A stretch of 64,000 bases of DNA from Methanobacteriota archaeon (lineage in GTDB: Archaea; Thermoplasmatota; Thermoplasmata; UBA10834), in contig CP070748.1 in NCBI GenBank assembly GCA_020348345.1, positions 449,210-513,209 of the forward strand, read 5' to 3'. Shown in pieces: positions 1-64,000 of this stretch. The notes beneath the pieces were generated by a model, which had not been told where the DNA came from, did not search any database, and saw only the letters and a list, made by a program, of their open reading frames with translations. How positions within the stretch are numbered: position 1 is the first letter of the stretch; the number at the start of each line of letters is the position of its first letter. The position numbers and the translations under genes are program-made.

Positions 1-23
1 GACATCCTGACTCTCCGGTTGAG

Positions 24-332
24 TTGACCGACTCGCATTTTGAGGAGTTCATCAGAAGATACGACAATGTAGTCGTTGACTGCTGGGCGCCCTGGTGCGG
101 GCCGTGTCGGATGCTTTCTCCGACTATCGAAGCGATGGCTATGAGCTTCAAGGGAAGAGTCGTCTTCGGCAAACTGAACACTGACGAGAATTACGAGACG
201 ACGGGCAGATTCGGAATCTCAAGCATTCCCACCCTTCTCTACTTCAAGAAAGGCGAGCTAGCAGGAAGGACGGTCGGCGCATTGCCACGTAGTGAGATTG
301 AAAAGCAGCTAGAATACCTTGAATCACTCTGA
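24..332 (+). CDS. trxA: Thioredoxin. The start is uncertain because the reading frame is open back to the window edge.
   Basis: WAPWCGPC active-site motif; length about 100 aa; thioredoxin fold pattern. Confidence 0.8.
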   Translation: MTDSHFEEFIRRYDNVVVDCWAPWCGPCRMLSPTIEAMAMSFKGRVVFGKLNTDENYETTGRFGISSIPTLLYFKKGELAGRTVGALPRSEIEKQLEYLESL

Positions 333-396
333 AGTGAGAGTTTCCCCCACTCTCACCCCCTTTTTTCTTTTTTCGCTTCGTTGCGTGATTGCCAGC

Positions 397-858
397 ATGG
401 AATCTATAAATCGACGGAGATCACTTGACCGTCCGATGACCATGGATTTCGAGACAACCGTTGAATGGAGCGGAAGCTATCCAGCCAGTCTCTCCTGCCA
501 GAACGGCATGAGTGCTGAGTACAACATACCCGTGGAATTCGGAGGTGCAAAGGGTTTCCTCACGCCGGAAGACGCATTCGTAGGCGCTGCGAACACGTGC
601 TTTCAGATCATATTCGTTGGAGTCGCCAAAAGCCTCGGAATCAGCGTTGCGGCCTACCGCTGCAAGGCAGTGGGCATCCTTGACTCTGTTGAAGGGGTCC
701 GAAGATTCGTTTCAATAGACCTTCACCCAGAGATTCGGTTCCATCGCCCTGTCGAGTCCGAAAGATTGCAGAAGGCGTTGGAGACCGCTAAGAGAAAATG
801 CCTCGTGACTAATTCGATGAGTGTGGAGGTACGGGTGTTTCCGGTTACAGTTGGATGA
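397..858 (+). CDS. OsmC/Ohr-family peroxiredoxin-like protein
   Basis: Roughly 150 aa core with an OsmC-like pattern (GGAKGFLTPEDAFVGAANTCF ... CLVTNS). The ORF track begins at 319, but the internal Met at 397 gives a typical OsmC length. Confidence 0.55.
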   Translation: MESINRRRSLDRPMTMDFETTVEWSGSYPASLSCQNGMSAEYNIPVEFGGAKGFLTPEDAFVGAANTCFQIIFVGVAKSLGISVAAYRCKAVGILDSVEGVRRFVSIDLHPEIRFHRPVESERLQKALETAKRKCLVTNSMSVEVRVFPVTVG

Positions 859-955
859 CCGCTCGGAGGGAGGCCAGAGCCTTCAGAACACTCGCCCGTT
901 CATATATCGGAATGCGGCTTTCGCTCACAACGACAATATCAGGAATCTCCCTGTC

Positions 956-1477
956 CTAGAAACTAGACTTCTTCGCAGCCAGTCTTATCGCTTCCGTGAC
1001 GCTGTCCTTCGGGAGAATTGTCGCGATGGGGATGTCGACCACCCGCTCGATGGTTGTGCTTACAATAGGAGCGCAGACGATAGCCTTGGCCCCGTCCCTC
1101 TCTGCGCGCACGGAGGCAACGATCGCATCCTCCAAAGTCGTCGCGGGATATTCGATTGTAAGGATCTCTTTGCCCTCGATTTCGATTGATCGTTCCACGA
1201 CCTCGGCCAATACGTGTCTCGCAGCTATGACAGCGATGAAATCGCCTGATCCAACGCCTTCCGCCTTCCCGATTGCTCTCAGTATCTTCCTGAGAATGTC
1301 GAGGCTGGGGGATCGTTCGCCTCCGATTATCTTGTACAAGGTGCTCGATGATATCCCAGCAGCGTTCGCGAATTCCTTTAGAGTCATGTCCAGATCGGAT
1401 AGTATCTGTCGGAGGGTCCTGCTGAAAGCTTGGTCAGACTCCGCAGCCGCTCTCATCAATTTGCCGCCTTTGTCCAT
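956..1477 (-). CDS. XRE-type HTH transcriptional regulator with a C-terminal domain of unknown function
   Basis: N-terminal HTH (TLKEFANAAGISSSTLYKIIGGERSPSLDIL); divergent from the ABC transporter operon. Confidence 0.45.
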   Translation of the reverse strand: MDKGGKLMRAAAESDQAFSRTLRQILSDLDMTLKEFANAAGISSSTLYKIIGGERSPSLDILRKILRAIGKAEGVGSGDFIAVIAARHVLAEVVERSIEIEGKEILTIEYPATTLEDAIVASVRAERDGAKAIVCAPIVSTTIERVVDIPIATILPKDSVTEAIRLAAKKSSF

Positions 1478-1598
1478 TCAAATGTCCTCAATAGGTTAAC
1501 AACGTCGTCATTACTTATACAATTGTGCCAATACAATCCCCTTGTTGTGGCAAAGCTTATAATACTCGGATAGCTAGGGATGAGACAAGGATGATATC

Positions 1599-2723
1599 AT
1601 GCCGAAGAAGAACTTCGCAACCGCTCTCATTCTGGCAACAGTATTGCTGGTCGCTGGTGTGGCCACGTATGTTGTACTAGAGCAACGAGGCGGTGATGAC
1701 GAAAACGCCGTGTATTACGTCGTCGAGGCCCCGTCCAATATGAAGGGAGTGCTTGCGGCGAATCATATCGACGGCTACATCGCTTGGGAGCCGTTTGTTT
1801 CCGACGCCGTTGTAGATGGCGTAGGCAAAGTGATAGAATGGTCAGGGGAGATCGTCCCGGACCACCCCTGCTGCGTTGTGGCCGTATACAATTCGTTCGC
1901 ATCCGATAGCGAAGGTCAGGATATGTCCGCTCGTTTTCTGAAGGCGCACATGACCGCGACCGACTGGATCAATCAGGCAATGGATGACTCGGACAGCGCA
2001 GACTACGCTCTCCTTGTTGATATTGCGGTGGAGTTCACCGAGAGGAACGAGTCCGTCGTCGAAGAAGCGCTCGAGCACATGAAGTTCCATTATGCTATGG
2101 ATGCTAGCTTCACGACTGCCTTGGAGAACTTCACGGACATGTACATGGAACTCGGGCTGATCGCAGAGGGGAAGCTTGCCGATGGCGGCTATTCGAATGT
2201 GAGCGATTTCATCGACAAGTACATCGACGGCAGCTACATGGCTGCTGCCGCTTCAATCGAGCCGAGCGAAACGATACTGAACCCGGATTCACCGATAAGA
2301 CTGGGATTCCTGAAGGGCGACATACATCAGCTCGCCCAGGCGGTTGGCAAGAGCGATGCAGTGCTCGAGAACGGCAAGAGCATCTTCGAGGAATATGGTC
2401 TGAATGTGGAGAACGCCATTGGCGCACCCTTTTCGAATGGCGGAGCAGTGATGGATGCATTCGCTGGAGGTTATGTTGACATCGGCTATCTCGGAAGCCC
2501 TCCCGCAATACTCAAGCATCTAAATGCAGAGGTCAGAACATCGATAGTCGCTCAGGTCAATAGCGAAGGCAGCGCAATTGTCGTGCACGCAGATTCGGGA
2601 ATCACATCTCTCTCCCAGCTAGCTGGGAAGACAATCGCTCACCCGGGAACGAGCTCAATCCAATTCCTTCTGTTGAAAGCCGCTCTCCAATGGGAAGGTT
2701 TGGAGCTCAAACTCAAGACATGA
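1599..2723 (+). CDS. ABC transporter substrate-binding protein (NMT1/SsuA/TauA-like)
   Basis: N-terminal TM/signal anchor and a periplasmic-binding-protein-like pattern (GYIAWEPFVSDAVVDG); followed by a cognate permease and ATPase. Confidence 0.65.
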   Translation: MPKKNFATALILATVLLVAGVATYVVLEQRGGDDENAVYYVVEAPSNMKGVLAANHIDGYIAWEPFVSDAVVDGVGKVIEWSGEIVPDHPCCVVAVYNSFASDSEGQDMSARFLKAHMTATDWINQAMDDSDSADYALLVDIAVEFTERNESVVEEALEHMKFHYAMDASFTTALENFTDMYMELGLIAEGKLADGGYSNVSDFIDKYIDGSYMAAAASIEPSETILNPDSPIRLGFLKGDIHQLAQAVGKSDAVLENGKSIFEEYGLNVENAIGAPFSNGGAVMDAFAGGYVDIGYLGSPPAILKHLNAEVRTSIVAQVNSEGSAIVVHADSGITSLSQLAGKTIAHPGTSSIQFLLLKAALQWEGLELKLKT

Positions 2724-2778
2724 AGCTCCTGGGCAAACCTCTATTGACCCTCGTCTCGATTCCGATGGAGGAATAGGC

Positions 2779-3603
2779 ATGCTGTCCCTCGTCAAATTGG
2801 TGAAAGGCGCCATTGCCCTCAACTGGAGGCAACTTCTCCTCGGCGCGCTATCTCTTGCCATTTTTGTCAGTGCTTGGCAGATGTATTCTTGGTATCTCAA
2901 CGCCAACGTATCTGGATATGCCGCCTACGTGCCATATCCAGGGGAAGTAGCTGAAGCGTTCGTAGATTCGTTCGTGACTCCGGCCGGAACTGACGGGCTT
3001 GTAATGTCGGATCACATCATCGCCAGCCTGAAGAGGATATTCATGGGGTTCGTGATCGCATTGTCGATAGCCGTTCCCGCGGGATTACTCATGGGCAGCT
3101 ACATTACTGCAGAGGGATTGGGGATGCCAATCGTGGAAATCTTCCGTCCCATACCTCCCCTGGCATGGATTCCACTGTTCCTTGTTGTTCTGGGCTATCT
3201 CAAAGGGCCTGCGGCGATAGTGTTCCTTGGGATATTCTTTCCGATTCTTTTTAATGTCATACTTGGAGTGAAGAGAGTCGATCCCATACTCATTGATGCA
3301 GCGAAGACCCTGGGTTCGAAGAAACGACACCTGTTTCTCAAGGTAGTTCTGCCCTATACGACGCCATACCTGATGACAGGCATCAAGGTGGGGCTTGGCA
3401 TTGGCTGGATGTGTATCGTGGCCGCGGAGATGGTTGGAAAGTATGGAGGTGGCGTTGGCTTCTACATCTGGGACAGAAGTGACATTGGACAGTGGGACTA
3501 TGTCTTCGCAGGCATCGCAATGATAGCCATTCTTGGAATACTGACAACTGGCGTAGCGAGCCAAGTCGAGAGGAGGTTGTACGCTTGGATGGGCATGAAG
3601 TAG
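2779..3603 (+). CDS. ABC transporter permease (SsuC/TauC/NitT family)
   Basis: Polytopic membrane protein with a BPD-transporter EAA-like loop (AAKTLGSKKRHLFLKVVLPYTTPYL). Confidence 0.8.
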   Translation: MLSLVKLVKGAIALNWRQLLLGALSLAIFVSAWQMYSWYLNANVSGYAAYVPYPGEVAEAFVDSFVTPAGTDGLVMSDHIIASLKRIFMGFVIALSIAVPAGLLMGSYITAEGLGMPIVEIFRPIPPLAWIPLFLVVLGYLKGPAAIVFLGIFFPILFNVILGVKRVDPILIDAAKTLGSKKRHLFLKVVLPYTTPYLMTGIKVGLGIGWMCIVAAEMVGKYGGGVGFYIWDRSDIGQWDYVFAGIAMIAILGILTTGVASQVERRLYAWMGMK

Positions 3604-3611
3604 ACATACGA

Positions 3612-4397
3612 ATGGAAGCCCTCCTCAAGGTGTTCAAGGAGGAGACCAGGGAAATCGTCGCCTTGAAAGAATTCAGTCTCGATGTCGGCGATGGTGAGTT
3701 CGTCTGCCTGCTGGGTCCATCGGGTTGCGGAAAGACGACCGTGCTAAGAATAGTGGCAGGTCTGGAGACGAAGAGTGGCGGCAGAGTCACAGTCAGCGGG
3801 GTGGAGGTCGAAGGTGCTGGGTCCAACAGAGGCGTCGTCTTCCAGGAATTCGCTTTATTCCCTTGGCGCACAGTCAGAAAGAACATCGAATTCGGCCTTG
3901 AGGTGAAGAAGATCCCTCCTCATGAGCGGGAGGCGGTCTCATCGACATTCATCGACCTGGTAAACCTGGAAGGTTTCGAGAACGCCCATCCTCATCAGCT
4001 CTCTGGGGGGATGAAGCAACGCGTAGGGATCGCTCGGGCGCTGGCGAATGACCCCGCGGTTCTGCTGATGGACGAGCCGTTCGGCGCTCTGGACGCTCAA
4101 ACCAGAAACCTCATGCAGAAGGAGCTGCTTCGCATCTGGTCCGCGACCAGGAAGACGATCCTGTTCGTGACGCACTCAGTAGACGAGGCCGTGTTCCTCG
4201 CGGACAGGATAGTGGTGATGACGGCAAGACCCGGGAAGGTGAAGAGGATCATACCTGTGGCCCTTCCTCGCCCCAGAGAGAGGACGAGTTCCGAGTTCAT
4301 CTCCATCCGTGGCGAGGTCCTTGAGGAGCTTGACGCAGAGTTCGCGAAGACCATGATGCGAGAGATGACCGACGCTTCTGTGCAGCACAAGGCTTAA
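3612..4397 (+). CDS. ABC transporter ATP-binding protein (SsuB/TauB-like)
   Basis: Walker A GPSGCGKTT, signature LSGGMKQRV, Walker B LLMDEPFGALD; start adjusted to the Met just after the permease stop. Confidence 0.85.
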   Translation: MEALLKVFKEETREIVALKEFSLDVGDGEFVCLLGPSGCGKTTVLRIVAGLETKSGGRVTVSGVEVEGAGSNRGVVFQEFALFPWRTVRKNIEFGLEVKKIPPHEREAVSSTFIDLVNLEGFENAHPHQLSGGMKQRVGIARALANDPAVLLMDEPFGALDAQTRNLMQKELLRIWSATRKTILFVTHSVDEAVFLADRIVVMTARPGKVKRIIPVALPRPRERTSSEFISIRGEVLEELDAEFAKTMMREMTDASVQHKA

Positions 4398-4411
4398 TTC
4401 TTCTAGACTCG

Positions 4412-4903
4412 ATGCAGAAATTCATGAGCTTCGAGCTAAATGTTGTCAGCAACACTCCATTGACGCCATTGAGCGACATCGAGGAAGTCGCAATACTCTT
4501 CCTCAACCAGATAGGATACTTCCCAAAGGGCTACGATCCCAAGACTGAAGCGACTGATATTCGCGACAGTCCTCCGTACAGGCTGATGGTGGACCACTTC
4601 CTGAAGCGGCCGGAGAAAGTCTGGGTGGTTGAAGATCTGGCAGCTTCACTTGGGACGACCAAAGCGACGGTCTACAGACACATAAACAAGCTGAAGGGGT
4701 TTGACTTGTTGGAGGAAGCCAGTGTGGACCGGCCAGGCGGATCCACGAAGAAGGGATACCGCATTAGATATGGTGACCTCAGCAAGGCCTGGAACTTCAC
4801 TGAGGCGCACGTGCAAGTGGCGATGGAGAACTACAGGAAGACGGTCGATCACATACAGGAGCTTGTTGCGAAGAAGGGGGGTAGGCATGCCAAAAAGAGA
4901 TGA
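4412..4903 (+). CDS. Hypothetical protein with a probable winged-helix DNA-binding domain
   Basis: wHTH-like segment (LAASLGTTKATVYRHINKLKGFDLLEE); no recognisable catalytic motif. Confidence 0.35.
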   Translation: MQKFMSFELNVVSNTPLTPLSDIEEVAILFLNQIGYFPKGYDPKTEATDIRDSPPYRLMVDHFLKRPEKVWVVEDLAASLGTTKATVYRHINKLKGFDLLEEASVDRPGGSTKKGYRIRYGDLSKAWNFTEAHVQVAMENYRKTVDHIQELVAKKGGRHAKKR

Positions 4904-5171
4904 CGCAATCATCTTGACTGAAGGGTCAGAATACAGAATCAAGAGCCTGGAGGCCAGAGACAAACCGATGGAGACCACCGGCGTATTCAAGGGATATGCC
5001 GCTATCGCTCACGACACAGCAATCGTGATGGAGATCAAATCTCCGGTGGGCGAGCACAAGACGATGCTGAGATTGATTCCATCCCACATGATTACTTCGA
5101 TTGACGTCCTGAAGGCGAAGAAGGAGAAGAAGGACAAGAGTCAGGAAGGAGACACCGTCTACTTCGGTTGA
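4887..5171 (+). CDS. Small hypothetical protein
   Basis: ORF begins MPKRDD; Lys-rich C-terminus; no recognisable family. Confidence 0.3.
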   Translation: MPKRDDAIILTEGSEYRIKSLEARDKPMETTGVFKGYAAIAHDTAIVMEIKSPVGEHKTMLRLIPSHMITSIDVLKAKKEKKDKSQEGDTVYFG

Positions 5172-5464
5172 GAATGGCGCATCAGATGAAAGTCAACCTG
5201 AACACAATGGAAGCGCGTGTGATTGCATTGTTGAGGAGGCGCTATCCGATAACGACCGACGAACTCAGGAAAGAACTGTCAGTCAGACGTGATACACTCG
5301 ATAGGGTGCTGAAGAGGCTTGCTGCAAAGGGCGTTCTCATTCTCGAGCCGTTGCCCGACAAGACGTATGTACGGCTTCTGCTTCCCGGTGTGGAACCAGC
5401 TGCGGAGCCTTCGATTGAAAGAAGTGACAAGGATGGTGATGACGATTCCATCGCATACCGTTAA
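5168..5464 (+). CDS. Small winged-helix (MarR/TrmB-like) protein
   Basis: ARVIALLRRRYPITTDELRKELSVRRDTLDRVLKRLAAKGVL wHTH pattern; acidic tail. Confidence 0.4.
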   Translation: MRMAHQMKVNLNTMEARVIALLRRRYPITTDELRKELSVRRDTLDRVLKRLAAKGVLILEPLPDKTYVRLLLPGVEPAAEPSIERSDKDGDDDSIAYR

Positions 5465-7076
5465 TTCCAGGGCCATAGGAAGTGGACAAGGGGTGACGCC
5501 CTTTGAAGGCTCGATACCTCCAGCCTATGTCACTGACTTCATCGCAATGCTGCAATCTGGCGAGCTGTCAACTCGGGAGCAGGTCCTGAGGGCCAAGTCT
5601 GCTCTTTGCCGAAAGTATAACATGTCGCGTGTGCCAGCCAATTACGAGCTGCTGAAGCACGTGGCTGATGATTTGAGGGAATTTGCCGAACCACTGTTGC
5701 GAAACAAACCCGTGAGGACAATCAGCGGCGTCGCTCCAGTTGCGGTGATGACCAGCCCGTTCGACTGCCCCCACGGCCGCTGTGCTTATTGCCCCGGTGG
5801 CACCGCCAATGGCAGCCCCCAGTCTTACACGGGCAGGGAGCCAGCAGCACTGAGGGCGTCCGTGCACTCCTTTGACCCTTTTCGACAGACCAGAGCAAGG
5901 TTGGAGCAACTCGCCGCAATTGGACACCGTACCGCAAAGGTCGACTTGATAATCATGGGCGGGACCTTCACCGCTCGACCATATGAGTATCAGGAATGGT
6001 ATGTCAAGCGTTGCTTTGACGCGATGAATGGCTGCGAATCTCCTGATCTTGAGTCCTCCCAGATCCTCAACGAGATGACCTCATCGCGCTGTGTTGGAAT
6101 GACGATAGAAACGCGTCCGGATTGGTTCCTCGACGAGCATGTCACGAGGTCAACGCGCCTTGGGGCGACGAAGGTCGAGTTGGGCGTACAGATACTTGAT
6201 GATGACATACTGGAAGGCGTCAACCGCGGTCATGGCGTCGAAGATACGGCGGCTGCAACGGCGCGGGCAAGGCAAGCAGGGCTGAAGGTGTGCTACCACA
6301 TAATGCCAGGCCTACCGGGTAGCAGTGCTGTTGATGATCTACGCTCGTTTGATCTGATGTTAGAGGATGAGAGATTCAGACCTGATATGCTAAAGATCTA
6401 TCCCACACTGGTCATCAAAGGCACCGAGGTGTACGAACGGTGGAAGGCGGGTTCCTACTCACCGTTGGAACTCGATGATGCTTTATCGATAGTCGTCGAG
6501 ATGAAGAAACGAGTCCCCAATTGGGTGAGAATTCTGAGGGTTCAGCGAGACATTCCCGTCCAGCTGATAGCGGCCGGCGTCAAGAAGAGCCATCTGAGGG
6601 AACTCGCCACGGAGCAACTCAGGCTGAACGGTCTCAGGTGTGAGTGCATACGATGTAGGGAGGTAGGTCATATGGGGATTCGGGGTAGAAATCTAGAGCC
6701 AGAAGAGGCGAATCTGGAGGTTACATCGTATCGAGGCAGTGGAGGCATGGAGCATTTTCTTAGCTGCAAGGCGGCGGACAGCGGGGCCCTCGTGGGCTAT
6801 GCCAGGCTCAGAAGCGCTGACGATTCGAAATCCCACCCCGCAAGGGTTCGGGAGCTTCATGTGTACGGTGAATTGACACCATTCGATTCCGACACGCCGA
6901 ACGGATGGCAACATCGAGGCATAGGGGAACTACTGCTTTCCCGATGCGAGGAACTGTCCGCGGAGTTCGATCATGATACCATCAGTGTGACAAGCGGCGT
7001 CGGAGCCCGTGAGTACTATAGGCGCTTGGGGTACGAGCGAAATGGCATGTACATGGAGAAGATGCTTTGCAGATAG
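5433..7076 (+). CDS. elp3: Elp3-family radical SAM protein with C-terminal GNAT acetyltransferase domain
   Basis: Radical-SAM CPHGRCAYC (C-x4-C-x2-C); C-terminal GNAT motif (YRRLGYERNG). The start is ambiguous: a Met at 5433 overlaps the upstream ORF, and another Met lies downstream. Confidence 0.85.
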   Translation: MVMTIPSHTVNSRAIGSGQGVTPFEGSIPPAYVTDFIAMLQSGELSTREQVLRAKSALCRKYNMSRVPANYELLKHVADDLREFAEPLLRNKPVRTISGVAPVAVMTSPFDCPHGRCAYCPGGTANGSPQSYTGREPAALRASVHSFDPFRQTRARLEQLAAIGHRTAKVDLIIMGGTFTARPYEYQEWYVKRCFDAMNGCESPDLESSQILNEMTSSRCVGMTIETRPDWFLDEHVTRSTRLGATKVELGVQILDDDILEGVNRGHGVEDTAAATARARQAGLKVCYHIMPGLPGSSAVDDLRSFDLMLEDERFRPDMLKIYPTLVIKGTEVYERWKAGSYSPLELDDALSIVVEMKKRVPNWVRILRVQRDIPVQLIAAGVKKSHLRELATEQLRLNGLRCECIRCREVGHMGIRGRNLEPEEANLEVTSYRGSGGMEHFLSCKAADSGALVGYARLRSADDSKSHPARVRELHVYGELTPFDSDTPNGWQHRGIGELLLSRCEELSAEFDHDTISVTSGVGAREYYRRLGYERNGMYMEKMLCR

Positions 7077-7096
7077 TGAACACCCGGCGGTATGAT

Positions 7097-7112
7097 TATA
7101 TGAAAAAACCCA
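7097..7112 (+). promoter_or_regulatory. Candidate archaeal BRE/TATA element upstream of the TPR gene pair
   Basis: GATTATATGAAAAAAC sits about 30 nt upstream of the TTG start at 7141, so the transcript would be leaderless or short-leader. Confidence 0.4.
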
Positions 7113-7140
7113 TATCGGTTTCCATCGGAGGAGACGCTGG

Positions 7141-9030
7141 TTGCCCTGTTTGAAGTGCGATGGCCAAAGCGAAGACGGCGCGCTCATGTGTGACGAGTGC
7201 GCCGACGCCTGCTATGGGGAACCAAGATTCTTCCTAACGCCAGTCCTTATAGGCCCGAGCCTATATGCGAGGCTGCGGTCCGTAGGCTCAGTCGCATACG
7301 TTCTAGGCCCCACGTCAGAAGGGGATTTGTCCTTGATGACGTCATCGGACATCAGGCGCACGCTTCAGGATGCCGTGTTGAGCGGACTGTCCGAGGAGGA
7401 GGTGCTGCACAACATCGACCTGTGCGATAAGACTCTGGCTCATATGGGCGTCCCGCTCAAGTACGACCCGTCGGCGATGCTTCTGACCGAGGACGCTGCG
7501 GATACAGTCATGACCGTACTCCAAATAGCAGAGGCCTTATTGAGGCAAGGAGGAGGCACCCCCTCGAGCGATCTCTGCCTGCGGCTCGGCGTTGTGTACT
7601 GGACCGCCTCACATGGCATTCTGCTTCGGACAGCCAGCCGCCGATGGAGGGACGAGAAGAAGATACATCTTGTCAACCTTTCCAAGGAGTACTTCCGGAT
7701 GGTCAGCGAGGATGATGATCTGCACTCGCTCGCCGTCTGGAATCTGGCTATGCTCTGCCTGGAGCTGAGGGATTGGAGCGAGGCCAAGGAGTATCTCACC
7801 CAGTCTCGAGTGCACTTCCCCAGCGACAACAGAATCGCAGAGGGGCTCGTCAGAGCGGAGCTGGAACTTGGTAACACCGTCGAAGCGTTGACTCTCGTGG
7901 ATGAGATACTTGTTCAGTCTGCGACGGCGCAGCTTTGGCTTCTCAAAGGAGAGATACTACTGAAGGTCAACAGAATGGAGGAGTCCCTCGAATGCTTCAA
8001 CCAGTCTCTCTCTCTTGACTCAGGATTGATCGACGCACATAACCGCCTGATCGCGGTCTTGAGGGCTTTGGGCAGAAATGAAGAGGCCGTTATGGCGGAG
8101 CGTCAGAGGACAATATCCAGGACTCCCGGCATAGAGGAGAAAGTCCTGGACATAATCGGAGAACTGACCAAAGCGCCGTCCCAGCCCGCCGCGGTAAGGG
8201 TGCGTGCTCGTCAGATGGCGCGTATCAAGAAGGTTCCGGCGGAGCCTGCCCCTGCCCCTGTGATTGCCGAGATGCCGCTCGATTTGGCGGCTGCCGCGTT
8301 GGAGGCTGGAGATTACGACCTCGCCATCCAGCGCTCCCGACATGCGATTGAGGCTGATCCAGGCTCAAGAGAGGCGAGCCTCATCCTCATTGAGGCCATG
8401 GTCGCTGTCGGAGATATTGCCGGTGCTTCGAAGAGCGTCCATTCGTTTTATGAGAGAAACAGGGATGATCCGCACGCTTGGTATTGGCGCGGCGTGGTGG
8501 CGGAGAAGGAGGGTAAATGGGGGGCAGCAGTTCAGTACTTCAGCAAGGCTGTGACTATTGATCCCGAACTTGCAGAGGCATGGGCCGCAATGGGCGACAC
8601 GCTGCTGGTGAACGACAAACTGAATGGCGCTGATGAGAGCTACTCGAGGGCGTTGCAGATCGATGCAGGAAATGCCAAAGCATGGCTCGGAAAAGGCAGG
8701 ACCATGCGCGCCCTCGGCAGATGGGGAGCGGCGATCCAGTGCTTGGACAAGTACAACTCCTTGATGCCGGACGACAAGGACGCATGGCTGTTGAAGGCCG
8801 ACACGCTCATGGACAAGGAGAAGTACCGCAGAGCCATCGACGCGTACAATAAGTATCTCGAACTCTACCAGGATGACTCGTATGCATTGGGGCGCAAGGG
8901 CGCCGCGTTGAACGCTCTGGGGATGGTGGATGAGGCTGTGGCCTGTCTCGAGGAGAGCGTGCGCCTTGACCCCGGTAACAGACAGGCGGTGAAGCTGCTC
9001 AGGTCGTTAACTGAAGGAGGCGGAGACTGA
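7141..9030 (+). CDS. Zinc-ribbon plus TPR-repeat protein
   Basis: N-terminal CxxC...CxxC (PCLKCDG...CDECADAC); C-terminal two thirds is a multiple-TPR pattern (W/LG/Y/A/F/A/P periodicity). Confidence 0.7.
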   Translation: MPCLKCDGQSEDGALMCDECADACYGEPRFFLTPVLIGPSLYARLRSVGSVAYVLGPTSEGDLSLMTSSDIRRTLQDAVLSGLSEEEVLHNIDLCDKTLAHMGVPLKYDPSAMLLTEDAADTVMTVLQIAEALLRQGGGTPSSDLCLRLGVVYWTASHGILLRTASRRWRDEKKIHLVNLSKEYFRMVSEDDDLHSLAVWNLAMLCLELRDWSEAKEYLTQSRVHFPSDNRIAEGLVRAELELGNTVEALTLVDEILVQSATAQLWLLKGEILLKVNRMEESLECFNQSLSLDSGLIDAHNRLIAVLRALGRNEEAVMAERQRTISRTPGIEEKVLDIIGELTKAPSQPAAVRVRARQMARIKKVPAEPAPAPVIAEMPLDLAAAALEAGDYDLAIQRSRHAIEADPGSREASLILIEAMVAVGDIAGASKSVHSFYERNRDDPHAWYWRGVVAEKEGKWGAAVQYFSKAVTIDPELAEAWAAMGDTLLVNDKLNGADESYSRALQIDAGNAKAWLGKGRTMRALGRWGAAIQCLDKYNSLMPDDKDAWLLKADTLMDKEKYRRAIDAYNKYLELYQDDSYALGRKGAALNALGMVDEAVACLEESVRLDPGNRQAVKLLRSLTEGGGD

Positions 9031-11636
9031 TGGTTGAGCTAGACCGCATCCTTAGCGAACGTTCCGATGAGCGAATTCTGTCTGCTGTGCGTTCCCTCTC
9101 CGCTTCAGGCTTTTCTAGGTTTGTGGAGCGAGTCCTTGGCTACCTCGATTTGACCATATCTAGAAGCCGAATCAAAGAGGATTTCGTCATTGCCGATTGT
9201 GTTCACAGACCGGACAGTCTGAAGTACGTGGTCTTCTTCTCGAGAAGGGACGAGAACGTGGCAAAGCAGTCCGTTGACAGTCTTGTGTCCTATATGGAGA
9301 AGGTTGAGGCTGTGAAGGGCTTGGTCCTTTCCTCCTCGCCGATACTGCCGGATGCTGTGAAGCTTGCTGAGATGCATGATGTGGGCGTAGCCGACGGTCC
9401 GAAGCTGGCCGCGCTCGTAAGGCGGTTCGATCTGGACAGAGACCTCATTCGAGAGGCAGAACTCTCCGGCAAGCGCGATGCGGAGCTGGCGAAGACTGGC
9501 CGTCTTGACGAATCGGCAGCTGCGGCCATGGCTGACGGATATGAGGCGCTATCCAACAAGGACTTCCTCAAAGCGCTTGAGAGCGTAGACCAGGCAATAC
9601 TATCCGACGATACCATCGACGCCGCGTGGCGTCTTAAAGGTGTAGTCCTCGATGAAATGGGCTATCACGAACAGGCCCTGGAGTGCTTCAGGCACGCGCT
9701 CGCAATAAGCAAGGGCAGTGATGAAACATGGTACGCACTCGCGAACTGTTTCTACTCCCTATCACGCCACGAGGAGGAGCTGAAATGCTACGACCGCGCT
9801 CTCGAAATCAATCCTCTCAATCTCAAGGCTCTCTTGAATAAAGGCGGCACTCTTCACAGGCTAGGCAGATACCAAGAGGCACTAGATGCGTATGACGAAG
9901 TGCTGAGGAGAAACTACCGGCTCGAGAAGGTACATAACAACCGAGGAGTGACTCTCCACAAGCTCGGTCGGCCCAAGGAGTCGCTCGAAGCCTATGACCG
10001 AGCCATCGCCCTGCGTCACGACTACGTCGAGGCAATAATGAACAAGGCCAACCTCCTCTTCGAGCTTGGGAACGATGATGAAGCGCTCAGCTCCTATTCT
10101 CACGTCACTGAGATTCGCCCTGACATGCCACTTGCCTGGCGGTCGAAGGGACTGGTGGCTTTGAAGATGGGCAAGCGATCGGCTGCCACAAGGGCCTTCG
10201 AGGAGGCTCTCAGGCTAGACGCCGGCGACGTCGAGGCCAAGAGGGCCCTTGATGAGCTTGGGAAAGAGCCGAAGGAGGACCTCGTTGAGACCACAGGATT
10301 TCTCGAGGAGATATTCGCCCCTGATGCCGAGGCCCCGCCTGCAGAGACAGCCGCAGAGCCAACGCAGCCATTGCCTCCAGAGGAGGTTATCACGAGTATC
10401 GAGGAGGAGACGCTTGAACAGATTGCAGAGGAGCTGTACGGCGACCGCGCGGAGTTGCTGCTGTTGTTGGGCCGTCTCGACGAAGCCTACGATTATCTGA
10501 TCAGATCGCTCAGACTCGAGGGAGAGAATTCGCGACTGCTGACCGCTGCCGGGAGCGTGCTGTTTCGACAGGGCAAGCATGAAGCAGCGATAAAGACCTA
10601 CGAGCACGCATACACGGCGGATAGAAGCTACTCACCGGCTCTGTACAACCTTCACATGGCTCTGATGGTTGCGGGCGAGAGTGAGCTGGCTGCGAAGGTG
10701 AGCCAGTCTCTAAGGGAGTCATCGCGTGGATGGCAGGGGAGGGCGGCTTCCGCAATAGAGGCGATGAAACGGAAGGACTATCGTCAGGCAATCGAGGACA
10801 CGGAGGTCGCTATGGCAGCTGAGAACCTATCCACATTGCGCAACTTCAGAGGTGTACTTCAGCTTGTATCGGATGACGTCGATGGCGCTTCGGAGACCTT
10901 CACGCAGCTCACTGCAGACACCTTCGATAGGTCTGAAGCCCACAACAACCTTGGGTCCGCGATACTCAAGAAGGGCGATTGGGAGGGCGCGGGAGCAGAG
11001 TTCGACAAGGCAATGCGACTTCGCAAGGGTAACCCCACCGCCTGGAACAACAGGGGTTGTGTGCTTTACAAGGAAGACCGACTCAGAGAAGCGATAGCCT
11101 GCTTCGAGGAGTCTCTGGTAATCAATCCTACCGCCGTCGCAATGGGGAACAAGGGATTCACCCAGCTTATGATTGACATGCTCGATGATGCGATAAGATC
11201 ATTCGAACAATCGCTGAAGATCTTGGAGACTCCTGAGGCGTTCAACAACAAGGGAATTGCACTTCTGCGTTCAGGGCGCGTGGACGCAGCAGTCGTCGCT
11301 TTCAGAGAAGCGCTCAGACTGTCTCCTCAGTTTGAGGATGCTAACGCCAATCTGCGGAGCGCGCTGTCCGCCCAGTCGTTAAGACAGAGAGAGGTGATGG
11401 AGACTCCGCCTCCTCCTCCACCTCCGCCGCCCTCCAGAAGCATGAAATCTGACAGCGACCGAGCCAAGATGCAGCTGCTTCGCCACGAAAGCGAGAAGAC
11501 TCTGAAGAAGAAGAAGAAATCCGAGCTGGAAGCTATTTGCATAGCCCTCGATAAGAGCTCGCGAGGCACTAAGAAGGAGCTCGTTGCGCGCATCCTTAAG
11601 GAGAAGAGGCGTCTGCTCAGGAAGAGCCGCCTGTGA
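9030..11636 (+). CDS. Mrr-like (restriction-endonuclease fold, probably inactive) N-terminal domain, long TPR array, poly-Pro linker and C-terminal SAP-like motif
   Basis: N-terminal FVERVLGYLDLTI...EDFVIADCV...VVFFSRRDE resembles the Mrr_cat core, but the (E/Q)xK position reads RRD. More than 10 TPR units follow. PPPPPPPPP at about 11400-11430. C-terminal KSELEAICIALDKSSRGTKKELVARILKE resembles a SAP bihelical motif. The start overlaps the stop of 7141..9030 (ATGA). Confidence 0.6.
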   Translation: MVELDRILSERSDERILSAVRSLSASGFSRFVERVLGYLDLTISRSRIKEDFVIADCVHRPDSLKYVVFFSRRDENVAKQSVDSLVSYMEKVEAVKGLVLSSSPILPDAVKLAEMHDVGVADGPKLAALVRRFDLDRDLIREAELSGKRDAELAKTGRLDESAAAAMADGYEALSNKDFLKALESVDQAILSDDTIDAAWRLKGVVLDEMGYHEQALECFRHALAISKGSDETWYALANCFYSLSRHEEELKCYDRALEINPLNLKALLNKGGTLHRLGRYQEALDAYDEVLRRNYRLEKVHNNRGVTLHKLGRPKESLEAYDRAIALRHDYVEAIMNKANLLFELGNDDEALSSYSHVTEIRPDMPLAWRSKGLVALKMGKRSAATRAFEEALRLDAGDVEAKRALDELGKEPKEDLVETTGFLEEIFAPDAEAPPAETAAEPTQPLPPEEVITSIEEETLEQIAEELYGDRAELLLLLGRLDEAYDYLIRSLRLEGENSRLLTAAGSVLFRQGKHEAAIKTYEHAYTADRSYSPALYNLHMALMVAGESELAAKVSQSLRESSRGWQGRAASAIEAMKRKDYRQAIEDTEVAMAAENLSTLRNFRGVLQLVSDDVDGASETFTQLTADTFDRSEAHNNLGSAILKKGDWEGAGAEFDKAMRLRKGNPTAWNNRGCVLYKEDRLREAIACFEESLVINPTAVAMGNKGFTQLMIDMLDDAIRSFEQSLKILETPEAFNNKGIALLRSGRVDAAVVAFREALRLSPQFEDANANLRSALSAQSLRQREVMETPPPPPPPPPSRSMKSDSDRAKMQLLRHESEKTLKKKKKSELEAICIALDKSSRGTKKELVARILKEKRRLLRKSRL

Positions 11637-11664
11637 ACTGCGCGCGACAGATGTCCGCAGTCGC

Positions 11665-11910
11665 CTATGCTATGTTCATCACGACAACGTCTCGAACTGC
11701 CCTCATCTCACTGAAAGGTAACACAAGTCTTCCGTCTGAGTCCGTCTTGAACAACCTCGGCTCGATCTCCTCGGCCGGGATGACGAGCACGTTTTGAAGC
11801 TCGCCGGTCTTTGTGTCAATCAAGAAATTCTCTATCATGCCGAGTATCTGGCCATCATTGGTCATCACTGTCTTGCCCTTCAGCTCGGTAATGAATTTGC
11901 GCATGGTCAT
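11665..11910 (-). CDS. PRC-barrel domain protein
   Basis: LKGKTVMTNDGQILGMIENFLIDTKTGELQNVLV pattern typical of archaeal PRC-barrel proteins; lies immediately downstream of cdc48. Confidence 0.5.
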   Translation of the reverse strand: MTMRKFITELKGKTVMTNDGQILGMIENFLIDTKTGELQNVLVIPAEEIEPRLFKTDSDGRLVLPFSEMRAVRDVVVMNIA

Positions 11911-11922
11911 CCCATCTCCAGA

Positions 11923-14145
11923 CTACCTGTAGTAGCCAAGGCCGTTATCATCTTTGGCCCTCTTAGACATTGCGGTCGTCATCTCCTGGACAAGATTCTC
12001 GTATATCTTCGCGGTCTCCTTGTCAGTTGAAGCTCTTACGAGCTTCATAGCCTCCTCGAAATGCTTCTTCTTGACAGTCTTCGCGTTCCTGTCCTCGCGG
12101 AGGGACAGCATCGCGGCTTCCCGACAGAGATTCTCGATATCTGCACCCACATATCCTTCCAACCTTCTAGCAAGGTCCTTCAAATCCACATCTTTGAGTG
12201 GCATATCACTGGTGTGTACCTGCAGGATCTTCAGTCTGGTCGCCTCGTCAGGAAGAGGTGTCAGCAGCAGCTTGTCGAACCTCCCAGGGCGAAGCAGCGC
12301 TCTGTCCAGGATGTCCGGGCGATTTGTGGCAGCAATGACGAACACCCCGCTGAGCGAATCCAGTCCGTCCATCGACGTCAGAAGCTGGTTGACAACTCTC
12401 TCGGTCGCGCCGGAGTCGAAATGGCTTCCTCTTCTAGGTGCAATCGCGTCGATCTCATCAAGGAACACTATCGATGGAGCGACCTGTTTTGCCTTCTTGA
12501 AGATCATTCGTATCGCCTTCTCGCTCTCGCCGACCCATTTTGACATTATCTCAGGACCCTTGATTGAGATGAAGTTGGCCTTCGATTCGTTCGCGACCGC
12601 TCGCGCAATCAGCGTCTTACCCGTCCCAGGCGCTCCGAACAGGAGCACGCCGCTCGGCGGCTGGATTCCCATCCTCGAGAAGGCCTCAGGATCCTCGAGA
12701 GGCTTCTCAATAGCCTCGTTGAGAGCCTCCTTCACGCTCTCCAGCCCTCCCACGTCTTCCCAAGTGACCTTGGGTATTTCGACCGATACCTCGCGCATAG
12801 CACTCGGCTCTATCTCTCTGAGAGCGTCCGTGAAATCCTGCGCGGTCACGCGCATCTTCTCCAGAATATCCGTTGGTATTGGCTTGCCGAACTCAATATC
12901 TGGAAGGTACCGTCTCAGCGCCCGCATCGCACTCTCTCTTGACAATGCCGCCAAATCAGCGCCCACGAATCCGTGCGTCATGTCTGCAATCTTGTCCAGC
13001 TTGACACTATGATCGAGAGGCATGCCTCGGGTGTGTATCATCAGAATCTCGAGCCTTCCTTCCGCTGTGGGAACACCGATCTCGATCTCCCTGTCGAATC
13101 TTCCTGGCCTGCGCAATGCAGGGTCTATTGCACCCTCTCGATTCGTCGCAGCGATTACTATCACGTTGCCTCTCGACGTGAGTCCATCCATCAGAGTCAG
13201 CAATTGGGCAACAACTCGTCGTTCAACCTCGCCCTGGACTTCGTCTCGTTTCGGTGCGATTGAGTCGATCTCATCGATGAATATAACGGAGGGCGCATTC
13301 TTCTCCGCCTCTGAGAACATCTCACGCAACCGTTCCTCGCTCTGCCCATAGAATTTGGACATGATCTCCGGGCCTTGAATGGCGTGGAAGTTCGCACCTG
13401 CCTCGTTCGCAACCGCTCGCGCAATGAGGGTCTTCCCTGTTCCAGGCGAACCGTAAAGGAGTATGCCCTTTGGAGGATCTATCCCCAGCCTGGAGAATAT
13501 CTCAGGGTGTTTCAGGGGCAGTTCAATCATCTCTCTTATTCTCAGGAGCTCTCCCTCGAGGCCACCCACATCCTCGTAGGTGACAGATGGCCTGGTGAGT
13601 TCGGTGACTTCAACAGGTTCCGTGCGCACCGATAGCTCGGTGAAATCACCTATCTGTACGATGCCGCTGGGCGTGGTAGATGCGACGACAAATGGCAGGA
13701 ATCCGCCCATAAGCGCTATGTTGGGTATGATGATCTCATCACCCTTTACGATTGCTCTGTTGAGCAGCCCCTTCTTGAAGAGCCCCTCGACTCCTTGGCC
13801 GAATCGGACCCTCTTTCCATGTGGTATCTTCGGGGCTACCACGACCTTCTTCGCGGCGTGAGCATCAGCCTTCCTGACCGCGACCTTCTCGCCGATTGAT
13901 ACGCCGGCGTTCCCTCGAATCATTCCGTCGATACGGACTATGCTCTTCCTCTCGTCCTCATGAGCGGCTCTGAAGACCTTGGCCGCAGTCCGCTTCTTAC
14001 CGATTATCTCAATTATGTCTCCGACGTCTATGTTCAGGGTCTTTCTCGTGTCAGAGTCTATTCTCGCACGTCCCAGGCCGACTTCGGACTGGTGGTGTGC
14101 ACGCGCGACCTTCAACGTTACCGCGTCCGTAGGCTTTCGTGTCAT
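11923..14145 (-). CDS. cdc48: CDC48/VCP-like AAA+ ATPase (two AAA domains)
   Basis: Two Walker A ([16 protein letters not shown]), two Walker B ([18 protein letters not shown]) and SRH regions; N-terminal double-psi barrel region. Confidence 0.95.
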
Positions 14146-14333
14146 CCAACGCGTAATCCCCTGGCCTATCCAAAAAGCTTTGGGATGCCAAGTGGCGATT
14201 GCATTTCACTAGGGCGTTCGCTAATGTACGCTTTCTGCGCCCACAATCCGTCGATTGTCAGATGCCTGAAAGGAGTTGGCTAGAAAAGCATTAAAGCGCA
14301 ACCATCTATTCGAACTGACGACGAGGCTTTAGG

Positions 14334-15218
14334 ATGTACGAGGTACGATTCCATGGCCGCGGAGGTCAAGGAGCGGTCATGGCTGCACAGGCACTTGCGA
14401 GTGCGGCGCACGCGGAGGGAGGGTACGCGACGGCCTTCCCGTTTTTCGGGGCGGAGAGACGAGGAGCGCCGGTACTTGCGTTTACGAGAATCGACGATAA
14501 GAGGATTTACAGAAAGACGCAGGTCTACGAGCCCGATTTCGTGGTAGTCCTGGACGAAGGATTGCTGGAGACCGTCAATGTCGTCGAGGGTTTGAAGGAT
14601 GGAGGGGCCGTCGTAGTCAACTCGGTCAGGAGCCCTGAGGAGATCGACGTCGGGATAGACGCTAAGCTCGCAACAGTCGATGCTACGAGCGTCGCTTTGG
14701 AGGTTCTCAAGCGACCCGCCACGAACTCGTCAATCCTGGGAGCACTGTCAAAGGCCACAGGAATCGTGAGCATAGAGTCAATCGAGAAGGGAATCATGCA
14801 GGTTTTTGGCGATAGGCTCGGCGAGAAGGTTGGGGAGAGAAACGCGAAGGCCGCCCGCATCGCCTACGACAGGACTGTGGTGGGCGAATCGCACGGCAGC
14901 AGAGTTCTGAAAGCCTCCAATAAATGGCTGCCGGACGTCAGAGAACTACCAATGGGAGTGGCGGGCATCTCGCTGGATACTGATGCGGGCGCGGTCGGCC
15001 CCGGTTCATTCCTTGAGAACAAGACTGGAAGCTGGAAGGTCTTTCACCCCGAATATGACGGAGAGAAGTGCACCATGTGCAACTTCTGCTGGTTCTACTG
15101 TCCAGAAGGATGCATCTATAGAAAGGAAGATCGAATGGAGTTCGACATGGACTATTGCAAAGGCTGCGGGATATGTGCGAACGAGTGTCCCGCCGAAGCC
15201 ATCAAGATGGTGAGGTGA
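14334..15218 (+). CDS. porGD: Pyruvate:ferredoxin oxidoreductase gamma-delta fusion (PorG/PorC plus PorD)
   Basis: N-terminal roughly 185 aa gamma pattern ([12 protein letters not shown]...FGAERRGAP); C-terminal 2x[4Fe-4S] delta ([15 protein letters not shown] ... [12 protein letters not shown]) in a single ORF. Confidence 0.85.
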
Positions 15219-15223
15219 ATAGG

Positions 15224-16405
15224 ATGGTGTCGAAGATCTGCACAGGCAACTACGCAGCCGCCTATGGCTCGATGCGATCGCGGGCGAGAACAGTTGCAGC
15301 CTATCCTATCACGCCCCAGACCTTCATAGTGGAACATATCTCCGAGTTCATCAACAACGGGGAGATGGACTGCGAGTATATTGAGGTCGAGAGCGAGCAC
15401 ACCGCCATGAGTGCGTGCGTGTCAGCGAGCGCCTCGGGCGTGCGCACATTCACAGCCACATCATCTCAGGGATTGGCGCTTATGCACGAGATTCTGCCAA
15501 TCGCTAGTGGCATGAGGCTGCCTGTGGTCATGGCGGTCGTCAACAGGTCAATTGCATCTCCAATAAACATCTGGGTGGAGCATAACGACATAATGCCCGA
15601 GAGGGATTCTGGATGGATTCAGGTCTTCTGCGACAACAACCAGGAAGTCCAGGACATGATTCTGCAGGCCTACCGCATTGCAGAGGGCAAACGCGTCGCA
15701 CTTCCCGTCGCGGTGTGTCTGGACGCCTTCATACTCTCGCACACGGTTGAACCAGTCGATCTCATCGAGCAGGATGCAGCTGACAAGTACGTGCCTGAGT
15801 TCAGCCCTACGGGCGCGATTCTTGACCCCGATGACGTTGCCGCTGTAGGTGTGTTCACCCCTCCCGATTACATGATGGAATGCAGATGGCAGACCGACAA
15901 GGCGATGAGAAATGCCGTCGAGGCTATCGGTGAAGCGAACGAAGTCTTCGCGAAGCAGTTTGGTCGAGATCATGGAGGAATGATAGACCCATATATGGTC
16001 GATGACGCCGAGGCAGTGCTCGTAACGATGGGTACTGCCAGCTCGACCGCACATGAGGTCGTCGATGAGATGAGAGCCAAGGGCAAGAAGGTAGGCCTTG
16101 TTAAGCTCAGATTCTGGCGCCCATACCCTTCGGAGCTCCTCAGGGCCATAGCCGAGAAGGTCAAGGCCGTGGGCGTCTTCGACAGGGCGGTGTCATATGG
16201 CATCGGAGGACCGTCCTACATCGAGTTCAGGAACGCAGTGTTCGGCCTCGACCTGCCAGTGATGAATTTCATCGGAGGTCTTGGAGGCAGAGACGTGTCG
16301 CTGCAAGATGTGCGATTCATGTATGAGAAGCTGCTGGAGGCAGCTAGGACGGGCGTCGTCAAGCGTGACATAACTTGGATGGGAACCAGGGGGGTCGAGC
16401 AATGA
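15224..16405 (+). CDS. porA: Pyruvate:ferredoxin oxidoreductase alpha subunit
   Basis: PorA pattern (ICTGNYAAAYG..., AYPITPQT); start placed at the Met just after the porGD stop. Confidence 0.9.
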   Translation: MVSKICTGNYAAAYGSMRSRARTVAAYPITPQTFIVEHISEFINNGEMDCEYIEVESEHTAMSACVSASASGVRTFTATSSQGLALMHEILPIASGMRLPVVMAVVNRSIASPINIWVEHNDIMPERDSGWIQVFCDNNQEVQDMILQAYRIAEGKRVALPVAVCLDAFILSHTVEPVDLIEQDAADKYVPEFSPTGAILDPDDVAAVGVFTPPDYMMECRWQTDKAMRNAVEAIGEANEVFAKQFGRDHGGMIDPYMVDDAEAVLVTMGTASSTAHEVVDEMRAKGKKVGLVKLRFWRPYPSELLRAIAEKVKAVGVFDRAVSYGIGGPSYIEFRNAVFGLDLPVMNFIGGLGGRDVSLQDVRFMYEKLLEAARTGVVKRDITWMGTRGVEQ

Positions 16406-17292
16406 AGCTCAAGGAGCTTCCCGACGAGGAGCTTTTCACCCGCGGACACACTGCGTGCGCCGGCTGCGGGGCAGCAGTAGCGGTTCGCAATCTCATGAAA
16501 GTCCTTGGCAAAAGGACGATGGTAGTGAATCCTGCGTGCTGCCTGCTGATCTTCGGCGCGACCTATCCCTACCTGGCCTGGAAGGTGCCCTTTCATCACG
16601 TAGCATTCGAGAACACCGCTGCGTGTGCGACTGGAATGTCTAGGGCGATGAAGGTTCGAGGTAAGGAGGATACGGTTGTGATGGGGATTGCCGGCGACGG
16701 CGGAACCGCGGACATTGGCATCCAGGCGCTTTCTGGAGCCGCGGAGAGGAACGAGGATATGCTTTACGTCATGTATGACAACGAAGCCTACATGAACACG
16801 GGCATCCAGCGTTCAGGCTCGACGCCGTTCGGCGCATGGACAACGACAACTCCAGTAGGCAAGGTGAAGGCAGGAAAGGCCGACTTCAAGAAGGACATGC
16901 CGCTCATAATGATGGCGCACAACGTTCCGTACGTCGCGACCGCCTCTATCGGGAACATACAGGATTTCATCAATAAATTCGAGAAGGCAAGGAACATGAA
17001 GGGGTTCAGGTACATCCAGGTTTTCACTCCCTGCCCGACAGGGTGGCGACACGACACGGCCAAGACGATCGAAGTCGCCAAGCTGGCAGTCGATACGGGC
17101 ATGTGGACACTCTACGAATGTGAGAACGGCAAAGTCAAGATCAATCGGAAGCCCAAGATGACCCCGGTATCAGAGTATCTCAAAGTGCAAGGCCGCTTCA
17201 GACATATGAAAGAGGAGGATGTCAGAAAGCTTCAGGACTGGGTCACCAGCAAATGGGAGGCCGACGAGAGATACGCTCAGTGCAGGCAGTGA
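16402..17292 (+). CDS. porB: Pyruvate:ferredoxin oxidoreductase beta subunit (TPP-binding)
   Basis: GHTACAGCG and TPP-binding GDGG...ADIG...YDNEAYMNTGIQ; overlaps the porA stop. Confidence 0.9.
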   Translation: MKLKELPDEELFTRGHTACAGCGAAVAVRNLMKVLGKRTMVVNPACCLLIFGATYPYLAWKVPFHHVAFENTAACATGMSRAMKVRGKEDTVVMGIAGDGGTADIGIQALSGAAERNEDMLYVMYDNEAYMNTGIQRSGSTPFGAWTTTTPVGKVKAGKADFKKDMPLIMMAHNVPYVATASIGNIQDFINKFEKARNMKGFRYIQVFTPCPTGWRHDTAKTIEVAKLAVDTGMWTLYECENGKVKINRKPKMTPVSEYLKVQGRFRHMKEEDVRKLQDWVTSKWEADERYAQCRQ

Positions 17293-17332
17293 AAGGGTCC
17301 CGATTGCCGCGCAAGGAATTACGCCATGGTCT

Positions 17333-18205
17333 CTATCGGCTCGTCGCGACCGACTTTCTCATCTCAACCTGTTTGATTGTGACGGCGAAATCGAACTTGT
17401 CCAGCATCCTGCGCGTCGCAAGATCGTCATTAACGTTGTAGATAGCTATGTTGAACGCACCCAACTCCCAAAGTCTGTTGAGGGCGAACTTCGTCAACGA
17501 GGTACCTATCCCAAGACTCCTTCGCTGAGGGAGCACGCCTATGAACGGGATGAACCCTGTCGTTTCGACACGTCTCAGCATTACAAATCCTCCGTCGACG
17601 GAATATATCTCGCAAGTCCTTCCAGATTCCTCCAAGGCCGCGGCCTTCCTCCTCTGCCAGCAGGATTCGGAGTATGACGCTCTATGCACTTCCACGATGT
17701 CCTCCACACGGACTCTGTTCGGCCTGTTTCCAAATCCTGCGAATCCGGCAGCCTTCCCTTCTGCTGAAAGATACTTCCGCGCCTCCGTATATCCAAGCCT
17801 CGCGTAGAGCCTCGAAGCCGCTGAGTTACCCTCTATGACCTCCAAGATGATCTCCTCGACTCCTCGGAGACGGGCGCCTTCCTCCGCGGCCTCCATCAAT
17901 CGCCTCCCTATTCCCTGACCACGGAAGGACGGAACCACCCCCAGCCCTCCGATCCACGCTTCATTGCCGTCGATTACCGGATTGACGTATCCTATTATGG
18001 CGTCTTGATGCTTCGCCACTATGATATCATCTATCCTGCCTCCGACAGAGCGCAAGAAATCCATGAAGAACTTGCGAGACGATCTGAACGGGATGATGTA
18101 GTCTGCGAAGATATCCGCCTGAGCCTCGACAAGCCCATCTACCTCGTTCGGGTCGAGCCTGACAATCTCCACCACTTCTTCGACCTTCATCTCATGAGCC
18201 TTCAA
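17333..18205 (-). CDS. Tandem-GNAT N-acetyltransferase
   Basis: Two acetyl-CoA binding motifs (RGQGIGRRLME and RSLGIGTSL) within about 290 aa. Confidence 0.65.
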   Translation of the reverse strand: MKAHEMKVEEVVEIVRLDPNEVDGLVEAQADIFADYIIPFRSSRKFFMDFLRSVGGRIDDIIVAKHQDAIIGYVNPVIDGNEAWIGGLGVVPSFRGQGIGRRLMEAAEEGARLRGVEEIILEVIEGNSAASRLYARLGYTEARKYLSAEGKAAGFAGFGNRPNRVRVEDIVEVHRASYSESCWQRRKAAALEESGRTCEIYSVDGGFVMLRRVETTGFIPFIGVLPQRRSLGIGTSLTKFALNRLWELGAFNIAIYNVNDDLATRRMLDKFDFAVTIKQVEMRKSVATSR

Positions 18206-19689
18206 GCGATGTCGGGTCTCATATGGGGGAAGAGAATGACCTCTTTGATTGACGGGGCATTCGTGAAGATCATGGCAAGTCTGTCTATGCCTATCCCGAG
18301 GCCGCCCGTAGGCGGCAGGCCGTATTCCAACGCTCGCACGTAATCCAAGTCTATAGGATGAGCTTCATCATCCCCCTCCTGTTTGAGGCGATCCTGCTCT
18401 TTGAATCGCTGTTCCTGCTCGACGGGATCGTTCAACTCTGAGAAGGCGTTGGCGAATTCCCAACCGTTTATGAACAACTCGAATCGCTCAACCAGGTGAG
18501 GCGCTCCTCTCTTTCTCTTGGCTAGGGGAGATACCTCAATCGGATGATCGATGATGAAGACTGGATCTATCAGGCACGGCTGAACCTTCTGGTCGAAGAT
18601 CTCCGATACTACCTTGCCGATGTCCGAACAGTCATCTACTTCTCGGACTCCCATCTCTCTAGCGGCGTCTTTCGCGCTCTCCAAGGTGTCAAGCGTGCTC
18701 ACATCCAGGCCTGAGTGCTTCTTAATCGCCTCGTCCATGGTGATTCGAGGCCATGGCCTTGTGAAATCCAAGATCCGATCTCCGTAGACGATCTTCTCGG
18801 TTCCAACAATCTGCATCGCCGTGTCGTGAATCAGAGACTCCGTGAGGTCCATTATGTCGTTGTAATCTGAATACGCCTTGTAGAGTTCCATCGAAGTGTA
18901 CTCCGGATAGTGTTGGGCGTCAATATCCTCGTTCCTGAAGTTCTTTCCAATCTCGTAAACGCCTTCGAGATTGCCCACTATGCACCTCTTGTGATACAAC
19001 TCGGGCGCAATCCTCAGATACAGATCGATATCGAGGAAGTTGTGATGCGTTACAAAAGGCCTGGCGAGCGCTCCTCCGTACAGAGGTTGCAGAATCGGCG
19101 TCTCGACCTCTATGAATCCTTTTTCATTCAGCCAGGCACGCATGTGTGCAATCATGCGACTTCTCTTGATGAACCGCGTTCTCACGTCCTCATTCATGAG
19201 CAGGTCGAGGTATCTTTGCCTGTATCTCATCTGTACGTCCTGAAGGCCATGGAACTTCTCTGGCAGAGGTATCAATGCCTTGCTCAGGACTTGAAATCCT
19301 GTAACGGCAATGGTAATCTCTCCGGTCTTTGTTCTAAACACATTGCCATTTACTCCGACGACATCGCCTCTGTCCATTGTCTGGAACAGATCCCACAGGT
19401 CGTCCCCTATGTCATCCCTACGGAAGTAGATCTGGACTTTGCCTTCTCGGTCAACCAGATCGGCGAAACCAGCTTTCCCGTGAATCCTCTTCGCCATGAT
19501 CCTGCCCGCGACGGAGATCAAATCCTCGCTCCTGTCGGAGCCGATGTCACTGTATTGCGATGCGACTTCAGTTGAGGAGTGAGTGCGGTCATATCTGTAG
19601 GTCTTGTATGGATCGAAGCCACGGCTCTTCATATCCTCCAGGTTCTTCCTGAGCTGTTTCCTGAGGTCGCTCTCCTGTTCTTCAGGCAT
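18202..19689 (-). CDS. lysS: Lysyl-tRNA synthetase, class II
   Basis: N-terminal OB anticodon-binding domain; class-II motif 2 (KNFRNEDIDAQHYPEYTSMELY) and motif 3 (GGLGIGIDRLAMIF). Confidence 0.9.
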   Translation of the reverse strand: MPEEQESDLRKQLRKNLEDMKSRGFDPYKTYRYDRTHSSTEVASQYSDIGSDRSEDLISVAGRIMAKRIHGKAGFADLVDREGKVQIYFRRDDIGDDLWDLFQTMDRGDVVGVNGNVFRTKTGEITIAVTGFQVLSKALIPLPEKFHGLQDVQMRYRQRYLDLLMNEDVRTRFIKRSRMIAHMRAWLNEKGFIEVETPILQPLYGGALARPFVTHHNFLDIDLYLRIAPELYHKRCIVGNLEGVYEIGKNFRNEDIDAQHYPEYTSMELYKAYSDYNDIMDLTESLIHDTAMQIVGTEKIVYGDRILDFTRPWPRITMDEAIKKHSGLDVSTLDTLESAKDAAREMGVREVDDCSDIGKVVSEIFDQKVQPCLIDPVFIIDHPIEVSPLAKRKRGAPHLVERFELFINGWEFANAFSELNDPVEQEQRFKEQDRLKQEGDDEAHPIDLDYVRALEYGLPPTGGLGIGIDRLAMIFTNAPSIKEVILFPHMRPDIA

Positions 19690-19844
19690 TACGCAACACC
19701 CCTGCTGGGTACGCTCTCATATTCTGAGGGCGTACTTAAACGTAATCGCTCTGCCACCCCTGACGATCCCCGCATCGCCCCCCATTGTCATTAGCATATC
19801 ACTCACCAGGACTCGGTCGAAGCCACTATCAATTCGTGGCTTCG

Positions 19845-20273
19845 CTATGTCTTCTTCCTCTTCTTCTCCGCGTCCTCAATTGCCGCGAGAAGCTCCTCGA
19901 TCCTGAATGGCTTGAGAAGAAACCCCTTAGCTCCAGCTGCGAGAGCCTCTTTCTCTATGTGGAGGTCTGCACTTCCGAAGAAGATGGCGGCATCGGGGTT
20001 GATACGGAGGATCTCCTGAGTCGCACTAACGCCATCTCGGACAGGCATCCGCTGGTCCATGATGACCACGACAGGTTTCTCCTTCATCTTCTTGTACTTC
20101 CTGACCGCCTCCTCACCATCGGATGCGACTGCAACCACCTTGTGGCCGTGAGCTTCGAGGATGTCCCTGTACAGCTCAACAATGAATTTCTCGTCGTCTA
20201 CAAGGAAAACGGTGGCGATGCTACAACCTCCACTTGAACCGCGAAATGATACGTCGTTTTGATGCCCCGACAA
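19845..20273 (-). CDS. Stand-alone CheY-like response-regulator receiver domain
   Basis: VFLVDDE..., phospho-acceptor context VVIMDQRMPVRDG, and K in GFLLKPF; the start codon is uncertain. Confidence 0.75.
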   Translation of the reverse strand: MSGHQNDVSFRGSSGGCSIATVFLVDDEKFIVELYRDILEAHGHKVVAVASDGEEAVRKYKKMKEKPVVVIMDQRMPVRDGVSATQEILRINPDAAIFFGSADLHIEKEALAAGAKGFLLKPFRIEELLAAIEDAEKKRKKT

Positions 20274-20444
20274 TCACCAGACTGCTAGGATACGCAAATG
20301 GCCAGGCGGGATTATGCTAATTATACTGTAGCTTATATAATGATTTTCCTAATGTCGCGGAAGGCCTAAAACGCCCGCCAGTTGCCCCTCTGAGCCTGCT
20401 CAACACTTAAATATGAATACATGCCATTGAGCTTTCGGAGAATC

Positions 20445-20612
20445 ATGCCGAAGAACAAGAAGAACGAGGGATTTCACTCCGCCGCAGGTCTTATAAGGTA
20501 CTTCGATTCAGAGGATGACAAGGCGCTCAAGGTCAACCCCTGGGTTGTGGTCGGCCTCTGCATTGGGGTTTCGGCGCTAGTTCTGATCCTCGGCGCAATC
20601 TATCCGACCTGA
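20445..20612 (+). CDS. secG: Preprotein translocase Sec61beta (archaeal SecG) subunit
   Basis: MPKNKKNEGFHSAAGLIRYFDSED... followed by a single C-terminal TM helix; typical about 55 aa Sec61beta. Confidence 0.8.
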   Translation: MPKNKKNEGFHSAAGLIRYFDSEDDKALKVNPWVVVGLCIGVSALVLILGAIYPT

Positions 20613-20911
20613 TTCACGAGCGTTCTTGAGCAATAGGGCCGTAGAAAGGCTGGACGATGGGGCCTGTCACCGTTCATATCTGTACGTTGCAAGTTCGAAA
20701 TCTGACGAAAGGAATAAATATAATCGCCGCGCTCGCTCGACCGCTCGAGGCGTCGAACATGGTGAACAGGACGGCCGTGTTTGGTAGTCTTCATGCGTGA
20801 ACTCGCATGCATCAGTCCGACCTCTCGAGCTGTTGTTTGTCCGATGCAGAGGCCTAGCGGAAGCCACGTAGTTGGGGAAACTGCTTCGGCTAGCGATGGA
20901 TAGATGGAGGG

Positions 20912-21784
20912 ATGATGTTGACGTTGATGAGGATAGCTATACCGAACAAGGGAAGGCTGAGCCAACCTGCAGTTAAGCTCATGAACAGCATCGGCTTGCC
21001 AATGCCAGATTCCGGCAGCAGGACATTGATTGCAGAGTTTCGAAAAGGCAGATACCAGATACTTCTTGCGAGGGCACAGGACATACCTGAGTTCATCGAG
21101 ATGGGTGTTGCGGATCTCGGCATCACCGGTCTGGACCTGATATTGGAGACCGGAATGGATGTAAGCAAGGTCATGGAGCTCGACTTTGGTCGATGCAGAC
21201 TTGTTGCAGCGGTCCCTGAGGAATCGAAGATCATGAACGCGTCCGAGGTGAAGGATGGAAGCACTGTCGCCACCGCTTTCCCACAGCTCACGAAGAAATA
21301 CTTCGAGAAGCTCGGAAAGAAGGTGAAGATCGCTGGAGTGACAGGTGCCACGGAGGTCGCTCCAAAGATAGGTTTGGCTGACGTCATAACCGACCTCACT
21401 GAGACCGGTTCAACACTCAAACTCAATCATCTCCGAGAGGTGGGAGTAATGCTTGACTCCGTAGCCGTGCTCATTGCGAACAAGGAATCACTTGAGAAGA
21501 AGAAGGAGCGAATACAGGAGATAGTCAGCGCTATAGACAGCGTCATAGGCGCATCGAAGAAGAGGTATCTCATGGCAAATGTCCCCCGAAGCACACTGCC
21601 GAACCTCGAAAGCCTCCTGCCGGGCGTCTCCGGTCCAACGATAATGGATATCATCGGTCGGAAAGATATGGTTGCTATCCACGCTGTGGTCAACGAAGAC
21701 GAGGTGAACGGAATAATCGCCATTCTGAAGGATATTGGAGGCACTGGCATACTGATTTGCCCTATCGAAAGGATGGTATTGTGA
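20912..21784 (+). CDS. hisG: ATP phosphoribosyltransferase (long form with C-terminal regulatory domain)
   Basis: HisG pattern (RIAIPNKGRL, DLGITGLDL) plus a roughly 90 aa C-terminal domain. Confidence 0.9.
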   Translation: MMLTLMRIAIPNKGRLSQPAVKLMNSIGLPMPDSGSRTLIAEFRKGRYQILLARAQDIPEFIEMGVADLGITGLDLILETGMDVSKVMELDFGRCRLVAAVPEESKIMNASEVKDGSTVATAFPQLTKKYFEKLGKKVKIAGVTGATEVAPKIGLADVITDLTETGSTLKLNHLREVGVMLDSVAVLIANKESLEKKKERIQEIVSAIDSVIGASKKRYLMANVPRSTLPNLESLLPGVSGPTIMDIIGRKDMVAIHAVVNEDEVNGIIAILKDIGGTGILICPIERMVL

Positions 21785-21785
21785 G

Positions 21786-23072
21786 ATGTTGTCGTACGAC
21801 GTGGAGTCCGCTTCCATTGAAGAAATCGAACAGATAATGCGTCGCGGCCAGGCATCATTTCAGAGGTCCATCGAGCGAGCACGCACAATCGTCGAGGAGG
21901 TCCGCAAGGAAGGCGACGCAGCTGCCGTGCGATATGCACGCAAATATGACGGATTTGAGGGGCGCTCGTTCGCGGTTCCCGCCAAATGCATTGAAACCGC
22001 TCCGTCTCGCTTGCCACAACAGTTGGTTTCAGCGCTGAAGGAAAGCGCTAGACGAATTGCTGCGTACCATGAGAAGCAGATACCGGAAGAGTTCGAGTTC
22101 AAGGATTCGTGTGGCGTGTTGGGCCAGAAAGTAGTTGCGTTGGGTCGCGTGGGAATATACGCTCCCGGTGGCACTGCAAGCTACGCCTCGTCGGTATTGA
22201 TGGCCGCGGTCCCTGCAAGGGTTGCGGGCGTCAAGGAGATAATACTCTGCACCCCGCCTGGAAACGGCTGCGTTGATAACTCAATACTGGCAGCAGCAAA
22301 CATCGTTGGCATCAAGGAGGTCTATTCTATTGGAGGCGCTCAGGCCGTAGCCGCAATGGCATATGGAACCGAGACAATCAGGAGGGTTGACAAGATAGTG
22401 GGCCCGGGCGGTGCCATCGTGACAGCCGCGAAGCAACTTGTCAGAAAGGACTGCGACATAGATTTCCTGGCCGGTCCGTCGGAAGTTTTGATTATAGCAG
22501 ACAGCAACTCGGACTCCAATCTCTTGGCAAGTGAGATGCTCGCCCAGCTTGAACACGATACAGACGCTGTCGCCGTTTTGCTCTCCACCTCGAAGTCGAT
22601 CATCGAAGAAACCAAAAATCGATTCGAGGAAATGGCTAAAGGCGCTGGAAGGAGGCAGATCATAAGGAAGGCCGCAGAGAAGGGCGCGATCTTCCTGAGG
22701 GTTCGCAGCCTGCAGCAAGCTCTGCAGGTGTCTAACGACTTCGCTCCGGAACACCTTGTGATAGACACGAGGGAGCCTTGGTCACTGCTTGACGGAGTGA
22801 AAGCTGCCGGTTCCGTATTCCTTGGTCGCTGGTCGTCAGTCGCCTTCGGCGACTACTGTTCCGGCACCAATCATGTGTTGCCAACTATGGGCATGGCCCG
22901 GTCGAGCTCTGCTCTGTCGGTCAGCGATTTTGTGAAGATCGTTCCATATCAACAGATAACTCGTAAAGGCGCTGGTAGGTTGGCTCCTATTGCGGTATCT
23001 CTGGCCGAGGCCGAGGGATTAACGGCTCACGCGTCTGCGGCGAAAGCAAGAATACACGGTGGTGACGAATGA
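21786..23072 (+). CDS. hisD: Histidinol dehydrogenase
   Basis: HisD pattern (GRWSSVAFGDYCSGTNHVLPT, EHDTDAVAVL). Confidence 0.9.
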   Translation: MLSYDVESASIEEIEQIMRRGQASFQRSIERARTIVEEVRKEGDAAAVRYARKYDGFEGRSFAVPAKCIETAPSRLPQQLVSALKESARRIAAYHEKQIPEEFEFKDSCGVLGQKVVALGRVGIYAPGGTASYASSVLMAAVPARVAGVKEIILCTPPGNGCVDNSILAAANIVGIKEVYSIGGAQAVAAMAYGTETIRRVDKIVGPGGAIVTAAKQLVRKDCDIDFLAGPSEVLIIADSNSDSNLLASEMLAQLEHDTDAVAVLLSTSKSIIEETKNRFEEMAKGAGRRQIIRKAAEKGAIFLRVRSLQQALQVSNDFAPEHLVIDTREPWSLLDGVKAAGSVFLGRWSSVAFGDYCSGTNHVLPTMGMARSSSALSVSDFVKIVPYQQITRKGAGRLAPIAVSLAEAEGLTAHASAAKARIHGGDE

Positions 23073-24133
23073 CTTCCATTGGTGAGTTGAAAAGACGAAC
23101 GCTTGAATCGCTCAGCCGCCCTTCTTATTCTCTCAGGGATACCGAGCTGCTGATAATGAACAACAACGCAAACCTGTTCGGCATCAACCCCGCCGTGGAG
23201 GAAGTGGCAGAATCGTTTGACTTCGAGAAGCTGTGGGCCTACCCGAGCGAAGACTCCGATAACCTCAGGAACAGAATCGCATCTGATCTATCGGTTTCGC
23301 CCGACGAGATAATCGTTGGAAACGGCTCTGACGAACTCCTTGATATCGTATCAAAGACTTTCATCAATCCCGGAGATGTATTCTGCCAGGTAACTCCGAC
23401 ATTCAGGATGTACAAGTTCTACGCTGTGGTCAACATGGCGAGCGTGAAGGAGAAGGTGTTGTCCAATGGATTCACGCTGCCAGTACAGGAGATCATCGAC
23501 GAGCAGGCCAAAATCATCGCTCTGTGTCAACCCAACAACCCCACAGGCAATCTGTTTGCCAGAGGAGATGTCAAGCGTGTGCTGGACGAAAGCCCCGGCA
23601 TAGCGCTCGTGGATGAGGCTTACAACGATTTCTGTGGTTCCAACATGATCGATGAGGTGATGGAGTGCGAACGCGGAATCGATGTAAGAACCTTCTCAAA
23701 AGCCTATGGTCTCGCCGGCCTCAGGGCGGGATATGCGATAGCCAGAAAGGAGATCGTGAATGAGTTGAGGCGGGTGCGCACGCCTTTTGGCCTGAACGCC
23801 TTCACGGAGGCGGTGGCTGTGGCCGCGCTAGATCACAGAGATTGGGTCGATTCAAAGGTGCAGGAGATGAAATCTGAGCGGAAGTATCTCTCAGACAGGA
23901 TGACCAAGCTCGGCTTCACTGTGTATCCGTCGGAATGCAATTTCATCCTCTGCAAGTCGCCCATTAGAAGCGCGGATCTCGTGAGTTCACTCATGGAGAA
24001 GAAAGTGGCAATCAGGGACTTCGGATCGTATCCTATGCTGGATGATCACGTTAGGGTGACCATAGGGCCGAGGGAATACATGGACGTTCTGTTGGAGGCC
24101 GTCGAGCCAATGGTTGGCGGAAATCAACCATGA
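23069..24133 (+). CDS. hisC: Histidinol-phosphate aminotransferase
   Basis: Class-II aminotransferase; PLP lysine context (TFSKAYGLAGLRAGY); overlaps the hisD stop (ATGA). Confidence 0.85.
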   Translation: MTSIGELKRRTLESLSRPSYSLRDTELLIMNNNANLFGINPAVEEVAESFDFEKLWAYPSEDSDNLRNRIASDLSVSPDEIIVGNGSDELLDIVSKTFINPGDVFCQVTPTFRMYKFYAVVNMASVKEKVLSNGFTLPVQEIIDEQAKIIALCQPNNPTGNLFARGDVKRVLDESPGIALVDEAYNDFCGSNMIDEVMECERGIDVRTFSKAYGLAGLRAGYAIARKEIVNELRRVRTPFGLNAFTEAVAVAALDHRDWVDSKVQEMKSERKYLSDRMTKLGFTVYPSECNFILCKSPIRSADLVSSLMEKKVAIRDFGSYPMLDDHVRVTIGPREYMDVLLEAVEPMVGGNQP

Positions 24134-24729
24134 AGATAGCAATCGTTGACTACGGCGTAGGAAATCTACACAGCATATCGAAAGGACTTGAGCGAGCGGG
24201 GGCAGAGGCTCGTATTTCGTCCTCTCCAGACGAAATCGCGGAGGCGGAGTGCATCATCTTCCCTGGCGTGGGAGCGTTCGGAGCTGCTATGGACGTTCTC
24301 CGACCCGCAGCTGGCGCGATAAGATCGGCAATAGAGGGTGGAACGCCGACGCTCGGCATTTGCCTTGGTATGCAGGTGCTTTTCGAGAAGAGCGAAGAAT
24401 CTCCTGGCGACGGTTTGTCTGTGTTCAAGGGAACGGTCAGGCGGCTCAACGCTCCAAGGGTCCCTCACATGGGTTGGAACAACGTGTCTCACACGGATGA
24501 CGATGTATTCAACGGGATCAGCGGTGATGCGCAGTTCTACTTCGCCAATTCGTTCGTATGCGATCCGACCGAAAAGGTCACGATATGTGAGACAGTATAC
24601 GGTGAGAGGTTTCCTGCAGCGGTCAGGAAAGGCGTCATGTTCGGAACTCAGTTCCATCCGGAGAAGAGCGGCGAACCGGGTCTGAGACTACTCGCCAATT
24701 TCATCAGAATCTCGGAGGAATGCAGATGA
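24130..24729 (+). CDS. hisH: Imidazole glycerol phosphate synthase glutaminase subunit
   Basis: Class-I GATase triad context (GICLGMQ, ...H...E). Confidence 0.9.
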   Translation: MKIAIVDYGVGNLHSISKGLERAGAEARISSSPDEIAEAECIIFPGVGAFGAAMDVLRPAAGAIRSAIEGGTPTLGICLGMQVLFEKSEESPGDGLSVFKGTVRRLNAPRVPHMGWNNVSHTDDDVFNGISGDAQFYFANSFVCDPTEKVTICETVYGERFPAAVRKGVMFGTQFHPEKSGEPGLRLLANFIRISEECR

Positions 24730-25436
24730 AGATCATACCCGCGGTCGATATAAGGGGTGGTAAGGTCGTTCAGCTCGTTGGCGGGAAGCCAGGAACAGAA
24801 CGTTTCGCCATCGAGGATGCTACAGGAATTGCCCGTAGGTGGCAGGATGATGGTGCTGAGATAATACACATCATTGACCTCGACTCTGCAATGGGGGTCG
24901 GCAACAACGAAGAGCTGATTGAAAACATAATCGGCGCCTTGTCGATACCCGTCCAGGTGGGTGGAGGAATCAGGACCGCCGAGAAGGTACACAGGCTCTT
25001 TGAGATTGGCTGCGAGAGAGTCATTATGGGCACCCGGGCGATTCAGGAGAGGTCGTTCGCTGAGGAGATGTCGAGGCAGTACCCTGATGGCATTGTAGTC
25101 GCGCTCGACTCCGTTGCTGACAAGGTTCTCATCAAGGGATGGCAGGAGAGTTCGGGCAAGGATACCTACGCTGTGGCAAAGGACATCGAGACTCTGCCGA
25201 TATGGGGATTCCTGTTCACGAATGTAGAAGTCGAGGGACGACTGGAGGGAATAGATCCTATTTACATCGAGAAATTCATGAATACGACGAGGAAGCCCGT
25301 GATTGTATCTGGGGGCATCACGACTCGAGCCGACATAGAGACGCTCCAGCAGATGGGAGTGGATTCAGTCGTCGTTGGAATGGCAATCTATACCGGACGT
25401 ATCAACTTCAGGAGAGTCGTGAGGGAATTTTCATGA
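24720..25436 (+). CDS. hisA: ProFAR isomerase
   Basis: HisA/HisF TIM-barrel pattern (IIPAVDIRGGKVVQL, VGGGIRT). Confidence 0.9.
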   Translation: MQMKIIPAVDIRGGKVVQLVGGKPGTERFAIEDATGIARRWQDDGAEIIHIIDLDSAMGVGNNEELIENIIGALSIPVQVGGGIRTAEKVHRLFEIGCERVIMGTRAIQERSFAEEMSRQYPDGIVVALDSVADKVLIKGWQESSGKDTYAVAKDIETLPIWGFLFTNVEVEGRLEGIDPIYIEKFMNTTRKPVIVSGGITTRADIETLQQMGVDSVVVGMAIYTGRINFRRVVREFS

Positions 25437-25999
25437 CTTCGGATGCGCCTAAACGCAGATCAAGCTTAACCAGGGAAACAAGAGAGACAAAGGTGCAGGT
25501 CAGTCTTGTCATTGAAGGCGAGGGGAATATCAAATGCGATGTCCCAGACGAATTCCTTCGCCATATGGTCGAAACGTTGGCGAGATACTCCGGAGTTGAT
25601 ATGGACATCTCGGCCAGCGGCGACTTGGAGCACCATCTAGCTGAGGATGTGGCCATAACCATGGGACGCGCCTACAGGGAAGCCATCGGGAATGCTCCCA
25701 TCAGGAGAATTGCGAGCGCCGTTGTGCCTATGGATGAGGCGTTGGTCCAGGCAACGATCGACATCATTGACCGCCCGTATGCGCACTTGGAACTGCCCGA
25801 TGAGACATACTCACACTTCGTGAGATCATTCGCCATGGAATTAAGGGCGACCGTGCATACAGTCGTGCTGCGAGGGAAGGATGAGCACCACATCATAGAG
25901 GCGACGTTCAAAGCGCTTGGCAAGGCGCTCCATGAGGCCATGTCCAGAACGGGATCCATTCTCTCGACGAAATCGTCAGTCAAATGGGGTGTGGAATGA
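25433..25999 (+). CDS. hisB: Imidazoleglycerol-phosphate dehydratase
   Basis: IGPD pattern (RETKETKVQVSL..., HHIIEATFKALGKA). The ORF track extends upstream, but the Met at 25433 overlaps the hisA stop. Confidence 0.9.
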   Translation: MTSDAPKRRSSLTRETRETKVQVSLVIEGEGNIKCDVPDEFLRHMVETLARYSGVDMDISASGDLEHHLAEDVAITMGRAYREAIGNAPIRRIASAVVPMDEALVQATIDIIDRPYAHLELPDETYSHFVRSFAMELRATVHTVVLRGKDEHHIIEATFKALGKALHEAMSRTGSILSTKSSVKWGVE

Positions 26000-26763
26000 T
26001 GCCGCTCACGAAGAGGATAATACCCTGCTTGGACGTCAAGGACGGGGTTGTGGTTAAGGGGGTACGGTTCAAGGGCCTGACCGATGTGGGAGATCCTCCA
26101 ACGCTCGCAGTGAAGTATCAGGAACAGGGAGCTGATGAGATAGTGTTTCTGGATGTCAAAGCCTCGTTAGCAGGAGTCGAGACGTTAAGGGCGGCTGTCC
26201 AGAAGACAGCCGAGCAGCTCTTTGTGCCGCTCACAGTCGGAGGTGGGGTCCGAACGTTCGAGGATGTCAGAAAGATGCTGCGCGTCGGGGCAGACAAGGT
26301 CTCCATGAACACGGCGGCCGTATCGAACCCGTCACTGATAACCGAGTGTGCCGAGGCCTTCGGGAGCCAGTGTGTCGTTGTGGCGATTGATGCGAAGCGC
26401 GACGGGGACAGCTGGGAGGTCCACACCCACTCAGGCACAAGACCATCTCGGCTGGATGCAATCGAATGGGCCAAAGGGGTCTGCGAAGCAGGCGCGGGGG
26501 AGATTCTGCTGACCAGCATGGATTGCGACGGAGTCAGAGGCGGTTACGATATCGAACTCACCAGAAGAGTTGCCAGAAGCGTGAGCGTTCCTGTGATTGC
26601 GTCCGGCGGATGTGGCAGCATGGAGCACATAGCCGATGTGCTTTCTGAGGGCGAGGCGGATGCAGCGCTAGCGGCATCCATTTTCCATTACGACGAGCAT
26701 ACGGTTCTTGATGTTAAGAAGATGCTCGCTTCAAAGGGTATCCCCGTGAGGTGGTTTGGTTGA
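25996..26763 (+). CDS. hisF: Imidazole glycerol phosphate synthase cyclase subunit
   Basis: [11 protein letters not shown]...VGGGVRT...ASGGCGS pattern; start placed to overlap the hisB stop. Confidence 0.9.
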
Positions 26764-27338
26764 ATCAAAGCAATGATCTGATGCCGGTAGTGGTTCAGGA
26801 TGTGAAGAACAACAACGTCTTGATGGTGGCGTTTACGAACGAAGAGGCGATGGAACTCACTAAGAAGACTGGCTATATGCACTACTGGAGCCGCTCCAAG
26901 CAGCGGATATGGAAGAAGGGCGGGACATCAGGCAATGTCCAGAAAGTGGTCGAGATACTTGGTGACTGTGATCACGACGCCATACTGGCGAGGGTTGAGC
27001 AGACCGGTGTTGCGTGTCATAATGGAACCTATTCCTGCTTCTTCAAGGATCCCTTGCCACCTAACGATATCATCTCCGAACTGTGGAGTGTGTTCGAAGA
27101 ACGCAGGAAGAGTCAATGCGAGTCTTCGTACACTTGCAGGCTCTTCAAGAACCGGAACCTACTGCTGAAGAAGATAGCGGAAGAGAGTTCCGAGGTCATT
27201 ATCGCCGCGAAGGACGGCAAGCGCGAGGAGGTAGTGAACGAGATGGCCGATCTCATGTACCACTTGATGGTCCTTCTCTTCGATGAGCGGATACCGATAC
27301 AGGACGTGTATCGTGAGCTGGAGGTAAGGAGGAAATGA
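26751..27338 (+). CDS. hisIE: Bifunctional phosphoribosyl-AMP cyclohydrolase / phosphoribosyl-ATP pyrophosphatase
   Basis: N-terminal HisI pattern ([16 protein letters not shown]...CDHDAIL...CH); C-terminal HisE MazG-like pattern ([17 protein letters not shown]). Confidence 0.9.
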
Positions 27339-28003
27339 GGGCAAGACGGTGCGACTTCCACACTCACACCACCTTCAGCGACGGCGCCCTTATCCCAATG
27401 GAACTCATACGACGAGTTGCCGTTGGCGATCACCGAGCCGTTGCCATCACGGACCACGTTTCCTTCTCGAACGTAGAGTGGGTCGTTCCTCAGGTCGCTA
27501 AAGATTGCGCCAGGGCAGACGCCTGGGACATCATCGCTATCCCTGGCGCCGAGATAACTCACGTCCCTGTGAAGTACATTGACGAGGCGGTCAGACTCGC
27601 ACGCAAAGCGGGTGCAGAGCTCATAATCGTGCATGGGGAGACGTCTGTGGAACCCGTCGAGCAGGGCACGAATGCAGCCGCTGCGGCTAACCCGGACGTC
27701 GATATTCTGGCTCATCCGGGAATGCTATCCTCAGAGGATGCGGAGGCTGCTGCAGACAACGGAGTCTATCTGGAATTGTCGTGCAGGAAGGGGCATTCGC
27801 GGTCAAATGGCCATGTGGCGTCGGTCGCGAAGGCCGTTGGCGCAAAGATTCTGGTCAACACCGATATGCACTCCCCCGAGGACATAAGCACAATGGCATC
27901 GGCGACCTCAGTAGCTCGGGGCGCGGGGCAGGATCCCGAGGCCGTCAGGGAGGCACTCGTCACGAACACCGAGGCGTTGCTCCGCAAACTCGGACACGCC
28001 TGA
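27335..28003 (+). CDS. PHP-domain phosphoesterase, probably histidinol-phosphate phosphatase
   Basis: Begins with the PHP motif [11 protein letters not shown]; lies at the 3' end of the his operon and overlaps the hisIE stop. Confidence 0.7.
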
Positions 28004-28006
28004 TGC

Positions 28007-28026
28007 GGTGATTATTAGAATCACCG
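28007..28026. promoter_or_regulatory. Perfect 8-bp inverted repeat (CGGTGATT-ATTAG-AATCACCG) between the hisJ stop and the nikR promoter
   Basis: Read directly from the sequence; followed by the AT-rich stretch TAATTTCCTAATAACTATGATATAGCC (candidate TATA) about 25 nt before nikR. Confidence 0.5.
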
Positions 28027-28079
28027 TAATTTCCTAATAACTATGATATAGCCTGAGCGTTCTTCAAAGGGTGAACGTA

Positions 28080-28472
28080 ATGATAGTTAGCTTATCCATA
28101 CCAGAGGAGCTGCTCGTAAGATTCGATGATGTGCTGAAGTCAAAAGGCTTCAACTCAAGATCCGACGCGGCAAGGGAGGCAATGCGCTCGTTTGTGGATG
28201 AGGCGGAGTGGGAAAGCCAGGACGGCGACAATCAGCTCGTGATTACGGCGATCTACAGGGAGCACGGTCCCCGAGGCGAGCTCTCCGTTCTCCAACATCG
28301 ATACGAGGAGATACGGATGATGCTACACCTTCACCTCGAACGCGATCAATGCATGGAGCTCATAATCGCCAGAGGGCCTAATTCCGTCCTCAAGGAGATT
28401 CTGACGAAGGTCAGGAAGGTAAGGGGCATCCGGTCCATCCGATTCATCTCCACCTCACTTCCAGTTGGGTAG
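28080..28472 (+). CDS. nikR: Nickel-responsive regulator NikR (ribbon-helix-helix plus metal-binding domain)
   Basis: N-terminal RHH (IVSLSIPEELLVRFDDVLKSKGFNSRSDAAREAMRSF); C-terminal H/C metal-site context (HLHLERDQCMELI). Confidence 0.85.
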   Translation: MIVSLSIPEELLVRFDDVLKSKGFNSRSDAAREAMRSFVDEAEWESQDGDNQLVITAIYREHGPRGELSVLQHRYEEIRMMLHLHLERDQCMELIIARGPNSVLKEILTKVRKVRGIRSIRFISTSLPVG

Positions 28473-28496
28473 TCGGAGAGGAGGCAGCCACCTCTC

Positions 28497-29702
28497 TCAC
28501 AAGATGGGGAACCAACCGCACGTGAGTGCATTCCACTCGTACAAGAAGTCCCCCCACGCCGTTTCGGAGGCGAACGGGACATTCGTCATGTAGTCCTCCC
28601 AGTAATATCTCCACTCCCAGTTATGGAATCCCCAGTACAGGGTCACGCCGCCGCAATCGGCCTTCTCCTCAGGGTTGTACATCGCGATGACCGAGTCAGA
28701 GATGCATTCCATCATCTCCTCGGTAGCGTCAATCAGCTCCTGGTCGCCAGCTATGGCCTCCATCGATATCAGGTGCCTGCCGAAGTCTACCATGTCAACC
28801 TGATAGTGCGGTATGCACGATACCCACTCACAGTCCCGCAGTACCATCCGATAGTCGTAGCGATAGGATTCCAGCCTATCCAGCATCAAGTCTGCCCAGT
28901 CGCCTATCACGCCCACGTTGTCGTGGATCGCACTAGTGTCGATTGCGCTAAGTGTCGCATACCATCCCCAGGTGATCTCTGAGTAGTAGGCCGCCCATCC
29001 GTCGATCATGTCAGACGCAACCAGTGCTGGCTCTCTGGATGGATCCTGAACGACAGGGGCGAACATAAGGTCGTATGGGAATCCGTTGCCCGCGACAAGC
29101 TCCTCCGACGCAACTACGATATCCACCAGCCCCGTCGTCGCTACTGAGTAGATGGTCTCGACGCTCGCCATCGCACAGGCATCGAAGGCGATGATGTCTA
29201 TGTGAACCTGCGCACCGACGATTGCCGCATAAAGCTCGTCGAGGTACATCCAGTCGTCCGATGTGTAGTCCCCGCAGAAGCCGTTCCATGCGCTTCCGTG
29301 GTCCCAGGCAATCACAACGAGATGATCCGAAGGGTATCTCGCAGTCACGTCGGACAACGCCCATTGTAGCGTTTCGTCATCGGCGAAGTTCATCTCTTCC
29401 AGAGTCTCGATGGCCTGCCATTCTCCACCTTCTACTTCGATTATCTGCGTTCCCTGTGTGCTCATGAGGTCCACATACGCGACGAACTCAACGTTGTCCG
29501 TCGCCGGAAGATTGAGGAGCATGGCGAGGCTTGCTTTGTCCCAGTAACTCTCAAGATCATTATCAGCCGCAACATATAGCATAACAGTCCAAGTATCCTG
29601 GTTGCTCGCTAATGAGCTCTGCTTTCCCTGGACAACACCCGCTGTAAGAAGCGAACTCACAGTAAGTATTGCCGCAAATCCGAGAATCCTCTTTGTGTTC
29701 AA
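28497..29702 (-). CDS. Secreted clostripain-like (peptidase C11 family) protein
   Basis: N-terminal signal/TM segment; His/Cys dyad contexts (VIAWDHGSAW and IIAFDACAMASVE); paralog of the adjacent gene. Confidence 0.6.
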   Translation of the reverse strand: MNTKRILGFAAILTVSSLLTAGVVQGKQSSLASNQDTWTVMLYVAADNDLESYWDKASLAMLLNLPATDNVEFVAYVDLMSTQGTQIIEVEGGEWQAIETLEEMNFADDETLQWALSDVTARYPSDHLVVIAWDHGSAWNGFCGDYTSDDWMYLDELYAAIVGAQVHIDIIAFDACAMASVETIYSVATTGLVDIVVASEELVAGNGFPYDLMFAPVVQDPSREPALVASDMIDGWAAYYSEITWGWYATLSAIDTSAIHDNVGVIGDWADLMLDRLESYRYDYRMVLRDCEWVSCIPHYQVDMVDFGRHLISMEAIAGDQELIDATEEMMECISDSVIAMYNPEEKADCGGVTLYWGFHNWEWRYYWEDYMTNVPFASETAWGDFLYEWNALTCGWFPIL

Positions 29703-29837
29703 TACGCTCCCCCCGAATCAGCATCTGAGTCCGATACTGACTCACACTCGATGCTCGAGGTTGTAGAAAAGGTTTGCCTACGTCAGAGTATTTAAGCAAT
29801 CATCGCAAGCAGTTGGCGTAACTGGCGAATTGAGGAT

Positions 29838-29871
29838 GGAAAAAGGTAGGAAGGGGGCGGAGCCCCTTTTT
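29838..29871. terminator. GC hairpin (GGGGC-GGA-GCCCC) flanked by oligo-A on one side and oligo-T on the other; potential bidirectional terminator
   Basis: 5-bp GC stem at 29854-29866 with TTTTT at 29867-29871 and AAAAA at 29841-29845; lies just 3' of the minus-strand gene that ends at 29895. Confidence 0.45.
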
Positions 29872-29894
29872 CGGTTGTTTGTATGCACAGCCCC

Positions 29895-31061
29895 TCAGCT
29901 GTTGTAGTCATCCAGGAAGTCGCCCCATCCTGTGTCTATTGCGAACGCAACTTCTGTAAGATACGCAGGACCGGAATACGGCCAATCGCCGCCCGTTCCC
30001 CAGTATATCGATATGCCACCGCATGCAGCTGCGTAGGGGCCGTTCCAATAGGCGATCACCGACGAGTCAACAAGGTCTATTACATCCTGGGCCGCTGCCC
30101 TGAGCGTCGCGTCCTTGATCTTTGAATTAGCCAGGAGGTTAACGCACAGATCCTCAAGGTCGAGATGCTTGCTCGTCGCGTACATGGTGTAGGTGTCTCT
30201 AATGACCTTCTTGTATTCCCTCGCATACGATCCCAGGTTGTCATGCATCGCAGCGCACCAGTCGTTCAGCGCAGAGGTCTGCTGGCCGAGACTTACGATG
30301 TCTATTGCTGAGAGACATACCGATTGCGCCCAGTTCAACGGGTCGTAGTAGACTCCCCACCCGTCAACCATATCGGTCGCCACCTGTGCAGGCGTCCTCG
30401 AAGGATCGTTCGCTACTGGAGTGAACATCAGGTCGTACGGGTACCCGTTCATCGGAATCGTCTCTTCGGAGCCTACAACAATCCCCACCTGTCCGGTCAA
30501 TTCCACCTGATAGGCGACTTCCACCGCCGCCATGTTGCATGCGTCAAAGGCGAGAATATCGATGTACACTCCGGCGTTCTCAATTGCCGCCTGCAGCTCC
30601 GGCATCTTGATCTCGTCGTTAGAGGTCTGGTCGTCGCTGAAGTACCTCCATGCATAACCATGGTCCCAGCCAATCACTGCGAGGTTATCCGAAGGATAGA
30701 GCGTTGATGTTTCGGTCAAGAACCACTGGAAGGTCGCTCCGTCTCCGTAGTTCTTCTCCTCGTAGGTGTCAACCACTGTTATTGATCCATCAGATATCTC
30801 GTACAGCACTGTGCCGTTCTGTGCCACCCAGTCCATGAAGGCGACTACATTCACCCCGGAACTGGCCGGTATGTTCTTCAATGCGGGAAGGCTGTATTCA
30901 TCCCAATAACGCTCCAGATCGTTGTCCCCATTGACGTAGAGTGCAACGGTCCAAGATTCCCCTTCTCCTCTCGCGTGCTGAACAAATGTCATGCTCGGCA
31001 CGATCAAGAGGGCGGCAACAAATGCACCTAGACACAACTTGGTGTAACATCCCCTCATCAT
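29895..31061 (-). CDS. Secreted clostripain-like (peptidase C11 family) protein, paralog
   Basis: Signal/TM N-terminus; VIGWDHGYAW and ILAFDACNMAAVE dyad contexts; SD GGAGGG 7 nt upstream of the ATG. Confidence 0.6.
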   Translation of the reverse strand: MMRGCYTKLCLGAFVAALLIVPSMTFVQHARGEGESWTVALYVNGDNDLERYWDEYSLPALKNIPASSGVNVVAFMDWVAQNGTVLYEISDGSITVVDTYEEKNYGDGATFQWFLTETSTLYPSDNLAVIGWDHGYAWRYFSDDQTSNDEIKMPELQAAIENAGVYIDILAFDACNMAAVEVAYQVELTGQVGIVVGSEETIPMNGYPYDLMFTPVANDPSRTPAQVATDMVDGWGVYYDPLNWAQSVCLSAIDIVSLGQQTSALNDWCAAMHDNLGSYAREYKKVIRDTYTMYATSKHLDLEDLCVNLLANSKIKDATLRAAAQDVIDLVDSSVIAYWNGPYAAACGGISIYWGTGGDWPYSGPAYLTEVAFAIDTGWGDFLDDYNS

Positions 31062-31393
31062 ACATCCCTCCGGAAGCCAAGGTCCTTACAATTGTGAAAG
31101 ACTTCCAGCGTCGGGGTGATGGACTACTGACTATTTCAATACTCTATCATGCTCAGCAAGGCATGACGTGGGATCAACTATTCGGCAAACGTTAAACCTT
31201 TTTGGCAACGCTGCGAATGATTTGCCCGGAATTCGGACAAGACCATGAAGAATAGCAGCTCCTGCCCTATGTCGGTGTTAACACTAGGGGAGGCTGTGCA
31301 AGGCTCACCTTTGCTGCAGCGAAGCCGGACATCGCTCTGCCGAATGGCTCCGGCGAAACGATTATCTGCACAATTCACGCTTCAAGTGAACAG

Positions 31394-31693
31394 GTGGAAG
31401 AAATGATGGATGTGTCCAGATTGAATGGTACGAAGGTGATTGCCGCCGATTCGTTCACATTGGGCGAAGTGGATGGCGCGAATGTCGACACGAAGCAGTG
31501 GAGAGTAACCCATTTGAAGGTAGGCCTGAGCGATGACGCGACCCGTGAGCTGGGATTCAGCAAGCCTCTCCTCGGCTCGGTGAAGATATGTCTGCCTGTA
31601 GAGAACATCGCAGGCTACGGGGATGTCGTCACTCTGAAGAAATCTCTCATGGAGCTCAAAGGATCGGACATGTGTAAATCGAAGGGCAAGTAG
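31394..31693 (+). CDS. PRC-barrel domain protein
   Basis: VSRLNGTKVIAADSFTLGEVDGANVDTKQWRVTHLKV pattern, similar to the ORF at 11665..11910. Confidence 0.45.
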   Translation: MEEMMDVSRLNGTKVIAADSFTLGEVDGANVDTKQWRVTHLKVGLSDDATRELGFSKPLLGSVKICLPVENIAGYGDVVTLKKSLMELKGSDMCKSKGK

Positions 31694-31833
31694 CACTCGA
31701 GCGCGCAATAGCCGCCGCGCGCTGATCCAAGAGTCGGCAATTCTCCACTGACTGGGCCGAACATAGTGAGGAATCTATTGGTGGAGATAGCGTACATACA
31801 CATCGGCTCAGAAACGGTGCGATTGCGCGGAGG

Positions 31834-31933
31834 TGCTCCCGCCGGGATTTGAACCCGGGTATCGAGCTTTCACCGGCATCCTATTGAACGCCACGAGAGG
31901 CTCGAATGATTGGCCGGACTACACTACGGGAGC
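31834..31933 (-). tRNA. tRNA-Glu (anticodon CUC) with a roughly 25 nt intron at the canonical 37/38 position
   Basis: Acceptor GCTCCCG/CGGGAGC; D-arm GTGTAGTCCGGCCAATCAT, typical of archaeal tRNA-Glu; T-arm CCGGGTTCAAATCCCGG; anticodon stem CGAGC/GCTCG enclosing 32 nt; TATA-like TTTATGTAA about 30 nt upstream. Confidence 0.7.
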
Positions 31934-32119
31934 CTGGTCGAAGCATCCAAAATGGAGTGAATTACATAAACGTTTGGGAGCTTCGATTCAAGCCCTCAAA
32001 GCTCGCCGACGCGCCCACCGGAGCAGGGCGGCTCCCTTCTCTCAGCGTCTCAAGATCGTTGCCGCCGTTCACGAAGTGTGCAATGCGCGGGAACCGCCTC
32101 GCGCTGCGAAAGACCTTCG

Positions 32120-32938
32120 TCAGATGTCTTCGTCCCCATCCCTCCAATCGAGGCCAGGGGTTCTCAATCCGATCTTCACCACTGATGGGAACTTGCGCTT
32201 GTGCGATGATAGCCGAACCATTTTCAATATCCTCCTCACCTCTTCGAGGGGGGCTCCCGTGTCCTTAGCAATCTCTCTGTCATCCTTTGATAGTTCTATA
32301 CCCCTCAGAATTGCATCAAGCTCGTCGTAGGGCATGCCGATGTCATTCTCATCAGTCTGACCCTCCCATAGGCCAGCAGAAGGAGGACGGTCAATGATGG
32401 TCTGGGGTATATCAAGGCGTTCCGCTAGCTGACGAACCTCTGTTTTGTACAGGTCCCCAATTGGCTCGAGATCTACTCCTCCATCGCCGTATTTTGTGAA
32501 ATATCCAATCAAGAGCTCGCTCTTGTTGCTGGTTCCGAGCACCAATCGTCCGTCTCGGTTTGCGAAATGGTAGAGAATGATCATTCTGCATCGAGCCTTG
32601 ATGTTCGCCATGGATTCCTTGCTCACGTCATTGCCAAGAGTTTCTGAGAAGGCGCTGATGAGGTCGGTTATGTCGTAGGTTTCGCAAGATACTCCGACCA
32701 TCCCACAGAGCAATTTCGCATCGCTCAGGTCTCTCTTCGGCGAATCCTTCTCAGGCATTATCAACGCCAGAACGCTGTCCTTTCCCACCGCTCTCGCAGC
32801 GAGGCTTAGCACCACAGCGGAGTCAACGCCTCCACTCAACCCCAGCACATATCCCTTTGCCCCAGCCTTTCTGAGCTTCTCCTCGAGGAAGTGCTCGATG
32901 ATCTTCTCAGTGCCTGGCTTCAGAACAGGTTCGCTCAT
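32120..32938 (-). CDS. nadE: NH3-dependent NAD+ synthetase
   Basis: PP-loop GLSGGVDSAV; NadE pattern throughout. Confidence 0.9.
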   Translation of the reverse strand: MSEPVLKPGTEKIIEHFLEEKLRKAGAKGYVLGLSGGVDSAVVLSLAARAVGKDSVLALIMPEKDSPKRDLSDAKLLCGMVGVSCETYDITDLISAFSETLGNDVSKESMANIKARCRMIILYHFANRDGRLVLGTSNKSELLIGYFTKYGDGGVDLEPIGDLYKTEVRQLAERLDIPQTIIDRPPSAGLWEGQTDENDIGMPYDELDAILRGIELSKDDREIAKDTGAPLEEVRRILKMVRLSSHKRKFPSVVKIGLRTPGLDWRDGDEDI

Positions 32939-32958
32939 CAGGCCTGGGATGGGCCAGT

Positions 32959-33879
32959 TTGGATATAGCCGTTATGGTCATTTCGCTTCCGGAGCCCAAC
33001 CCTAATCATAATCTACTGAAAAACCCGTCATCGTCTATGATGACTAAGGTCTCATTGACCCTGGCTCAAATCAAGTGTCAACTGCATGATAAGGATGCGA
33101 ACCTAGAGATCATGCGAAAGACAGTGAGCCAAGCTGAGGGTGATATTGTTGTCTTTCCCGAGCTCAACCTGACCGGGTATATGCCGCGTGACGACCTTTT
33201 CAGAATAGCTGAGCCCATCGACGGACCAACGGTCAGTAGCGTTCAGAATCTTGCAGAGGACACTGGAAAGGACATTGTCTTCGGCTTTCCTGTCAAGGAC
33301 GAGGAGATTCATGGCCACCTATTCAACTCATGCTTGCTAGCTGCTGGAGATGGCCGAATATTCAGGTACGACAAGATGTACCTCCCGACCTTCGGGCCTT
33401 TCGAGGAGCGTGTGTTCTTTGCGAGCGGCAAGGCGCCAGTTGTCGCTGATGGCATTCACGCGAGAATAGGCCTGACTGTTTGCTACGACCTCTTCTTTCC
33501 GGAACTAGCCAAGCTTGAGGCGTTGCGCGGCGCTCAGCTCCTCGTGAACATCTCAGCCGCTCCAACGACGTCGTGGCCTAGCTTCGAGAAGATCATGCCA
33601 GCGAGAGCCATCGAGAATGGTGTGTTCCTGGTGTATGTCAACATGGTGGGCGTGCATGGGGGCTTGGTTTTCAGCGGTGGAAGCACGCTTGTCGATCCGA
33701 GAGGTGAGATAATCCTCAGGGCGCCCGCTCTAAAGGAGAGTGTATCGGAGGCAACAATCGACTTGGACGACATCGCTATTGCCAGGAGGACGAGGCCGCT
33801 GATGCGCGATATCCGTCCCGAGATCATCGCAGAGATAGGATCCATGCTGCGTGAAGACCGTTCGTGGAGAGGCAACTGA
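32959..33879 (+). CDS. Carbon-nitrogen hydrolase (nitrilase superfamily)
   Basis: E-K-C triad contexts (VVFPELNLTGY; TVCYDLFFPE); the true start is probably an internal Met near 33035. Confidence 0.8.
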   Translation: MDIAVMVISLPEPNPNHNLLKNPSSSMMTKVSLTLAQIKCQLHDKDANLEIMRKTVSQAEGDIVVFPELNLTGYMPRDDLFRIAEPIDGPTVSSVQNLAEDTGKDIVFGFPVKDEEIHGHLFNSCLLAAGDGRIFRYDKMYLPTFGPFEERVFFASGKAPVVADGIHARIGLTVCYDLFFPELAKLEALRGAQLLVNISAAPTTSWPSFEKIMPARAIENGVFLVYVNMVGVHGGLVFSGGSTLVDPRGEIILRAPALKESVSEATIDLDDIAIARRTRPLMRDIRPEIIAEIGSMLREDRSWRGN

Positions 33880-33957
33880 TTGGGCGAGATGTGTCCTCGG
33901 TCCATTGTTCGCAAATCGGATATTCTTAAATACGAACATCAATCTGAAGGTACCCAA

Positions 33958-34069
33958 GCTGAGGTGGCCCAGCCCGGTAAGGCGCGAGCCTGGAGTCTTG
34001 TTGAAGAATCAAGCCCGCTAGCTCGTGGCGCTTTGCGCCTCGGGAGTTCGAATCTCCCCCTCAGCGCCA
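33958..34069 (+). tRNA. tRNA-Ser (anticodon GGA) with a roughly 24 nt intron and a long variable arm; CCA encoded
   Basis: Acceptor GCTGAGG/CCTCAGC; discriminator G; T-arm GGGAGTTCGAATCTCCC; anticodon stem CGAGC/GCTCG enclosing 31 nt; variable arm GGCGC/GCGCC; TATA TTCTTAAATA about 30 nt upstream. Confidence 0.8.
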
Positions 34070-34133
34070 TAGCGTTCTTATCCCTCTTAATATAACGATG
34101 TGAAACACATTAATAGCCGGCCTGCAAATCACT

Positions 34134-36137
34134 ATGACTGGGATCGGCGAGAAGTTGCCCGCACCATCCGTGAATAAGATTCGCGTGCTGCTGATAGACG
34201 ATGAGCCCGAGTTTCTCGATCTGACCAAGTTCTTCCTAAGCCGAGAGGACTCCATCGAAGTGACGGTGGCGTCTTCAGCGAAGGATGGTCTGGACAAGCT
34301 TCAGGAAGAGCAGATTGATGCCGTGGTGTCCGACTACTCCATGCCAGGAATCGACGGGCTCGAGCTTCTGAAGATCATTCGCGCCCGGGGCCTGGACATA
34401 CCATTTATTCTGCTGACAGGCAAAGGCAGGGAGGATGTTGCGATTGAGGCGTTGAACTCGGGCGCTGACTTCTATGTCCGCAAGGGCACTGATCCGAGGA
34501 CGCAGTTCGCGGACATCACGAACGCCATAAAAGTGGGCGTGGAAAGGAAGAGGGCAGTCGATGAGTCATCTCTGAGCAGCAGGTTCCTGTCCCGAGTGTT
34601 CACCAGCATTCGAGATGGTATATGCGTATTGGACAAAGACAGGACCATACTGATGGCGAACGCAGCGGTAGAGGAGTGGTATCCCCATCTGCGCCCTATA
34701 GTCGGAAAGAAATGTTGGGAGGTCTTCCACCCCTCATCTGAAGAGGAGCACGACACCGATTGCCCTGGTAAGAGGACCATAGGCACAGGTGAGGCGAGCA
34801 GGGAGCTGTTGCGCAGATTCGACGCCAACGGAAATCAGACGGGTTGGATTGAGATGTTTGCCTTCCCCCTTGTTGAGGGCGAGCCAGGCGAGGTGGTCGG
34901 CGTGATCGAATATGCGCGCGATATCACCGAACTACAGGCGACTCGGGAGCGCTTGATTGATGAGCTTGACACCCACGGAGCGCTCGATGAGGTATCCAGA
35001 GCCCTCATATGTCCTCCGTCCACAATCAAGGAGATATCGAGGCTTGTTCTCGAAAGCGCGAAGAAGCTGACGAATAGTCAGCACGGGTACGTCTCCTCGG
35101 TCGATCCCGTCACCAAAAGCATAATAAGTTGGACAATAACGGACATGCTTGGAAAGGAGTGTTCCGTGCCCGGTGGAAGCATCGAGTTCCGGGTTGGCCC
35201 TGATGGTCGATACCCTCGTCTGTGGGGACACTCTATGAACACCGGCGAGCCATTCATAGCAAATAACCCTGAGGAGCACGAATTATATACGGGAGTCCCC
35301 GACGGACACATCAAACTCAGAAACTACATATCTGTCCCTGCGGTCATCGGTGGCGAGATTGTAGGCCAGGTGGCTCTCGCAAACTCCTCTCGCGCCTATG
35401 GCGAGAAGGACATTGGAATCATCATGCGTCTCGCACACGTCTACGCAATGGCCGTCATACACGAGCGCGATGTGGCTGCTCTCAAGGAGGCGAACGAGAG
35501 GCTGCGGGTGCTTGGGCAGCTAACCCAACATGACGCATTGAACCAAATAACAGTGATGGAGGGTTGGCTGGCGCTCGCGAAGGACTCAAACGACGATACG
35601 AAGATCAATGACATCTTACCCAAGATAGCAGCTTCGGCCGAGGCTCTTCGGGCTCAGACGGAATTCGCGGTCGAGTATGAACGCCTCGGTGCCAAGGAAT
35701 TCAGATGGATAAGTCTGCCGGATGCGTGTCGTGAAGCATCGTCTGTTATCGAACTCGAAAGCATCAATATGAAGTGCGAGATCGGGGACGTAGAGATTCT
35801 CGCTGATCCGATGTTCAGCAAAGTCTTCCAGAACCTGTTCAGCAATTCGGTCAAACACGGGGAGCATGTGACCACCATTACGATTAGAGCAGAGGAAGTG
35901 ACAGATGGTCTAAGAGTCACCTATGAGGATGATGGTGTGGGAATAGACCCCGAAAGCAAGGAAGCTGTGTTCGAAGCGGGAATCGGCAGGAATACCGGGC
36001 TAGGCCTCTATCTCGTAAAAGAACTCCTGAAGACCTGCAAGATGACTATCAGAGAAACGGGAGAGTACGGCAAAGGTGCCGTGTTTGAGATCAACGTTCC
36101 GCCAGACCGCTTTCGAATCCAGAATAGTTCTGGGTGA
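34134..36137 (+). CDS. Hybrid signal-transduction protein: receiver, PAS, GAF and histidine kinase (cytoplasmic)
   Basis: REC domain (RVLLIDDE...SDYSMPGIDG...LLTGK), PAS/GAF-like middle region, H-box (HDALNQITVMEG) and HATPase G-box (GLGLYLVKELL). Confidence 0.85.
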   Translation: MTGIGEKLPAPSVNKIRVLLIDDEPEFLDLTKFFLSREDSIEVTVASSAKDGLDKLQEEQIDAVVSDYSMPGIDGLELLKIIRARGLDIPFILLTGKGREDVAIEALNSGADFYVRKGTDPRTQFADITNAIKVGVERKRAVDESSLSSRFLSRVFTSIRDGICVLDKDRTILMANAAVEEWYPHLRPIVGKKCWEVFHPSSEEEHDTDCPGKRTIGTGEASRELLRRFDANGNQTGWIEMFAFPLVEGEPGEVVGVIEYARDITELQATRERLIDELDTHGALDEVSRALICPPSTIKEISRLVLESAKKLTNSQHGYVSSVDPVTKSIISWTITDMLGKECSVPGGSIEFRVGPDGRYPRLWGHSMNTGEPFIANNPEEHELYTGVPDGHIKLRNYISVPAVIGGEIVGQVALANSSRAYGEKDIGIIMRLAHVYAMAVIHERDVAALKEANERLRVLGQLTQHDALNQITVMEGWLALAKDSNDDTKINDILPKIAASAEALRAQTEFAVEYERLGAKEFRWISLPDACREASSVIELESINMKCEIGDVEILADPMFSKVFQNLFSNSVKHGEHVTTITIRAEEVTDGLRVTYEDDGVGIDPESKEAVFEAGIGRNTGLGLYLVKELLKTCKMTIRETGEYGKGAVFEINVPPDRFRIQNSSG

Positions 36138-36156
36138 AGGCAATCGTTTTTAATCG

Positions 36157-36846
36157 ATGGCACTAATTCGTGGGCAACGGAGGCGGTCGCCGACGTCTGG
36201 CACTTCTGATGGGCAGGGCATCTTTCCACGGTCTAAACAGCGAGTGATAGAGGCAGAACTATCGTGGATCTCGAGCCTCGTTCTGTTCTTTGCCACGGTC
36301 TATTCAGTACTTAAGTTCGATATAATATGGATAGGGTTCGGAATCTTCGCACTGTCCTTGTATGTCCTTCCAATCGTATCAACGCGAGATCCATTCAAAG
36401 CCATTCCTTGGGAGATAACGATCCTGCTCTCGTCGCCCATGCTCTTGCATATCTCTGAAGGCTCCCAAATGATGAGTGATCAGTTCGCATGGTGGGACGA
36501 TCTCACGTCTTTGGCCTTTGCATTCTCACTGTCAACGATTGGCTTCCTGCTGACAGTGGAGCTTGAGATGTATACGAGCGTCCGCATGAATCGCCCGTTC
36601 TCCGTGTTCTTCGTTGTGATGTTCACGCTCTCAGAATCTGGCTTCTGGATGCTCGCGTTATATGTTGGTGATTCGCTCTTCGGAACGACGAACTTGCAGT
36701 CGAACGACGATGTTATGCGAGAGTTCGTGTGGATTCTTATTGGCGGAATTCTGATGGGATTCCTGTACGCGGCCTACATAAGAGCTATGTCTGACCACAG
36801 GAGCAAGACGCTAGGGCTCATTCATGTGTGGGAGGTGAAGAATTGA
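36157..36846 (+). CDS. Polytopic membrane protein of unknown function, paralog A
   Basis: Multiple hydrophobic helices; homologous to the next ORF (WDDLTSLAFAFSLSTIGFLLTV resembles WDHLTHAMSASLIAALGFILVA). Confidence 0.45.
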   Translation: MALIRGQRRRSPTSGTSDGQGIFPRSKQRVIEAELSWISSLVLFFATVYSVLKFDIIWIGFGIFALSLYVLPIVSTRDPFKAIPWEITILLSSPMLLHISEGSQMMSDQFAWWDDLTSLAFAFSLSTIGFLLTVELEMYTSVRMNRPFSVFFVVMFTLSESGFWMLALYVGDSLFGTTNLQSNDDVMREFVWILIGGILMGFLYAAYIRAMSDHRSKTLGLIHVWEVKN

Positions 36847-37487
36847 GAAAAAGCCTGAAGTTCGCCTCCAGAATCATGCAGGGGGGAATGGTTGCACTGG
36901 CGATTTCTGGCGTTCTTGCCGGGGAACTAACATATGTTCCCGCAGCCCTCATTGCGATATTCGTAAGCGAATTGCCTAGTATCTTCAGGAGGGATCTCAA
37001 GATAGTACTGCCCATTGAGCTGAACCTGTGGATTGTCACGGCGCTATTTATCCACGTATTGGGCAGTTTCTCGGGGTTCTATGATAACGTCCCGGGATGG
37101 GATCATCTCACCCATGCAATGTCCGCGTCGCTGATAGCCGCGCTCGGATTCATCCTTGTAGCTTCTATTGACAAGTACGCCGAAAGCATCTACCTTCCTC
37201 GAATCTTCCTTGCGCTTCTGATAGTCATGCTAACGATGGGCGTTGGCGTGATATGGGAGATAACGGAATACTTGATTGACTCCGCAACGGGCAGCCATCT
37301 GCAATACTCTCTTGACGACACCATGAGGGATCTTCTTTTCGACACTATCGGCGGAATAGTGGTAGCATTCGGCGGTGCCTACTATCTCAGCCACACAACT
37401 CTAGACCACTTCGTTGACGGATTTCAGATGTCGGCCGCAAAGGATCGTGTGAGCCTGATGATCGAAAGGCGAAAGGAAAGAACCTAG
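36828..37487 (+). CDS. Polytopic membrane protein of unknown function, paralog B
   Basis: Same architecture as 36157..36846; the start may be the internal Met at 36876. Confidence 0.45.
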   Translation: MGGEELRKSLKFASRIMQGGMVALAISGVLAGELTYVPAALIAIFVSELPSIFRRDLKIVLPIELNLWIVTALFIHVLGSFSGFYDNVPGWDHLTHAMSASLIAALGFILVASIDKYAESIYLPRIFLALLIVMLTMGVGVIWEITEYLIDSATGSHLQYSLDDTMRDLLFDTIGGIVVAFGGAYYLSHTTLDHFVDGFQMSAAKDRVSLMIERRKERT

Positions 37488-38098
37488 TCCCACCATTCCA
37501 ACCCATACTTCTTCACTGAAGATGCAAGCACCTCCTCAGAGTTGATGTTGACGAAGCTCACCAGTTCAGGATCAACAGTTCTCAATTCCTCCTCCTCTAC
37601 AATCGCGAGATCAAGGAGGCCGAAGGCCTCCTTAGGCCTCAGCACTCCTTCCTTTATGACTTGTTGAAAGGCTTTGAGACACGGCCCCCTCTTGTAAATA
37701 GCATGCAGTGGCTCGAGATAGCCACGGACGCGCGGAACTGCACCGTCTTTGCCAACACCCATCGCAGCTATTTTCTCGCAGACTTCCCTGCGAAGGAGAG
37801 GAGTGTCACATGGGCTAGCGAGCACGTACTCTCCATGTGAAGCTTCTAAGGCAGTAACGAGCCCTCGAATGGGGCCTTCTCCCGTTCGCTCGTCTTCCAC
37901 AACCAGGATATCGTTTCCAAGGAGATGGGCGTAGTAAGGCTTTCTGCCAGGGGCAACCGACATGACTATTTCGTCTGCGAGCTGCTGAAGCACCGCTATG
38001 ACATGGGATATCATTGTGCGGGATCCGAAATCAGCCAACGCCTTCTCTTTGCCGAAGCGACTGCTTGTGCCTCCTGCCAGGACCGCTCCCGTGATCAT
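37484..38098 (-). CDS. mobA: Molybdenum cofactor guanylyltransferase
   Basis: MITGAVLAGGTSSRFG N-terminal nucleotide-binding motif; MobA-like length. Confidence 0.8.
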   Translation of the reverse strand: MITGAVLAGGTSSRFGKEKALADFGSRTMISHVIAVLQQLADEIVMSVAPGRKPYYAHLLGNDILVVEDERTGEGPIRGLVTALEASHGEYVLASPCDTPLLRREVCEKIAAMGVGKDGAVPRVRGYLEPLHAIYKRGPCLKAFQQVIKEGVLRPKEAFGLLDLAIVEEEELRTVDPELVSFVNINSEEVLASSVKKYGLEWWD

Positions 38099-38216
38099 TT
38101 CAGGAGGGGTAGAAGCTGACTGGTCATCAAACTTTCCCGAGCTGCGGTGTTTGCCCTAATGCGCTTGCCAAAAGAGTTATAGGCGCCTAGCATTGTGGGC
38201 ATCAGCAGGCTTCGAG

Positions 38217-39263
38217 ATGTCGAAAATCACCTTGTCCCAGGGAGCCGGCGGGGAAAAGATGCAGGAGCTCATCAGGAACTTCGTGCTCAAGGAGCTGGAG
38301 CACGACTATGGCGAAGTACCGCTTTCGGCCCTTGATGACGCTGCGATAGTTGATGGAATAGCGTTCACAACTGATACCTACACTGTCAAGCCTCTCTTCT
38401 TCCCTGGAGGCAATATCGGCAGCCTTGCCGTGGCGGGAACGGTTAACGACGTATCCGTGATGGGCGCATACCCAGTCGCACTGTCCTGCGGCATGATAAT
38501 CGAGGAAGGATTCCCAGAAAGCGATTTGCGAACCATACTGGCAAGTGCAAACCTAACAGCTCGGAAGGCTGACGTGAAGATAGTCACCGGCGACACAAAG
38601 GTCGTGGAGAAGGGCGCGGCCGATGGCTTGTTCGTTAATACGAGTGGAATTGGGAAGCGCTCGCCCCATCTTGATGGCAACATCGATAGAATACGCACAT
38701 CAAGGAGGTATCCGTGGAATTGGCCCAACGATTCCGGATTGTCCGACGGAGACGTCCTGATAGTGTCAGGACCTATTGGCAACCATGGCGTAGCTCTTCT
38801 CTCTGCTCGCGAGGGATATGGATTTGAGACGACGATCAGAACCGATGCAGCTCCGCTGAACGGCCTGATAGAGTCCGCCCTTAAAATCGGCGGCATCACA
38901 GCCATGAAGGACCCCACACGTGGCGGGCTGGCGAACCTGTTGAACGAATGGTCTGAGAAATCCAATATTGGTCTCACTGTCAAGGAAGAGGACTTGCCGA
39001 TAGACTCTGGTGTGCTCTCCGCTTGCGAGATGCTTGGCATTGACCCACTTGAGATTGGCAACGAGGGAAAGGTTGTCTTCGCCGTTGTGCCAGAAGCTTC
39101 GAAGGACGTCCTCGACGCAGTGAAAGCATCGCCCGAGGGACGACATGCAATGATTATCGGCGAGGCATCCTCTGACATAGATGGTGTCGTCCTGGAAACA
39201 TATACTGGCGGCAAACGCATTGTAGAGTCACCAATCGGAGACCCCGTACCCAGAATATGCTGA
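38217..39263 (+). CDS. hypE: [NiFe]-hydrogenase maturation protein HypE
   Basis: AIR-synthase-like (PurM) fold pattern; the C-terminal ...PRIC ends in the Cys that is carbamoylated and dehydrated in HypE. Confidence 0.9.
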   Translation: MSKITLSQGAGGEKMQELIRNFVLKELEHDYGEVPLSALDDAAIVDGIAFTTDTYTVKPLFFPGGNIGSLAVAGTVNDVSVMGAYPVALSCGMIIEEGFPESDLRTILASANLTARKADVKIVTGDTKVVEKGAADGLFVNTSGIGKRSPHLDGNIDRIRTSRRYPWNWPNDSGLSDGDVLIVSGPIGNHGVALLSAREGYGFETTIRTDAAPLNGLIESALKIGGITAMKDPTRGGLANLLNEWSEKSNIGLTVKEEDLPIDSGVLSACEMLGIDPLEIGNEGKVVFAVVPEASKDVLDAVKASPEGRHAMIIGEASSDIDGVVLETYTGGKRIVESPIGDPVPRIC

Positions 39264-39282
39264 TGGCATCTTGCCTAGACGC

Positions 39283-39768
39283 CTATGCCTCAATGAGTTC
39301 CGCTACTATCTTCTCCACAATCGAGGGGACAGCGGCAGCCACATTCGGTGTGAGGCTCTCACTGACGTTGACGACGTCCGCCGCCTCGACAGCCACGAAT
39401 CGAATGTTGGATGGCATCCTATCCCCTACAAGACGCCTTCCGAGCGCCAAGGCCGTGGCTATATTGATGCCGTGAGGCGATGCGCCGTGGACGGTTCTCT
39501 CGAAGTCGCCTTCTTGCATCGTATGTAATTCCCCCGGGGTGCCGCTCTCGGTTACAATAGCGTCTATTATGACGACATTGTCGTAGTCCAGAACCATGTC
39601 GAGGAGTTCTAGGCCACTTGCCGGCAACTCCTCAACGTCCACACCTGGGAGGGCTCTCTCCTTCAACTTACGGGCGATGTGTATTCCGACGCCGTCATCG
39701 GAGAGAATCGGGTTTCCTACGCCAACAACAAGGGTCTTCTTGCGTCGGCCTTTGCCATTCAGTGTCAT
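39283..39768 (-). CDS. Hydrogenase maturation endopeptidase (HycI/HyaD/FrhD family)
   Basis: TLVVGVGNPILSDDGVGIHIARKL pattern; lies immediately downstream of mvhA. Confidence 0.85.
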   Translation of the reverse strand: MTLNGKGRRKKTLVVGVGNPILSDDGVGIHIARKLKERALPGVDVEELPASGLELLDMVLDYDNVVIIDAIVTESGTPGELHTMQEGDFERTVHGASPHGINIATALALGRRLVGDRMPSNIRFVAVEAADVVNVSESLTPNVAAAVPSIVEKIVAELIEA

Positions 39769-39846
39769 TTGGTGAGTCCTCTCATGCCGCTTCAACCTTA
39801 AGAAAAATATGTTGTCGAGGGGTGTAACCCCTCTTGTCTAAACCGA

Positions 39847-41361
39847 TTAGAAGTTTCTTAGAGTATCTAGCTTCGAACCATCCGCGCGCCTTACATTGAC
39901 CTCAAGCGCAGGCGATCCATTAAGCGCGTGCGTTCCGCAGGAGTTGCACGGGTCGTAGCATCGGAACGCCATCTCAACCTTGTTCAGAAGACCAGGGGAG
40001 ACCTCGCCGTTCTTGATCAAGGCTTTCGCCGCTTGGATAACGCTCGTGTTAATGGCCGCGTAGTTGTTCGTCGTTGCGACTATCATGTTGATCTTCGTGC
40101 ACAGGCCGTCTTTGTCCGAGGCATAGTGGTGTATCAGCGTTCCTCTCGGAGCCTCGCAGATACCTACGCCTTCGGTCGGCTCGTTGACCTCTCCGCGGAT
40201 ATCATCGCTCGTTATGCTCTTGTCGCTGGCTAGTTCAAGCATCCTTTCAGTGGCGTACTGCAGCTCGATGACCCTCGCCCAGTGGAATGCTAGTGTGTGG
40301 TGAACCGGACCTGTCACACCAAGGTCCTTGACCGTCTTTGCCAGCGCTTCATACTCCGCCTGAGCGAGCGGAGTCGTGTAGCCTTCGCAGACATTGATTC
40401 TCCCTAGCGGTCCCACTCTGTAGATGCCGCTCGAAGGTCCGGCCGTGAAGCCGGTCCATCCTACCTGCTTCAGGAATGGCATCTTCATGTAGGTCCAGGG
40501 TTCGACATGCTCGGCGATAACATCCAGATATTCGCTTGGCTTGTACTTCACGACCTCTTTGCCCTCCTGGTCTACAACGCGTATGTCTCCATCGTAGAAG
40601 TTCGTCTTGTTGTCGCTATCGACCATTCCCATGTAGTAGGTCTCGAGGTAGTACGCGTCCTGGTTTAGAACGAGGCCCATGTAGTCCTGGTTGGCCAGCA
40701 CAACGTCGTGCAGCAGCTTGATGGTGAATTTGCCGAACTCCACGCACGACTTCGCCATCTCCTCCATCTGGGCGCGCTCCTCCTCGCTGATCTGCTTGGA
40801 CACGCCTCCAGGGAGACCGAAGCACGGATGCGTGGCCCTCCCGCCGACGATTTCCTGTACCTTCTGACCATACGAACGGTGCTTGATCACCTCTGCGCCG
40901 ATATCGACTCCGACTGCATCAACCACTCCAAGCACGTTCCGCTTGTTCGAGGGTGCGGACGGGCCGAGAACGAAGTCCGGCGCTGCGAGCGCGTAGAAGT
41001 GCGCAATGTGGCTATGGGTGTACTGTCCCATGTAGAACAGCTCTCTGAGCTTCTTCGCCGTCTCGGTAGGCTTTGCATCGAACACAGCATCGAGAGCCTT
41101 GGTCGATGCTATATGATGCGCAGCCGGACACACTCCGCACAGTCTGTTGGTGAGCACCGGCAATTCCTGCACGTGTCTGCCTATACAGAATCGTTCGAAT
41201 CCTCTCAGTTCAGGAACCTGTAGATATGCGTTCGCGACGTTTCCCTCGTCGTTCAGAAATATCTCTATCTTGCCGTGTCCCTCAAGCCTCGTGATCGGGT
41301 CGATCGTTATCTTCTTCTCCGTCGTCTTTGTGGGCGTGTCGTTGATGATTGGTCCTGACAT
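39847..41361 (-). CDS. mvhA: [NiFe] hydrogenase large subunit, Mvh/Vhu type (F420-non-reducing)
   Basis: N-terminal RLEGHG and L1 RLCGVC; C-terminal Ni-binding DPCNSCGTH; no in-frame TGA, so it is the Cys form rather than the Sec form. Confidence 0.9.
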   Translation of the reverse strand: MSGPIINDTPTKTTEKKITIDPITRLEGHGKIEIFLNDEGNVANAYLQVPELRGFERFCIGRHVQELPVLTNRLCGVCPAAHHIASTKALDAVFDAKPTETAKKLRELFYMGQYTHSHIAHFYALAAPDFVLGPSAPSNKRNVLGVVDAVGVDIGAEVIKHRSYGQKVQEIVGGRATHPCFGLPGGVSKQISEEERAQMEEMAKSCVEFGKFTIKLLHDVVLANQDYMGLVLNQDAYYLETYYMGMVDSDNKTNFYDGDIRVVDQEGKEVVKYKPSEYLDVIAEHVEPWTYMKMPFLKQVGWTGFTAGPSSGIYRVGPLGRINVCEGYTTPLAQAEYEALAKTVKDLGVTGPVHHTLAFHWARVIELQYATERMLELASDKSITSDDIRGEVNEPTEGVGICEAPRGTLIHHYASDKDGLCTKINMIVATTNNYAAINTSVIQAAKALIKNGEVSPGLLNKVEMAFRCYDPCNSCGTHALNGSPALEVNVRRADGSKLDTLRNF

Positions 41362-41367
41362 ATAGCA

Positions 41368-42384
41368 TCACCCCTTCCTCTTGCGTTTCTCGGTCACAGT
41401 TCTCTTGAGCAGCGACTTCGGCAGTGTGAAGGCATAGAATGTCCCGAGTGGGTCCTTCACCTGCATCATTAGTTCCATTATCTGCTCCTCACTTAACTTT
41501 GACTCCGAATCCGTGATGTTCAGCAGCGACGACAGCGCGCTCAGCATACTCCCGCCGTGGTCCATGACCGCCTTCGTCGGGCCCATGCAACCCCTGCAGG
41601 GCATGTTGGCTTTCGGGCACATCGAGCCGCATCCAGCTCTCGTCGCTGGGCCAATGCAGATGATCCCCTGATCGAGAAGGCACTTCTTCGGGTCCGCCTT
41701 GATCTCGTATGACTGGTAGATCTTCTCGATCCGTCTTCCCGTCTCGACGCGCTCGCGGTCGCACTCGTCGCACAGGGTCTTGTCCGAAGCGATAACAGCG
41801 CCTTTGGGTGGCAGATCCGCCCCCTCTGTGACGTGCTTCGCCACTGCATCCACTGCCAGAGCGATGAGGTTCACCGTCGGCGGGCATCCCGGCATGAAGT
41901 AGTCCACATCCACAACCTCGTCAAGGGTTTTGACGCTGTCATAGAATTCCGGGAGGTCCAATTCGCCCTCGGGCACCTTCAGCTGTGTCTGAGGCGTTAC
42001 GAAATCGGGGTTGTCCGTCGAGGCGGTGTCCTTGTAGACCGTCTGGAAGACCTCCTTCTTGTTCGTTACATTTGCCAAGCCTGGCGTCCCACCGAAGCAG
42101 GCGCACGATCCAAACGCAATCATCACCGCCGACTTCTCCCGAAGCACCTTCGCCACATGCTCGTTTTCGCTGTTACGTATCGCACCGTTGTAGAACGATA
42201 CGGTGATCGATTTGTCTGGCATAGCCTCTATCTCGGAGAGTTTCCCGTCGAATCCGATCGGCCAGAATACCACCTCGGCTATGGCATGCACATCCAGTAT
42301 CTTCGCATCTATATCCAGCAGGGCAACGTCGCATCCTCCGCAACCAGCCCCCCAGTACTGCGCTATCTTGATCTTGTCTGCCAT
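41368..42384 (-). CDS. mvhG: [NiFe] hydrogenase small subunit, Mvh type
   Basis: N-terminal AQYWGAGCGGC; Fe-S cysteine clusters throughout. Confidence 0.9.
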   Translation of the reverse strand: MADKIKIAQYWGAGCGGCDVALLDIDAKILDVHAIAEVVFWPIGFDGKLSEIEAMPDKSITVSFYNGAIRNSENEHVAKVLREKSAVMIAFGSCACFGGTPGLANVTNKKEVFQTVYKDTASTDNPDFVTPQTQLKVPEGELDLPEFYDSVKTLDEVVDVDYFMPGCPPTVNLIALAVDAVAKHVTEGADLPPKGAVIASDKTLCDECDRERVETGRRIEKIYQSYEIKADPKKCLLDQGIICIGPATRAGCGSMCPKANMPCRGCMGPTKAVMDHGGSMLSALSSLLNITDSESKLSEEQIMELMMQVKDPLGTFYAFTLPKSLLKRTVTEKRKRKG

Positions 42385-42385
42385 C

Positions 42386-42769
42386 TCAGCTCACCTCCTC
42401 GTTCGAAGGTTGGCTTCTCGGAACAGCCTTGTACTGCGGCGACTGTCCGGTCGTGCCGACCTGCTCGATCATCCTCCACCTCTTCAGGGCAATGATGTGC
42501 TGGACGATCTCCGGCTTCGATATGCCCGTCGCGTCGTGCAGCTCGTGCACGGTTCTGGGCTGCTGTTCCATCTGGAGGAGCAGCATGTTTCGCTCCAACT
42601 CCACGGCGGCCGCCTTCTGGAGTATGAAGCTGTATCTCGCATCCGTGATCGTCTCGCCGAACACGTTCTCGCCGGTCGTCAGCGTCTCCTTCTTGCCGAG
42701 GAGCCACCGTATGCGCTCGCCCTCGAGGGTTTTGAGCGCAGCCCGTATCTTGACGTTCCGCGAAGTCAT
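42386..42769 (-). CDS. Winged-helix-like protein homologous to the C-terminal extension of the fused MvhD at 46268..47092; offset by 2 nt from the upstream mvhD
   Basis: FRLKALVGKEFNLLSKGNAYGEEV... (fused copy) aligns with RIRWLLGKKETLTTGENVFGET... (this ORF); wHTH-like segment TVHELHDATGISKPEIVQHIIALKRWRMI. Confidence 0.55.
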   Translation of the reverse strand: MTSRNVKIRAALKTLEGERIRWLLGKKETLTTGENVFGETITDARYSFILQKAAAVELERNMLLLQMEQQPRTVHELHDATGISKPEIVQHIIALKRWRMIEQVGTTGQSPQYKAVPRSQPSNEEVS

Positions 42770-42771
42770 CT

Positions 42772-43233
42772 TCAGTCACCACCTCTGACAGGGGACGGGC
42801 CCAGCTCGTTGACAACGTCCGTGAACTCCACTATCGTCTTCTGGAACCTCTCCCCCTCGCCGGCGGATATCCACTCGAGCTTCAATCGTCCAGGATCGAA
42901 GCCGAACTGCTGAAGCAGTATCCTCAGGAGAGCGATCCTCCTGCGAGTCCTGTAGTTACCTCCGATGTAGTGACAGTCCGCCGGATGGCACCCAGCGACC
43001 AGCACTCCGTCCGCGCCCTTCTGGAACGCTCTCAGAACGAACTCCGGGTCCACTCTCGCGGAGCACATGACCCTGATCACCCTGAAGTGAGGGGGCATCT
43101 GTAATCTGCTTACGCCTGCCAGGTCCGCGCCCGCGTATGAACACCAGTTGCAGCAGAATACGAGGATCCTTGGTTCGAAATCCTCCTGTTCCAACTTGTG
43201 CTCGCCTCCTGCATTTGGGGTCGCACTGCTCAT
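42772..43233 (-). CDS. mvhD: MvhD-like [2Fe-2S] electron-transfer subunit
   Basis: [15 protein letters not shown]...CSARV...[17 protein letters not shown] signature. Confidence 0.85.
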   Translation of the reverse strand: MSSATPNAGGEHKLEQEDFEPRILVFCCNWCSYAGADLAGVSRLQMPPHFRVIRVMCSARVDPEFVLRAFQKGADGVLVAGCHPADCHYIGGNYRTRRRIALLRILLQQFGFDPGRLKLEWISAGEGERFQKTIVEFTDVVNELGPSPVRGGD

Positions 43234-46200
43234 TGCTTCACCTCCTGCTTTCCGAGGAGCCCCTCAAGCGCCGCATCGATCATAGCCACGATCTGCTCGT
43301 CTTTGAATCCCTTCTGTGTCAACGCACCTGACGGGCACGCGCCCACGCACGCGCCACAGCCCTTGCACAGGCCCACGTTGACATCTACGAGCTTCTTAGT
43401 CTCGTCCTTCTTGTCGACGATGATCTCGAGCGCCTTGTATTCGCATGTCGGGACGCAGATGCCGCAGCCGTCGCAGAGAGTCTCATCCAAACTCGCCACT
43501 ATGCCTTCGGCTTCAAGAGTCTTCTTGGACAGTACCGTCATCGCGCGCGCAACGGCGGCGAGACCCTGCCCGATGCTCTCATCGAGGAATTTGGGTCCGT
43601 GCGACAGGCCTGCCAGATAAACCCCCTCCGTCGCGAAGTCGACTGGCCTCAGCTTCATGTGCGCCTCGAGGAAGAAGCCCTCCTTGGTCATCGGGACCTT
43701 GAGCATCGGCGCGAGCGCCTCCGACTCCGGATAGGGCCGTGTGCCCGATGCGAGCACGAGGTAATCGGAGGTCAGGACGACCTCCTTGTCCGTGTCCTCA
43801 TCGGTGACCGTAACCTGCAGCTTGCCTCCCTTGTCCTCGACCTTCGGCTTGACGTCGTCCTCGAACCTGATGAACGTCACGCCCTTCTCGGCCGCGTCCT
43901 TATAGTAGGCCTCTCTGAAACCGTAGGTCCGGATGTCCCTGTAGAGAACGTACACCTTCGCCTCGGGGTTCTTCTCCTTTACCTTGATCGCCGCGGTCAT
44001 CGTTCCTGTGCAGCAGACACGCGAACAGTTCGGATGTCCCTCTTCTCTGGAGCCAACACACTGGATGAACACGTACGAATCGCCCTTGGCCTCGTCCTTC
44101 TTGAGCTTCTCCTTGAACTCGAGAAGTGTGAGCACGTTGGGGTTCTCGCCATAGAGATACTCTCCCTCCGGCTTGTACTCCTGACCGCCCACTGCCAGTA
44201 TAACGACGCCGTGCTCGATCTCCTCTCCGCTGTCGAGCGCGGTCTTGAAGTTCCCCACGTATCCGTCTATATTCTTCACTCCGGTGCCGGTGTGCACGGT
44301 GATGTTGTCGTTCGACATGACCTCCTTGGCCAGCGCATCCGCATGCTCTGTCGGGTCCTCGCCGGACGGCAGATAGTGTAGCTTGCGCAAGTTGCCTCCG
44401 AGCTCCTTCTCCTTCTCGACCAGATGCACCTTCACTCCCTGCTTCGCCATCTCGAGCGCGGCGATCATCCCGGTAGCGCCTCCACCTATTACCAGAGCCT
44501 GTTGGTTCACATCGATGGTCAGGTTCTCCAGTGGCTCCAGCAGCCGGGCCTTCGCCACAGCCATTCGAACCAGGTCCTTCGCCTTCTTCGTGGCAGCCGG
44601 CGCCTCGTGCATGTGGATCCATGAGCACTGGTCCCGTATGTTCGCCATCTCGAACAGATACGAGTTCAGGCCCGCCTCCTTGATGGTGTTCTGGAAGAGC
44701 GGCTCATGCGTCCGGGGCGTGCAGCTCGCCACGACGACCCGGTTGAGCTCGTGCTCCTTGATCATCTCCTTTATCTTCTCCTGGGTATCCTGCGAGCAGG
44801 TGTACAGATTCTCCTCGGCGTATGCGACGTTCGGGAGCGTCCTGGCGTACTCGGCGACTGATGGAACGTTCACCACGCCTCCGATGTTTATGCCGCAGTG
44901 ACATACAAAGACGCCTATGCGAGGCTCCTGGCCCGTTATGTCCAGCTCCTCAGGGTATTCCTTCATGGTGACCAGGCTGTCCCTTGCGGAGGCTATCTCG
45001 GTGGCGGCCTTTGCCGCAGCGCCACTCGCCTCGGCGACGGTCATCGGGATGTCCTTGGGAGATGAGAACGCTCCGCTGACGAAGACGCCCTGCTTGGAAG
45101 AGCTGACCGGGTCGAATACCGTGGTCCGGCAGAAACCGTCCGTGTTCAGATCGAAGCCCATGACCTTGCTCAGAGCCTCCGCGTCCTGCGGCGGCTTCAG
45201 TCCAACGGCGAGAACCACCAGGCCGAATTCCTCCTCCTTCGGTTCGCCCTTCTCGACATACTTGACGACCAGGTTCTTCGTCTCTGGATCCTCGAAGACG
45301 GATGCGACCCTCGAACGCACAAACTCTATGCCGTACTCGTTCTGCGCCCTGTTGTAGTACTCGTCAAACTCCTTGCCAAACGCCCTCATGTCCATGAAGA
45401 ACACCTTGGGCTTGATGTCTCCTCCATGCTCCTTGGCGATTATCGCTTCCTTGATCGAGTACATGCAGCAGACGCCCGAGCAGTACTCGTTTCCGACCTG
45501 CTCGTCCCTCGAGCCCACGCACTGTATGAACGCGATCTTCTCGGGTATGTCTCCATCCGAAGGGCGCAATACGGTGCCGAAGTAGGGCCCCGTGGCGCTG
45601 AGCATCCTCTCGAACTCGATGCTGGTCACGACGTTCTTGTAGACGCCGTATCCGTATTCTCCCTTCATGCGAGCGTCGAACTCGTCGAAGCCTGGAGACA
45701 GTATGATGGAACCCACCTTGATCTCCGAGGTGCTCTCCTCCTGATCGTATACGACCGCCTTGGCCTTGCACTCCTCCGCGCAGATGCCGCAGCCGATGCA
45801 CTTGTCCTTGTCGATGGAGTACACCAGAGGAACCGCCTGCGGGTAGCGGACGTATATCGCCTTGCGAACCTTCGTGTTCTCGTTGTACTCGTCAGAGGTC
45901 TCGATCGGGCAAGTCTGTGCGCACGAACCGCAGCCCGTGCACTTCGCTGGGTCTACCCTCAACGCCCTCTGCTTGACAGTGACGGTGAAATCGCCCGCCT
46001 GGCCGTCCACTGACATGATGTCCGCGTTCGTGACCAGGCTTATGTTGTGGTGTCTTCCCGTCGACACGAGCTTCGGCGCCATGATGCACATCGCACAGTC
46101 GTTCGTCGGGAAGGTCTTGTCCAACTGGGCCATCGTGCCTCCTATGCTGGGCTGCTTCTCGACGAGATATACCTTGAATCCGGAGTCGGCTAGGTCAAGG

Positions 46201-46271
46201 GCGGATTGCAGGCCTGATATCCCTCCTCCGACCACCATGACTGCGCCAACCTTGTCAGTAGCTGCCATCAC
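43230..46271 (-). CDS. hdrA: Extended heterodisulfide-reductase subunit A homolog (about 1013 aa) with an extra N-terminal FAD/NAD(P)-binding module
   Basis: The N-terminal part (VMVVGGGISGLQSALDLA...TFPTNDCAMCI) precedes a complete canonical HdrA. That core contains [30 protein letters not shown] and C-terminal ferredoxin CDGCGIC/CKGCGAC. Confidence 0.85.
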   Translation of the reverse strand: MMAATDKVGAVMVVGGGISGLQSALDLADSGFKVYLVEKQPSIGGTMAQLDKTFPTNDCAMCIMAPKLVSTGRHHNISLVTNADIMSVDGQAGDFTVTVKQRALRVDPAKCTGCGSCAQTCPIETSDEYNENTKVRKAIYVRYPQAVPLVYSIDKDKCIGCGICAEECKAKAVVYDQEESTSEIKVGSIILSPGFDEFDARMKGEYGYGVYKNVVTSIEFERMLSATGPYFGTVLRPSDGDIPEKIAFIQCVGSRDEQVGNEYCSGVCCMYSIKEAIIAKEHGGDIKPKVFFMDMRAFGKEFDEYYNRAQNEYGIEFVRSRVASVFEDPETKNLVVKYVEKGEPKEEEFGLVVLAVGLKPPQDAEALSKVMGFDLNTDGFCRTTVFDPVSSSKQGVFVSGAFSSPKDIPMTVAEASGAAAKAATEIASARDSLVTMKEYPEELDITGQEPRIGVFVCHCGINIGGVVNVPSVAEYARTLPNVAYAEENLYTCSQDTQEKIKEMIKEHELNRVVVASCTPRTHEPLFQNTIKEAGLNSYLFEMANIRDQCSWIHMHEAPAATKKAKDLVRMAVAKARLLEPLENLTIDVNQQALVIGGGATGMIAALEMAKQGVKVHLVEKEKELGGNLRKLHYLPSGEDPTEHADALAKEVMSNDNITVHTGTGVKNIDGYVGNFKTALDSGEEIEHGVVILAVGGQEYKPEGEYLYGENPNVLTLLEFKEKLKKDEAKGDSYVFIQCVGSREEGHPNCSRVCCTGTMTAAIKVKEKNPEAKVYVLYRDIRTYGFREAYYKDAAEKGVTFIRFEDDVKPKVEDKGGKLQVTVTDEDTDKEVVLTSDYLVLASGTRPYPESEALAPMLKVPMTKEGFFLEAHMKLRPVDFATEGVYLAGLSHGPKFLDESIGQGLAAVARAMTVLSKKTLEAEGIVASLDETLCDGCGICVPTCEYKALEIIVDKKDETKKLVDVNVGLCKGCGACVGACPSGALTQKGFKDEQIVAMIDAALEGLLGKQEVKQ

Positions 46272-47092
46272 TGCTCACCCCCAATTGCGATGGTCTTGTA
46301 GACCGGAGTGAATCCCTCCGGGTGCTCCATCGCGATCTTGCTGTTCTGCCTAAGCAGAACGATGTGTCTGAGTATCTTGTCGGTAGGGACGTCCATGACC
46401 ATGCCCAACTGCTTGACCGACATCGGCCGTATCCTCGCGAGTTCAAGTATGAGCGCCCTCTCGAACTCGTCCTGGGTAGCCACGTCTATTACGCCAGTCA
46501 GCTTCTCAGCGTCCACCTCCTCACCGTACGCGTTCCCTTTTGAGAGAAGATTGAACTCCTTGCCGACCAGAGCCTTCAGCCTGAATGTCTGGGAAGCGTC
46601 GTCGGCGGCGGAGACCTTCGCCTTCATCATGTCGTCCGAACGCACCTTGCTGGGTCCCAGCTTCTGTATCCCCTCCGTGAACTCAGTGACCACCTTGGAG
46701 AACTTCTCGCCTTCGGATGCAGAGACCCATTCGAGCCTCAGCCTGCCTTCGTCAATCCCCGCCTCCTTGAGGAGCCTCTTCATGAGTTCCACGCGCTTCT
46801 CGGTGTGGAAGTTGCCTGTCATGTAGTGGCAGTCGTTGAGGTGGCAGCCTCCGATGAGTATCCCGTCGGCACCCGCCTCAAAGACGTCGAGCACCAGGTG
46901 CGGGCTCACTCTCGTGGAGCACATGACCCTGACGAGACGTATGTTCGTCGGATACTGGAATCTGCTTACTCCACATAGGTCCGCGCCGGCGTACGAGCAC
47001 CAGTTGCATAGGAAGCCGACAATCTTCGGCTCCCACTCCTTGTCCGGCTCGTGCTTCTTGCCGTGATGAGCGGTGTGATGCTTTTGCGCCAT
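46268..47092 (-). CDS. MvhD fused to a C-terminal wHTH-like domain
   Basis: MvhD signature ([15 protein letters not shown]...GGCHLNDCHY) over about 140 aa, then a roughly 130 aa domain (LARIRPMSVKQLGMVMDVPTDKILRHIVLLRQNSKI) homologous to ORF 42386..42769. Confidence 0.8.
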   Translation of the reverse strand: MAQKHHTAHHGKKHEPDKEWEPKIVGFLCNWCSYAGADLCGVSRFQYPTNIRLVRVMCSTRVSPHLVLDVFEAGADGILIGGCHLNDCHYMTGNFHTEKRVELMKRLLKEAGIDEGRLRLEWVSASEGEKFSKVVTEFTEGIQKLGPSKVRSDDMMKAKVSAADDASQTFRLKALVGKEFNLLSKGNAYGEEVDAEKLTGVIDVATQDEFERALILELARIRPMSVKQLGMVMDVPTDKILRHIVLLRQNSKIAMEHPEGFTPVYKTIAIGGEQ

Positions 47093-47095
47093 CTA

Positions 47096-48973
47096 TCACA
47101 CCTCCTCCAAGGCCGCTTTGGCCTCCGCAAGCAGCTGCTGGTCGGTGTAATGCGTCATTGTGATCGCCCCCTCCGGGCATGTGGCGCCGCAGCAACCGCA
47201 GCCCTTGCACGCGGCGACGATAACCTCGCTGATGCCATCGTCGTTCTTTCTCAGAGCGCCGTACGGGCACACCTCGACGCATGTTCCGCAGCCGGTACAT
47301 TTCGTCTCATCGACTCTCGATGTGAGAGCCTCGGCCTGAACGTAACCGTTCGCGAGAGGTATCGCCGCTCTTGAGGCAGCGGCCGAAGCCTGGGATGCCG
47401 CCTCTGCGATGTCCGCCGGTCCTCTGCAGGTTCCGCACACATAGACGCCGTCCGTCGCGAAGTCGACCGGTCTCAGCTTGACATGTGCCTCCTGGAAGAA
47501 GCCGTCCTGGCCCAATGGCACCTTGAGCAGCTGGGACAGAGTGGCGGCGTCTGGCTGTGACACGAGCGGGGTAGAGAGTATGACCATATCAACCGGCATG
47601 GTCCTCTCCATCTTCAGCGTCTCGTGGAAATATCCAACCTCGAGCTTCCCGTCCTTCGTTGATACCTTCGGGAGGTTGTCCGGCAAGTATCTGATGAACT
47701 TGACCCTCTTTTCTCTGGCCTTGTTGAACTCCAGCTCGTGTTCGACGCCATACGCCATCACGTCCCTGTTGAACACCGTGATCTCCACTCCGCTGGATGG
47801 GGCACCGCCTTCGTCGGCAGCCTCGTCGGCCTCTCGCCTGCCTCTGCCGCGTCTCCTTCGCCTCCTCTCAAGTCCCTCATCCTCCGCCTTCATCTCGGCA
47901 GCAGGTTCCTCGACGACCTGGCCGGCTTCCGCCTCTGCCTTCTCCTCGGTCGCGCCGAGCATGTTGTCTCGGTTCTCAGCTATGTTGATCGCCGTCTTGA
48001 TTGCGACATTGCAGCAGATCCTGGAGCAGTACGAGACCTTCTGTCCTCTTGCTCCAGCGCATTGTATGAAAGCGACGCTCTTCAGCTTGGGAATCTCCTT
48101 CTTGTTGCAGAGTTCCTCGAATTCCATGGACGTGACGACGTTCGGATGTTCCTTGTAACCGAACAGGCCCTCCGGTACCAGCGGGATCGCGCCCGTGGCA
48201 ACGATGATGGCGCCCACCTTGACCTCCTTGGACTCAGATCCTTCTGTGCCTATGGAGACATCGTAATTCCCTATGAATCCCTCCACGGTCGCAACGTGCG
48301 AGTTGACGTACTGTGTGATGTTCTTCTGGGCGTTCACCTTGTCGATGAGTGGCTGAATGGCCTCGTTTGCGCTCTTCTTCGTCATCATCAGACCGTGCAG
48401 GTTCTTCACAAATCCTCCGAGTTCCTTCTCCTTCTCGACCAGATGCACGGGGAATCCCATGTTAGCGAGCGAAAGCGCTGCCGTCATTCCGGCAACTCCG
48501 CCTCCGACGACGAGAGCGGCAGGCGTAACATCGATCTTCGTCTCCTCCTGAGGCTCCAGGAATCGAGCCCTCGCCACGCCCATCCTTACCAGGTCCTTGG
48601 CCTTCTGGGTCGCCTTCTCCTTCTCCTTCATGTGAACCCATGAACAGTGCTCACGTATGTTGACGAAAGTGAACATGTACTTGTTTACGCCAGCAGCCTC
48701 GCACGTGCGCTGGAATAGCGGGGCATGAGTCCGCGGTGTGCAGCTCGAGACCACCACTCTGTCCAGGTTGTGCTCTTTGATGCTCTCCTTGATGTTATTG
48801 AGGCCGTCCTCGGCACATGTGTAGAGGTTGTCTGTGGCGTACACGACGTCCGGAAGGGTCGACGCGTACTCGGTCACGGCCTTGACATCGACGAATCCGC
48901 CTATGTTCGAGCCGCAGTGGCAGATGAATACTCCGATCCGTGGCTTCTTCTCAATGTTTGTGTCTTCGGGCAT
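47096..48973 (-). CDS. Divergent HdrA-like flavoprotein with an Arg/Glu-rich low-complexity insertion
   Basis: PRIGVFICHCGSNIGG N-domain and LVVGGGVAGMTAA FAD motif, but GGFVKNLHG replaces [16 protein letters not shown]; insertion AEAEAGQVVEEPAAEMKAEDEGLERRRRRRGRGRREADEAADEGG; C-terminal 2x[4Fe-4S] ferredoxin. Confidence 0.7.
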   Translation of the reverse strand: MPEDTNIEKKPRIGVFICHCGSNIGGFVDVKAVTEYASTLPDVVYATDNLYTCAEDGLNNIKESIKEHNLDRVVVSSCTPRTHAPLFQRTCEAAGVNKYMFTFVNIREHCSWVHMKEKEKATQKAKDLVRMGVARARFLEPQEETKIDVTPAALVVGGGVAGMTAALSLANMGFPVHLVEKEKELGGFVKNLHGLMMTKKSANEAIQPLIDKVNAQKNITQYVNSHVATVEGFIGNYDVSIGTEGSESKEVKVGAIIVATGAIPLVPEGLFGYKEHPNVVTSMEFEELCNKKEIPKLKSVAFIQCAGARGQKVSYCSRICCNVAIKTAINIAENRDNMLGATEEKAEAEAGQVVEEPAAEMKAEDEGLERRRRRRGRGRREADEAADEGGAPSSGVEITVFNRDVMAYGVEHELEFNKAREKRVKFIRYLPDNLPKVSTKDGKLEVGYFHETLKMERTMPVDMVILSTPLVSQPDAATLSQLLKVPLGQDGFFQEAHVKLRPVDFATDGVYVCGTCRGPADIAEAASQASAAASRAAIPLANGYVQAEALTSRVDETKCTGCGTCVEVCPYGALRKNDDGISEVIVAACKGCGCCGATCPEGAITMTHYTDQQLLAEAKAALEEV

Positions 48974-48979
48974 GTCTGT

Positions 48980-51685
48980 TCACCCCCCTCCTGAATTCGC
49001 GAGGATCTCCGCCGCCTTGGCAGCTGCGCTTGATCCCTGGGCAACGGATTCCGGTATGTCTGCAGGTCCCGCGCAGTACCCAGCAAGATAGACTCCAGGC
49101 ACCTCGCTTCTGCCGAAGTCCAGGATGCTATCGGGGGACTCGAAGAATCCGAACTCAGTCAGCTTCAGCCCGAGCTCCTCGGCCAGCTCGACCGTGTCCT
49201 TCCTTGGGACGAGCGTAGTCGCGAGGACGACCGCGTCGAACTCCTCCGACTGCTGTTTTCCTCCGATATCGAACACGACGACAGGATTGTGCGTTTCAGC
49301 GTTCTCCTGGACGGTCGCGTCGGAGTTGATGTAGCTGACTCCATAATCGCTCTTCGCCCTCTCGACGTACTCGTTGAATCCTTTCGCGCAGGCCCGCATG
49401 TCCTTGTAGAATATCGTCGAATTGATGTCCTCATAGTGCTCTCTGGCGAGCATAGCCTCCTTCGTTGCGTGCATGCAACATACCGCGCAGCAATACGGGT
49501 GCCCAACCTGTGGGTTTCTGGATCCGACGCACTGTATGAACGCCAGCTTCTTCGGATGCTCTCCATCGGACCGTCTGACGATGTGTCCTCCAGTCGGTCC
49601 AGCAGCGTTGATCATGCGCTCATATTCCATAGCTGTGTAGACGTTCGGGTACTTCTTGTAGCCGTACTCCGAGGCGGATGTCGGATCCCATACGTCGAAT
49701 CCTGTTGCGACTATGATTGCCGCAGGGTTCAGCGCCACGGTCTGGTCCTTCATGTTGTAGTCGATGGCGTCCGGTCCGCACGCAGGCGCGCACGCCTCAC
49801 ACTGGGAGCACGGTCCGCAGCTGACGCATCGAGCCGCCTCCTTCAGAGCTTCCTCCTTCGTGAAGATCTTCTCGACCTCTTCGAAAGAGGTTCTGCGCTT
49901 GTCGTCAGGAAGGTGCTGCCTCAGAATCCGTTCGCTCTTCGTAATCTCTCCCTTCATTCTCGCTTTGATGTCCTCAAGGGTGATGACATGCTCGTCCTTT
50001 TCCTCTGGCACCGGCTCGATGCTCTCGCCGTTCAGCATCTTCTCGATGTACAGCGCAGCTTTGTTGCCAGCGCCGAACGCCTCCACAGCCGACGCTGGTC
50101 CCGAAACAGCATCTCCGCCGGCAAATACGCCCTCTACGTTAGTGCTGAGGTTACCCGCGTTCACTTCAAGGGTATTCCATTTCGTAACGGCGAGGTTCTT
50201 TGAGCCCAGAGTGTCAAGATCTGGTGCCTGGCTTACCGCAGGTATGACCGTGTCTACTTCAACCTTGAATTCCGACCCCTCGACAGGCACGGGCCGTGGC
50301 CTGCCGGATTTGTCAGGTTCGCCGAGCTTCATTCGAATGCATTCAATGGATGCGATCTTGCCGTCCTTCCCCTCGATCTTCACCGGCGAAGCGAGGAACT
50401 CGAACTTGACGCCTTCATCTTCCGCGCCCTTTATCTCAGCTGAGATGGCCGGCATCTCGTCCCTGGTTCGGCGGTATATCACTGTTACATCTGAGCCCAT
50501 CCGCAAGGCGGTCCTCGCAGCGTCCATAGCCGCGTTGCCACCGCCTATGACTGCTACCTTTTTGCCGATCTTGACCTGCTCCTTGTCGGCAACTTTGTGA
50601 AGGAAATCCACCCCATGGACGACCCCTTCCAGGTCTTCTCCAGGCACGTCCAGTTTGAGACTCCTGTGAGCTCCTATTGCCAGGAAGACGGCGTCGTATT
50701 CCTTCTTCAGATCATCTAGCGACATGTCCTTGCCAATGGTCTTGCCATACTCGATTTCTATGCCATGCGCAAGCAGGAAGTCGACCTCCGCTTTGAGCAC
50801 GTCTTTTGGAAGGCGATAATCGGGAATACCCCACCAGAGCATCCCACCGGGCTTCGAAGTCGCTTCGAAGATCTTGACTTTAAAACCTTTGAGAGCGAGT
50901 CGGAAGGCCGCTGCCAAACCGGCTGGGCCAGCTCCAACGACCGCCACCTTCTCCTTCCGATCCTCCTCGATCGTGGCCGGCACATCTTCGCCCTGCTCGC
51001 GAACGTAGTCTCCCACGAATGCCTTCAATCCAGCAATGGCCACGGGGTCGTCGACGTCATTTCTGTTGCAGCCCTCTTCACACGGGTGATGGCAAATGCG
51101 TCCACACACGGAGGGTAGGGGTATTGTCCTCCGTATAAGATTCACTGCTTCCTTGAACTTCTCGGCTCGTATGAGCGCCACATATCCCTGCGCGCTCAGC
51201 CCGGCCGGACATTTGTCAGAGCATGGCGCCACACCGGCTCTGTCAATCGTCGCCGCCCTTGGAACTGACTGAAGGAACGGCATGTAGATGGCAGGCCTTT
51301 CCCTCATGTCCATGTCGAACTCATTTGGAAGGCTGACAGGGCAGACCTTGAAACAGTCGCCGCAGCCAGTGCACTTCTCCTCGTCGACGAACCTGGCCTT
51401 CCGGAGCACGTCAACCTTGAAATCCCCAGCCTCCCCGGAGATATTCTTGACCTCCGAGTAGGTCATGACGTTGATGTTGGGGTGCGCGTAGCAGTCCGCC
51501 ATCTTCGGCGCCAGGATGCATATCGAGCAATCGTTCGTAGGGAAAGTCTTGTCCAGCTGTGCCATTCTTCCGCCGATGCTGGGCAGCTTCTCGACCAGGT
51601 CGACCGTGATTCCCTTGTCGGCTAGGTCCAAAGCAGCCTGTATTCCGGCAATTCCGCCTCCGATAACCAATACGGATTTCTTCAA
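48980..51685 (-). CDS. HdrA-like protein with an inserted complete GltD/NfnB-type NAD(P)H:FAD oxidoreductase module (HdrL-like)
   Basis: HdrA FAD motif ([18 protein letters not shown]...[11 protein letters not shown]). GltD signatures: VCGRICHHPCEEGC, VAVVGAGPAGLAAA, WGIPDYRLPK, VAVIGGGNAAMDAA, VFAGGD. C-terminal HdrA segments ([23 protein letters not shown]). TTG start with a GGGGG SD. Confidence 0.8.
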   Translation of the reverse strand: MKKSVLVIGGGIAGIQAALDLADKGITVDLVEKLPSIGGRMAQLDKTFPTNDCSICILAPKMADCYAHPNINVMTYSEVKNISGEAGDFKVDVLRKARFVDEEKCTGCGDCFKVCPVSLPNEFDMDMRERPAIYMPFLQSVPRAATIDRAGVAPCSDKCPAGLSAQGYVALIRAEKFKEAVNLIRRTIPLPSVCGRICHHPCEEGCNRNDVDDPVAIAGLKAFVGDYVREQGEDVPATIEEDRKEKVAVVGAGPAGLAAAFRLALKGFKVKIFEATSKPGGMLWWGIPDYRLPKDVLKAEVDFLLAHGIEIEYGKTIGKDMSLDDLKKEYDAVFLAIGAHRSLKLDVPGEDLEGVVHGVDFLHKVADKEQVKIGKKVAVIGGGNAAMDAARTALRMGSDVTVIYRRTRDEMPAISAEIKGAEDEGVKFEFLASPVKIEGKDGKIASIECIRMKLGEPDKSGRPRPVPVEGSEFKVEVDTVIPAVSQAPDLDTLGSKNLAVTKWNTLEVNAGNLSTNVEGVFAGGDAVSGPASAVEAFGAGNKAALYIEKMLNGESIEPVPEEKDEHVITLEDIKARMKGEITKSERILRQHLPDDKRRTSFEEVEKIFTKEEALKEAARCVSCGPCSQCEACAPACGPDAIDYNMKDQTVALNPAAIIVATGFDVWDPTSASEYGYKKYPNVYTAMEYERMINAAGPTGGHIVRRSDGEHPKKLAFIQCVGSRNPQVGHPYCCAVCCMHATKEAMLAREHYEDINSTIFYKDMRACAKGFNEYVERAKSDYGVSYINSDATVQENAETHNPVVVFDIGGKQQSEEFDAVVLATTLVPRKDTVELAEELGLKLTEFGFFESPDSILDFGRSEVPGVYLAGYCAGPADIPESVAQGSSAAAKAAEILANSGGG

Positions 51686-51846
51686 TCAAAAACCCCCTTC
51701 TCAAATCTCATGTTCATTCGCATTTGCATTGTGCCTACTGCAATCAACGAACCCCTTTTGCCTTTGCGGTATTGAGTCTCTTCTTTTATGTGTTTCGTTT
51801 GGCCATTGGCGAATCTTGTGCGATGAACGCTTCGCGAATCGCCTCG

Positions 51847-53442
51847 TCATTCCAACGCCTCCGCAATCGCCACGCTGAGGTCCTTGATCTTGATGTCCAC
51901 CTGCTCCTTCGGTATCCCTTCGAGCTTGTTGTCTCGAGCGCAAGCCAGATGAATCAGGCACTTGTAACATCCCGTGACAAGGCAGTCCGCTCCCGTCTTC
52001 TTGGCCTCCTTAAGCCTCTCCACCTGCAGCTTGCGCGCGATATCGTCACACGTTGCCCAGGAGCTTACCCCGCAGCAGGTTGCCTTGTCCTTCGTGTTCT
52101 CCATCTCCACTACGTCGGCTCCGAAGCCCTTCATGGCGTTCCTGGGCGAGTCGTAGATCCCCAGGTGTCTGCCCAGTCGGCAAGAGTCCTGGAAGGTCAG
52201 CTTGTCGGCACCTTTCTTGAACTTCAGTTTTCCATCCTGGATCAGGTCGTCCACGAACTCGGATACGTGGGTCATCTCGAATTCGAAGTCACCCATAAAG
52301 TCCTGATAGTCCATGTCGAAGGTTCTCATGCATTCAGGGCAGGAGAACACGACGGTCTTCGCTCCGGAGGCCTTGATGAGCTCTACATTCCTCTTCATCA
52401 GCTTCTGCAGCCCCTCCTCGTCGCCAGTCCAGTTGAGATCATGCCCGCAGCACACCTCATCGTTGCTGACAACAGGGGTTATGCCTGCACTGTTCATTAT
52501 CTTGACCACAGACTGAGGTATGCCAGCGAGGTTGAGCTCTCTGTCGCGGAAGATAGCATCGAAATACGACACGCATCCAGTGAAGTAGAAGACATCACCC
52601 TTGTCCGCCACCTTCAACTCTGGTGTGAGCCATCCCAGTCTGTCTTGCTTGAAATCTCCGTGTGCCTGGAATCGCATCATTCCCTGCAGGAGTCCACCCT
52701 GACTGCATGCGGGCGTTGCCTCGTTGGCCGCCGCCTCGGTCCTCAATCCTCTGATGAAGCCAGAGTAGTCCACTTTGTACGGGCACATCGAGTTGCACTG
52801 TTCACATGTTATGCAGGTCCAGATATCGTTGCTGGCAACGATGGAATCGGCCTGTCCTTCCGTCGCCTTCAGCACAATCGTTCTGGGGGCGAACTCGGGG
52901 TTGTACTTGGCAACGGGACATACGGTCGTGCACTTGCCGCACTCGACGCAGTCGAAAGCCCCAGTGTCCTCGACGAGGCGATCGACGCTGGGCTTGAGTT
53001 TGGCGGGATCGTAGGTCTTCTTCGGAAGCTTTGGTATCGGGTTGGGGCCTAGCTCTCGTATGCTATCCGTGAATTCCTTCATCGTCGAGGCGAACTTCTG
53101 ACCCTCCGAGGCGGAGATCCATTCCAATCTCATACGGGCCCTGCCTATGCCGACCACGTCCAGCAGGTCCTGTGTGGCCTTCATTCTCTTTTCCGCTTCG
53201 ACGTTTCCGGATATGTAATGACAGTCACCTATGTGGCATCCAGCCACGAGTACGCCATCCGCACCCAGCTCGAGCGCCCTCAGAACAAAGTACGGCTCCA
53301 CCCTTCCAGAGCACATCACCCGGATGATGCGCGCGTTTGGAGGATACTGCATTCTGCTGACCCCTGCCAAGTCCGCGCCGGCGTACGAGCACCAGTTGCA
53401 GCAGAAGGCTACGATGTTCGGCTCGAATTTCTCGCCAGTCAT
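51847..53442 (-). CDS. MvhD-HdrC-HdrB tripartite fusion protein
   Basis: N-terminal MvhD ([15 protein letters not shown]...[10 protein letters not shown]), middle 2x[4Fe-4S] HdrC-like ([12 protein letters not shown] ... [12 protein letters not shown]), C-terminal HdrB CCG-domain pattern (CCGHDLN ... CCGVSSW). The start overlaps the hdrA stop (ATGA); the ORF track extends further 5' inside hdrA. Confidence 0.8.
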
Positions 53443-56400
53443 GTTTTCACCTCCTGCTCGGGCTCCTCGTCTGCAAGTGCCGCCTCTATCATCGTGATGA
53501 TCTGGTCGGATCTGAAGTGCTTCGGTCGAATGGCTCTCGTACAACACTCGACCGCGCATGAGCCGCAGCCTTTGCAGAGAGCCTCCTTGATTCGCGATTT
53601 GAACACTCCGGGCGAGATCTCCTCCACGACCGGGGCTCCGTATTCACAGATGTCCTCGCACCTTCCGCAACCGATGCATTTGTCCTCATCCACGACGCTG
53701 ACGACGCCTTCGGCCTCGATGAACGGCCTTGACAGCACTGTGTTCACTCTGGCTGCTGCCGCGAGCGCCTGCGATATGCTCTCATCGATCAGTCTCGGTG
53801 AGTGGGCGAGACCGCAGAGGAAGATTCCATCGGTGGCAAAATCAACAGGCCTCAGTTTCATATGAGCTTCGAGGAAGAAGCCCTCCCTGTTCTGGGGTAT
53901 CTTCAGAAGCTGCGCCAGATCCTTATTGTCTGGGTTAGGATGGACCGCCGCGTTCAGAACCAGATAGTCAGGTTTGAGTGCAATTCTCTCCTCGATGAAC
54001 TTCTCGTCAATATCTATCTCGAGATCGTCTCCGTTTGCTTTCACTTTCGGAGGCGACTCTGGGTCGAACCTGAGGAACCTGACTCCGAGGCGCGCAGCTT
54101 CGTTGTAGTTCTCCTCAGCGAACCCATAGGTACGTATGTCTCTGAACAGCACGAACACCTCAGTTTCGGGGTGCTCTCTCTTGATCTTCAGAGCGTTAGC
54201 CATCGCGGTTGAGCAACAGATGCGGGAGCAGTTTGGGTGCTCGTCGTTCCTTGATCCCACGCATTGGATGATCACGACGCTTCTGGCGTCAAACTCGCCG
54301 CTGGCAAGCATCTTCCCCAGATCGGTTTGTCTGATGACCTTCGGGTGTTTGCCATACAGGTACTCCTCGGGCTCGTATTCTATAGCTCCAGTCGCCACTA
54401 CGATCGCGCCGTGTTCTATCTTCTCCCCGCTCTTAAGAGTGGTTTCGAAGTTGCCTATGTATCCCTTGACCTCTTCGACGGTATCTTCCAGATGCACTTT
54501 GATCTTCTCGTGTTCCCGAACTTCCTTCTTCAGGCTGGCAAGCGTTTCCCGGGGGTCAACGCCAGAAAGGGTGCTGAATATCGTCCTCAGATGTCCACCC
54601 AGCTCCTTGTCCTTCTCGACCAGGTGAACCTCGTATCCTGCTTTGGCAATCTCTAGTGCGGAGGTCATCCCGCTGAGCCCTCCTCCAATGACCAACGCGG
54701 CGGGTGTGACCGGTATCTTGGGTTGTGGCAACGGTTCAAGTTTGCTCGATTTGGCCACCGCCATCCTCACCAGGTCCTTCGCCTTCTTAGTTGCCGCCTC
54801 GGGTTCCATCCGGTGAACCCAAGAGCACTGGTCTCGTATGTTCGCCATCTCGAACAGGTACTTGTTCAGACCAGCCTCCCTCACCGTGTTCTGAAACAAC
54901 GGCTCGTGCGTCCGCGGTGTGCAGCTCGCGACGACCACTCTGTTGAGATCATGCTCTTCGATTATCTCCTTGATCTTCTTCTGGGTGTCCTGGGAGCAAG
55001 TGTAGAGATTGGCCTCTGCGTAGACCACGCCGGGAAGGCTTGATGCGTACTTCATTACCTCAGGCACGTTGACGACCGCGCCGATATTGATGCCGCAATG
55101 ACAGACGAACACGCCTATGCGAGGCTCCTGACCTTCCAGATTCTTCTCCTCGGGGTATTCCTTCTTGGTGACCAGCTTTCCTCTCTGATCGGCCAGCAAC
55201 GCCGCAACCTTGCCCGCTGCGCCGCTTGCCTGGGCCACTGAGTCGGGGATGTCCTTCGGGCCCGAGAACGCTCCGCAGACGTAGATGCCAGGCGAAGTGC
55301 AGTCGACCGGTGACAGCTCATCAGTCTCACAGAAGCCGTAGCTGTTCATCTTGATACCCAGCATCTTGGCAAGCTGACGTGCCATCTCAGGAGGCTTCGC
55401 GCCGGCAGACAGAACAACCATGTCGAAGGATTCCTCGCTTATGTCAGCATCGTCTATGAAGCTGAGCAAGAGATCGTCGGTTTCATGACTCTGCTGAACC
55501 TTCGATATTCGGTTGTTCCTAAGAATTCTGACACCGTACTCAGTCTCCGCCCGATGAAGGTACTCTTCGAATTCCTTCCCGAACGCGCGCGTATCCATGA
55601 AGAACATGGTCGTTTTGAGTCCAGGCACGTGTTCCTGGGCTATCACAGCCTGTTTGAGGGCTGCCATGCAGCAATACGAAGAGCAGTAAGTGTTCGGTGT
55701 CTGCGCGTCTCGTGAGCCGACGCATTGAATGAACGCTATCTTCTGTGGAACGTCGCCATCCGATGGGCGGATCACATGCCCCTCCGTAGGTCCAGAGGCG
55801 CTCAACATTCGCTCGAACTCTATGTTGCTTACCACATTAGGGTAGACGCCATGGCCGTATGCGTTCTTCTTTGACGCATCGAAGACCTCATAGCCAGTGG
55901 CGAGGATGATCGCTCCGACCTCTATGGTCTCGTCGACCGTCGAGTCCATGCTGTATTCGATTGCGCCGGCCTCGCAGAACTTCTCGCATATGCCACAGCC
56001 GATACAGAGGCCCTTGTCAATCGTGTATATCAAGGGCACTGCCTGAGGAAAGGGGACATAGACCGCCTTTGCAGGTGCGAGATCTCTGTCGAATGAGTTG
56101 GCGCCTTCGATAGGACAGTGTTCCGCGCACACACCGCAGCCAGTGCACTTCTCCTCGACTATGAAGCGCTGGTGCCTTGTGATTGTGACATTGAACTTGC
56201 CCGCCTCTCCTTCTACATTCTTCAGTTCGGCGTTGGTGATGAGGGTGATGTTCTCGTGCCTGCCCGTTGCCACAAGCTTCGGGGACAGAATGCACATGGA
56301 ACAGTCGTTCGTCGGAAAGGTCTTGTCCAGCTGCGCCATCGTTCCGCCGATGCTCGGCGTGGTCTCCAATAGATAGACTTTGTATCCTGATTCCGCGAGG

Positions 56401-56474
56401 TCCAATGCGGCCTGCATGCCCGCTGGTCCTCCTCCCACGACCAGGGCCGCGCCGACGAGTTCGTTATCCGCCAT
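53439..56474 (-). CDS. hdrA: Extended HdrA homolog (about 1011 aa), close paralog of 43230..46271
   Basis: Same architecture as 43230..46271; the central region is roughly 85% identical at the protein level, with near-identical nucleotide stretches. Confidence 0.85.
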
Positions 56475-56476
56475 CG

Positions 56477-56920
56477 TTATGCACTCTCCTCAGCAATAGG
56501 GCCCAGCGTCTGTAGTTCAGCGACCATCTTCTTCACGACGTCGGCGAACTTCTGACCCTCCGAGCCCGCAATCCATTCCACTCTGAACCTCTGCGGCTCC
56601 AGGCCCGCATCCTCAAGGAACTCCGAAAGAAAGATCCCCCTCATGGCCGTCTTCTCATTGCCGTTGATGTAGTGACAGTCAGAGGGATGACATCCGGCGA
56701 CGATGACGCCGTCTGCCCCCAGCGAGAACGCCTTGAGAACAAATGCCGGATCGACTCTCCCGGAGCACATGACCCTGATGATTCTGACGTTTGCAGGATA
56801 CTGAAGCCTCGTCGTACCTGCTAAATCCGCACCAGCATATGAACACCAATTGCAGCAGAAGGCTACGATTTTCGGCTCAAAGGCGGGGTGCTCCATCTCC
56901 GGGTTCGTCCCCTCTTCCAT
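56477..56920 (-). CDS. mvhD: MvhD-like [2Fe-2S] subunit
   Basis: [15 protein letters not shown]...AGCHPSDCHY. The ORF track's N-terminal extension overlaps hdrB in another frame; the true start is the Met just after the hdrB stop. Confidence 0.85.
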   Translation of the reverse strand: MEEGTNPEMEHPAFEPKIVAFCCNWCSYAGADLAGTTRLQYPANVRIIRVMCSGRVDPAFVLKAFSLGADGVIVAGCHPSDCHYINGNEKTAMRGIFLSEFLEDAGLEPQRFRVEWIAGSEGQKFADVVKKMVAELQTLGPIAEESA

Positions 56921-56922
56921 GG

Positions 56923-57840
56923 CTAGGTCCCCCTGAGCTTCCTGAGGAATGAGTGTGCTGATACGTGATGAGTGTCGAAGCCCAGAGAGATCGGATCGAT
57001 CCCCATTGCCAGGGCCTGGAACTGCGAGACATGCATCACCGGAATCCCTTCCTTTGTGAAGGACTTCTGCGCGTTGTCGAACTGAAGGAGGCAGAACGGG
57101 CAGCCTGTGACGATGCAGTCGGCCCCCGCGTCGGCTATGTTCCTGCACTTGTCCTCGGTGAGCGAATTGGCCAAGTCCACAACGTGGGACCGCACGCCCC
57201 CGCCCGCTCCGCAACAGTCCAATCGATCCTCGTACTCGACGCTCGTTGCGCCACATGTCTCGACGATCTTGTCGATGTTGACGGGGTCGTTGGGGTCGTC
57301 GATGGTTTGGTTCTCGGTAGGTCTTAGGTAATGGCAGCCGTAGTGCACGGCAGCTCTTATGTTCTTGAGAGGACGTTTCGCGTGTTCGGCGATGCTCTCC
57401 AGGCCGACGTCGTTGATCATGAGGTCTACGTAATGCCGCACCTTCACCGGCTCCATTATGCGCCGCCGCCCCTCAGTCTTCCTCGGAATGCCGGTGTACT
57501 TCCTGCCTATCTGAGAGAGAACTCTGTTCACCTTGCCGAGATTCTTCGGATCCGTGAGGTATTCGGTCGCCTTCAGGAGGGACGTAAGGCAGCCGTTGCA
57601 GACGGTGAGGATCTCCCTCCGCTCGTTCTGGGCGAGCGTCAGATTGCGAGCCGCCAGAAGGAGCCATGTGTTCTTGTCGGACGAGTAGAAGATGCCAGGT
57701 ACAGGACAGCAAGAGAACTCCTTGATGTCCTCAACGTCCAGGTTGAACCCGTCGCTTCCGCAGACCCATCTCACGGCATATTCGATGCCTGGATACCTGT
57801 TTGGTATTATGCATCCGAAGAAATACGCGTACTGGCTCAA
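56923..57840 (-). CDS. hdrB: Heterodisulfide reductase subunit B
   Basis: Two CCG domains (FSCCPVPG ... LDCCGAGGG); HdrB-like length. Confidence 0.9.
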   Translation of the reverse strand: MSQYAYFFGCIIPNRYPGIEYAVRWVCGSDGFNLDVEDIKEFSCCPVPGIFYSSDKNTWLLLAARNLTLAQNERREILTVCNGCLTSLLKATEYLTDPKNLGKVNRVLSQIGRKYTGIPRKTEGRRRIMEPVKVRHYVDLMINDVGLESIAEHAKRPLKNIRAAVHYGCHYLRPTENQTIDDPNDPVNIDKIVETCGATSVEYEDRLDCCGAGGGVRSHVVDLANSLTEDKCRNIADAGADCIVTGCPFCLLQFDNAQKSFTKEGIPVMHVSQFQALAMGIDPISLGFDTHHVSAHSFLRKLRGT

Positions 57841-58415
57841 GTCTTCACCTCGCTCTCAATACCGATGAGCTTATCGTAGCCCGTCGAGCGCACGAGCAGA
57901 TTGATCTCCCGCACAACCTTCGCGTATTCCTTGTCGCGCGAGGGCATGTCCACAAGCTCGAGCTCCCTCCTGACTCGCTCGATTTCAGGATCGGGCTTTA
58001 CGCTCTGACCGTACTTGAGCAGGTTCGATGCGGCCATCTTTATGAACGGAGGTATGACTCCCTCCTTGATCGCGATGTGTCTCAGCGCTATCATCACCTC
58101 AGCAGGGTTGATGTCCGCGGGACAGTGTTCGTAACATCTGTAGCACGTGGCGCAGACCCATCGAGTTTCAAGCGTGAACTTCTTCAGCCCGAACTGGCAG
58201 AACTTGATGATACTCCTGGTCTTGTAATCGATCTTGAGGCTTATCGGACACACGCCGGTGCAATTGCCGCACTGAAGGCATGTCATCACATCCTTGCCTC
58301 CATGCTTCACAATCTCCTTGGCGAAATCCGGTTCCAGCTGAGATTCATCAATGACTCTGTCTTCAACCAGCTTCTCGCGCAGACCGCTGATGAAGGTCTT
58401 CTCCACCTCTCCCAT
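57837..58415 (-). CDS. hdrC: Heterodisulfide reductase subunit C
   Basis: 2x[4Fe-4S] (CLQCGNCTGVCP ... CATCYRCYEHCP). Confidence 0.9.
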   Translation of the reverse strand: MGEVEKTFISGLREKLVEDRVIDESQLEPDFAKEIVKHGGKDVMTCLQCGNCTGVCPISLKIDYKTRSIIKFCQFGLKKFTLETRWVCATCYRCYEHCPADINPAEVMIALRHIAIKEGVIPPFIKMAASNLLKYGQSVKPDPEIERVRRELELVDMPSRDKEYAKVVREINLLVRSTGYDKLIGIESEVKT

Positions 58416-58417
58416 CT

Positions 58418-60511
58418 TCAGGCCTCCTCCGCCTTCTTCGCGGGCTTCCTCGCCTTGCCGTTAGTCCCCTCCATACCCCCCAGGGCGGAGACTATCTCGG
58501 AGGCTATCTGTTCGTCGGTGAATTGGTTCGCTGTGATGGCCTTCTGCGGACACGCCGCAACGCATGTACCACATCCGTGACATAGCGCTTCCACAACCTT
58601 CGCCTTCGTTCCATTGTCTGTCTCAACGATCTCGGGGGCGCCATACGGACACATCTCAACACAAAGGCCACATCCGATGCAGAGTTCCTCATTGATGGAA
58701 GCGGTGAGTGGCTCGATCTTGACCTTCTTGCCAGCCATGATGGATGCTGCTGACGCCGCCGCTGCCTTAGCCTGAGCGACGGAATCGGGTATGTCCTTGG
58801 GGCCCTGGGCGCATCCAGCGAGGTAGATGCCGTCAACAGCCGTGTCGACCGGCCTTAGCTTCGGGTGTGCCTCCTGGAAGAAGCCGTCCGGGCTTAGGGA
58901 TAAGGAGAGTATCTTACCGATCCTCTTGCTGCCCTCCGACGGTTGAAGTCCCGTGGAAAGGACGATCAGGTCGAACTCCCTTTCTGTTATCTTGTTCAGC
59001 AACGTCTCCTCGGCCCTAATCGTGATGGAGTTCGTCTCGGAATCCTCGCTCAGCTTCGCCGGCCGTCCTCGTATGAACTCGATGCCATACTCCTCTCTGA
59101 CACGATGATACAGCTCTTCGAAGCCCTTCCCGAACGCCCTGATGTCATTGTAGTAGACCGCGATTTCGGTGTCGGGTTCGTGCTCCTTGATGATTTGGGC
59201 GTTTTTCATCGAGTACATGCAGCAGACGCGAGAGCAGTAGTCGTTGCCTATCTTCTTGTTCCTCGAGCCGACGCATTGGATGAAGGCGACCCTCTTGGGG
59301 CTCTCGCCGTCGGACGGCCTTATCAGATGTCCTCCCGTCGGACCCGAGGCGTTCAGCAGCCGTTCGAGCTCCAAACCTGTGATGACATTCTGATATTCCC
59401 AGTATTTGTATACGCCGCGTTTCATCGGGACATAGATGTCGAAGCCAGTAGCGCATATTATCGTGCCGACCTTCAGCTCGACCATTTCGTCCTCCATCTC
59501 ATGGTCGATTGCCTCGTTGGCGCATGCCTTCAGACAGGCCTTGCACTTCCCGGTTTTGAAATGGATGCAGTTATCCTTGTCGATCGTGTATTTCAGCGGC
59601 ACCGCTTGAGGAAACGGCACATAGATCGCCTTCCTCTTCCCGAAACCCATATCGAACTTGTTGTCGACTTTGACTGGGCAAGCATCGGCGCAGACTCCGC
59701 ACCCCACACACTTGTCCTCCACTACGTATCTAGCCTTTCTTCTGACCTTGACACTGTAATTGCCAATGAATCCGCTGACGTCCTCCACCTCCGAGTAGGA
59801 TAGGAGCGTTATGTTGGGGTGTCTGGCCAGTTCCACCATCTTGGGCGCCAGAATACATATTGCGCAATCCCCTGTGGGAAAAGTCTTGTCGAGCTGAGCC
59901 ATGCGTCCTCCGATGCTCGGCTCCGACTCCACGACGAATACCTTGAACCCCATCTGGGCCAGATCAAGGGCGGCCTGGATACCTGCGACTCCTCCGCCGA
60001 TCACAAGAGAGGATTGCTCGACCGGCACCTCTCTGGCCTCGAGCGGAACCAGCTTCTCGGCCTTGGCGATACCCATCCTGACGAGGTCTACGGCCTTCTC
60101 TGTAGCCCTGTCCTTCTCCTTGGAATGGACCCATGAGCATTGCTCTCGCACATTCACCATCTGAAGCATATACGGGTTGAGGCCGGCCTCCTGGATGCAG
60201 CTCCTGAAGGTGGGCTCGTGCATCCGGGGCGAGCACGCTGCAACGACAACCCTGTTCACATCGTTCTCCTTGACGGCCTTGATGATCTCTTCTTGACCGA
60301 GGTCGGAGCATGTGTACTTGTTCTCCTTCGCCACGACAACGCCCGGAACCTTCTCGGCCGCTTCCCTGACCTTGGAAACATCAACAGTGCCTGCAATGTT
60401 GCTGCCGCAGTGACAAACAAAAACTCCGATTCTGGGCGTCATCGAATCCTTTGCAGGCGGCGTCTTCGGTCCTTCCGGGGCTCTCTCTTCGAGTGGTTCG
60501 GGTGAACTCAT
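58418..60511 (-). CDS. hdrA: Heterodisulfide reductase subunit A (canonical roughly 700 aa architecture)
   Basis: N-domain [19 protein letters not shown] domain [17 protein letters not shown]...[11 protein letters not shown], inserted and C-terminal ferredoxins (CVGCGVC, CIGCGLC, CHGCGTC); SD GGAGGGG. Confidence 0.9.
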
Positions 60512-60874
60512 GATTCCCCTCCTGGCTAAGTCCAGACGAATTGACCCAGCCCGAGTGACCCCGCTGAGTTCGCCAAGTCAGTCTGGCGCATCCACTCGGC
60601 TCTGGCAATCCTGACGGGTGGGTGTAACAAAGGAGTCCTTAATATAGATTTCGTTGTCCATATTTCGAAAAACGCAGCCCATCCAGCGATAGTCGTTAGG
60701 TTGTGCCTTAATAAGACGTAGTATGTTATGCGGATATGCGTGGCGATGTTCGAAATCAGAACATTCCGCCACCCCATATGAATCCAACTCGTCGCCAGGG
60801 CGGAGAGCGAAATGTCCGCGGTGGAAGCTGGCGACCGTCAAAAGATCGAGATTCCGGCGATCCGTTCAATCGTT

Positions 60875-61963
60875 TCATGGTCGTCTCTTCGCGCGTTGAT
60901 ATCGATGCGATATGTTGCAGCTCCCTTCGCGGGAAACCATGCATGGGCCGACTGGACTCTGAGGTGTGCATCTCGAGCCGAACAACGGACAATCCTCGCT
61001 CGTGATAACGCCCCTCAGCATCTCCCCGCACCTGCATCCCTCCGGCTCCCGATACTCTCTGTCCAATATCGGGGAGACGATATCTGAGAACTTCTTGCGC
61101 GCATCGAATGCTTCGAGATCCCCCGCAATCATAAGGCCGCTGTTCGGTATCGTAGGGAAACCACGCCATTGCGCATCCGCGGGTACGAAGGCCTTCTTCA
61201 TAGCCAGCAACGCAGCCTGGTTGCCCTCGGTGCGCACCACCCTGGAATATTCGTTTTGGAGCTCTGCTCTGCCTTCTGCATGCTGCCTGGCCAGCATGTA
61301 GACTCCCATCATGAGATCCAGAGGCTCGAAGCCGGCGATGACCTGAGGGATACCATGTTCCGCCGATAGAAACTCGTAGGGAGCCGTGCCTATGATGGTG
61401 CTGACATGGCCTGGTTGGATCATGCCGTGGAGCTTGATCTCGCCCATGGATGAAATCGCTCTGAGCGCGGGTGGGACGGTTCTGTGGCAGCTGAGGACGG
61501 AGAAGTTGTCTGGAGGATTCGAGAGGAGCGCAGAAGCAGTTGTAGGCGCGGTCGTCTCGAACCCTATGCCAACGAACACCATCTCTCCGTCGAGCCGCTT
61601 CGCCATACTAACAGCGTCGTCGACCCCGAACACGATTCTGACGTCCCCTCCTTCAGCACGTATGTCGGTGAGGGACTGCGCCTCGCCTGGCACCTTCATG
61701 AGATCACCGAAGGCTGCAATCGTCACGCCCGCCTTCGCCAGGGCCATCGTCATCTCTATCTCCTGTGGAGGCGTGACACAGACGGGGCATCCTGGTCCTT
61801 GACGAATGTCAATCCCCACCCTTCTGAATTCACCTTCGAGTCCGAATCTGATGAGAGTGTCCTGATGAGTGCCGCATACATGCATCAGCGTGATGTCAAG
61901 CCGCATCCCCTCCAGCTCGCTCATGATCTTCCGGGATGTCTCTCTGTCTCTCAACCTAAACAC
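60875..61963 (-). CDS. hypD: [NiFe]-hydrogenase maturation protein HypD
   Basis: CGxH, GPGCPVCV and FETT motifs. Confidence 0.9.
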   Translation of the reverse strand: MFRLRDRETSRKIMSELEGMRLDITLMHVCGTHQDTLIRFGLEGEFRRVGIDIRQGPGCPVCVTPPQEIEMTMALAKAGVTIAAFGDLMKVPGEAQSLTDIRAEGGDVRIVFGVDDAVSMAKRLDGEMVFVGIGFETTAPTTASALLSNPPDNFSVLSCHRTVPPALRAISSMGEIKLHGMIQPGHVSTIIGTAPYEFLSAEHGIPQVIAGFEPLDLMMGVYMLARQHAEGRAELQNEYSRVVRTEGNQAALLAMKKAFVPADAQWRGFPTIPNSGLMIAGDLEAFDARKKFSDIVSPILDREYREPEGCRCGEMLRGVITSEDCPLFGSRCTPQSPVGPCMVSREGSCNISHRYQRAKRRP

Positions 61964-62330
61964 CGGGCACCACCATGCTTATGTTCCTTATCACACAGTC
62001 GCGGCCTCCAGTCACCTTGGCAAGCTCCCCGCACTTCGGGCATTCGAACGATGCTGCGAGCTGGTGAGGGCCGTCTTCTGGTGGGGAAGCCTCGCCCTTA
62101 AAGCCGCAACCGCATTCAATCTCTCCTCTTGTGGTCTGGAGATCGAGCACTGCACCTTCGAGCATCGTGTTCTTGGCAAGCACTTCGAATGCGAATCTAA
62201 GCTGATCATGCCCAAGCATTGTGAACTCCCCCAACTCGATAGTGACCTTGTCGATCTTAGAGGCGTTTCTGGCATTAGCTTCATCCATTACGCTCGCGAC
62301 AATCTGGCTCATTACGGAGAATTCATGCAT
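61956..62330 (-). CDS. hypA: Hydrogenase nickel-insertion protein HypA
   Basis: N-terminal MHE and Zn site CGCG...CPKCG. Confidence 0.85.
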   Translation of the reverse strand: MHEFSVMSQIVASVMDEANARNASKIDKVTIELGEFTMLGHDQLRFAFEVLAKNTMLEGAVLDLQTTRGEIECGCGFKGEASPPEDGPHQLAASFECPKCGELAKVTGGRDCVIRNISMVVPGV

Positions 62331-62333
62331 GGC

Positions 62334-62561
62334 TCACGCCTCTGCATCGTCTTGGGCCAACAGCTCGCGGAAGAGCTGGAGGGTCTTCTCAGCCTCTTCT
62401 CGGTCAAGCACTTCGATTGCGTAGCCTGCGTGTACAATTACGAAATCTCCAATCTTCGCGGTGACTAGCGAGATGTTGACCTCTCTGGTTACGCCGCCGA
62501 AATCCACCTTGGCGACGTTTCCGTCGATGGATTTCACCTCAGCCGGAACAGCGAGACACAT
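62334..62561 (-). CDS. hypC: Hydrogenase assembly chaperone HypC
   Basis: Begins MCLAVP (conserved N-terminal Cys2). The ORF track extends further 5' and overlaps hypF; the start is placed at MCLAVP. Confidence 0.85.
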   Translation of the reverse strand: MCLAVPAEVKSIDGNVAKVDFGGVTREVNISLVTAKIGDFVIVHAGYAIEVLDREEAEKTLQLFRELLAQDDAEA

Positions 62562-62596
62562 CGGACCGTCGGTATGAGCGGTTCGCCCATATAGTT

Positions 62597-64000
62597 TTAG
62601 CCGAGCAATCTGCCAGCAATCGCGTTTTGACCGACAGATATTCCTCCGTCTCCGTTGGGAACGCGCTGATGTGATGCGAAGGTGAGCCCTCTTCTCCTGA
62701 CGGCTTCCTCGACCCATGACGTGACCGGGTTGCTGAACGATACGCCTCCGCTCAAACCCACAGTTGCCAGGCCTTTGCTTTCCGCGATATCGCAGGCCCT
62801 ATCCGTCAGAGCCGTTACGAGAGAGCCGACGAACGAAGCCGCAAGATCGGCCTTGCGTGAATCGGAGGCAGCTTTCATCTCGAGAAGCTTTTCGAACATC
62901 GGTATCGTCTTGGCATATTCCACTCCATCACTGGTGCCGAACTCCACCTCGAAGTCCTCGCAGATGTCGCCCGTATCGAGCCATTTCTCCAGCTTGATTG
63001 CAGGTTCGCCTTCGTAGGTGCGTTTGCAGCAGATATCTAGTATGCACGATACGGCGTCGAGAACTCGGCCCATGCTCGTCGCCTTCACGCTATTGGGCAT
63101 CATCTTGGAGTAGACATCCGCCTCCTCCGGCGTGACAAGGGTCGGCTCTGAGCCTGTAATGAGTTGGATGGCAGTGACAACACGTTTCGGGTTAACGACT
63201 GCACGATCTCCTCCGAGGAGCGGAATCCCCTGTAGCGTGCACGCTCTGCTGTATTCCGCGAAATCCGCCACAAGAGTCTCACCGCCCCATGAACTGCCAT
63301 CATCTCCGTAGCCGGTGCCGTCCCACGCGAGGCATACGATCGGCTCTTGGATTCCGCGGTCTATCATAAGTGAAGCCGCGTGGGCATGGTAGTGCTGGAC
63401 CTCGATTGACTGGCACTTGAACTCCTTGGCAAGCCGCTTCGCCATTATTCTGGTCGAGTATCTGGGATGTTTGTCAAGGGCGATTGCATCGACCTCCTCG
63501 ACGCCCAAAAGCCCGGAAAGGTGGTGAATAGCATCACCAAGATAGCGAAGCGTTGGATGCTGCTGAGATTCGCCGATATACTGTGTCACGAAGATCTCCC
63601 TGTTCCTCGTAATCGAGCCAGTGACGTCCCATTGAGCCCCAACGCCTATCACCGTCTTGTCATGGTTTGCCGGAAGCGGGAGCGGAACATATCCGCGAGA
63701 CTTCCTGATGAAGCAGAGATCATCTCCACGAGGTTTCACGACGCTGTCATCGCATCTGTGGACTATCTTACGGTCATGGAGGAGGTAGCAGTCCAATCCG
63801 AGATCGTACGCCTTCGAGTTCTCTATCACCATCGGTTCTCCCGGCGGGTTGGCAGACGTCATTATGACCGCGTCGGTCTCAAGATGCTTGAACATCAGCA
63901 TATGAGCGGCTGAATATGGCAACATTATGCCCACATTGCCCAGACTCGGCGCGACGCCCGCCAGCACCGATTTCATTTCTTCCTTCCTCTGAAGAAGCAC
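62597..64000 (-). CDS. hypF: Carbamoyltransferase HypF, C-terminal portion (the gene continues beyond the window end)
   Basis: YrdC-like and Kae1/YgjD-like C-terminal domains; the acylphosphatase and Zn-finger N-terminus is not in the window. Confidence 0.85.
   Translation of the reverse strand: MLLQRKEEMKSVLAGVAPSLGNVGIMLPYSAAHMLMFKHLETDAVIMTSANPPGEPMVIENSKAYDLGLDCYLLHDRKIVHRCDDSVVKPRGDDLCFIRKSRGYVPLPLPANHDKTVIGVGAQWDVTGSITRNREIFVTQYIGESQQHPTLRYLGDAIHHLSGLLGVEEVDAIALDKHPRYSTRIMAKRLAKEFKCQSIEVQHYHAHAASLMIDRGIQEPIVCLAWDGTGYGDDGSSWGGETLVADFAEYSRACTLQGIPLLGGDRAVVNPKRVVTAIQLITGSEPTLVTPEEADVYSKMMPNSVKATSMGRVLDAVSCILDICCKRTYEGEPAIKLEKWLDTGDICEDFEVEFGTSDGVEYAKTIPMFEKLLEMKAASDSRKADLAASFVGSLVTALTDRACDIAESKGLATVGLSGGVSFSNPVTSWVEEAVRRRGLTFASHQRVPNGDGGISVGQNAIAGRLLG

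Follow-up and report, generated by a model that had tools for sequence, protein, structure and literature searches.

A conserved pair of TPR proteins in Thermoplasmatota, probably forming a DNA-tethered docking platform with an inactivated restriction-endonuclease fold

Two adjacent genes in the genome of a Methanobacteriota archaeon raise the question of what a protein would do with a Mrr-type nuclease fold at one end, a SAP-like motif at the other, and long TPR arrays in between, encoded next to a second TPR protein. The first-pass annotation of this locus offered two readings: a DNA-associated assembly platform and a defence-related sensor. All coordinates given here are positions in the window, i.e., the whole 64,000-nt stretch of contig CP070748.1 that was analyzed.

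A coupled gene pair and its expression signals

Both ORFs were confirmed exactly as they had been called (Table 1). Full-length orthologues number more than 120 for each protein, with identities of 49–95% for ORF2 and 48–100% for ORF1; one database entry (P0288, 629 aa) is 100% identical to ORF1. These orthologues exclude chance ORFs, and, judged by sequence comparison, ORF1 and ORF2 are real genes. Both encode TPR proteins, as had been claimed, although “giant” is a generous term for 629 and 868 aa. No NCBIfam model covers any part of either protein, and searches of the literature on inactive REase or Mrr_cat domains combined with TPRs in archaea turned up no description of the family. A search of a 5.8-billion-protein collection with aa 1–200 of ORF1 alone gave no matches, although the full-length query finds the orthologues.

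Table 1. Features of the gene pair, with positions in the window
Feature	Protein region	Position	Strand	Remarks
Archaeal promoter-like box TATGATTATAT (BRE/TATA-like)		7091..7101	+	~40 nt upstream of ORF1 start
GGAGG Shine-Dalgarno-like box		7127..7131	+	9 nt before ORF1 start codon
ORF1		7141..9030	+	629 aa, TTG start; Zn-ribbon and TPR partner protein
Cys4 zinc ribbon/knuckle	ORF1 aa 1-25	7141..7215	+	C3-x2-C6-x10-C17-x2-C20
Conserved segment	ORF1 aa 29-70	7225..7350	+	FFLxPxLxGxS...RLR..GS.A..LGP; low-confidence model
All-helical TPR-like region, then first canonical TPRs	ORF1 aa 71-335	7351..8145	+	AF2, Pfam
Pro/Ala-rich basic linker	ORF1 aa 336-385	8146..8295	+	7 Pro, pI 9.7
C-terminal TPR array	ORF1 aa 386-629	8296..9027	+	Pfam; G(K/R)WGxAxQ signature
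Coupling junction		9016..9032	+	GGAGG at 9016-9020, then TGATG
ORF2		9030..11636	+	868 aa, ATG start; domain architecture from profile matches and orthologue alignment
Mrr_cat-type restriction-endonuclease fold	ORF2 aa 1-135	9030..9434	+	Pfam, AF2, Foldseek; catalytic positions replaced
TPR array 1	ORF2 aa 176-412	9555..10265	+	Asn ladder N270/N304/N338; boundaries approximate
Variable acidic Pro-rich linker	ORF2 aa 413-468	10266..10433	+	net charge -17; mean column conservation 0.32
TPR array 2	ORF2 aa 469-790	10434..11399	+	Asn ladder N605/N640/N674/N707/N739/N774; boundaries approximate
Nine consecutive Pro	ORF2 aa 793-801	11406..11432	+	within poorly conserved Pro-rich linker
SAP (helix-extension-helix)	ORF2 aa 825-857	11502..11600	+	Pfam, orthologues, family profile
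Basic tail KEKRRLLRKSRL	ORF2 aa 858-868	11601..11633	+	composition

An ATTATA-type box is located at an equal offset upstream of ORF1 in 36 of the 36 aligned orthologous loci, with small variants of the window sequence elsewhere; its conservation and the archaeal TATA consensus suggest that it is a promoter. The orthologous loci also contain a GGAGG or GGGGG box at the matching place before ORF1, and the position of the ORF1 start codon (TTG, GTG, or ATG) is kept in 39 loci. The two genes had been described as coupled through an ATGA sequence. Coupling of a conserved pair is upheld, and the sequence has to be corrected to TGATG, in which the TGA stop codon of ORF1 (9028–9030) and the ATG start codon of ORF2 (9030–9032) overlap by 1 nt. 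This overlap, T(G/A)ATG, is kept in all 39 orthologous loci, with a GGAGG-like box upstream.

Domain architecture of the two proteins

The zinc ribbon previously assigned to ORF1 is substantiated by two CxxC knuckles predicted to bind metal; all 26 aligned sequences and 39 loci retain the four cysteines (C3, C6, C17, and C20), and the AF2 model of this region has a pLDDT of ~84. None of the Pfam zinc-ribbon models scores above threshold on the window protein; the ORF1-type partners from Methanomassiliicoccales give weak DZR_2 matches. The segment that follows is rich in invariant or nearly invariant residues (F30, F31, L32, P34, L36, G38, S40, R44, L45, R46, G49, S50, A52, L55, G56, and P57), and AF2 assigns a pLDDT below 50 to aa 35–68; aa 29–70 is a candidate docking peptide. 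AF2 predicts helices at aa 71–224, for which Foldseek gives weak TPR matches alone, and comparison of the sequence profile of the N-terminus with the PDB detected nothing significant. Because only weak TPR-like fold matches were obtained, we take aa 71–225 to be degenerate TPRs and aa 29–70 to be unstructured. Pfam TPR_8 and TPR_12 match aa 262–314. Overall, TPR families match ORF1 with E values of about 1e-35 to 3e-35, and the G(K/R)WGxAxQ signature is common to ORF1 and the 994-aa partner protein of a distant relative (31% identity, E = 6e-28).

ORF2 consists of an inactivated REase (iREase) domain, TPR array 1, an acidic linker, TPR array 2, a Pro-rich linker, a SAP domain, and a basic tail, in this order; conservation is ~62% in the structured domains and ~30% in the linkers. 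Pfam Mrr_cat (PF04471) matches aa 21–129 with 31.6 bits (cutoff 21), the AF2 model of the N-terminal domain has a pLDDT of 89.5, and the domain has the alpha-beta-beta-beta-alpha-beta core of the restriction-endonuclease fold. The sequence profile of this domain retrieved nothing significant from the PDB, and the predicted structure was required for detecting its relatives. The best Foldseek match was MspJI (E = 8e-6), and the RPB5 N-domain (1dzf, 5xog_E) was found with E of ~2e-5, along with EcoT38I, AspBHI, and AF1548, which bears out the suspected PD-(D/E)xK relationship. Pfam searches detected neither Mrr_N nor VRR_nuc in either protein.

In the alignment with canonical Mrr_cat, the helix Glu, the Asp, the Glu/Gln, and the Lys of the active site correspond to S29, I54, F69, and S71, consistently across orthologues. 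The first-pass annotation had placed an RRD motif at the (E/Q)xK position, which the alignment assigns instead to F69-F70-S71; the invariant R72 is equivalent to the Arg after the catalytic Lys of Mrr_cat. The broader claim of an inactivated nuclease fold stands, given the agreement of Pfam, AF2, and Foldseek on the fold and the replacement of four of the four catalytic positions. As identified by sequence alignment and the predicted model, the N-terminal domain of ORF2 is a true restriction-endonuclease fold that has lost its catalytic residues. Near the former active site, D/E56 is conserved as an acidic residue, and H59, Y66, and R72 are invariant; the domain is charge-neutral (pI 6.1).

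A Thermoplasmata protein fragment of the P0129 cluster (HUW43133.1) carries the annotation “restriction endonuclease,” which stems from its Mrr_cat match. For annotators, a Mrr_cat match in such proteins is not to be read as a restriction enzyme.

Pfam TPR_1 matches ORF2 in 10 stretches (E = 1e-67) and TPR_2 in 11, in agreement with the earlier estimate of more than 10 TPRs (at least 11 units by TPR_2). An invariant Asn ladder with a period of ~34 aa runs through both arrays. The arrays are acidic, and the net charge of the whole protein is −19. The poly-Pro linker noted before is present in the window as an uninterrupted run that is found in close relatives only; elsewhere, its place is taken by a variable Pro-rich stretch.

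The window copy of SAP scores 20.6–22.1 bits, just under the Pfam cutoff of 23.9. Pfam SAP (PF02037) matches 30 of the 31 family members (E ≤ 0.01; best 7e-9), and the family profile matches the SAP structures of DEK (2jx3, E = 1.4e-5) and Hcc-1 (2do1), which confirms the C-terminal SAP-like motif proposed from the single sequence. The last 53 aa of ORF2 have a net charge of +12 and a pI of 10.6. Because the iREase domain is neutral and the TPR arrays are acidic, this tail alone looks like a DNA binder, and the SAP domain with the basic tail is predicted to bind DNA; SAP and HhH domains can also bind RNA. Several relatives (P0125, P0132, P0143, P0151, P0174, and P0197) contain HHH_5 or HhH2 at the C-terminal position of SAP, whereas the Methanomassiliicoccales-type relatives stop right after the last TPR and have neither SAP nor HhH. 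Two unrelated, non-specific DNA-binding modules have thus been recruited to one place, and the presence of HhH2 at the SAP position in distant relatives lends support to a DNA-associated assembly platform. Conversely, the tailless Methanomassiliicoccales-type relatives imply that a DNA tether is not essential to the core function of the family. The platform suggested by the first-pass annotation is therefore supported with respect to the dead nuclease fold, the SAP domain, and the coupled pair, and is weakened by the lack of the tail in these relatives, with DNA binding itself a prediction.

Conservation, gene neighborhoods, and alternative roles

Full-length orthologues of ORF1 and ORF2 are encoded side by side, in collinear synteny, in 42 GTDB species-level loci, all from Thermoplasmata/Thermoplasmatota. 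In each of nine more distantly related loci, the iREase-TPR gene is immediately preceded by a gene that matches the N-terminal profile of ORF1 (E = 3e-30 to 1e-5), mostly with an overlap or a gap of no more than ~10 nt (57 nt in L086). These distant relatives retain the pair, but SAP is replaced by HhH or the tail is missing. Comparison of these loci identifies the pair as a vertically inherited, single-locus core module of Thermoplasmatota.

The neighboring genes suggest several functional contexts that have to be weighed against a docking platform. In the window, Elp3 is encoded directly upstream of the pair on the same strand, and the same arrangement recurs in every locus of the clade that is long enough to show it, as well as in three Methanomassiliicoccales-type loci; in one distant locus, the pair is followed by an ArcS-like tRNA-modification gene. 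The pair could accordingly be an accessory scaffold of Elp3, analogous to Elp1/Elp2 of Elongator, with the SAP or HhH tail binding tRNA; Elp1 is a scaffold of helical repeats, and a basic region in it binds tRNA. We consider this role quite improbable. The adjacency is not specific to Elp3 because it is part of a ~10-kb collinear block (ABC transporter, three HTH genes, Elp3, the pair, PRC, CDC48, and POR), the conserved promoter box between Elp3 and ORF1 led us to reject an operon with Elp3, and in five lineages at a greater distance the pair occurs with no Elp3 nearby. Thus, the Elp3-TPR-TPR synteny pointed out by the first-pass annotation is conserved in the clade and in Methanomassiliicoccales and breaks down in those five lineages, and as evidence of a functional link it is not supported. 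Downstream of the pair, a PRC-barrel gene and CDC48 are encoded on the opposite strand in the window, and both adjoin the pair in the window clade, the P0129 lineage, and Methanomassiliicoccales-type loci. A tubulin-family gene lies upstream of the pair in L081, and one to three Arf/Ras-like GTPase genes follow the pair immediately, in the same orientation, in L084 and L086; neither the window nor the loci of its clade contain a counterpart of these tubulin and small-GTPase genes. Given that PRC-barrel proteins are involved in the division of haloarchaea, the pair might be a scaffold for cell division, chromosome positioning, or CDC48-dependent protein extraction that links DNA to these neighboring factors (PRC-barrel protein, CDC48/VAT, tubulin-like protein, and small GTPases). 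This possibility appears unlikely, as each neighbor is restricted to certain lineages and none is found wherever the pair occurs; furthermore, PRC and CDC48, being encoded on the opposite strand and convergently with ORF2, are not co-transcribed with it.

The domains themselves bring to mind enzymes and sensors. An active structure-specific or modification-dependent nuclease, whether a Mrr-like type IV restriction enzyme or a FAN1-like repair enzyme, would be compatible with the Mrr_cat score above the Pfam threshold, the catalytic domain of MspJI as the top structural match, the combination of SAP, TPR, and REase fold in FAN1, and the persistence of D/E56, H59, Y66, and R72. However, S29, I54, F69, and S71 are non-catalytic throughout the family, and on the replaced catalytic residues we reject nuclease activity, which we hold to be very improbable. 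VRR_nuc and Mrr_N are both absent, and the domains are arranged in the reverse order to those of FAN1. Identity with Mrr is further contradicted by the N-terminal location of Mrr_cat and the vertical synteny in 42 loci, and FAN1, given its VRR_nuc nuclease domain and the reversed order of domains relative to the inactive Mrr_cat protein, is an analogue only. An anti-phage or conflict sensor, in which an inactive REase is combined with TPR sensor repeats as in STAND/NACHT proteins with NA-iREase, is extremely improbable. Defence NTPases often carry TPR arrays as sensor modules, and a short distant relative (P0126) matches Pfam NA-iREase1 (PF22722, 28.1 bits), but Pfam searches revealed no NTPase, effector, or toxin domain in ORF1 or ORF2. 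The sole PADLOC match (PDLC01101, PrimPol) is weak, has zero matched stretches, falls within the TPR repeats, and is spurious. The pair is a single-locus core pair that is vertical in 42 of 42 species loci and has invariant housekeeping neighbors; this conserved core distribution is the reverse of the patchiness of a defence island, and on this ground we reject such an island. Together, these observations largely refute the defence sensor put forward as the second reading of the locus.

A putative docking platform and its known analogues

The dead nuclease domain combined with a DNA-binding tail leads us to conclude that the pair probably forms a DNA-tethered docking platform, not a restriction or defence system. 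ORF1 and ORF2 would be two subunits transcribed from their own promoter and produced in a fixed stoichiometry via the conserved termination-reinitiation junction UGAUG, presumably assembling into a heterodimer. The TPR superhelices of ORF2 would display the invariant Asn ladder on their concave faces, as in superhelices of the extended-peptide-binding kind, and could bind peptides through it; candidate ligands are the unstructured conserved aa 29–70 of ORF1 and/or client proteins. The Mrr-type fold devoid of catalytic residues could serve as a binding or docking module rather than a nuclease, and the SAP domain and basic tail on the flexible Pro-rich linker would anchor the complex to nucleic acid, with chromosomal DNA as the most likely partner. 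As to whether this full scheme applies, that is, a nucleic-acid-tethered, stoichiometric heteromeric TPR platform that captures peptides via the Asn ladder, with a housekeeping, non-enzymatic, Thermoplasmatota-specific role, we see the chances as about even. An extended version appears doubtful: a phylum-wide, chromosome-tethered docking machine, consisting of an obligate TPR heterodimer anchored by SAP or HhH, that recruits lineage-specific partners to the nucleoid. If it existed, the partners would be Arf/Ras-like GTPases, the tubulin-like protein, the PRC-barrel protein, CDC48, or Elp3, and the machine would be an archaeal counterpart of eukaryotic chromatin-bound TPR platforms, with a dead Mrr-type domain whose structure would resemble the jaw domain of RPB5, which is specific to eukaryotes.

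Little is known about the cell biology of Thermoplasmatota, a group of abundant archaea most of which have not been cultured. Large scaffold proteins with nucleic-acid-binding ends that occur strictly as a translationally coupled pair throughout the phylum offer a handle on an uncharacterized housekeeping process, possibly chromosome organization or recruitment of factors to DNA. The pair is also a clear case of a restriction-endonuclease fold that has become a non-catalytic module, and its relatives illustrate the interchangeable use of SAP and HhH in archaea.

With Mrr_cat and MspJI, the N-terminal domain of ORF2 shares the fold, the whole-domain profile match, the Arg after the catalytic Lys (R72), and a C-terminal “LLRxFDL” helix. 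Unlike those enzymes, it is N-terminal, fused to TPRs, lacks a winged-helix or SRA-like DNA reader, has all four catalytic residues replaced, and belongs to a core gene rather than a mobile restriction gene. Reuse of the REase fold without catalysis is also seen in the N-terminal “jaw” of RPB5 and in NA-iREase1 (PF22722), but ORF2 shows no sequence-level relation to RPB5_N and is neither a polymerase subunit nor a STAND NTPase. The SAP domain resembles those of DEK, Hcc-1/SARNP, Ku70, and PIAS in its bihelical structure and L..L....G..G.K..L..R pattern; the SAP of Ku70, like that of ORF2, has basic flanks and a flexible linker. The archaeal domain differs from these in being fused to TPR arrays and in giving way to HhH2 or to nothing in related lineages. 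Long TPR superhelices with periodic Asn on the concave face are characteristic of the TPR domain of OGT and of Cdc16/Cdc23/Cdc27 of APC/C, which we take to resemble the pair in the superhelices, the Asn ladder, and the joint production of two TPR proteins. Unlike OGT and APC/C, the pair has no catalytic partner domain, its ANAPC3 matches are generic TPR matches with no detectable orthology, and only the archaeal pair has a nucleic-acid-binding tail and an iREase head. The closest set of parts is found in FAN1 (UBZ, SAP, TPR, and VRR_nuc), which likewise includes a zinc finger, SAP, TPRs, and a REase-fold domain, and whose SAP, TPR, and nuclease domains cooperate in binding DNA (PMC4201288), a precedent for the combination of these domains at DNA. 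In the archaeal pair, by contrast, the REase domain is an inactive Mrr_cat rather than VRR_nuc, the order of domains is reversed, the zinc ribbon resides on a separate polypeptide, and the TPRs are acidic and number 17 or more, compared with ~3–4 in FAN1.

A conserved, translationally coupled gene pair

Both long ORFs, ORF1 (zinc ribbon and TPRs) and ORF2 (Mrr_cat fold, TPRs and SAP), lie exactly where the first-pass annotation had placed them. The TTG start of ORF1 is genuine: in 39 orthologous loci, a TTG, GTG or ATG codon aligns with it, preceded by a GGAGG-type box at a distance of 8-10 nt, and a public collection contains a 629-aa protein that is 100% identical to ORF1. The junction, initially read as ATGA, is GGAGG-N7-TGATG, with stop and start overlapping by one base. 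This T(G/A)ATG overlap is kept in all 39 orthologous loci despite protein identity of only ~50%, which is strong evidence, at the sequence level, for termination-reinitiation coupling and fixed stoichiometry.

Scanning one genome per GTDB species identified full-length ORF2 orthologues (50-69% identity) at 42 loci, each from a Thermoplasmata/Thermoplasmatota MAG; the next matches were unrelated TPR proteins with similarity confined to the repeats. In each sufficiently long locus of this clade, the genes are arranged as in the window: ABC ATPase, three small HTH genes, Elp3 (directly 5' of ORF1), ORF1, ORF2, PRC-barrel and CDC48 genes on the opposite strand, and POR (Elp3, PRC-barrel and CDC48 were identified in the window by Pfam). 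The Elp3-ORF1-ORF2 order noticed in the window thus holds across the clade. A BRE/TATA-like box, TATGATTATAT, is present ~40 nt upstream of ORF1 in 36/36 aligned orthologous loci; hence, the pair very probably has its own predicted promoter and is not a mere tail of an Elp3 operon. A semi-conserved 'ccATATCGG' follows the box near the expected transcription start.

Several neighboring features deserve mention. The PRC-barrel protein is extremely constrained (86-100% identity versus 50-69% for ORF2 across the same species), and its gene still adjoins the pair in Methanomassiliicoccales-type loci. PRC-barrel proteins have a role in haloarchaeal cell division. The three genes upstream of Elp3 encode a 163-aa HTH_20 protein, a ~94-aa product and a 98-aa MarR/TrmB-like HTH protein, in an order kept as far as Methanomassiliicoccales; the ~94-aa ORF probably begins near 4887, and the mechanical ORF 4701-5171, which overlaps 4412-4903, probably starts too far upstream. 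Two tRNA genes, presumably intron-containing, were detected by Rfam and missed by ARAGORN. Intron-bearing tRNAs and the exclusively Thermoplasmata/Thermoplasmatota origin of the orthologues mark the window as archaeal. Toward the end of the window, G+C reaches 0.59, and GC and AT skews are negative from ~40 kb onward, which suggests a long minus-strand gene run or a compositionally distinct block.

Coordinates of the features (window positions unless a protein or a locus of a distant relative is named)
Feature	Location	Strand	Remarks
Three small genes 5' of Elp3	4412-5464	+	
BRE/TATA-like box	7091-7101		
ORF1	7141-9030	+	629 aa, TTG start
ORF1 stop	9028-9030	+	
ORF2 start codon	9030-9032	+	
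ORF2	9030-11636	+	868 aa
PRC-barrel gene	11665-11910	-	81 aa
tRNA gene	31834-31933	-	100 nt
tRNA gene	33958-34066	+	109 nt
Compositional shift	40000-64000		
TPR array 1	ORF2 ~aa 176-412		TPR profile matches
TPR array 2	ORF2 ~aa 469-790		TPR profile matches
Nine prolines	ORF2 aa 793-801		
Tubulin-like gene	L081 2787-3722		311 aa, short
Zinc ribbon/HHH_5/TPR gene	L083 12293-13990	-	565 aa
Small GTPase genes	L084 10461-13307; L086 10537-11391	same as pair	
P0134	L087 7001-11407		1468 aa

Domain architecture of ORF1 and ORF2

The N-terminal region of ORF2 matches Mrr_cat (PF04471) at aa 21-129 (31.6 bits versus the Pfam cutoff of 21). A confident AlphaFold2 model (pLDDT 89.5) covering aa 1-172 and based on 30 orthologues most closely resembles, among PDB structures, the catalytic domains of MspJI, EcoT38I and AspBHI, archaeal AF1548, and the RPB5 N-domain, a restriction-endonuclease fold likewise devoid of catalysis. 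Together, these matches and the model confirm the restriction-endonuclease fold. Alignment with canonical Mrr_cat domains, which were retrieved by searching 1.84 billion representatives with a profile, showed that all four catalytic positions are replaced in the ORF2 family: the Glu of the 'FE' helix by S29, the Asp of 'GxD' by I54, and (E/Q)xK by F69-F70-S71; the Arg following the Lys is retained as the invariant R72. The degenerate nuclease proposed at first reading is therefore borne out, although the 'RRD' assigned to the (E/Q)xK site was misplaced by two to three residues. With the catalytic residues replaced, an active nuclease was rejected. This inactivated domain (iREase) is not basic, as computed from its sequence. 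Beyond Mrr_cat, Pfam and NCBIfam contain no curated family for either N-terminus.

The two TPR arrays of ORF2 comprise at least 11 TPR_2 units, in agreement with the more than 10 counted originally, and are joined by an acidic (net charge -17), poorly conserved linker. Invariant Asn residues recur every ~34 positions (N270/304/338 in array 1; N605/640/674/707/739/774 in array 2). A comparable Asn ladder mediates extended-peptide binding by OGT-type TPR superhelices. The reported poly-Pro run is present in the window within a variable Pro-rich linker, but the homopolymer is limited to close relatives. The C-terminal SAP-like motif is a genuine SAP domain by profile comparison: the window copy scores slightly below the Pfam cutoff, but SAP is matched in 30/31 orthologues (best E 7e-9), and the family profile matches the SAP structures of DEK and Hcc-1. 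The net charge of the last 53 residues is +12 (pI 10.6), against -19 for the whole protein.

ORF1 starts with a C-x2-C-x10-C-x2-C zinc ribbon, with Cys invariant among the aligned orthologues of 39 loci. Residues 29-70 rank with the best-conserved parts of the protein but are modeled at pLDDT <50, a pattern typical of a segment that would fold only when bound to a partner. The model of residues 71-225 is helical and TPR-like, with no specific fold match in structure comparison; canonical TPRs come next, then a Pro/Ala-rich linker and, at the C-terminus, a TPR array.

All these parts are known domain types, and the database annotation is merely 'tetratricopeptide repeat protein.' A literature search found no published description of the architecture or the pair, which is best called a putative TPR scaffold that combines nucleic-acid-binding modules with an inactivated nuclease fold.

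The wider family and its partner gene

The N-domain profile retrieved a wider family of long proteins in which an N-terminal Mrr-like domain is followed by a conserved linker and TPR arrays, from organisms named, where given, Thermoplasmata, Methanomassiliicoccales or 'Euryarchaeota archaeon.' The catalytic motifs are degraded to different degrees among these proteins. The tail is SAP in P0129; HhH2/HHH_5 in P0125, P0132, P0143, P0151, P0174 and P0197; a zinc ribbon in P0134; and absent from the Methanomassiliicoccales-type P0131, P0133, P0135, P0138, P0140 and P0150. Several members also carry internal zinc ribbons. P0134 contains ~five tandem Ig-like repeats (~95 aa each) between two TPR arrays. 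A partial, 202-aa entry in the P0129 cluster (HUW43133.1), from a related Thermoplasmata lineage, is labelled 'restriction endonuclease,' a misleading name given the family's lost catalytic residues.

In 9/9 distant loci, the profile of the ORF1 N-terminus matches the gene directly 5' of the iREase-TPR gene (the ORF2 counterpart), with E-values of 3e-30 to 1e-5. The two genes overlap or are separated by at most ~10 nt in most of these loci (57 nt in L086), and 6/8 complete partners start with a CxxC...CxxC ribbon. Flanking genes vary by lineage, so that the conserved unit is the pair itself: in Methanomassiliicoccales-type loci, the pair is bracketed by Elp3 and PRC/CDC48; in L081, a tubulin-like gene lies just 5' of it; L083 has genes for deoxyhypusine synthase and an ArcS-like protein; and, in L084 and L086, one to three Arf/Ras/Roc-like small GTPase genes follow ~30 nt 3' of the iREase-TPR-HhH gene. 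These GTPases are paralogous, ~280 aa each, with a conserved C-terminal extension; the window and the clade loci contain no counterpart. L081 also has MtrA/MtrH-like genes downstream of the pair. Near the pair, L083 carries a separate gene for a protein with a double zinc ribbon, HHH_5 and TPRs, seemingly a smaller paralogous form of the pair's domain set.

Possible roles of the pair

The observations agree with ORF1 and ORF2 forming a non-enzymatic heteromeric TPR platform of fixed stoichiometry, in which the dead nuclease domain would be a docking or binding head and, in most lineages, the tail would bind nucleic acid non-specifically. That the complex would work on or beside nucleic acid, most simply DNA, is best supported by the unrelated SAP and HhH2 modules recruited to the same C-terminal position. 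This interchange favors the DNA-associated platform suggested initially; the missing tail in the Methanomassiliicoccales-type lineage and the non-basic iREase domain speak against it.

The defence sensor offered as the alternative was rejected on the collinear 42-locus Thermoplasmatota distribution and the domain content. An accessory role to Elp3 is made less likely by the distinct promoter box 5' of ORF1 and by loss of the adjacency in five lineages, and a link to division, CDC48 or small GTPases is suggested only by lineage-specific neighbors. The pair is well defined and conserved as a module throughout the phylum, and its proposed role as a platform is testable, but nothing demonstrated here breaks mechanistic precedent. 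In FAN1, SAP, TPR and a restriction-endonuclease-fold domain cooperate on DNA (PMC4201288); ORF2, however, is not a FAN1 homologue: it has an inactive domain of another nuclease family, the reverse domain order and acidic repeats.

Follow-up and report, generated by a model that had tools for sequence, protein, structure and literature searches.

An array of 15 intact, closely packed genes occupies 21 kb of the minus strand (39283-60511) in the 64,000-nucleotide stretch of archaeal DNA that we analysed, hereafter the window. We propose, with a probability of roughly 60%, that it encodes four parallel bifurcating units (U1 to U4, Table 1), which would form separable complexes sharing one Mvh hydrogenase rather than one obligate megacomplex. 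This reading is drawn from gene content and from comparison with relatives: units are missing singly in related genomes and every long HdrA has its own downstream MvhD, which points to several separable complexes.

Layout of the array

An earlier note on this DNA had listed an Mvh hydrogenase, HdrA, MvhD and HdrBC on this strand, and Pfam searches and reading of the sequence recovered all of them in this range. Its five HdrA-family genes (g1, g5, g7, g8 and g10) and four MvhD modules (g4, the N-termini of g6 and g9, and g11; Pfam FlpD, E 1e-52 to 1e-55) were likewise found. Its count of 19 genes was too high, since that number is reached only by adding the upstream hypD, hypA, hypC and hypF (60875-64000). 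Spacing between genes is -4 to +6 nt throughout, except for 51 nt (39796-39846) and for the gap between g6 and g7, which may be a candidate internal promoter site and whose position is occupied by about 0.6 kb in relatives. Both this gap and the one upstream of g1, likely the main promoter region, could carry a promoter, and the single transcription unit assumed earlier does not follow. Genes of the hyp series lie on both flanks of the array. The window also encodes a pyruvate:ferredoxin oxidoreductase (14334-17292).

Every array gene is under purifying selection (dN/dS 0.02-0.18, with dS close to saturation) and the orthologues have no stops. All HdrA copies are intact.

Table 1. Genes and intergenic regions of the array and its flanks, in window positions
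Feature	Unit	Positions	Strand	Assignment	Size	Evidence
hypF		from 62597	-	HypF, runs past window end		Pfam HypF_C
hypC		62334-62561	-	HypC		Pfam HupF_HypC
hypA		61956-62330	-	HypA		Pfam HypA
hypD		60875-61963	-	HypD		Pfam HypD 1.5e-125
intergenic		60512-60874	-	upstream of g1, likely main promoter region	363 nt	AT-rich TATA-like stretches, GGAGG ribosome-binding site
g1	U1	58418-60511	-	canonical (type I) HdrA	697 aa	top PDB match 5odc_A, E 1.4e-275
g2	U1	57837-58415	-	HdrC-like, 2x[4Fe-4S]	192 aa	Pfam Fer4_9/Fer4_8
g3	U1	56923-57840	-	HdrB-like, two CCG domains	305 aa	Pfam CCG E 3.5e-29, two stretches
g4	U1	56477-56920	-	stand-alone MvhD adaptor ([2Fe-2S])	147 aa	Pfam FlpD E 3.7e-54, full length
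g5	U2	53439-56474	-	fused double HdrA (type II, BamE-like)	1011 aa	three-segment match to PDB HdrA chains; domain alignment
g6	U2	51847-53442	-	MvhD-HdrC-HdrB (HdrD-like) fusion	531 aa	Pfam FlpD 2.2e-55, Fer4_17/8, CCG 8.3e-24
gap g6/g7		51686-51846	-	sole sizeable gap within array	161 nt	
g7	U3	48980-51685	-	N-type HdrA half with GltD/NfnB-like insert (type III, HdrL-like)	901 aa	
g8	U3	47096-48973	-	free-standing C-type HdrA half	625 aa	N-domain, TrxR, C-terminal Fd
g9	U3	46268-47092	-	MvhD with ~125-aa C-terminal helical/wHTH-like extension (BamF-like)	274 aa	
g10	U4	43230-46271	-	second fused double (type II) HdrA	1013 aa	Pfam, domain alignment, residue table
g11	U4	42772-43233	-	stand-alone MvhD adaptor	153 aa	Pfam FlpD 1e-54
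g12	U4	42386-42769	-	free copy of g9-type MvhD C-terminal extension	127 aa	alignment to g9
g13		41368-42384	-	MvhG-like [NiFe] hydrogenase small subunit	338 aa	Pfam Oxidored_q6
g14		39847-41361	-	MvhA-like [NiFe] hydrogenase large subunit	504 aa	top PDB match M. wolfeii MvhA 5odc_F, 2.7e-113
g15		39283-39795	-	hydrogenase maturation endopeptidase		Pfam HycI; TIGR00072 108.9 bits, cutoff 47
hypE		38193-39263	+	HypE, convergent to array		NCBIfam TIGR02124 HypE 378.9 bits, cutoff 251.6

The four units and the hydrogenase

U1 is predicted to be a canonical HdrA-HdrC-HdrB-MvhD set, that is, of the HdrA2(BC)2-MvhD type. The alignment of g1 with M. wolfeii HdrA (5odc_A) spans both proteins end to end, and g1 keeps every cluster cysteine, Cys194/197, E356 and K409; both g1 and g14 match the solved M. 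wolfeii complex. The HdrC-, HdrB-, MvhG- and MvhA-like products all score under the NCBIfam equivalog cutoffs: g2 reaches 118.7 bits against TIGR03290 HdrC (cutoff 160), g3 319 bits against TIGR03288 (slightly under 345), g13 224 bits against VhuG (450) and g14 414 bits against VhuA (800). Both C...CC...CxxC motifs of g3 are legible. The hydrogenase large subunit g14 shows the motifs RLCGVC and DPCNSCGTH, and its C-terminus is extended for maturation by proteolysis.

U2 is assigned as a covalent HdrA pseudo-heterodimer (g5) with g6, in which MvhD and an HdrD-like CCG subunit are joined in one chain. The N-type half of g5 has no N-domain and retains Cys58 and Cys61 as a pair, along with the inserted ferredoxin domain, E221 and K274. 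Its C-type half has the N-domain and C-terminal ferredoxin domain, is devoid of the Cys pair and inserted ferredoxin domain, and has Gly and Ala in place of E356 and K409. The start codon of g6 and the stop of g5 share a 4-nt overlap. The MvhD part of g6 matches 5odc_D (9.5e-53), and its CCG part has as best match 9ojn_A, an 'iron-sulfur-binding reductase', not HdrB. The placement of g6 pulls two ways: its MvhD domain directly follows g5, yet g6 is lost along with g7-g8 in one relative (L002), and the gene order in Moorella is hdrCB-hdrA-mvhD.

U3 would be a pseudo-heterodimeric HdrA split over g7 and g8, with a BamF-like MvhD-winged-helix adaptor (g9). In g7, a FeS-FAD-NAD(P)H module of ~477 aa sits between both cluster motifs of the inserted ferredoxin domain. 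Pfam Fer4_20 and Pyr_redox_2 cover residues 153-540, and NfnB (4ylf_B, 7.5e-99) and NfnI (5jca_L) match across 152-554, with HdrA flanks on both sides. Cys53/56, E689 and K742 are kept. The protein bears the motif VIGGGNAAMDAA...VIYRR, and the GXGXXA / YRR motif of the insert is of the NADPH type, in line with the NAD(P)H input proposed earlier. The partner g8 has neither the Cys pair nor the inserted ferredoxin domain; in contrast to the fused C-type halves, it keeps the equivalents of E356/K409 (E286, K326). An Arg-rich low-complexity insert in g8 includes 'ERRRRRRGR', kept in five orthologues. Together g7 and g8 are a split version of a family of ~1470-1565 aa, a described member of which is the 1487-aa NADH-oxidising Moorella HdrA. 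The FlpD domain of g9 (1.2e-52) covers residues 24-146; its extension is alignable to g12, and this module follows FlpD in eight of ten relatives sampled.

U4 is assigned to g10, g11 and g12, namely the second fused HdrA, an MvhD and a free winged-helix piece, with MvhG and MvhA directly after. The two fused HdrAs, g10 and g5, are old paralogues (halves 56-57% identical) in distinct orthologue groups, that of g10 being sister to the Bathyarchaeia 'Dw-AA-D-C-B-G-H' HdrAs in simple neighbour-joining trees that carry no support values.

By domain alignment, losses are complementary between the halves of g5, between those of g10, and within the g7/g8 pair. In each double HdrA, the N-type half alone retains the Cys-x2-Cys pair, an inserted ferredoxin domain and the flavin signature (E356/K409), except that g8 is a C-type part that has the signature too. 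The same asymmetry is resolved in the BamE structure, where the bifurcating FAD lies in TrxR1 with the Lys and the Cys59-Cys62 pair, and the second FAD is structural. The earlier note did not recognise the assembly as a described complex. As a matter of fact, every part type is in the literature: type II fused double HdrA (ANME HdrA3/4, Geobacter BamE, Sporomusa HdrA), type III GltD-inserted HdrA (HdrL, the Moorella HdrA) and the extended winged-helix MvhD adaptor (BamF of Geobacter BamDEF). An Hdr-type methylene-THF reductase has also been described in Moorella and Sporomusa.

Conservation and modularity

Related Thermoplasmata MAGs (UBA10834 / Ca. Gimiplasmatales) share the synteny of the array, and several keep the g1-g12 order (L003, L004 and L026). 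This order was found only in such uncultured MAGs, not in a described organism where it would have been characterised. Single units come and go: L002 has no g6-g8 and L005 no g1-g4, and L014 carries the MvhD-wH and long HdrA pair four times in tandem. The U3 pair is present and the GltD insert absent in L003, L004, L005, L019 and L021. Across 80 loci, a long HdrA is directly followed by an MvhD gene in 93 of 117 cases, a rule likewise noted in D. autotrophicum, and covalent HdrA(C-Fd)-MvhD-wH fusions exist.

The order '[long or split HdrA]-MvhD-wH-long HdrA' recurs in 24 of the 80 loci, in Bathyarchaeia, Asgard, Desulfobacterota, Chloroflexota and WOR-3. In Bathyarchaeia the place of the first HdrA is taken by a GltD-like protein whose C-terminal ferredoxin domain is of the HdrA type; MvhD-wH, long HdrA, MvhD, HdrC, HdrB, MvhG and MvhA come next. 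U3 and U4 conform to this widespread pattern (long HdrA - MvhD-wH - long HdrA - MvhD), and the two may interact.

Electron flow and competing readings

In the parallel-unit reading, MvhAG would oxidise H2, an input proposed earlier that agrees with a group-3c-like MvhAG and the flanking hyp genes. Electrons would enter each HdrA unit via its own MvhD and C-terminal ferredoxin arm and be bifurcated at the N-type flavin; in U3, the NADPH-type GltD/NfnB module would be wired to the low-potential ferredoxin arm. From the TrxR cluster, high-potential electrons would pass either to the CCG subunits of g2/g3 and g6 or to proteins whose genes lie outside the array, e.g. MetFV, and finally reach a disulfide or another high-potential acceptor. 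The array has only two output modules of the HdrB/C type against four HdrA units, so that it shows no evident high-potential acceptor for U3 and U4.

The 15 translationally coupled genes are also compatible with a single large assembly, in which all products would form one multi-flavin, multi-input supercomplex integrating H2 and NAD(P)H. Coupling is nearly continuous along the array, the g1-g12 order is maintained in the three MAGs above, g6, being a fusion, might link two HdrA units physically, and there are precedents both for very large Hdr assemblies (BCRII, Fdh-Hdr-Fmd) and for the coupling of two bifurcation modules in one complex. However, close relatives have gained or lost units independently of one another, units occur separately across phyla, each HdrA unit has an MvhD of its own, the long HdrAs bear a single MvhD docking arm each, and a shared scaffold protein is not evident in the array; we hold this supercomplex to be very unlikely. 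From the modular or multi-input assembly proposed earlier, modularity and the H2 and pyridine-nucleotide modules stand, and a single assembly is not needed. A narrower version, rather doubtful in our view, would make g7-g14 (U3 and U4) one two-stage complex and leave U1 and U2 separate. The g9 adaptor would dock one HdrA unit to the other or to the hydrogenase, and the flavin of the GltD module and two flavin sites of HdrA would then be arranged serially or serve as alternative entry points. It draws on the recurrent module and its Bathyarchaeia variant running on to MvhG and MvhA, on the grip of the BamF winged helix on the input module in BCRII, on the flavin signature retained in g8, and on serial bifurcation, which has been proposed for type II plus type I clusters. 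Yet contact does not follow from gene adjacency alone, and in L014 the MvhD-wH and long HdrA pair is repeated in tandem at least four times, which looks like paralogous amplification, not fixed stoichiometry.

Direction is a separate matter. The system might work mainly in reverse, by confurcation: in cells growing by fermentation or methylotrophy, it would oxidise reduced ferredoxin and NADPH or thiols and release H2. Bifurcation by flavins can run either way, amino-acid fermentation and perhaps the use of methyl compounds are predicted for the lineage, and a confurcating role has been suggested both for ANME Hdr and for HdrL complexes. The sequence, however, holds nothing that sets H2 uptake against evolution, group-3c Mvh are uptake enzymes in methanogens, and an autotrophic H2-using lifestyle has likewise been proposed for UBA10834, so that we regard confurcation as possible, with the odds against it. 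Finally, g12 and the g9 extension could be DNA-binding ArsR-type regulators of the operon, sensing redox via the MvhD [2Fe-2S] cluster, and not structural parts. Indeed, g12 passes the Pfam HTH_5 cutoff and 'ArsR family transcriptional regulator' is the name its relatives bear in public records. This is highly improbable: g12 has no cysteine and no ArsR metal site and lies 2 nt from mvhD on one side and 1 nt from mvhG on the other, the module is almost exclusively an MvhD tail or MvhD-adjacent in hdrA clusters of bacteria and archaea, HdrA-MvhD-wH triple fusions exist, and the BamF winged helix is a protein-protein interface.

The parallel units sharing one hydrogenase would operate in an uncultured Thermoplasmata archaeon near UBA10834 / Ca. 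Gimiplasmatales that is probably non-methanogenic; published genome studies of that lineage predict a folate-type Wood-Ljungdahl pathway and no methyl-CoM reductase. The building blocks are all of known types, and it is their combination in one array that was previously unstudied.

Gene content and integrity of the array

Between positions 39283 and 60511 we found 15 ORFs, all on the minus strand and without any frameshift or internal stop, whose products were assigned by using Pfam and NCBIfam. This bore out the array that the earlier note had described. The count of nineteen genes given there does not hold for this range, and is reached only by adding four hyp genes that lie outside it. Indeed, hypF, hypC, hypA, and hypD are upstream of the array and co-directional with it (60875-64000), while hypE is downstream on the opposite strand. 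Intergenic distances run from -4 to +6 nt; the exceptions are g7, preceded by 161 nt, and g15, preceded by 51 nt. The g9 product is 100% identical to NCBI protein UCE45744.1. A scan for sigma-70 promoters and intrinsic terminators gave results near the shuffled expectation and was set aside as inapplicable to an archaeon.

Genes of the array in transcription order (g1 to g15), with the four units (U1 to U4) delimited by the rule that an HdrA is followed by its MvhD
Gene	Product	Length (aa)	Position	Strand	Unit
g1	HdrA		58418-60511	minus	U1
g2	HdrC		57837-58415	minus	U1
g3	HdrB		56923-57840	minus	U1
g4	MvhD		56477-56920	minus	U1
g5	HdrA	1011	53439-56474	minus	U2
g6	MvhD-HdrC-HdrB fusion		51847-53442	minus	U2
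g7	HdrA with GltD/NfnB insert	901	48980-51685	minus	U3
g8	HdrA	625	47096-48973	minus	U3
g9	MvhD with C-terminal extension	274	46268-47092	minus	U3
g10	HdrA	1013	43230-46271	minus	U4
g11	MvhD		42772-43233	minus	U4
g12	HTH-like protein	127	42386-42769	minus	(U4)
g13	MvhG		41368-42384	minus	after U4
g14	MvhA		39847-41361	minus	after U4
g15	Maturation protease		39283-39795	minus	after U4

Decay of the genes into pseudogenes was excluded: comparison with the orthologues of three related loci (L026, L019, and L003) gave dN/dS values of 0.02-0.18 for every gene from g1 to g12, ratios that are approximate because dS is large, and the orthologues contained no stops. The whole gene order is common to L026, L003, and L004, and its recurrence in independent MAGs (these three and L019) rules out an assembly chimera.

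Other genes of the window were recorded in passing. Just upstream of mobA and hypE, 34134-37487 (plus strand) encodes a 667-aa hybrid response-regulator-PAS-GAF-histidine-kinase protein and, after it, two ORFs of 229 and 219 aa that overlap and have no NCBIfam match; these genes could be regulators of the hydrogenase island. Three genes at 14334-17292 (plus) encode a 2-oxoacid/pyruvate:ferredoxin oxidoreductase (fused gamma-delta, alpha, and beta), which likely consumes or generates the ferredoxin on which the Hdr units act. An NAD synthase gene (minus) divergent from a nitrilase/CN-hydrolase-family gene (plus) at 32120-33879 looks like a split glutamine-dependent NAD synthetase. We also noticed a tandem pair of clostripain-family (peptidase C11) genes, 401 and 388 aa long (28497-31061, minus), and an 868-aa protein (9030-11636, plus) that consists mainly of TPR repeats and starts with an Mrr_cat restriction-endonuclease-like domain; a 629-aa TPR protein precedes it (7141-9030).

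Canonical, fused and split HdrA proteins

The product of g1 aligned end to end with Methanothermobacter wolfeii HdrA (5odc_A), whose residue numbering we use for Cys194/197, E356, and K409. It has the four domains, the six [4Fe-4S] ligand sets, Cys197, and the E356/K409 flavin signature of a canonical HdrA. Every cluster cysteine is kept, as are Cys194/197, E356, and K409, and the sole change affects Cys23, which is not a ligand.

Each ligand position was then tabulated for g1, both halves of g5 and g10, g7 minus its insert, and g8, all aligned to the M. wolfeii protein. Two kinds of half-module emerged. The N-type modules, that is, the first halves of g5 and g10 together with g7, retain Cys194/Cys197, the full set of eight cysteines in the inserted ferredoxin domain, the TrxR cluster, E356, and K409. 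The C-type modules, that is, the second halves of g5 and g10 together with g8, have neither the Cys pair nor the inserted ferredoxin domain. E356 and K409 are lost as well in the C-type halves of g5 and g10, whereas g8 retains both. Hence, g5 and g10 each carry two TrxR/FAD modules with complementary domain loss in one polypeptide, as type II HdrAs do. This complementarity indicated that g5 and g10 are covalent pseudo-heterodimers and that g7 plus g8 is the same arrangement in two genes. The PDB copy searched contained no fused HdrA. The halves of g5 and g10 are 56-57% identical and fall into separate orthologue groups; the two genes are old paralogues.

The bifurcating flavin had first been placed in the C-type half, with the MvhD docking arm. 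The distribution of E356/K409 and of the Cys pair rules this out, as does the structure of BamE from the class II benzoyl-CoA reductase (BCRII), in which the bifurcating FAD lies in TrxR1 and the second FAD is structural (10.64898/2026.04.10.717634). Judged by the description of BamE, the bifurcation signature, a Lys at N5 and a Cys-x2-Cys motif, is confined to the first TrxR module of both fused proteins: K274 and C58/C61 in g5, K274 and C59/C62 in g10. In the second module, g5 has A759 and D640/E643, and g10 has T759.

In g8, the flavin signature missing from the fused C-type halves corresponds to E286 and K326. Since g8 retains it, U3 may hold two bifurcation-competent HdrA flavins in addition to the GltD flavin. 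Another peculiarity of g8 is an acidic and arginine-rich low-complexity insert at residues ~340-400 of its TrxR domain (…EDEGLERRRRRRGRGRREADE…), which is missing from g5, g10, and canonical HdrA; its core, ERRRRRRGR, is kept in five orthologues (L003, L005, L019, L021, and L026).

In g7, a GltD/NfnB FeS-FAD-NAD(P)H module spans residues ~150-627, flanked by CTGCGDCFKVCP and CSQCEACAPAC. As these are the two cluster motifs that belong to the inserted ferredoxin domain, the module sits inside that domain, as in type III HdrA. Residues 152-554 match NfnB and GltD over their full length; the match takes in both Rossmann motifs and the two-cluster Fer4_20 domain. The second Rossmann motif (VIGGGNAAMDAA...VIYRR) follows the pattern GXGXXA, which, by the rule given in the literature, points to an NADP-type nucleotide site. 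Instead of a single ~1480-aa polypeptide that includes the C-type half, the array has the split pair g7 (901 aa) and g8 (625 aa). Among the best 120 relatives of g7, about 30 share the split form of ~900 aa, and another 89, with lengths of 1400-1565 aa, include the C-type half.

Because the insert is absent from L003, L004, and L005, our first reading was that it had been gained recently. A tree built on the HdrA part only ruled this out: orthologues of g7 without the insert (432 aa; L003, L004, L005, L019, and L021) nest inside insert-bearing forms, and the insert-bearing split forms nest in turn inside the ~1480-aa fused forms. We infer that the GltD insert is ancestral in the g7 paralogue and that some close relatives have lost it. 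A tblastn reading in which L019 and L021 appeared fused at the g7/g8 position was also discarded, as ORF calling gave split 432/436-aa and C-type genes. The best-studied member of the GltD-inserted architecture is the HdrA of Moorella thermoacetica, a 1487-aa protein with the domain order of g7 plus g8 that oxidises NADH. Further descriptions concern HdrL of Desulfobacterium autotrophicum and the type III HdrA of ANME-1 and Bathyarchaeota.

Adaptors, output modules and related loci

The four MvhD modules are full-length FlpD domains (E below 1e-52) and match 5odc_D. Among 80 homologous loci fetched by similarity to g5, a sampling that makes the pattern counts a biased census, 93 of 117 long HdrA genes were directly followed by an MvhD-type gene, and most of the others were at contig edges. 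One motif sets g9 apart: it reads FLCNWC, Leu replacing the first Cys of the FCCNWC found in the other three MvhD modules. A mechanistic role has been suggested for a selenocysteine that neighbours the [2Fe-2S] cluster in BamF, the MvhD adaptor of BCRII.

The C-terminal extension of g9 (~125 aa) is homologous to g12. The latter scored 27.6 bits against Pfam HTH_5 (cutoff 22) and had no NCBIfam match. A profile made from g12 found 172 representative clusters in 1.84 billion proteins, and in 8 of 10 sampled longer members, the winged-helix (wH) module stood directly C-terminal to FlpD; triple fusions of the type HdrA(C-type)-ferredoxin-MvhD-wH were among those sampled. In the fetched loci, the module was fused in 41 ORFs, and a few copies were truly free. 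An AF2 model of g12 (pLDDT 77) retrieved unspecific helical matches only, with no specific structural neighbour. We considered a DsrC-like role for g12, as a thiol substrate for the CCG subunits, but neither g12 nor the g9 extension contains any cysteine, which rules it out. BamF exceeds the usual MvhD length by more than 100 aa, and its winged helix-turn-helix grips the input module (10.64898/2026.04.10.717634). As the wH module likewise tails or adjoins MvhD, g9 and g12 are, by analogy, probably structural adaptor parts, and the public name "ArsR regulator" is probably wrong.

Only two CCG modules were found in the array, g2/g3 and g6, both with complete CCG cysteine motifs. HdrB and HdrC scored below the cutoffs of TIGR03288 (319 bits, cutoff 345) and TIGR03290 (118.7 bits, cutoff 160), and so do not score as CoB-CoM heterodisulfide reductase equivalogs. 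The CCG part of g6 is nearer to HdrD/TfrB/LdhH-type proteins than to HdrB. As to the hydrogenase, the best PDB match of g14 was MvhA (5odc_F, 2.7e-113), with the motifs RxCGxC and DPCxxCxxH present, and MvhA and MvhG scored below the NCBIfam VhuA and VhuG cutoffs.

In a one-genome-per-species GTDB set, the nearest loci came from uncultured Thermoplasmata, including the isolate UBA10834 itself (82-86% amino-acid identity) and L026 (90-94%). UBA10834 corresponds to Ca. Gimiplasmatales, for which genome studies report HdrA-D, MvhAGD, a folate Wood-Ljungdahl pathway, and CODH/ACS, but no mcr; these studies give no dissection of the hdr array. Whole units come and go among relatives: g6-g8 are absent from L002, a closed 1.42-Mb chromosome, and g1-g4 are absent from the corresponding locus of L005. 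In L014 (CP070739.1, Methanomassiliicoccales archaeon bin396), at least four consecutive pairs of MvhD-wH and ~1000-aa HdrA, 48-61% identical to g9 and g10, occupy 4.8-21 kb and end with a plain MvhD, so that HdrA amplification is denser there than in the window. L030 has a single block, long HdrA-MvhD-wH-MvhG-MvhA-HdrC-HdrB.

The order long (or split) HdrA, MvhD-wH, long HdrA was found in 24 of the 80 fetched loci, from Bathyarchaeia, Asgard, Desulfobacterota, Chloroflexota, and WOR-3. Likewise common were HdrC-HdrB-long HdrA-MvhD and HdrD-like-long HdrA-MvhD, which are the gene orders of Moorella/Sporomusa and Bam, respectively. A cultured bacterium, Desulfotruncus alcoholivorax, encodes an HdrD-like protein, a 1488-aa fused HdrL-like protein, and MvhD. 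In Bathyarchaeia loci (L007-L036; e.g., L009, 8474-18337), we observed a conserved cluster consisting, in this order, of a GltD/NfnB-like protein, MvhD-wH, long HdrA, MvhD, HdrC, HdrB, MvhG, and MvhA. Its GltD/NfnB-like protein (~575 aa) bears an HdrA-type C-terminal ferredoxin domain; the pyridine-nucleotide module is thus a separate protein there, with its own MvhD docking domain.

Relation to known systems and possible electron paths

The earlier note had proposed a bifurcating complex of a kind not yet recognised. This does not stand, since each module type has already been described and two have been purified or solved. The full subunit set of MvhADG-HdrABC from Methanothermococcus and Methanothermobacter (PDB 5ODC and related entries) is reproduced by g1-g4 with g13/g14; here, however, three further HdrA units share the locus. 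CoM-S-S-CoB is an unlikely substrate because the host lineage is reported to lack Mcr.

The fused dimers g5 and g10 resemble BamE in the BamDEF module of Geobacter metallireducens BCRII, with BamE and BamF compared by their description in a cryo-EM preprint (10.64898/2026.04.10.717634). K274 and Cys58/61 of g5 answer to Lys280 and Cys59-Cys62 of BamE, a near residue-for-residue match to what was published. By the same description, g9 is like BamF in being about 130 aa over the usual length, and the CCG part of g6 is HdrD-like, as in BamD. The Bam order (HdrD-like, long HdrA, MvhD) was found in related bacterial loci. In contrast to Bam, the array has a [NiFe] hydrogenase as adjacent input module and no selenocysteine, and neither tungsten AOR-type BamB/BamC nor HydABC-like BamGHI was found in or beside it.

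U3 resembles the HdrCBA-MvhD-MetVF system of M. thermoacetica, whose HdrA starts with an N-terminal ferredoxin and TrxR part, is interrupted by an FeS/FAD/NAD(P)H module, and continues with a part without inserted ferredoxin, that is, the order of g7 plus g8. The ~1470-1565-aa relatives of g7 agree with that description, and the 942-aa HdrA of Sporomusa ovata resembles g5 and g10. The order HdrCB, HdrA, MvhD of Hdr-type methylene-THF reductases is mirrored in g6(CB)-g7-g8-g9. Unlike in Moorella, two genes encode the protein, hydrogenase genes accompany them, the nucleotide motif (GXGXXA) is NADPH-type, and metVF is absent from the window.

Complementary losses of Cys197 and of the N domain were described in fused or tandem type II and III HdrAs of ANME, Bathyarchaeota, and methanogens (HdrA3/4, 5/6, and 9-11, Chadwick 2022; Lyu 2025), as was the case here. 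The complementarity of ANME HdrA3/4, 5/6, and 12/13 is also alike, but the order of the halves is reversed, the Cys197-bearing half coming first here as opposed to the description of HdrA3/4. In type III HdrA and HdrL of D. autotrophicum, as in g7, an NfnB/GltD insertion of ~500 aa interrupts the inserted ferredoxin domain, and hdrA or hdrL followed by mvhD is common to these systems and to the array. The surveys (Chadwick 2022; Lyu 2025) covered mcr-bearing archaea only, and nine type III sequences were listed. What differs is that FdhAB or molybdopterin partners are absent here and that all types are gathered in one array with MvhAG. Finally, the g7 module belongs with NfnAB/GltD proteins (Thermotoga maritima NfnB, 4YLF; Pyrococcus furiosus NfnI, 5JCA), but has no NfnA partner. 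Since it is an internal HdrA insertion, its iron-sulfur arm presumably connects with the HdrA clusters and not with free ferredoxin.

The cofactor-binding residues, the complementarity of the domains, the HdrA-MvhD pairing, and the modular distribution are established at the level of sequence. If the M. wolfeii and BCRII structures are taken as models, H2 would be oxidised by MvhAG, and each MvhD, together with the C-terminal ferredoxin arm, would feed an N-type flavin. The low-potential branch would run from the Cys pair through the N-domain cluster to the inserted ferredoxin domain, with ferredoxin as its end point or, in the case of U3, the GltD flavin and NADP(H). On the high-potential side, electrons would pass from the TrxR cluster to the CCG subunits or other partners. 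An attractive candidate acceptor for U3 and U4 is methylene-THF via MetFV, as in acetogens, because the host lineage has the folate pathway; the scanned ORFs of the 64-kb window contained neither a MetF nor a MetV domain.

One could go further and imagine g7-g14 as a single two-stage machine, made of the split NADPH-linked HdrA, MvhD-wH, the fused HdrA, MvhD, the free wH protein, and MvhAG, in which wH adaptors wire one HdrA bifurcation site to another. We deem this unlikely. If true, H2 and NADPH could be used together, or the low-potential output of one bifurcation could be bifurcated again, such that potentials or acceptors beyond those of a single Hdr would be reached. The widespread long HdrA-MvhD-wH-long HdrA-MvhD module of anaerobic bacteria and archaea would then have the same function. 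As far as the searchable literature goes, the function of that module is undescribed. The same holds for an array in which one Mvh hydrogenase is joined by HdrA of type I, type II, and split type II/III and by three forms of MvhD, in a probably non-methanogenic member of the Thermoplasmata.

Two corrections of annotation are suggested: an "ArsR regulator" adjoining mvhD is probably a structural adaptor piece, and "HdrABC/MvhADG present" in surveys of Gimiplasmatales masks four distinct units. Close relatives also offer natural variants: the double HdrA may be fused or split, the GltD insert may be kept or lost, the wH module may be free or part of MvhD, and whole units may be present or absent. 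Co-variation among them is useful to assign partners, and they can guide the choice of constructs for heterologous expression.

Soluble Hdr-type bifurcating enzymes provide many strict anaerobes with low-potential electrons. To our knowledge, the reactions of fused (type II) and GltD-inserted (type III) HdrA are known in two or three cases only. In the array, a single hydrogenase stands beside all three HdrA types, three MvhD forms, and two CCG output modules, and the host lineage probably has no heterodisulfide to reduce.

Follow-up and report, generated by a model that had tools for sequence, protein, structure and literature searches.

A winged-helix extension of MvhD-type adaptors, encoded once in cis and once in trans in a hydrogenase and HdrA operon of an uncultured Thermoplasmata archaeon

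HdrA-based flavin electron bifurcation makes use of interchangeable modules, and little is understood of what pairs an input module with its HdrA core. The 64-kb stretch of DNA analysed here (the window) comes from an uncultured member of the Thermoplasmata and contains an operon in which this matching can be asked about in concrete terms. Of its two genes for MvhD-type [2Fe-2S] adaptors, one encodes the adaptor and a C-terminal domain (Cdom) as a single polypeptide, and the other is followed by a separate open reading frame that encodes the domain alone. Is the second arrangement a genuine one or the remains of a broken gene, and what might the domain contribute to a redox complex?

An operon with two MvhD genes

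The operon runs on the minus strand from 51685 to 39283 in the order HdrL-like, HdrA-like, MvhD~Cdom, tandem HdrA, MvhD, Cdom, MvhG, MvhA, protease. Its first gene (48980..51685; Pfam and synteny) encodes a 901-aa HdrL-like protein, in which Pfam finds an HdrA-type N-terminus and an NAD(P)H module resembling GltD/NfnB (Fer4_20 and Pyr_redox_2). Then comes a 625-aa HdrA-like flavoprotein (47096..48973; Pfam), directly upstream of the fused gene, and the positions of both flavoproteins are kept in relatives, as judged by synteny. The fused MvhD~Cdom gene (46268..47092; ORF, Pfam and homologues) encodes 274 aa, with the MvhD domain at residues 24-146 (46655..47023; PF02662 and Foldseek) and Cdom at residues ~150-270 (46283..46645; AlphaFold model, alignment and conservation profile). 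It is followed by the gene of a 1013-aa tandem, or fused-dimer, HdrA (43230..46271), with two Pyr_redox/FAD modules and ferredoxin domains in Pfam; overlaps of 4 nt join this gene to both of its neighbours, its start to the stop of the fused gene and its stop to the start of the next mvhD. This second mvhD (42772..43233; ORF and Pfam) encodes 153 aa without the extension and ends in RGGD-TGA. A 2-nt AG spacer (42770..42771; read in the sequence and in a survey of junctions at 48 loci) separates its stop from the start of the 127-aa standalone Cdom (42386..42769; ORF, alignment, Pfam, model and homologues), which forms its own cistron and whose stop lies 1 nt ahead of the mvhG start. The [NiFe]-hydrogenase genes follow, mvhG for the small subunit (41368..42384; Pfam Oxidored_q6, E=2e-73 to 5odc_E) and mvhA for the large one (39847..41361; Pfam NiFeSe_Hases), and the last gene encodes a hydrogenase maturation protease of the HycI type (39283..39795; Pfam HycI).

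Against PF02662 (FlpD/MvhD; cut-off 22.3 bits), the fused protein scores 177.6 bits over its MvhD domain (E=1.2e-52) and the 153-aa protein 184.2 bits over residues 23-145, and the MvhD parts of the two share 54% identity (E=9e-65). The fused protein is 55% identical to solved MvhD (5odc_D/5odh_D) in its N-terminal part only (E=3.5e-53 to 5odc_D), and its MvhD domain gives a Foldseek TM score of 0.82, normalised to the target, against 5odh_D; full-length relatives of 260-296 aa form at least 120 clusters. Canonical MvhD, as seen in the MvhAGD-HdrABC complex (PDB 5odc, 7bkb, 8rvu), shares the fold and 49-55% identity over the N-terminal 130-140 residues, and the window mvhD gene lies, as in methanogens, close to mvhG and mvhA. 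All solved MvhD chains, however, are 129-141 aa long and without Cdom, whereas in the window the domain is fused to one MvhD and, for the other, encoded by the gene that follows.

The junction between mvhD and the standalone Cdom

The two ORFs match the fused paralogue collinearly and lie only 2 nt apart, as would be expected if mvhD at 42772-43233 and the ORF at 42386-42769 were one gene interrupted by a frameshift, be it a pseudogene, an assembly error or a site of programmed frameshifting. The junction itself reads ...GGT GGT GAC TGA, then AG, then the ATG at 42769 that opens the 127-aa ORF, in agreement with the 2-nt distance given in the initial annotation. Against a broken gene, an ATG of its own opens the downstream ORF, and just upstream of this codon lies a purine-rich stretch, GAGGTGGTGA, which looks like a Shine-Dalgarno site. 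In the Cdom frame, a TGA is found 9 nt before this ATG, so that the open frames of mvhD and Cdom overlap by only one nucleotide, and the overlap contains no slippery heptamer (X XXY YYZ).

The relatives of this locus bear on the point as well. Across 48 loci drawn from independent assemblies the junction is split in every case, with spacers of -4, -1, +1, +2, +5 and +10 nt, a frame offset that is +2 at 39 of the loci and +1 at the other 9, and either TGA or TAG as the stop. Sequencing or assembly error as a cause of the split is ruled out by this survey. In all 45 related species-level loci (45/45), the downstream pair is split and the upstream copy is fused, and, wherever the contig is long enough, these 45 loci share the gene order HdrL-HdrA-[MvhD~Cdom]-2xHdrA-MvhD-Cdom-MvhG-MvhA-HycI. 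The standalone form is a conserved family of 112-130 aa (146 clusters, 64-100% identity). Its members of 123-130 aa are strongly constrained, the mean column identity of 70 standalone proteins being 77% with the non-HTH N-terminal part included, and the standalone Cdom is under strong purifying selection.

The split copy is an old and conserved arrangement and not a broken gene, the latter being an explanation that we find scarcely credible. A frameshifted pseudogene, one of the origins initially proposed, does not fit a split that is kept in 45 loci and 146 clusters while its junctions vary; programmed frameshifting, another of them, is at odds with the differing offsets, the one-nucleotide overlap and the lack of a slippery site. 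One observation in favour of a break comes from four Methanomassiliicoccales-labelled loci, in which the downstream ORF has no canonical start upstream of the conserved codons, and non-standard translation is therefore possible in that clade. In the window, translation of the standalone Cdom would begin at its own ATG and be coupled to that of mvhD. Internal frameshifts are present in these genes in the long-read assemblies L017, L024, L031 and L039, and we treated them as assembly noise.

A winged-helix module that accompanies MvhD

In a single pairwise comparison, residues 159-268 of the 274-aa protein form a gapless alignment with the standalone 127-aa protein (E=6e-11; 25% identity, 50% positives). 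The standalone protein scores 27.6 bits over residues 60-102 against the Pfam family HTH_5 (ArsR, PF01022), whose gathering score is 22; the fused C-terminus has no Pfam match of its own, HTH_5 included. A winged helix-turn-helix fold is present in Cdom according to structure models and fold comparison, in which the structural nearest neighbours of the standalone copy are transcription factors. The alignment and Pfam results place the similarity far beyond chance. The initial annotation had described 46268..47092 as MvhD plus a wHTH-like C-terminal domain, recurring alone and collinearly at 42386..42769, and had suggested structure prediction and a fold search; ORFs, Pfam, alignment and models all bear this description out, and the fusion or fission pair that it envisaged is supported as a pair of paralogues. 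Cdom comprises about 115-125 residues, with an N-terminal helical part followed by the winged helix. In the AlphaFold model of the fused copy, three short helices, bearing the motif FRLKALVGKE..L..KGNAYGE, precede the winged helix (~195-267), and the N-terminal motif is kept in the family as R-x-R-W-L-x-G-K...G-N-V-Y-G-E.

An exhaustive profile search returned 311 Cdom representatives (at 50% identity), 166 of them at E<1e-10. The best 149 of the 311 comprise 77 MvhD+Cdom fusions, 3 proteins with a double Cdom and 69 with Cdom alone, some of the latter being gene calls split at a selenocysteine. An index-based search with the fused C-terminus alone gave 3 partial proteins, a sensitivity artefact when set against the at least 120 clusters found with the full-length query and the 311 found with the profile. 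In both Archaea and Bacteria, the domain is almost always attached or adjacent to MvhD, in some cases with selenocysteine, and it also occurs within giant polypeptides such as a 1737-aa HdrA-MvhD-Cdom-GltD. GltD/NfnB-like genes adjoin Cdom in six unrelated contexts, and tandem HdrA adjoins it in the window and at L002, L050, L054/55, L056/57 and L059. In Pfam and in the literature searched, we found no name or description for the MvhD-associated domain: an archaeal fusion and fission survey mentions HdrA-HdrA-MvhD fusions and not Cdom (PMC11237513), and MvhD together with 'winged helix' or 'ArsR' led only to an unrelated genome paper and to a preprint on BamF.

That preprint reports by cryo-EM that, in the class II benzoyl-CoA reductase of Geobacter metallireducens (BamBCDEFGHI), BamE is a fused HdrA dimer and BamF an MvhD adaptor that exceeds the known ones in length by more than 100 aa, and that the winged helix-turn-helix of BamF interfaces with BamI of the electron-input module (10.64898/2026.04.10.717634). 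The window protein likewise consists of MvhD and an extension of more than 100 aa with a winged helix, and its gene, like bamF beside bamE, adjoins that of a fused-dimer HdrA. We traced the homology to BamF through a proxy, the BamF-position protein P0414 of a metagenomic, bacterial Bam-like cluster (L054/55: AOR/BamB-like, BamC-like, tandem HdrA, then MvhD~Cdom), together with the verbal description in the preprint; PDB sequence and Foldseek searches returned no BamF or benzoyl-CoA reductase entry. The 274-aa protein is 40% identical to P0414 over 250 aa, end to end, the C-terminus of P0414 also matches the standalone ORF (E=3e-14), and the 1013-aa tandem HdrA shares 47% identity over 1010 aa with the BamE-position protein of L055. 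On the evidence of sequence, the fused copy can be assigned to the BamF type of extended MvhD adaptors, and the tandem HdrA can be described, from Pfam and this identity, as BamE-type. Unlike the Bam system, the window has neither a tungsten AOR (BamB/C) nor BamGHI genes, the partners being the MvhAG hydrogenase and the HdrL/HdrA-like flavoproteins; it encodes a second Cdom copy as a separate gene, and the N-terminal motif of its fused protein (CNWCSY) has Cys and not Sec. Among the large ORFs of the whole 64-kb window none has an AFOR domain, and the cluster is therefore not a benzoyl-CoA reductase. Cdom would mark BamF-type adaptors well outside aromatic degradation.

Docking, activation or regulation

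We think it reasonably probable that Cdom extends MvhD-type [2Fe-2S] adaptors for the purpose of protein-protein docking within electron-bifurcating complexes based on HdrA. The tandem HdrA would be the flavin core of such a complex, and the two flanking MvhD adaptors would each link it to one electron-input module. The fused MvhD~Cdom would lead, in the manner of BamF, to an HdrL/GltD-like module of the NAD(P)H type, a candidate partner of the fused Cdom being the 901-aa HdrL-like protein, whereas the unfused MvhD, together with the separately translated Cdom, would lead to the MvhAG hydrogenase, the docking module being supplied in trans. That Cdom contacts input modules, and which module each copy contacts, we infer with the support of the gene neighbourhood. 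The conserved split, the strong selection, the linkage to MvhD, the giant polypeptides, the GltD and tandem-HdrA neighbours and the likeness to BamF were taken as support for docking. Adjoining the other tandem HdrA in the window are MvhDs without Cdom (56477-~56900, and an MvhD-HdrCB fusion within 51847-53559), so that the domain is not needed for the contact between MvhD and tandem HdrA as such. Having Cdom in cis and in trans in one operon, beside a hydrogenase, this uncultured lineage offers a natural experiment on Cdom as a possible determinant of partner choice.

Canonical methanogen MvhD binds both MvhAG and HdrA without any Cdom (5odc), and it is therefore not obvious that docking requires the hydrogenase-linked copy; compared with 5odc_E, MvhG has small insertions only, with no clear docking site. 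That canonical Mvh can do without the domain would also suit a factor for assembly or maturation, or an 'activator' subunit with a regulatory role, which binds the complex transiently instead of being a permanent docking element, as would the location of the standalone copy among hydrogenase structural and maturation genes. The winged-helix protein DsrD provides a parallel, as it activates DsrAB allosterically (PMC8794893). DsrD is small, is encoded in the dsr operon alongside genes for redox enzymes, and has the enzyme and not DNA as its target; the likeness is one of analogy only, DsrD being an allosteric activator whereas Cdom is read here as an adaptor extension. In most family members, however, Cdom shares a polypeptide with MvhD, either as a covalent fusion of the two or within HdrA-MvhD-GltD proteins, and the winged helix of BamF is a resolved part of the complex (10.64898/2026.04.10.717634); both argue for a permanent structural role, and we hold a transient factor to be quite unlikely.

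A DNA-binding role is plausible on the fold alone, given the HTH_5 score, the structural neighbours and the basic character (pI 9.4) of the standalone copy. The 127-aa protein could be an ArsR-type transcription factor controlling the mvh/hdr operon, and the fused copy a one-component redox sensor whose binding to DNA is gated by the [2Fe-2S] cluster of MvhD. ArsR/SmtB regulators carry a dimerisation helix after the wing, as well as inducer- or metal-sensing residues. Cdom shares the winged helix with them, but both of its models stop after the beta hairpin, with no helix past the wing, and it lacks residues that would sense metals or thiols, as well as any other evident site for sensing, not one cysteine being present in either window copy; it has, in addition, the conserved N-terminal motif and the linkage to MvhD, and the fused copy falls below the Pfam threshold. 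The winged-helix part is roughly neutral, with an acidic wing in the fused copy, and an acidic residue (E or D) opens the recognition helix in both window families. Among 128 family members, the most conserved positions are those of the N-terminal motif and the fold core, and not those that the 'recognition' helix exposes on its surface. The gene lies in mid-operon, squeezed between mvhD and mvhG, and throughout the family the domain is tied to MvhD or embedded in catalytic polypeptides; in BamF, the winged helix is a protein interface (10.64898/2026.04.10.717634). No operator-like inverted repeat was found in the two promoter-like gaps (60500-60890 and 51680-51860), where a single 9-nt palindrome is present, although this is weak evidence. 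The redox-responsive regulator of the initial annotation hence finds no support, and we consider control of the operon by Cdom unlikely: the domain is probably not a DNA-binding regulator. As a simple guide to annotation, small 'ArsR family regulators' that lie between mvhD and mvhG are probably subunits of the complex and not regulators.

Both functions could be combined in a detachable subunit, the standalone Cdom docking MvhD to the hydrogenase and the tandem-HdrA core when bound and, when released, binding DNA and adjusting the expression of the operon, which would connect an electron-bifurcating machine physically and directly with transcription. We regard this as very improbable. The basic standalone Cdom, its ArsR match above threshold and its existence as a free polypeptide are compatible with it, and its DNA-binding half has no positive support; release might depend, for example, on how far the complex is assembled or on its redox state.

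As regards the docking extension, an association of MvhD with HdrL has been described before. HdrL, an HdrA/glutamate-synthase fusion, is co-located with an MvhD gene in the sulfate reducer Desulfobacterium autotrophicum (PMC2702500), and the window, with an HdrL-like gene in its MvhD operon, resembles these pairs. In that paper no C-terminal module is described on MvhD, in contrast to the fused protein of the window. A further locus from a MAG (L053), consisting of HdrA, a Sec-containing MvhD~Cdom and then an HdrL-like gene, resembles the D. autotrophicum pairs as well.

Operon anatomy and adaptor genes

A nine-gene, densely packed operon lies on the minus strand, as defined from the window's ORFs and domains. 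It begins with an HdrL-like gene (901 aa, 48980-51685), in which an HdrA-type N-terminus is joined to GltD/NfnB-like Fer4_20 and Pyr_redox_2 domains, followed by an HdrA-like gene (625 aa, 47096-48973), an MvhD with a C-terminal module (274 aa, 46268-47092), a tandem HdrA (1013 aa, 43230-46271), an MvhD (153 aa, 42772-43233), a 127-aa ORF consisting of the module alone (42386-42769), MvhG (41368-42384), MvhA (39847-41361) and a HycI-type protease (39283-39795). Genes overlap by 4 nt or are separated by 1-6 nt, except for the gap of about 50 nt between mvhA and the protease. Upstream is a second hdr cluster (51847-60511), with hdrA, hdrC, hdrB, mvhD, a second tandem HdrA and an MvhD-HdrC-HdrB fusion, past which hypF, hypC, hypA and hypD are located. 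The remaining genes are archaeal housekeeping genes, and close relatives are all labelled Thermoplasmata or Thermoplasmatota. A clostripain-family (Peptidase_C11) gene pair of 401 and 388 aa (28497-31061, minus strand) is unrelated to the module.

Both tandem HdrA genes (within 51847-56900 and 42772-47092) have an MvhD-type gene on either side: mvhD, the 1011-aa tandem HdrA and the MvhD-HdrC-HdrB fusion in one set; the MvhD-module gene, the 1013-aa tandem HdrA and mvhD in the other. This flanking, seen again in the comparison loci L050 and L056, suggests that the tandem-HdrA pseudo-dimer has two non-equivalent adaptor sites. In the fusion, one ORF (51847-53559, minus strand) unites adaptor and disulfide-reductase module: MvhD (FlpD, residues 49-171) is joined to a 4Fe-4S dicluster domain of HdrC type and to HdrB-like CCG domains in a single polypeptide. 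As listed, this ORF runs into the tandem HdrA gene at its end, and its real start is therefore probably farther downstream.

The split between mvhD and the module

The initial annotation had described the 127-aa ORF as starting 2 nt after the mvhD stop and as collinear with the fused paralogue. The junction is exactly as described (GGT GGT GAC TGA AG ATG ACT), and residues 159-268 of the 274-aa protein give an ungapped alignment with the 127-aa protein at 25% identity (E=6e-11). The MvhD parts of the 274-aa and 153-aa proteins are 54% identical. This arrangement had left room for a pseudogene or programmed frameshifting, besides gene fission or fusion. Both forms, however, make up families of their own: the standalone proteins fall into 146 clusters, every one of 112-130 aa, with 64-100% identity to the query and a mean column identity of 77%, and the fused proteins into at least 120 clusters of 260-296 aa. 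With MvhD and module profiles mapped onto 45 species-representative and several metagenomic loci, the mvhD adjoining mvhG is separate from the module, and the mvhD upstream of the tandem HdrA fused to it, in every mapped locus; some genomes (L002, L016, L035 and L045) have two fused copies and a split copy. Across 48 junctions, start candidates fall -4, -1, +1, +2, +5 or +10 nt from the mvhD stop, which is TGA or TAG; 39 loci show a frame offset of +2 and the other 9 one of +1. Conservation of the split at all mapped loci, with varied spacers, offsets and stops, and the lack of any slippery heptamer at the window junction, argue against a pseudogene, sequencing error or frameshifting; for the window locus, a pseudogene or programmed frameshift is extremely improbable. 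Here a TGA in the module's frame lies 9 nt 5' of its ATG, and the two open frames thus share one nucleotide. The stretch GAGGTGGTGA 5' of this ATG looks like a Shine-Dalgarno element and, judging from the sequence, we read mvhD and the module ORF as two cistrons under ordinary translational coupling.

In L041:5270-5390, L042:897-1017, L043:9944-10064 and L044:40-160, from relatives labelled Methanomassiliicoccales, ATG, GTG and TTG are absent upstream of the module's conserved first helix, the codons of which vary synonymously and are thus apparently translated. Initiation may use a conserved ATC or an internal Met-Met, trimming the helix, or a +1 shift may occur at GAC-UGA-U; in the sister locus L040 the module has a normal ATG. 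Four long-read MAG contigs (L017, L024, L031 and L039) have frameshift-like breaks in genes that every other locus has intact: mvhD, the module and hdrA. Indel errors in assembly are the probable cause, which makes these records unfit as junction evidence.

Fold and distribution of the module

By Pfam, FlpD/MvhD covers the N-terminal ~145 residues, and ArsR HTH_5 matches over threshold in the standalone ORF only, not in the fused copy. AlphaFold predicts three short helices, a long helix and a strand-helix-helix-hairpin (pLDDT 88.8 for the standalone copy; pLDDT 80.3, pTM 0.80 for the fused protein). The last element is a winged helix in the confident models of both copies, which bears out the earlier wHTH-like assignment. 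Top-ranked Foldseek matches are ArsR/SmtB proteins, with weak E-values, and Foldseek returned no structural match to the module's N-terminal third. Neither copy contains cysteine in the module. Among 128 diverse members, conservation is highest in an N-terminal motif, R-x-R-W-L-x-G-K...G-N-V-Y-G-E, a long-helix glutamate, core hydrophobics and the wing G-x-x-P-x-Y, and exposed recognition-helix positions are variable. The winged-helix part is near neutral, with an acidic wing in the fused copy; the standalone copy carries its positive charge mainly in the N-terminal helices.

An exhaustive search of 1.84 billion representatives, using a profile built from both forms, found 311 proteins (166 at E<1e-10), the best 149 of which comprise 77 with MvhD and module, 69 with the module alone and three with two modules. 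Some lone or N-terminally truncated matches are pieces of genes that gene calling broke at in-frame TGA codons for selenocysteine, so the standalone count is inflated. Such codons occur at conserved Cys positions in the MvhD-module gene L053:2415-3137 (CIW*AY versus CNWCSY in the window) and in L059:2499-9995, where hdrA and mvhD are split; they probably encode selenocysteine, as with Sec19 of BamF. The module is also found within larger polypeptides, namely HdrA-MvhD-module proteins of 810 and 685 aa and a 1737-aa chain (L051:3055-8268) ordered HdrA-like, MvhD, module, GltD/NfnB-like, effectively a fully fused input-adaptor-core protein; the L051 contig has the archaeal markers eIF-1A, RIO1 and KH. 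In neighbourhoods sampled over unrelated sequences, recurrent neighbours of the module are a tandem HdrA of ~1000 aa and GltD/NfnB-like Fer4_20 plus Pyr_redox_2 genes (L050, L051, L053, L054/L055, L056/L057 and L061). With one cluster member annotated as Thermodesulfobacteriota, the family is represented in both Bacteria and Archaea.

Likeness to BamF and possible roles

[quoted passage not shown] PDB sequence and Foldseek searches, with BamF not among the entries, found no module-type extension in solved MvhDs (129-141 aa). In a bacterial cluster (L054:1-14773, L055:863-14773), two AOR (BamB-like) genes with small Fe-S partners (BamC-like) and a 1020-aa tandem HdrA precede the 263-aa MvhD-module protein P0414. 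In a cluster resembling class II benzoyl-CoA reductase, this is where BamF would lie. The places of BamGHI and BamD in G. metallireducens are taken by a GltD/NfnB-like gene and separate genes of HdrC/HdrB type, and the cluster may encode a benzoyl-CoA-reductase-type variant that uses another input module. Aligned over 250 residues with a single gap, the 274-aa protein and P0414 share 40% identity (E=1e-69), the standalone ORF matches the P0414 C-terminus (E=3e-14), and the window tandem HdrA is 47% identical to the BamE-position protein over 1010 residues. Judged through this proxy, the fused protein is a new BamF-kind extended MvhD adaptor, although, unlike BamF, it lies outside a benzoyl-CoA reductase and is paired with a hydrogenase.

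The module probably acts in docking, bringing the [2Fe-2S] relay of MvhD up to an electron-input module. For the fused copy this would be the NAD(P)H-type HdrL/GltD-like module, and for MvhD with the trans-encoded module it would be the MvhAG hydrogenase, both routes feeding the tandem-HdrA core; we infer the partner of each copy, as well as that the module does not bind DNA. Besides the gene associations and the likeness to BamF, the cysteine-free composition, the conservation of the N-terminal motif and core alongside variable exposed recognition-helix positions, and the near-neutral winged helix with its acidic fused wing favor docking. Against it, canonical Mvh works without such a module, the MvhDs beside the window's other tandem HdrA lack it, and the standalone copy resembles an ArsR protein by profile, fold and pI. 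The last point would fit a genuine ArsR-type regulator, which, together with a one-component redox sensor, we regard as unlikely: a module lacking cysteine has no thiols or clusters of its own with which to sense redox. The redox-responsive regulator proposed initially is not supported. It is slightly less probable still that the module activates the complex transiently or helps to assemble it; the analogy is with DsrD, a winged-helix allosteric activator of DsrAB (PMC8794893).

The literature searches found no paper describing the module as a family, returning only the BamF preprint and automatically assigned IMG names, for instance 'delta subunit/ArsR family regulator'. The structural principle, a winged-helix extension on an MvhD adaptor, was recently described for BamF (10.64898/2026.04.10.717634); the conserved trans-encoded copy is a new variation on it. 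In practical terms, annotation is improved and a testable model is obtained for matching input modules to HdrA cores.

At L056:10001-15644, the MvhD-module gene is followed by a tandem HdrA, a Sec-split MvhD, DUF5981 and MTHFR (MetF), a gene order resembling the Hdr-MetFV arrangement of methylene-tetrahydrofolate reductase but with a tandem HdrA. In the same locus, a 131-aa module encoded on its own (19171-19566) immediately precedes a 1483-aa HdrL-like gene.
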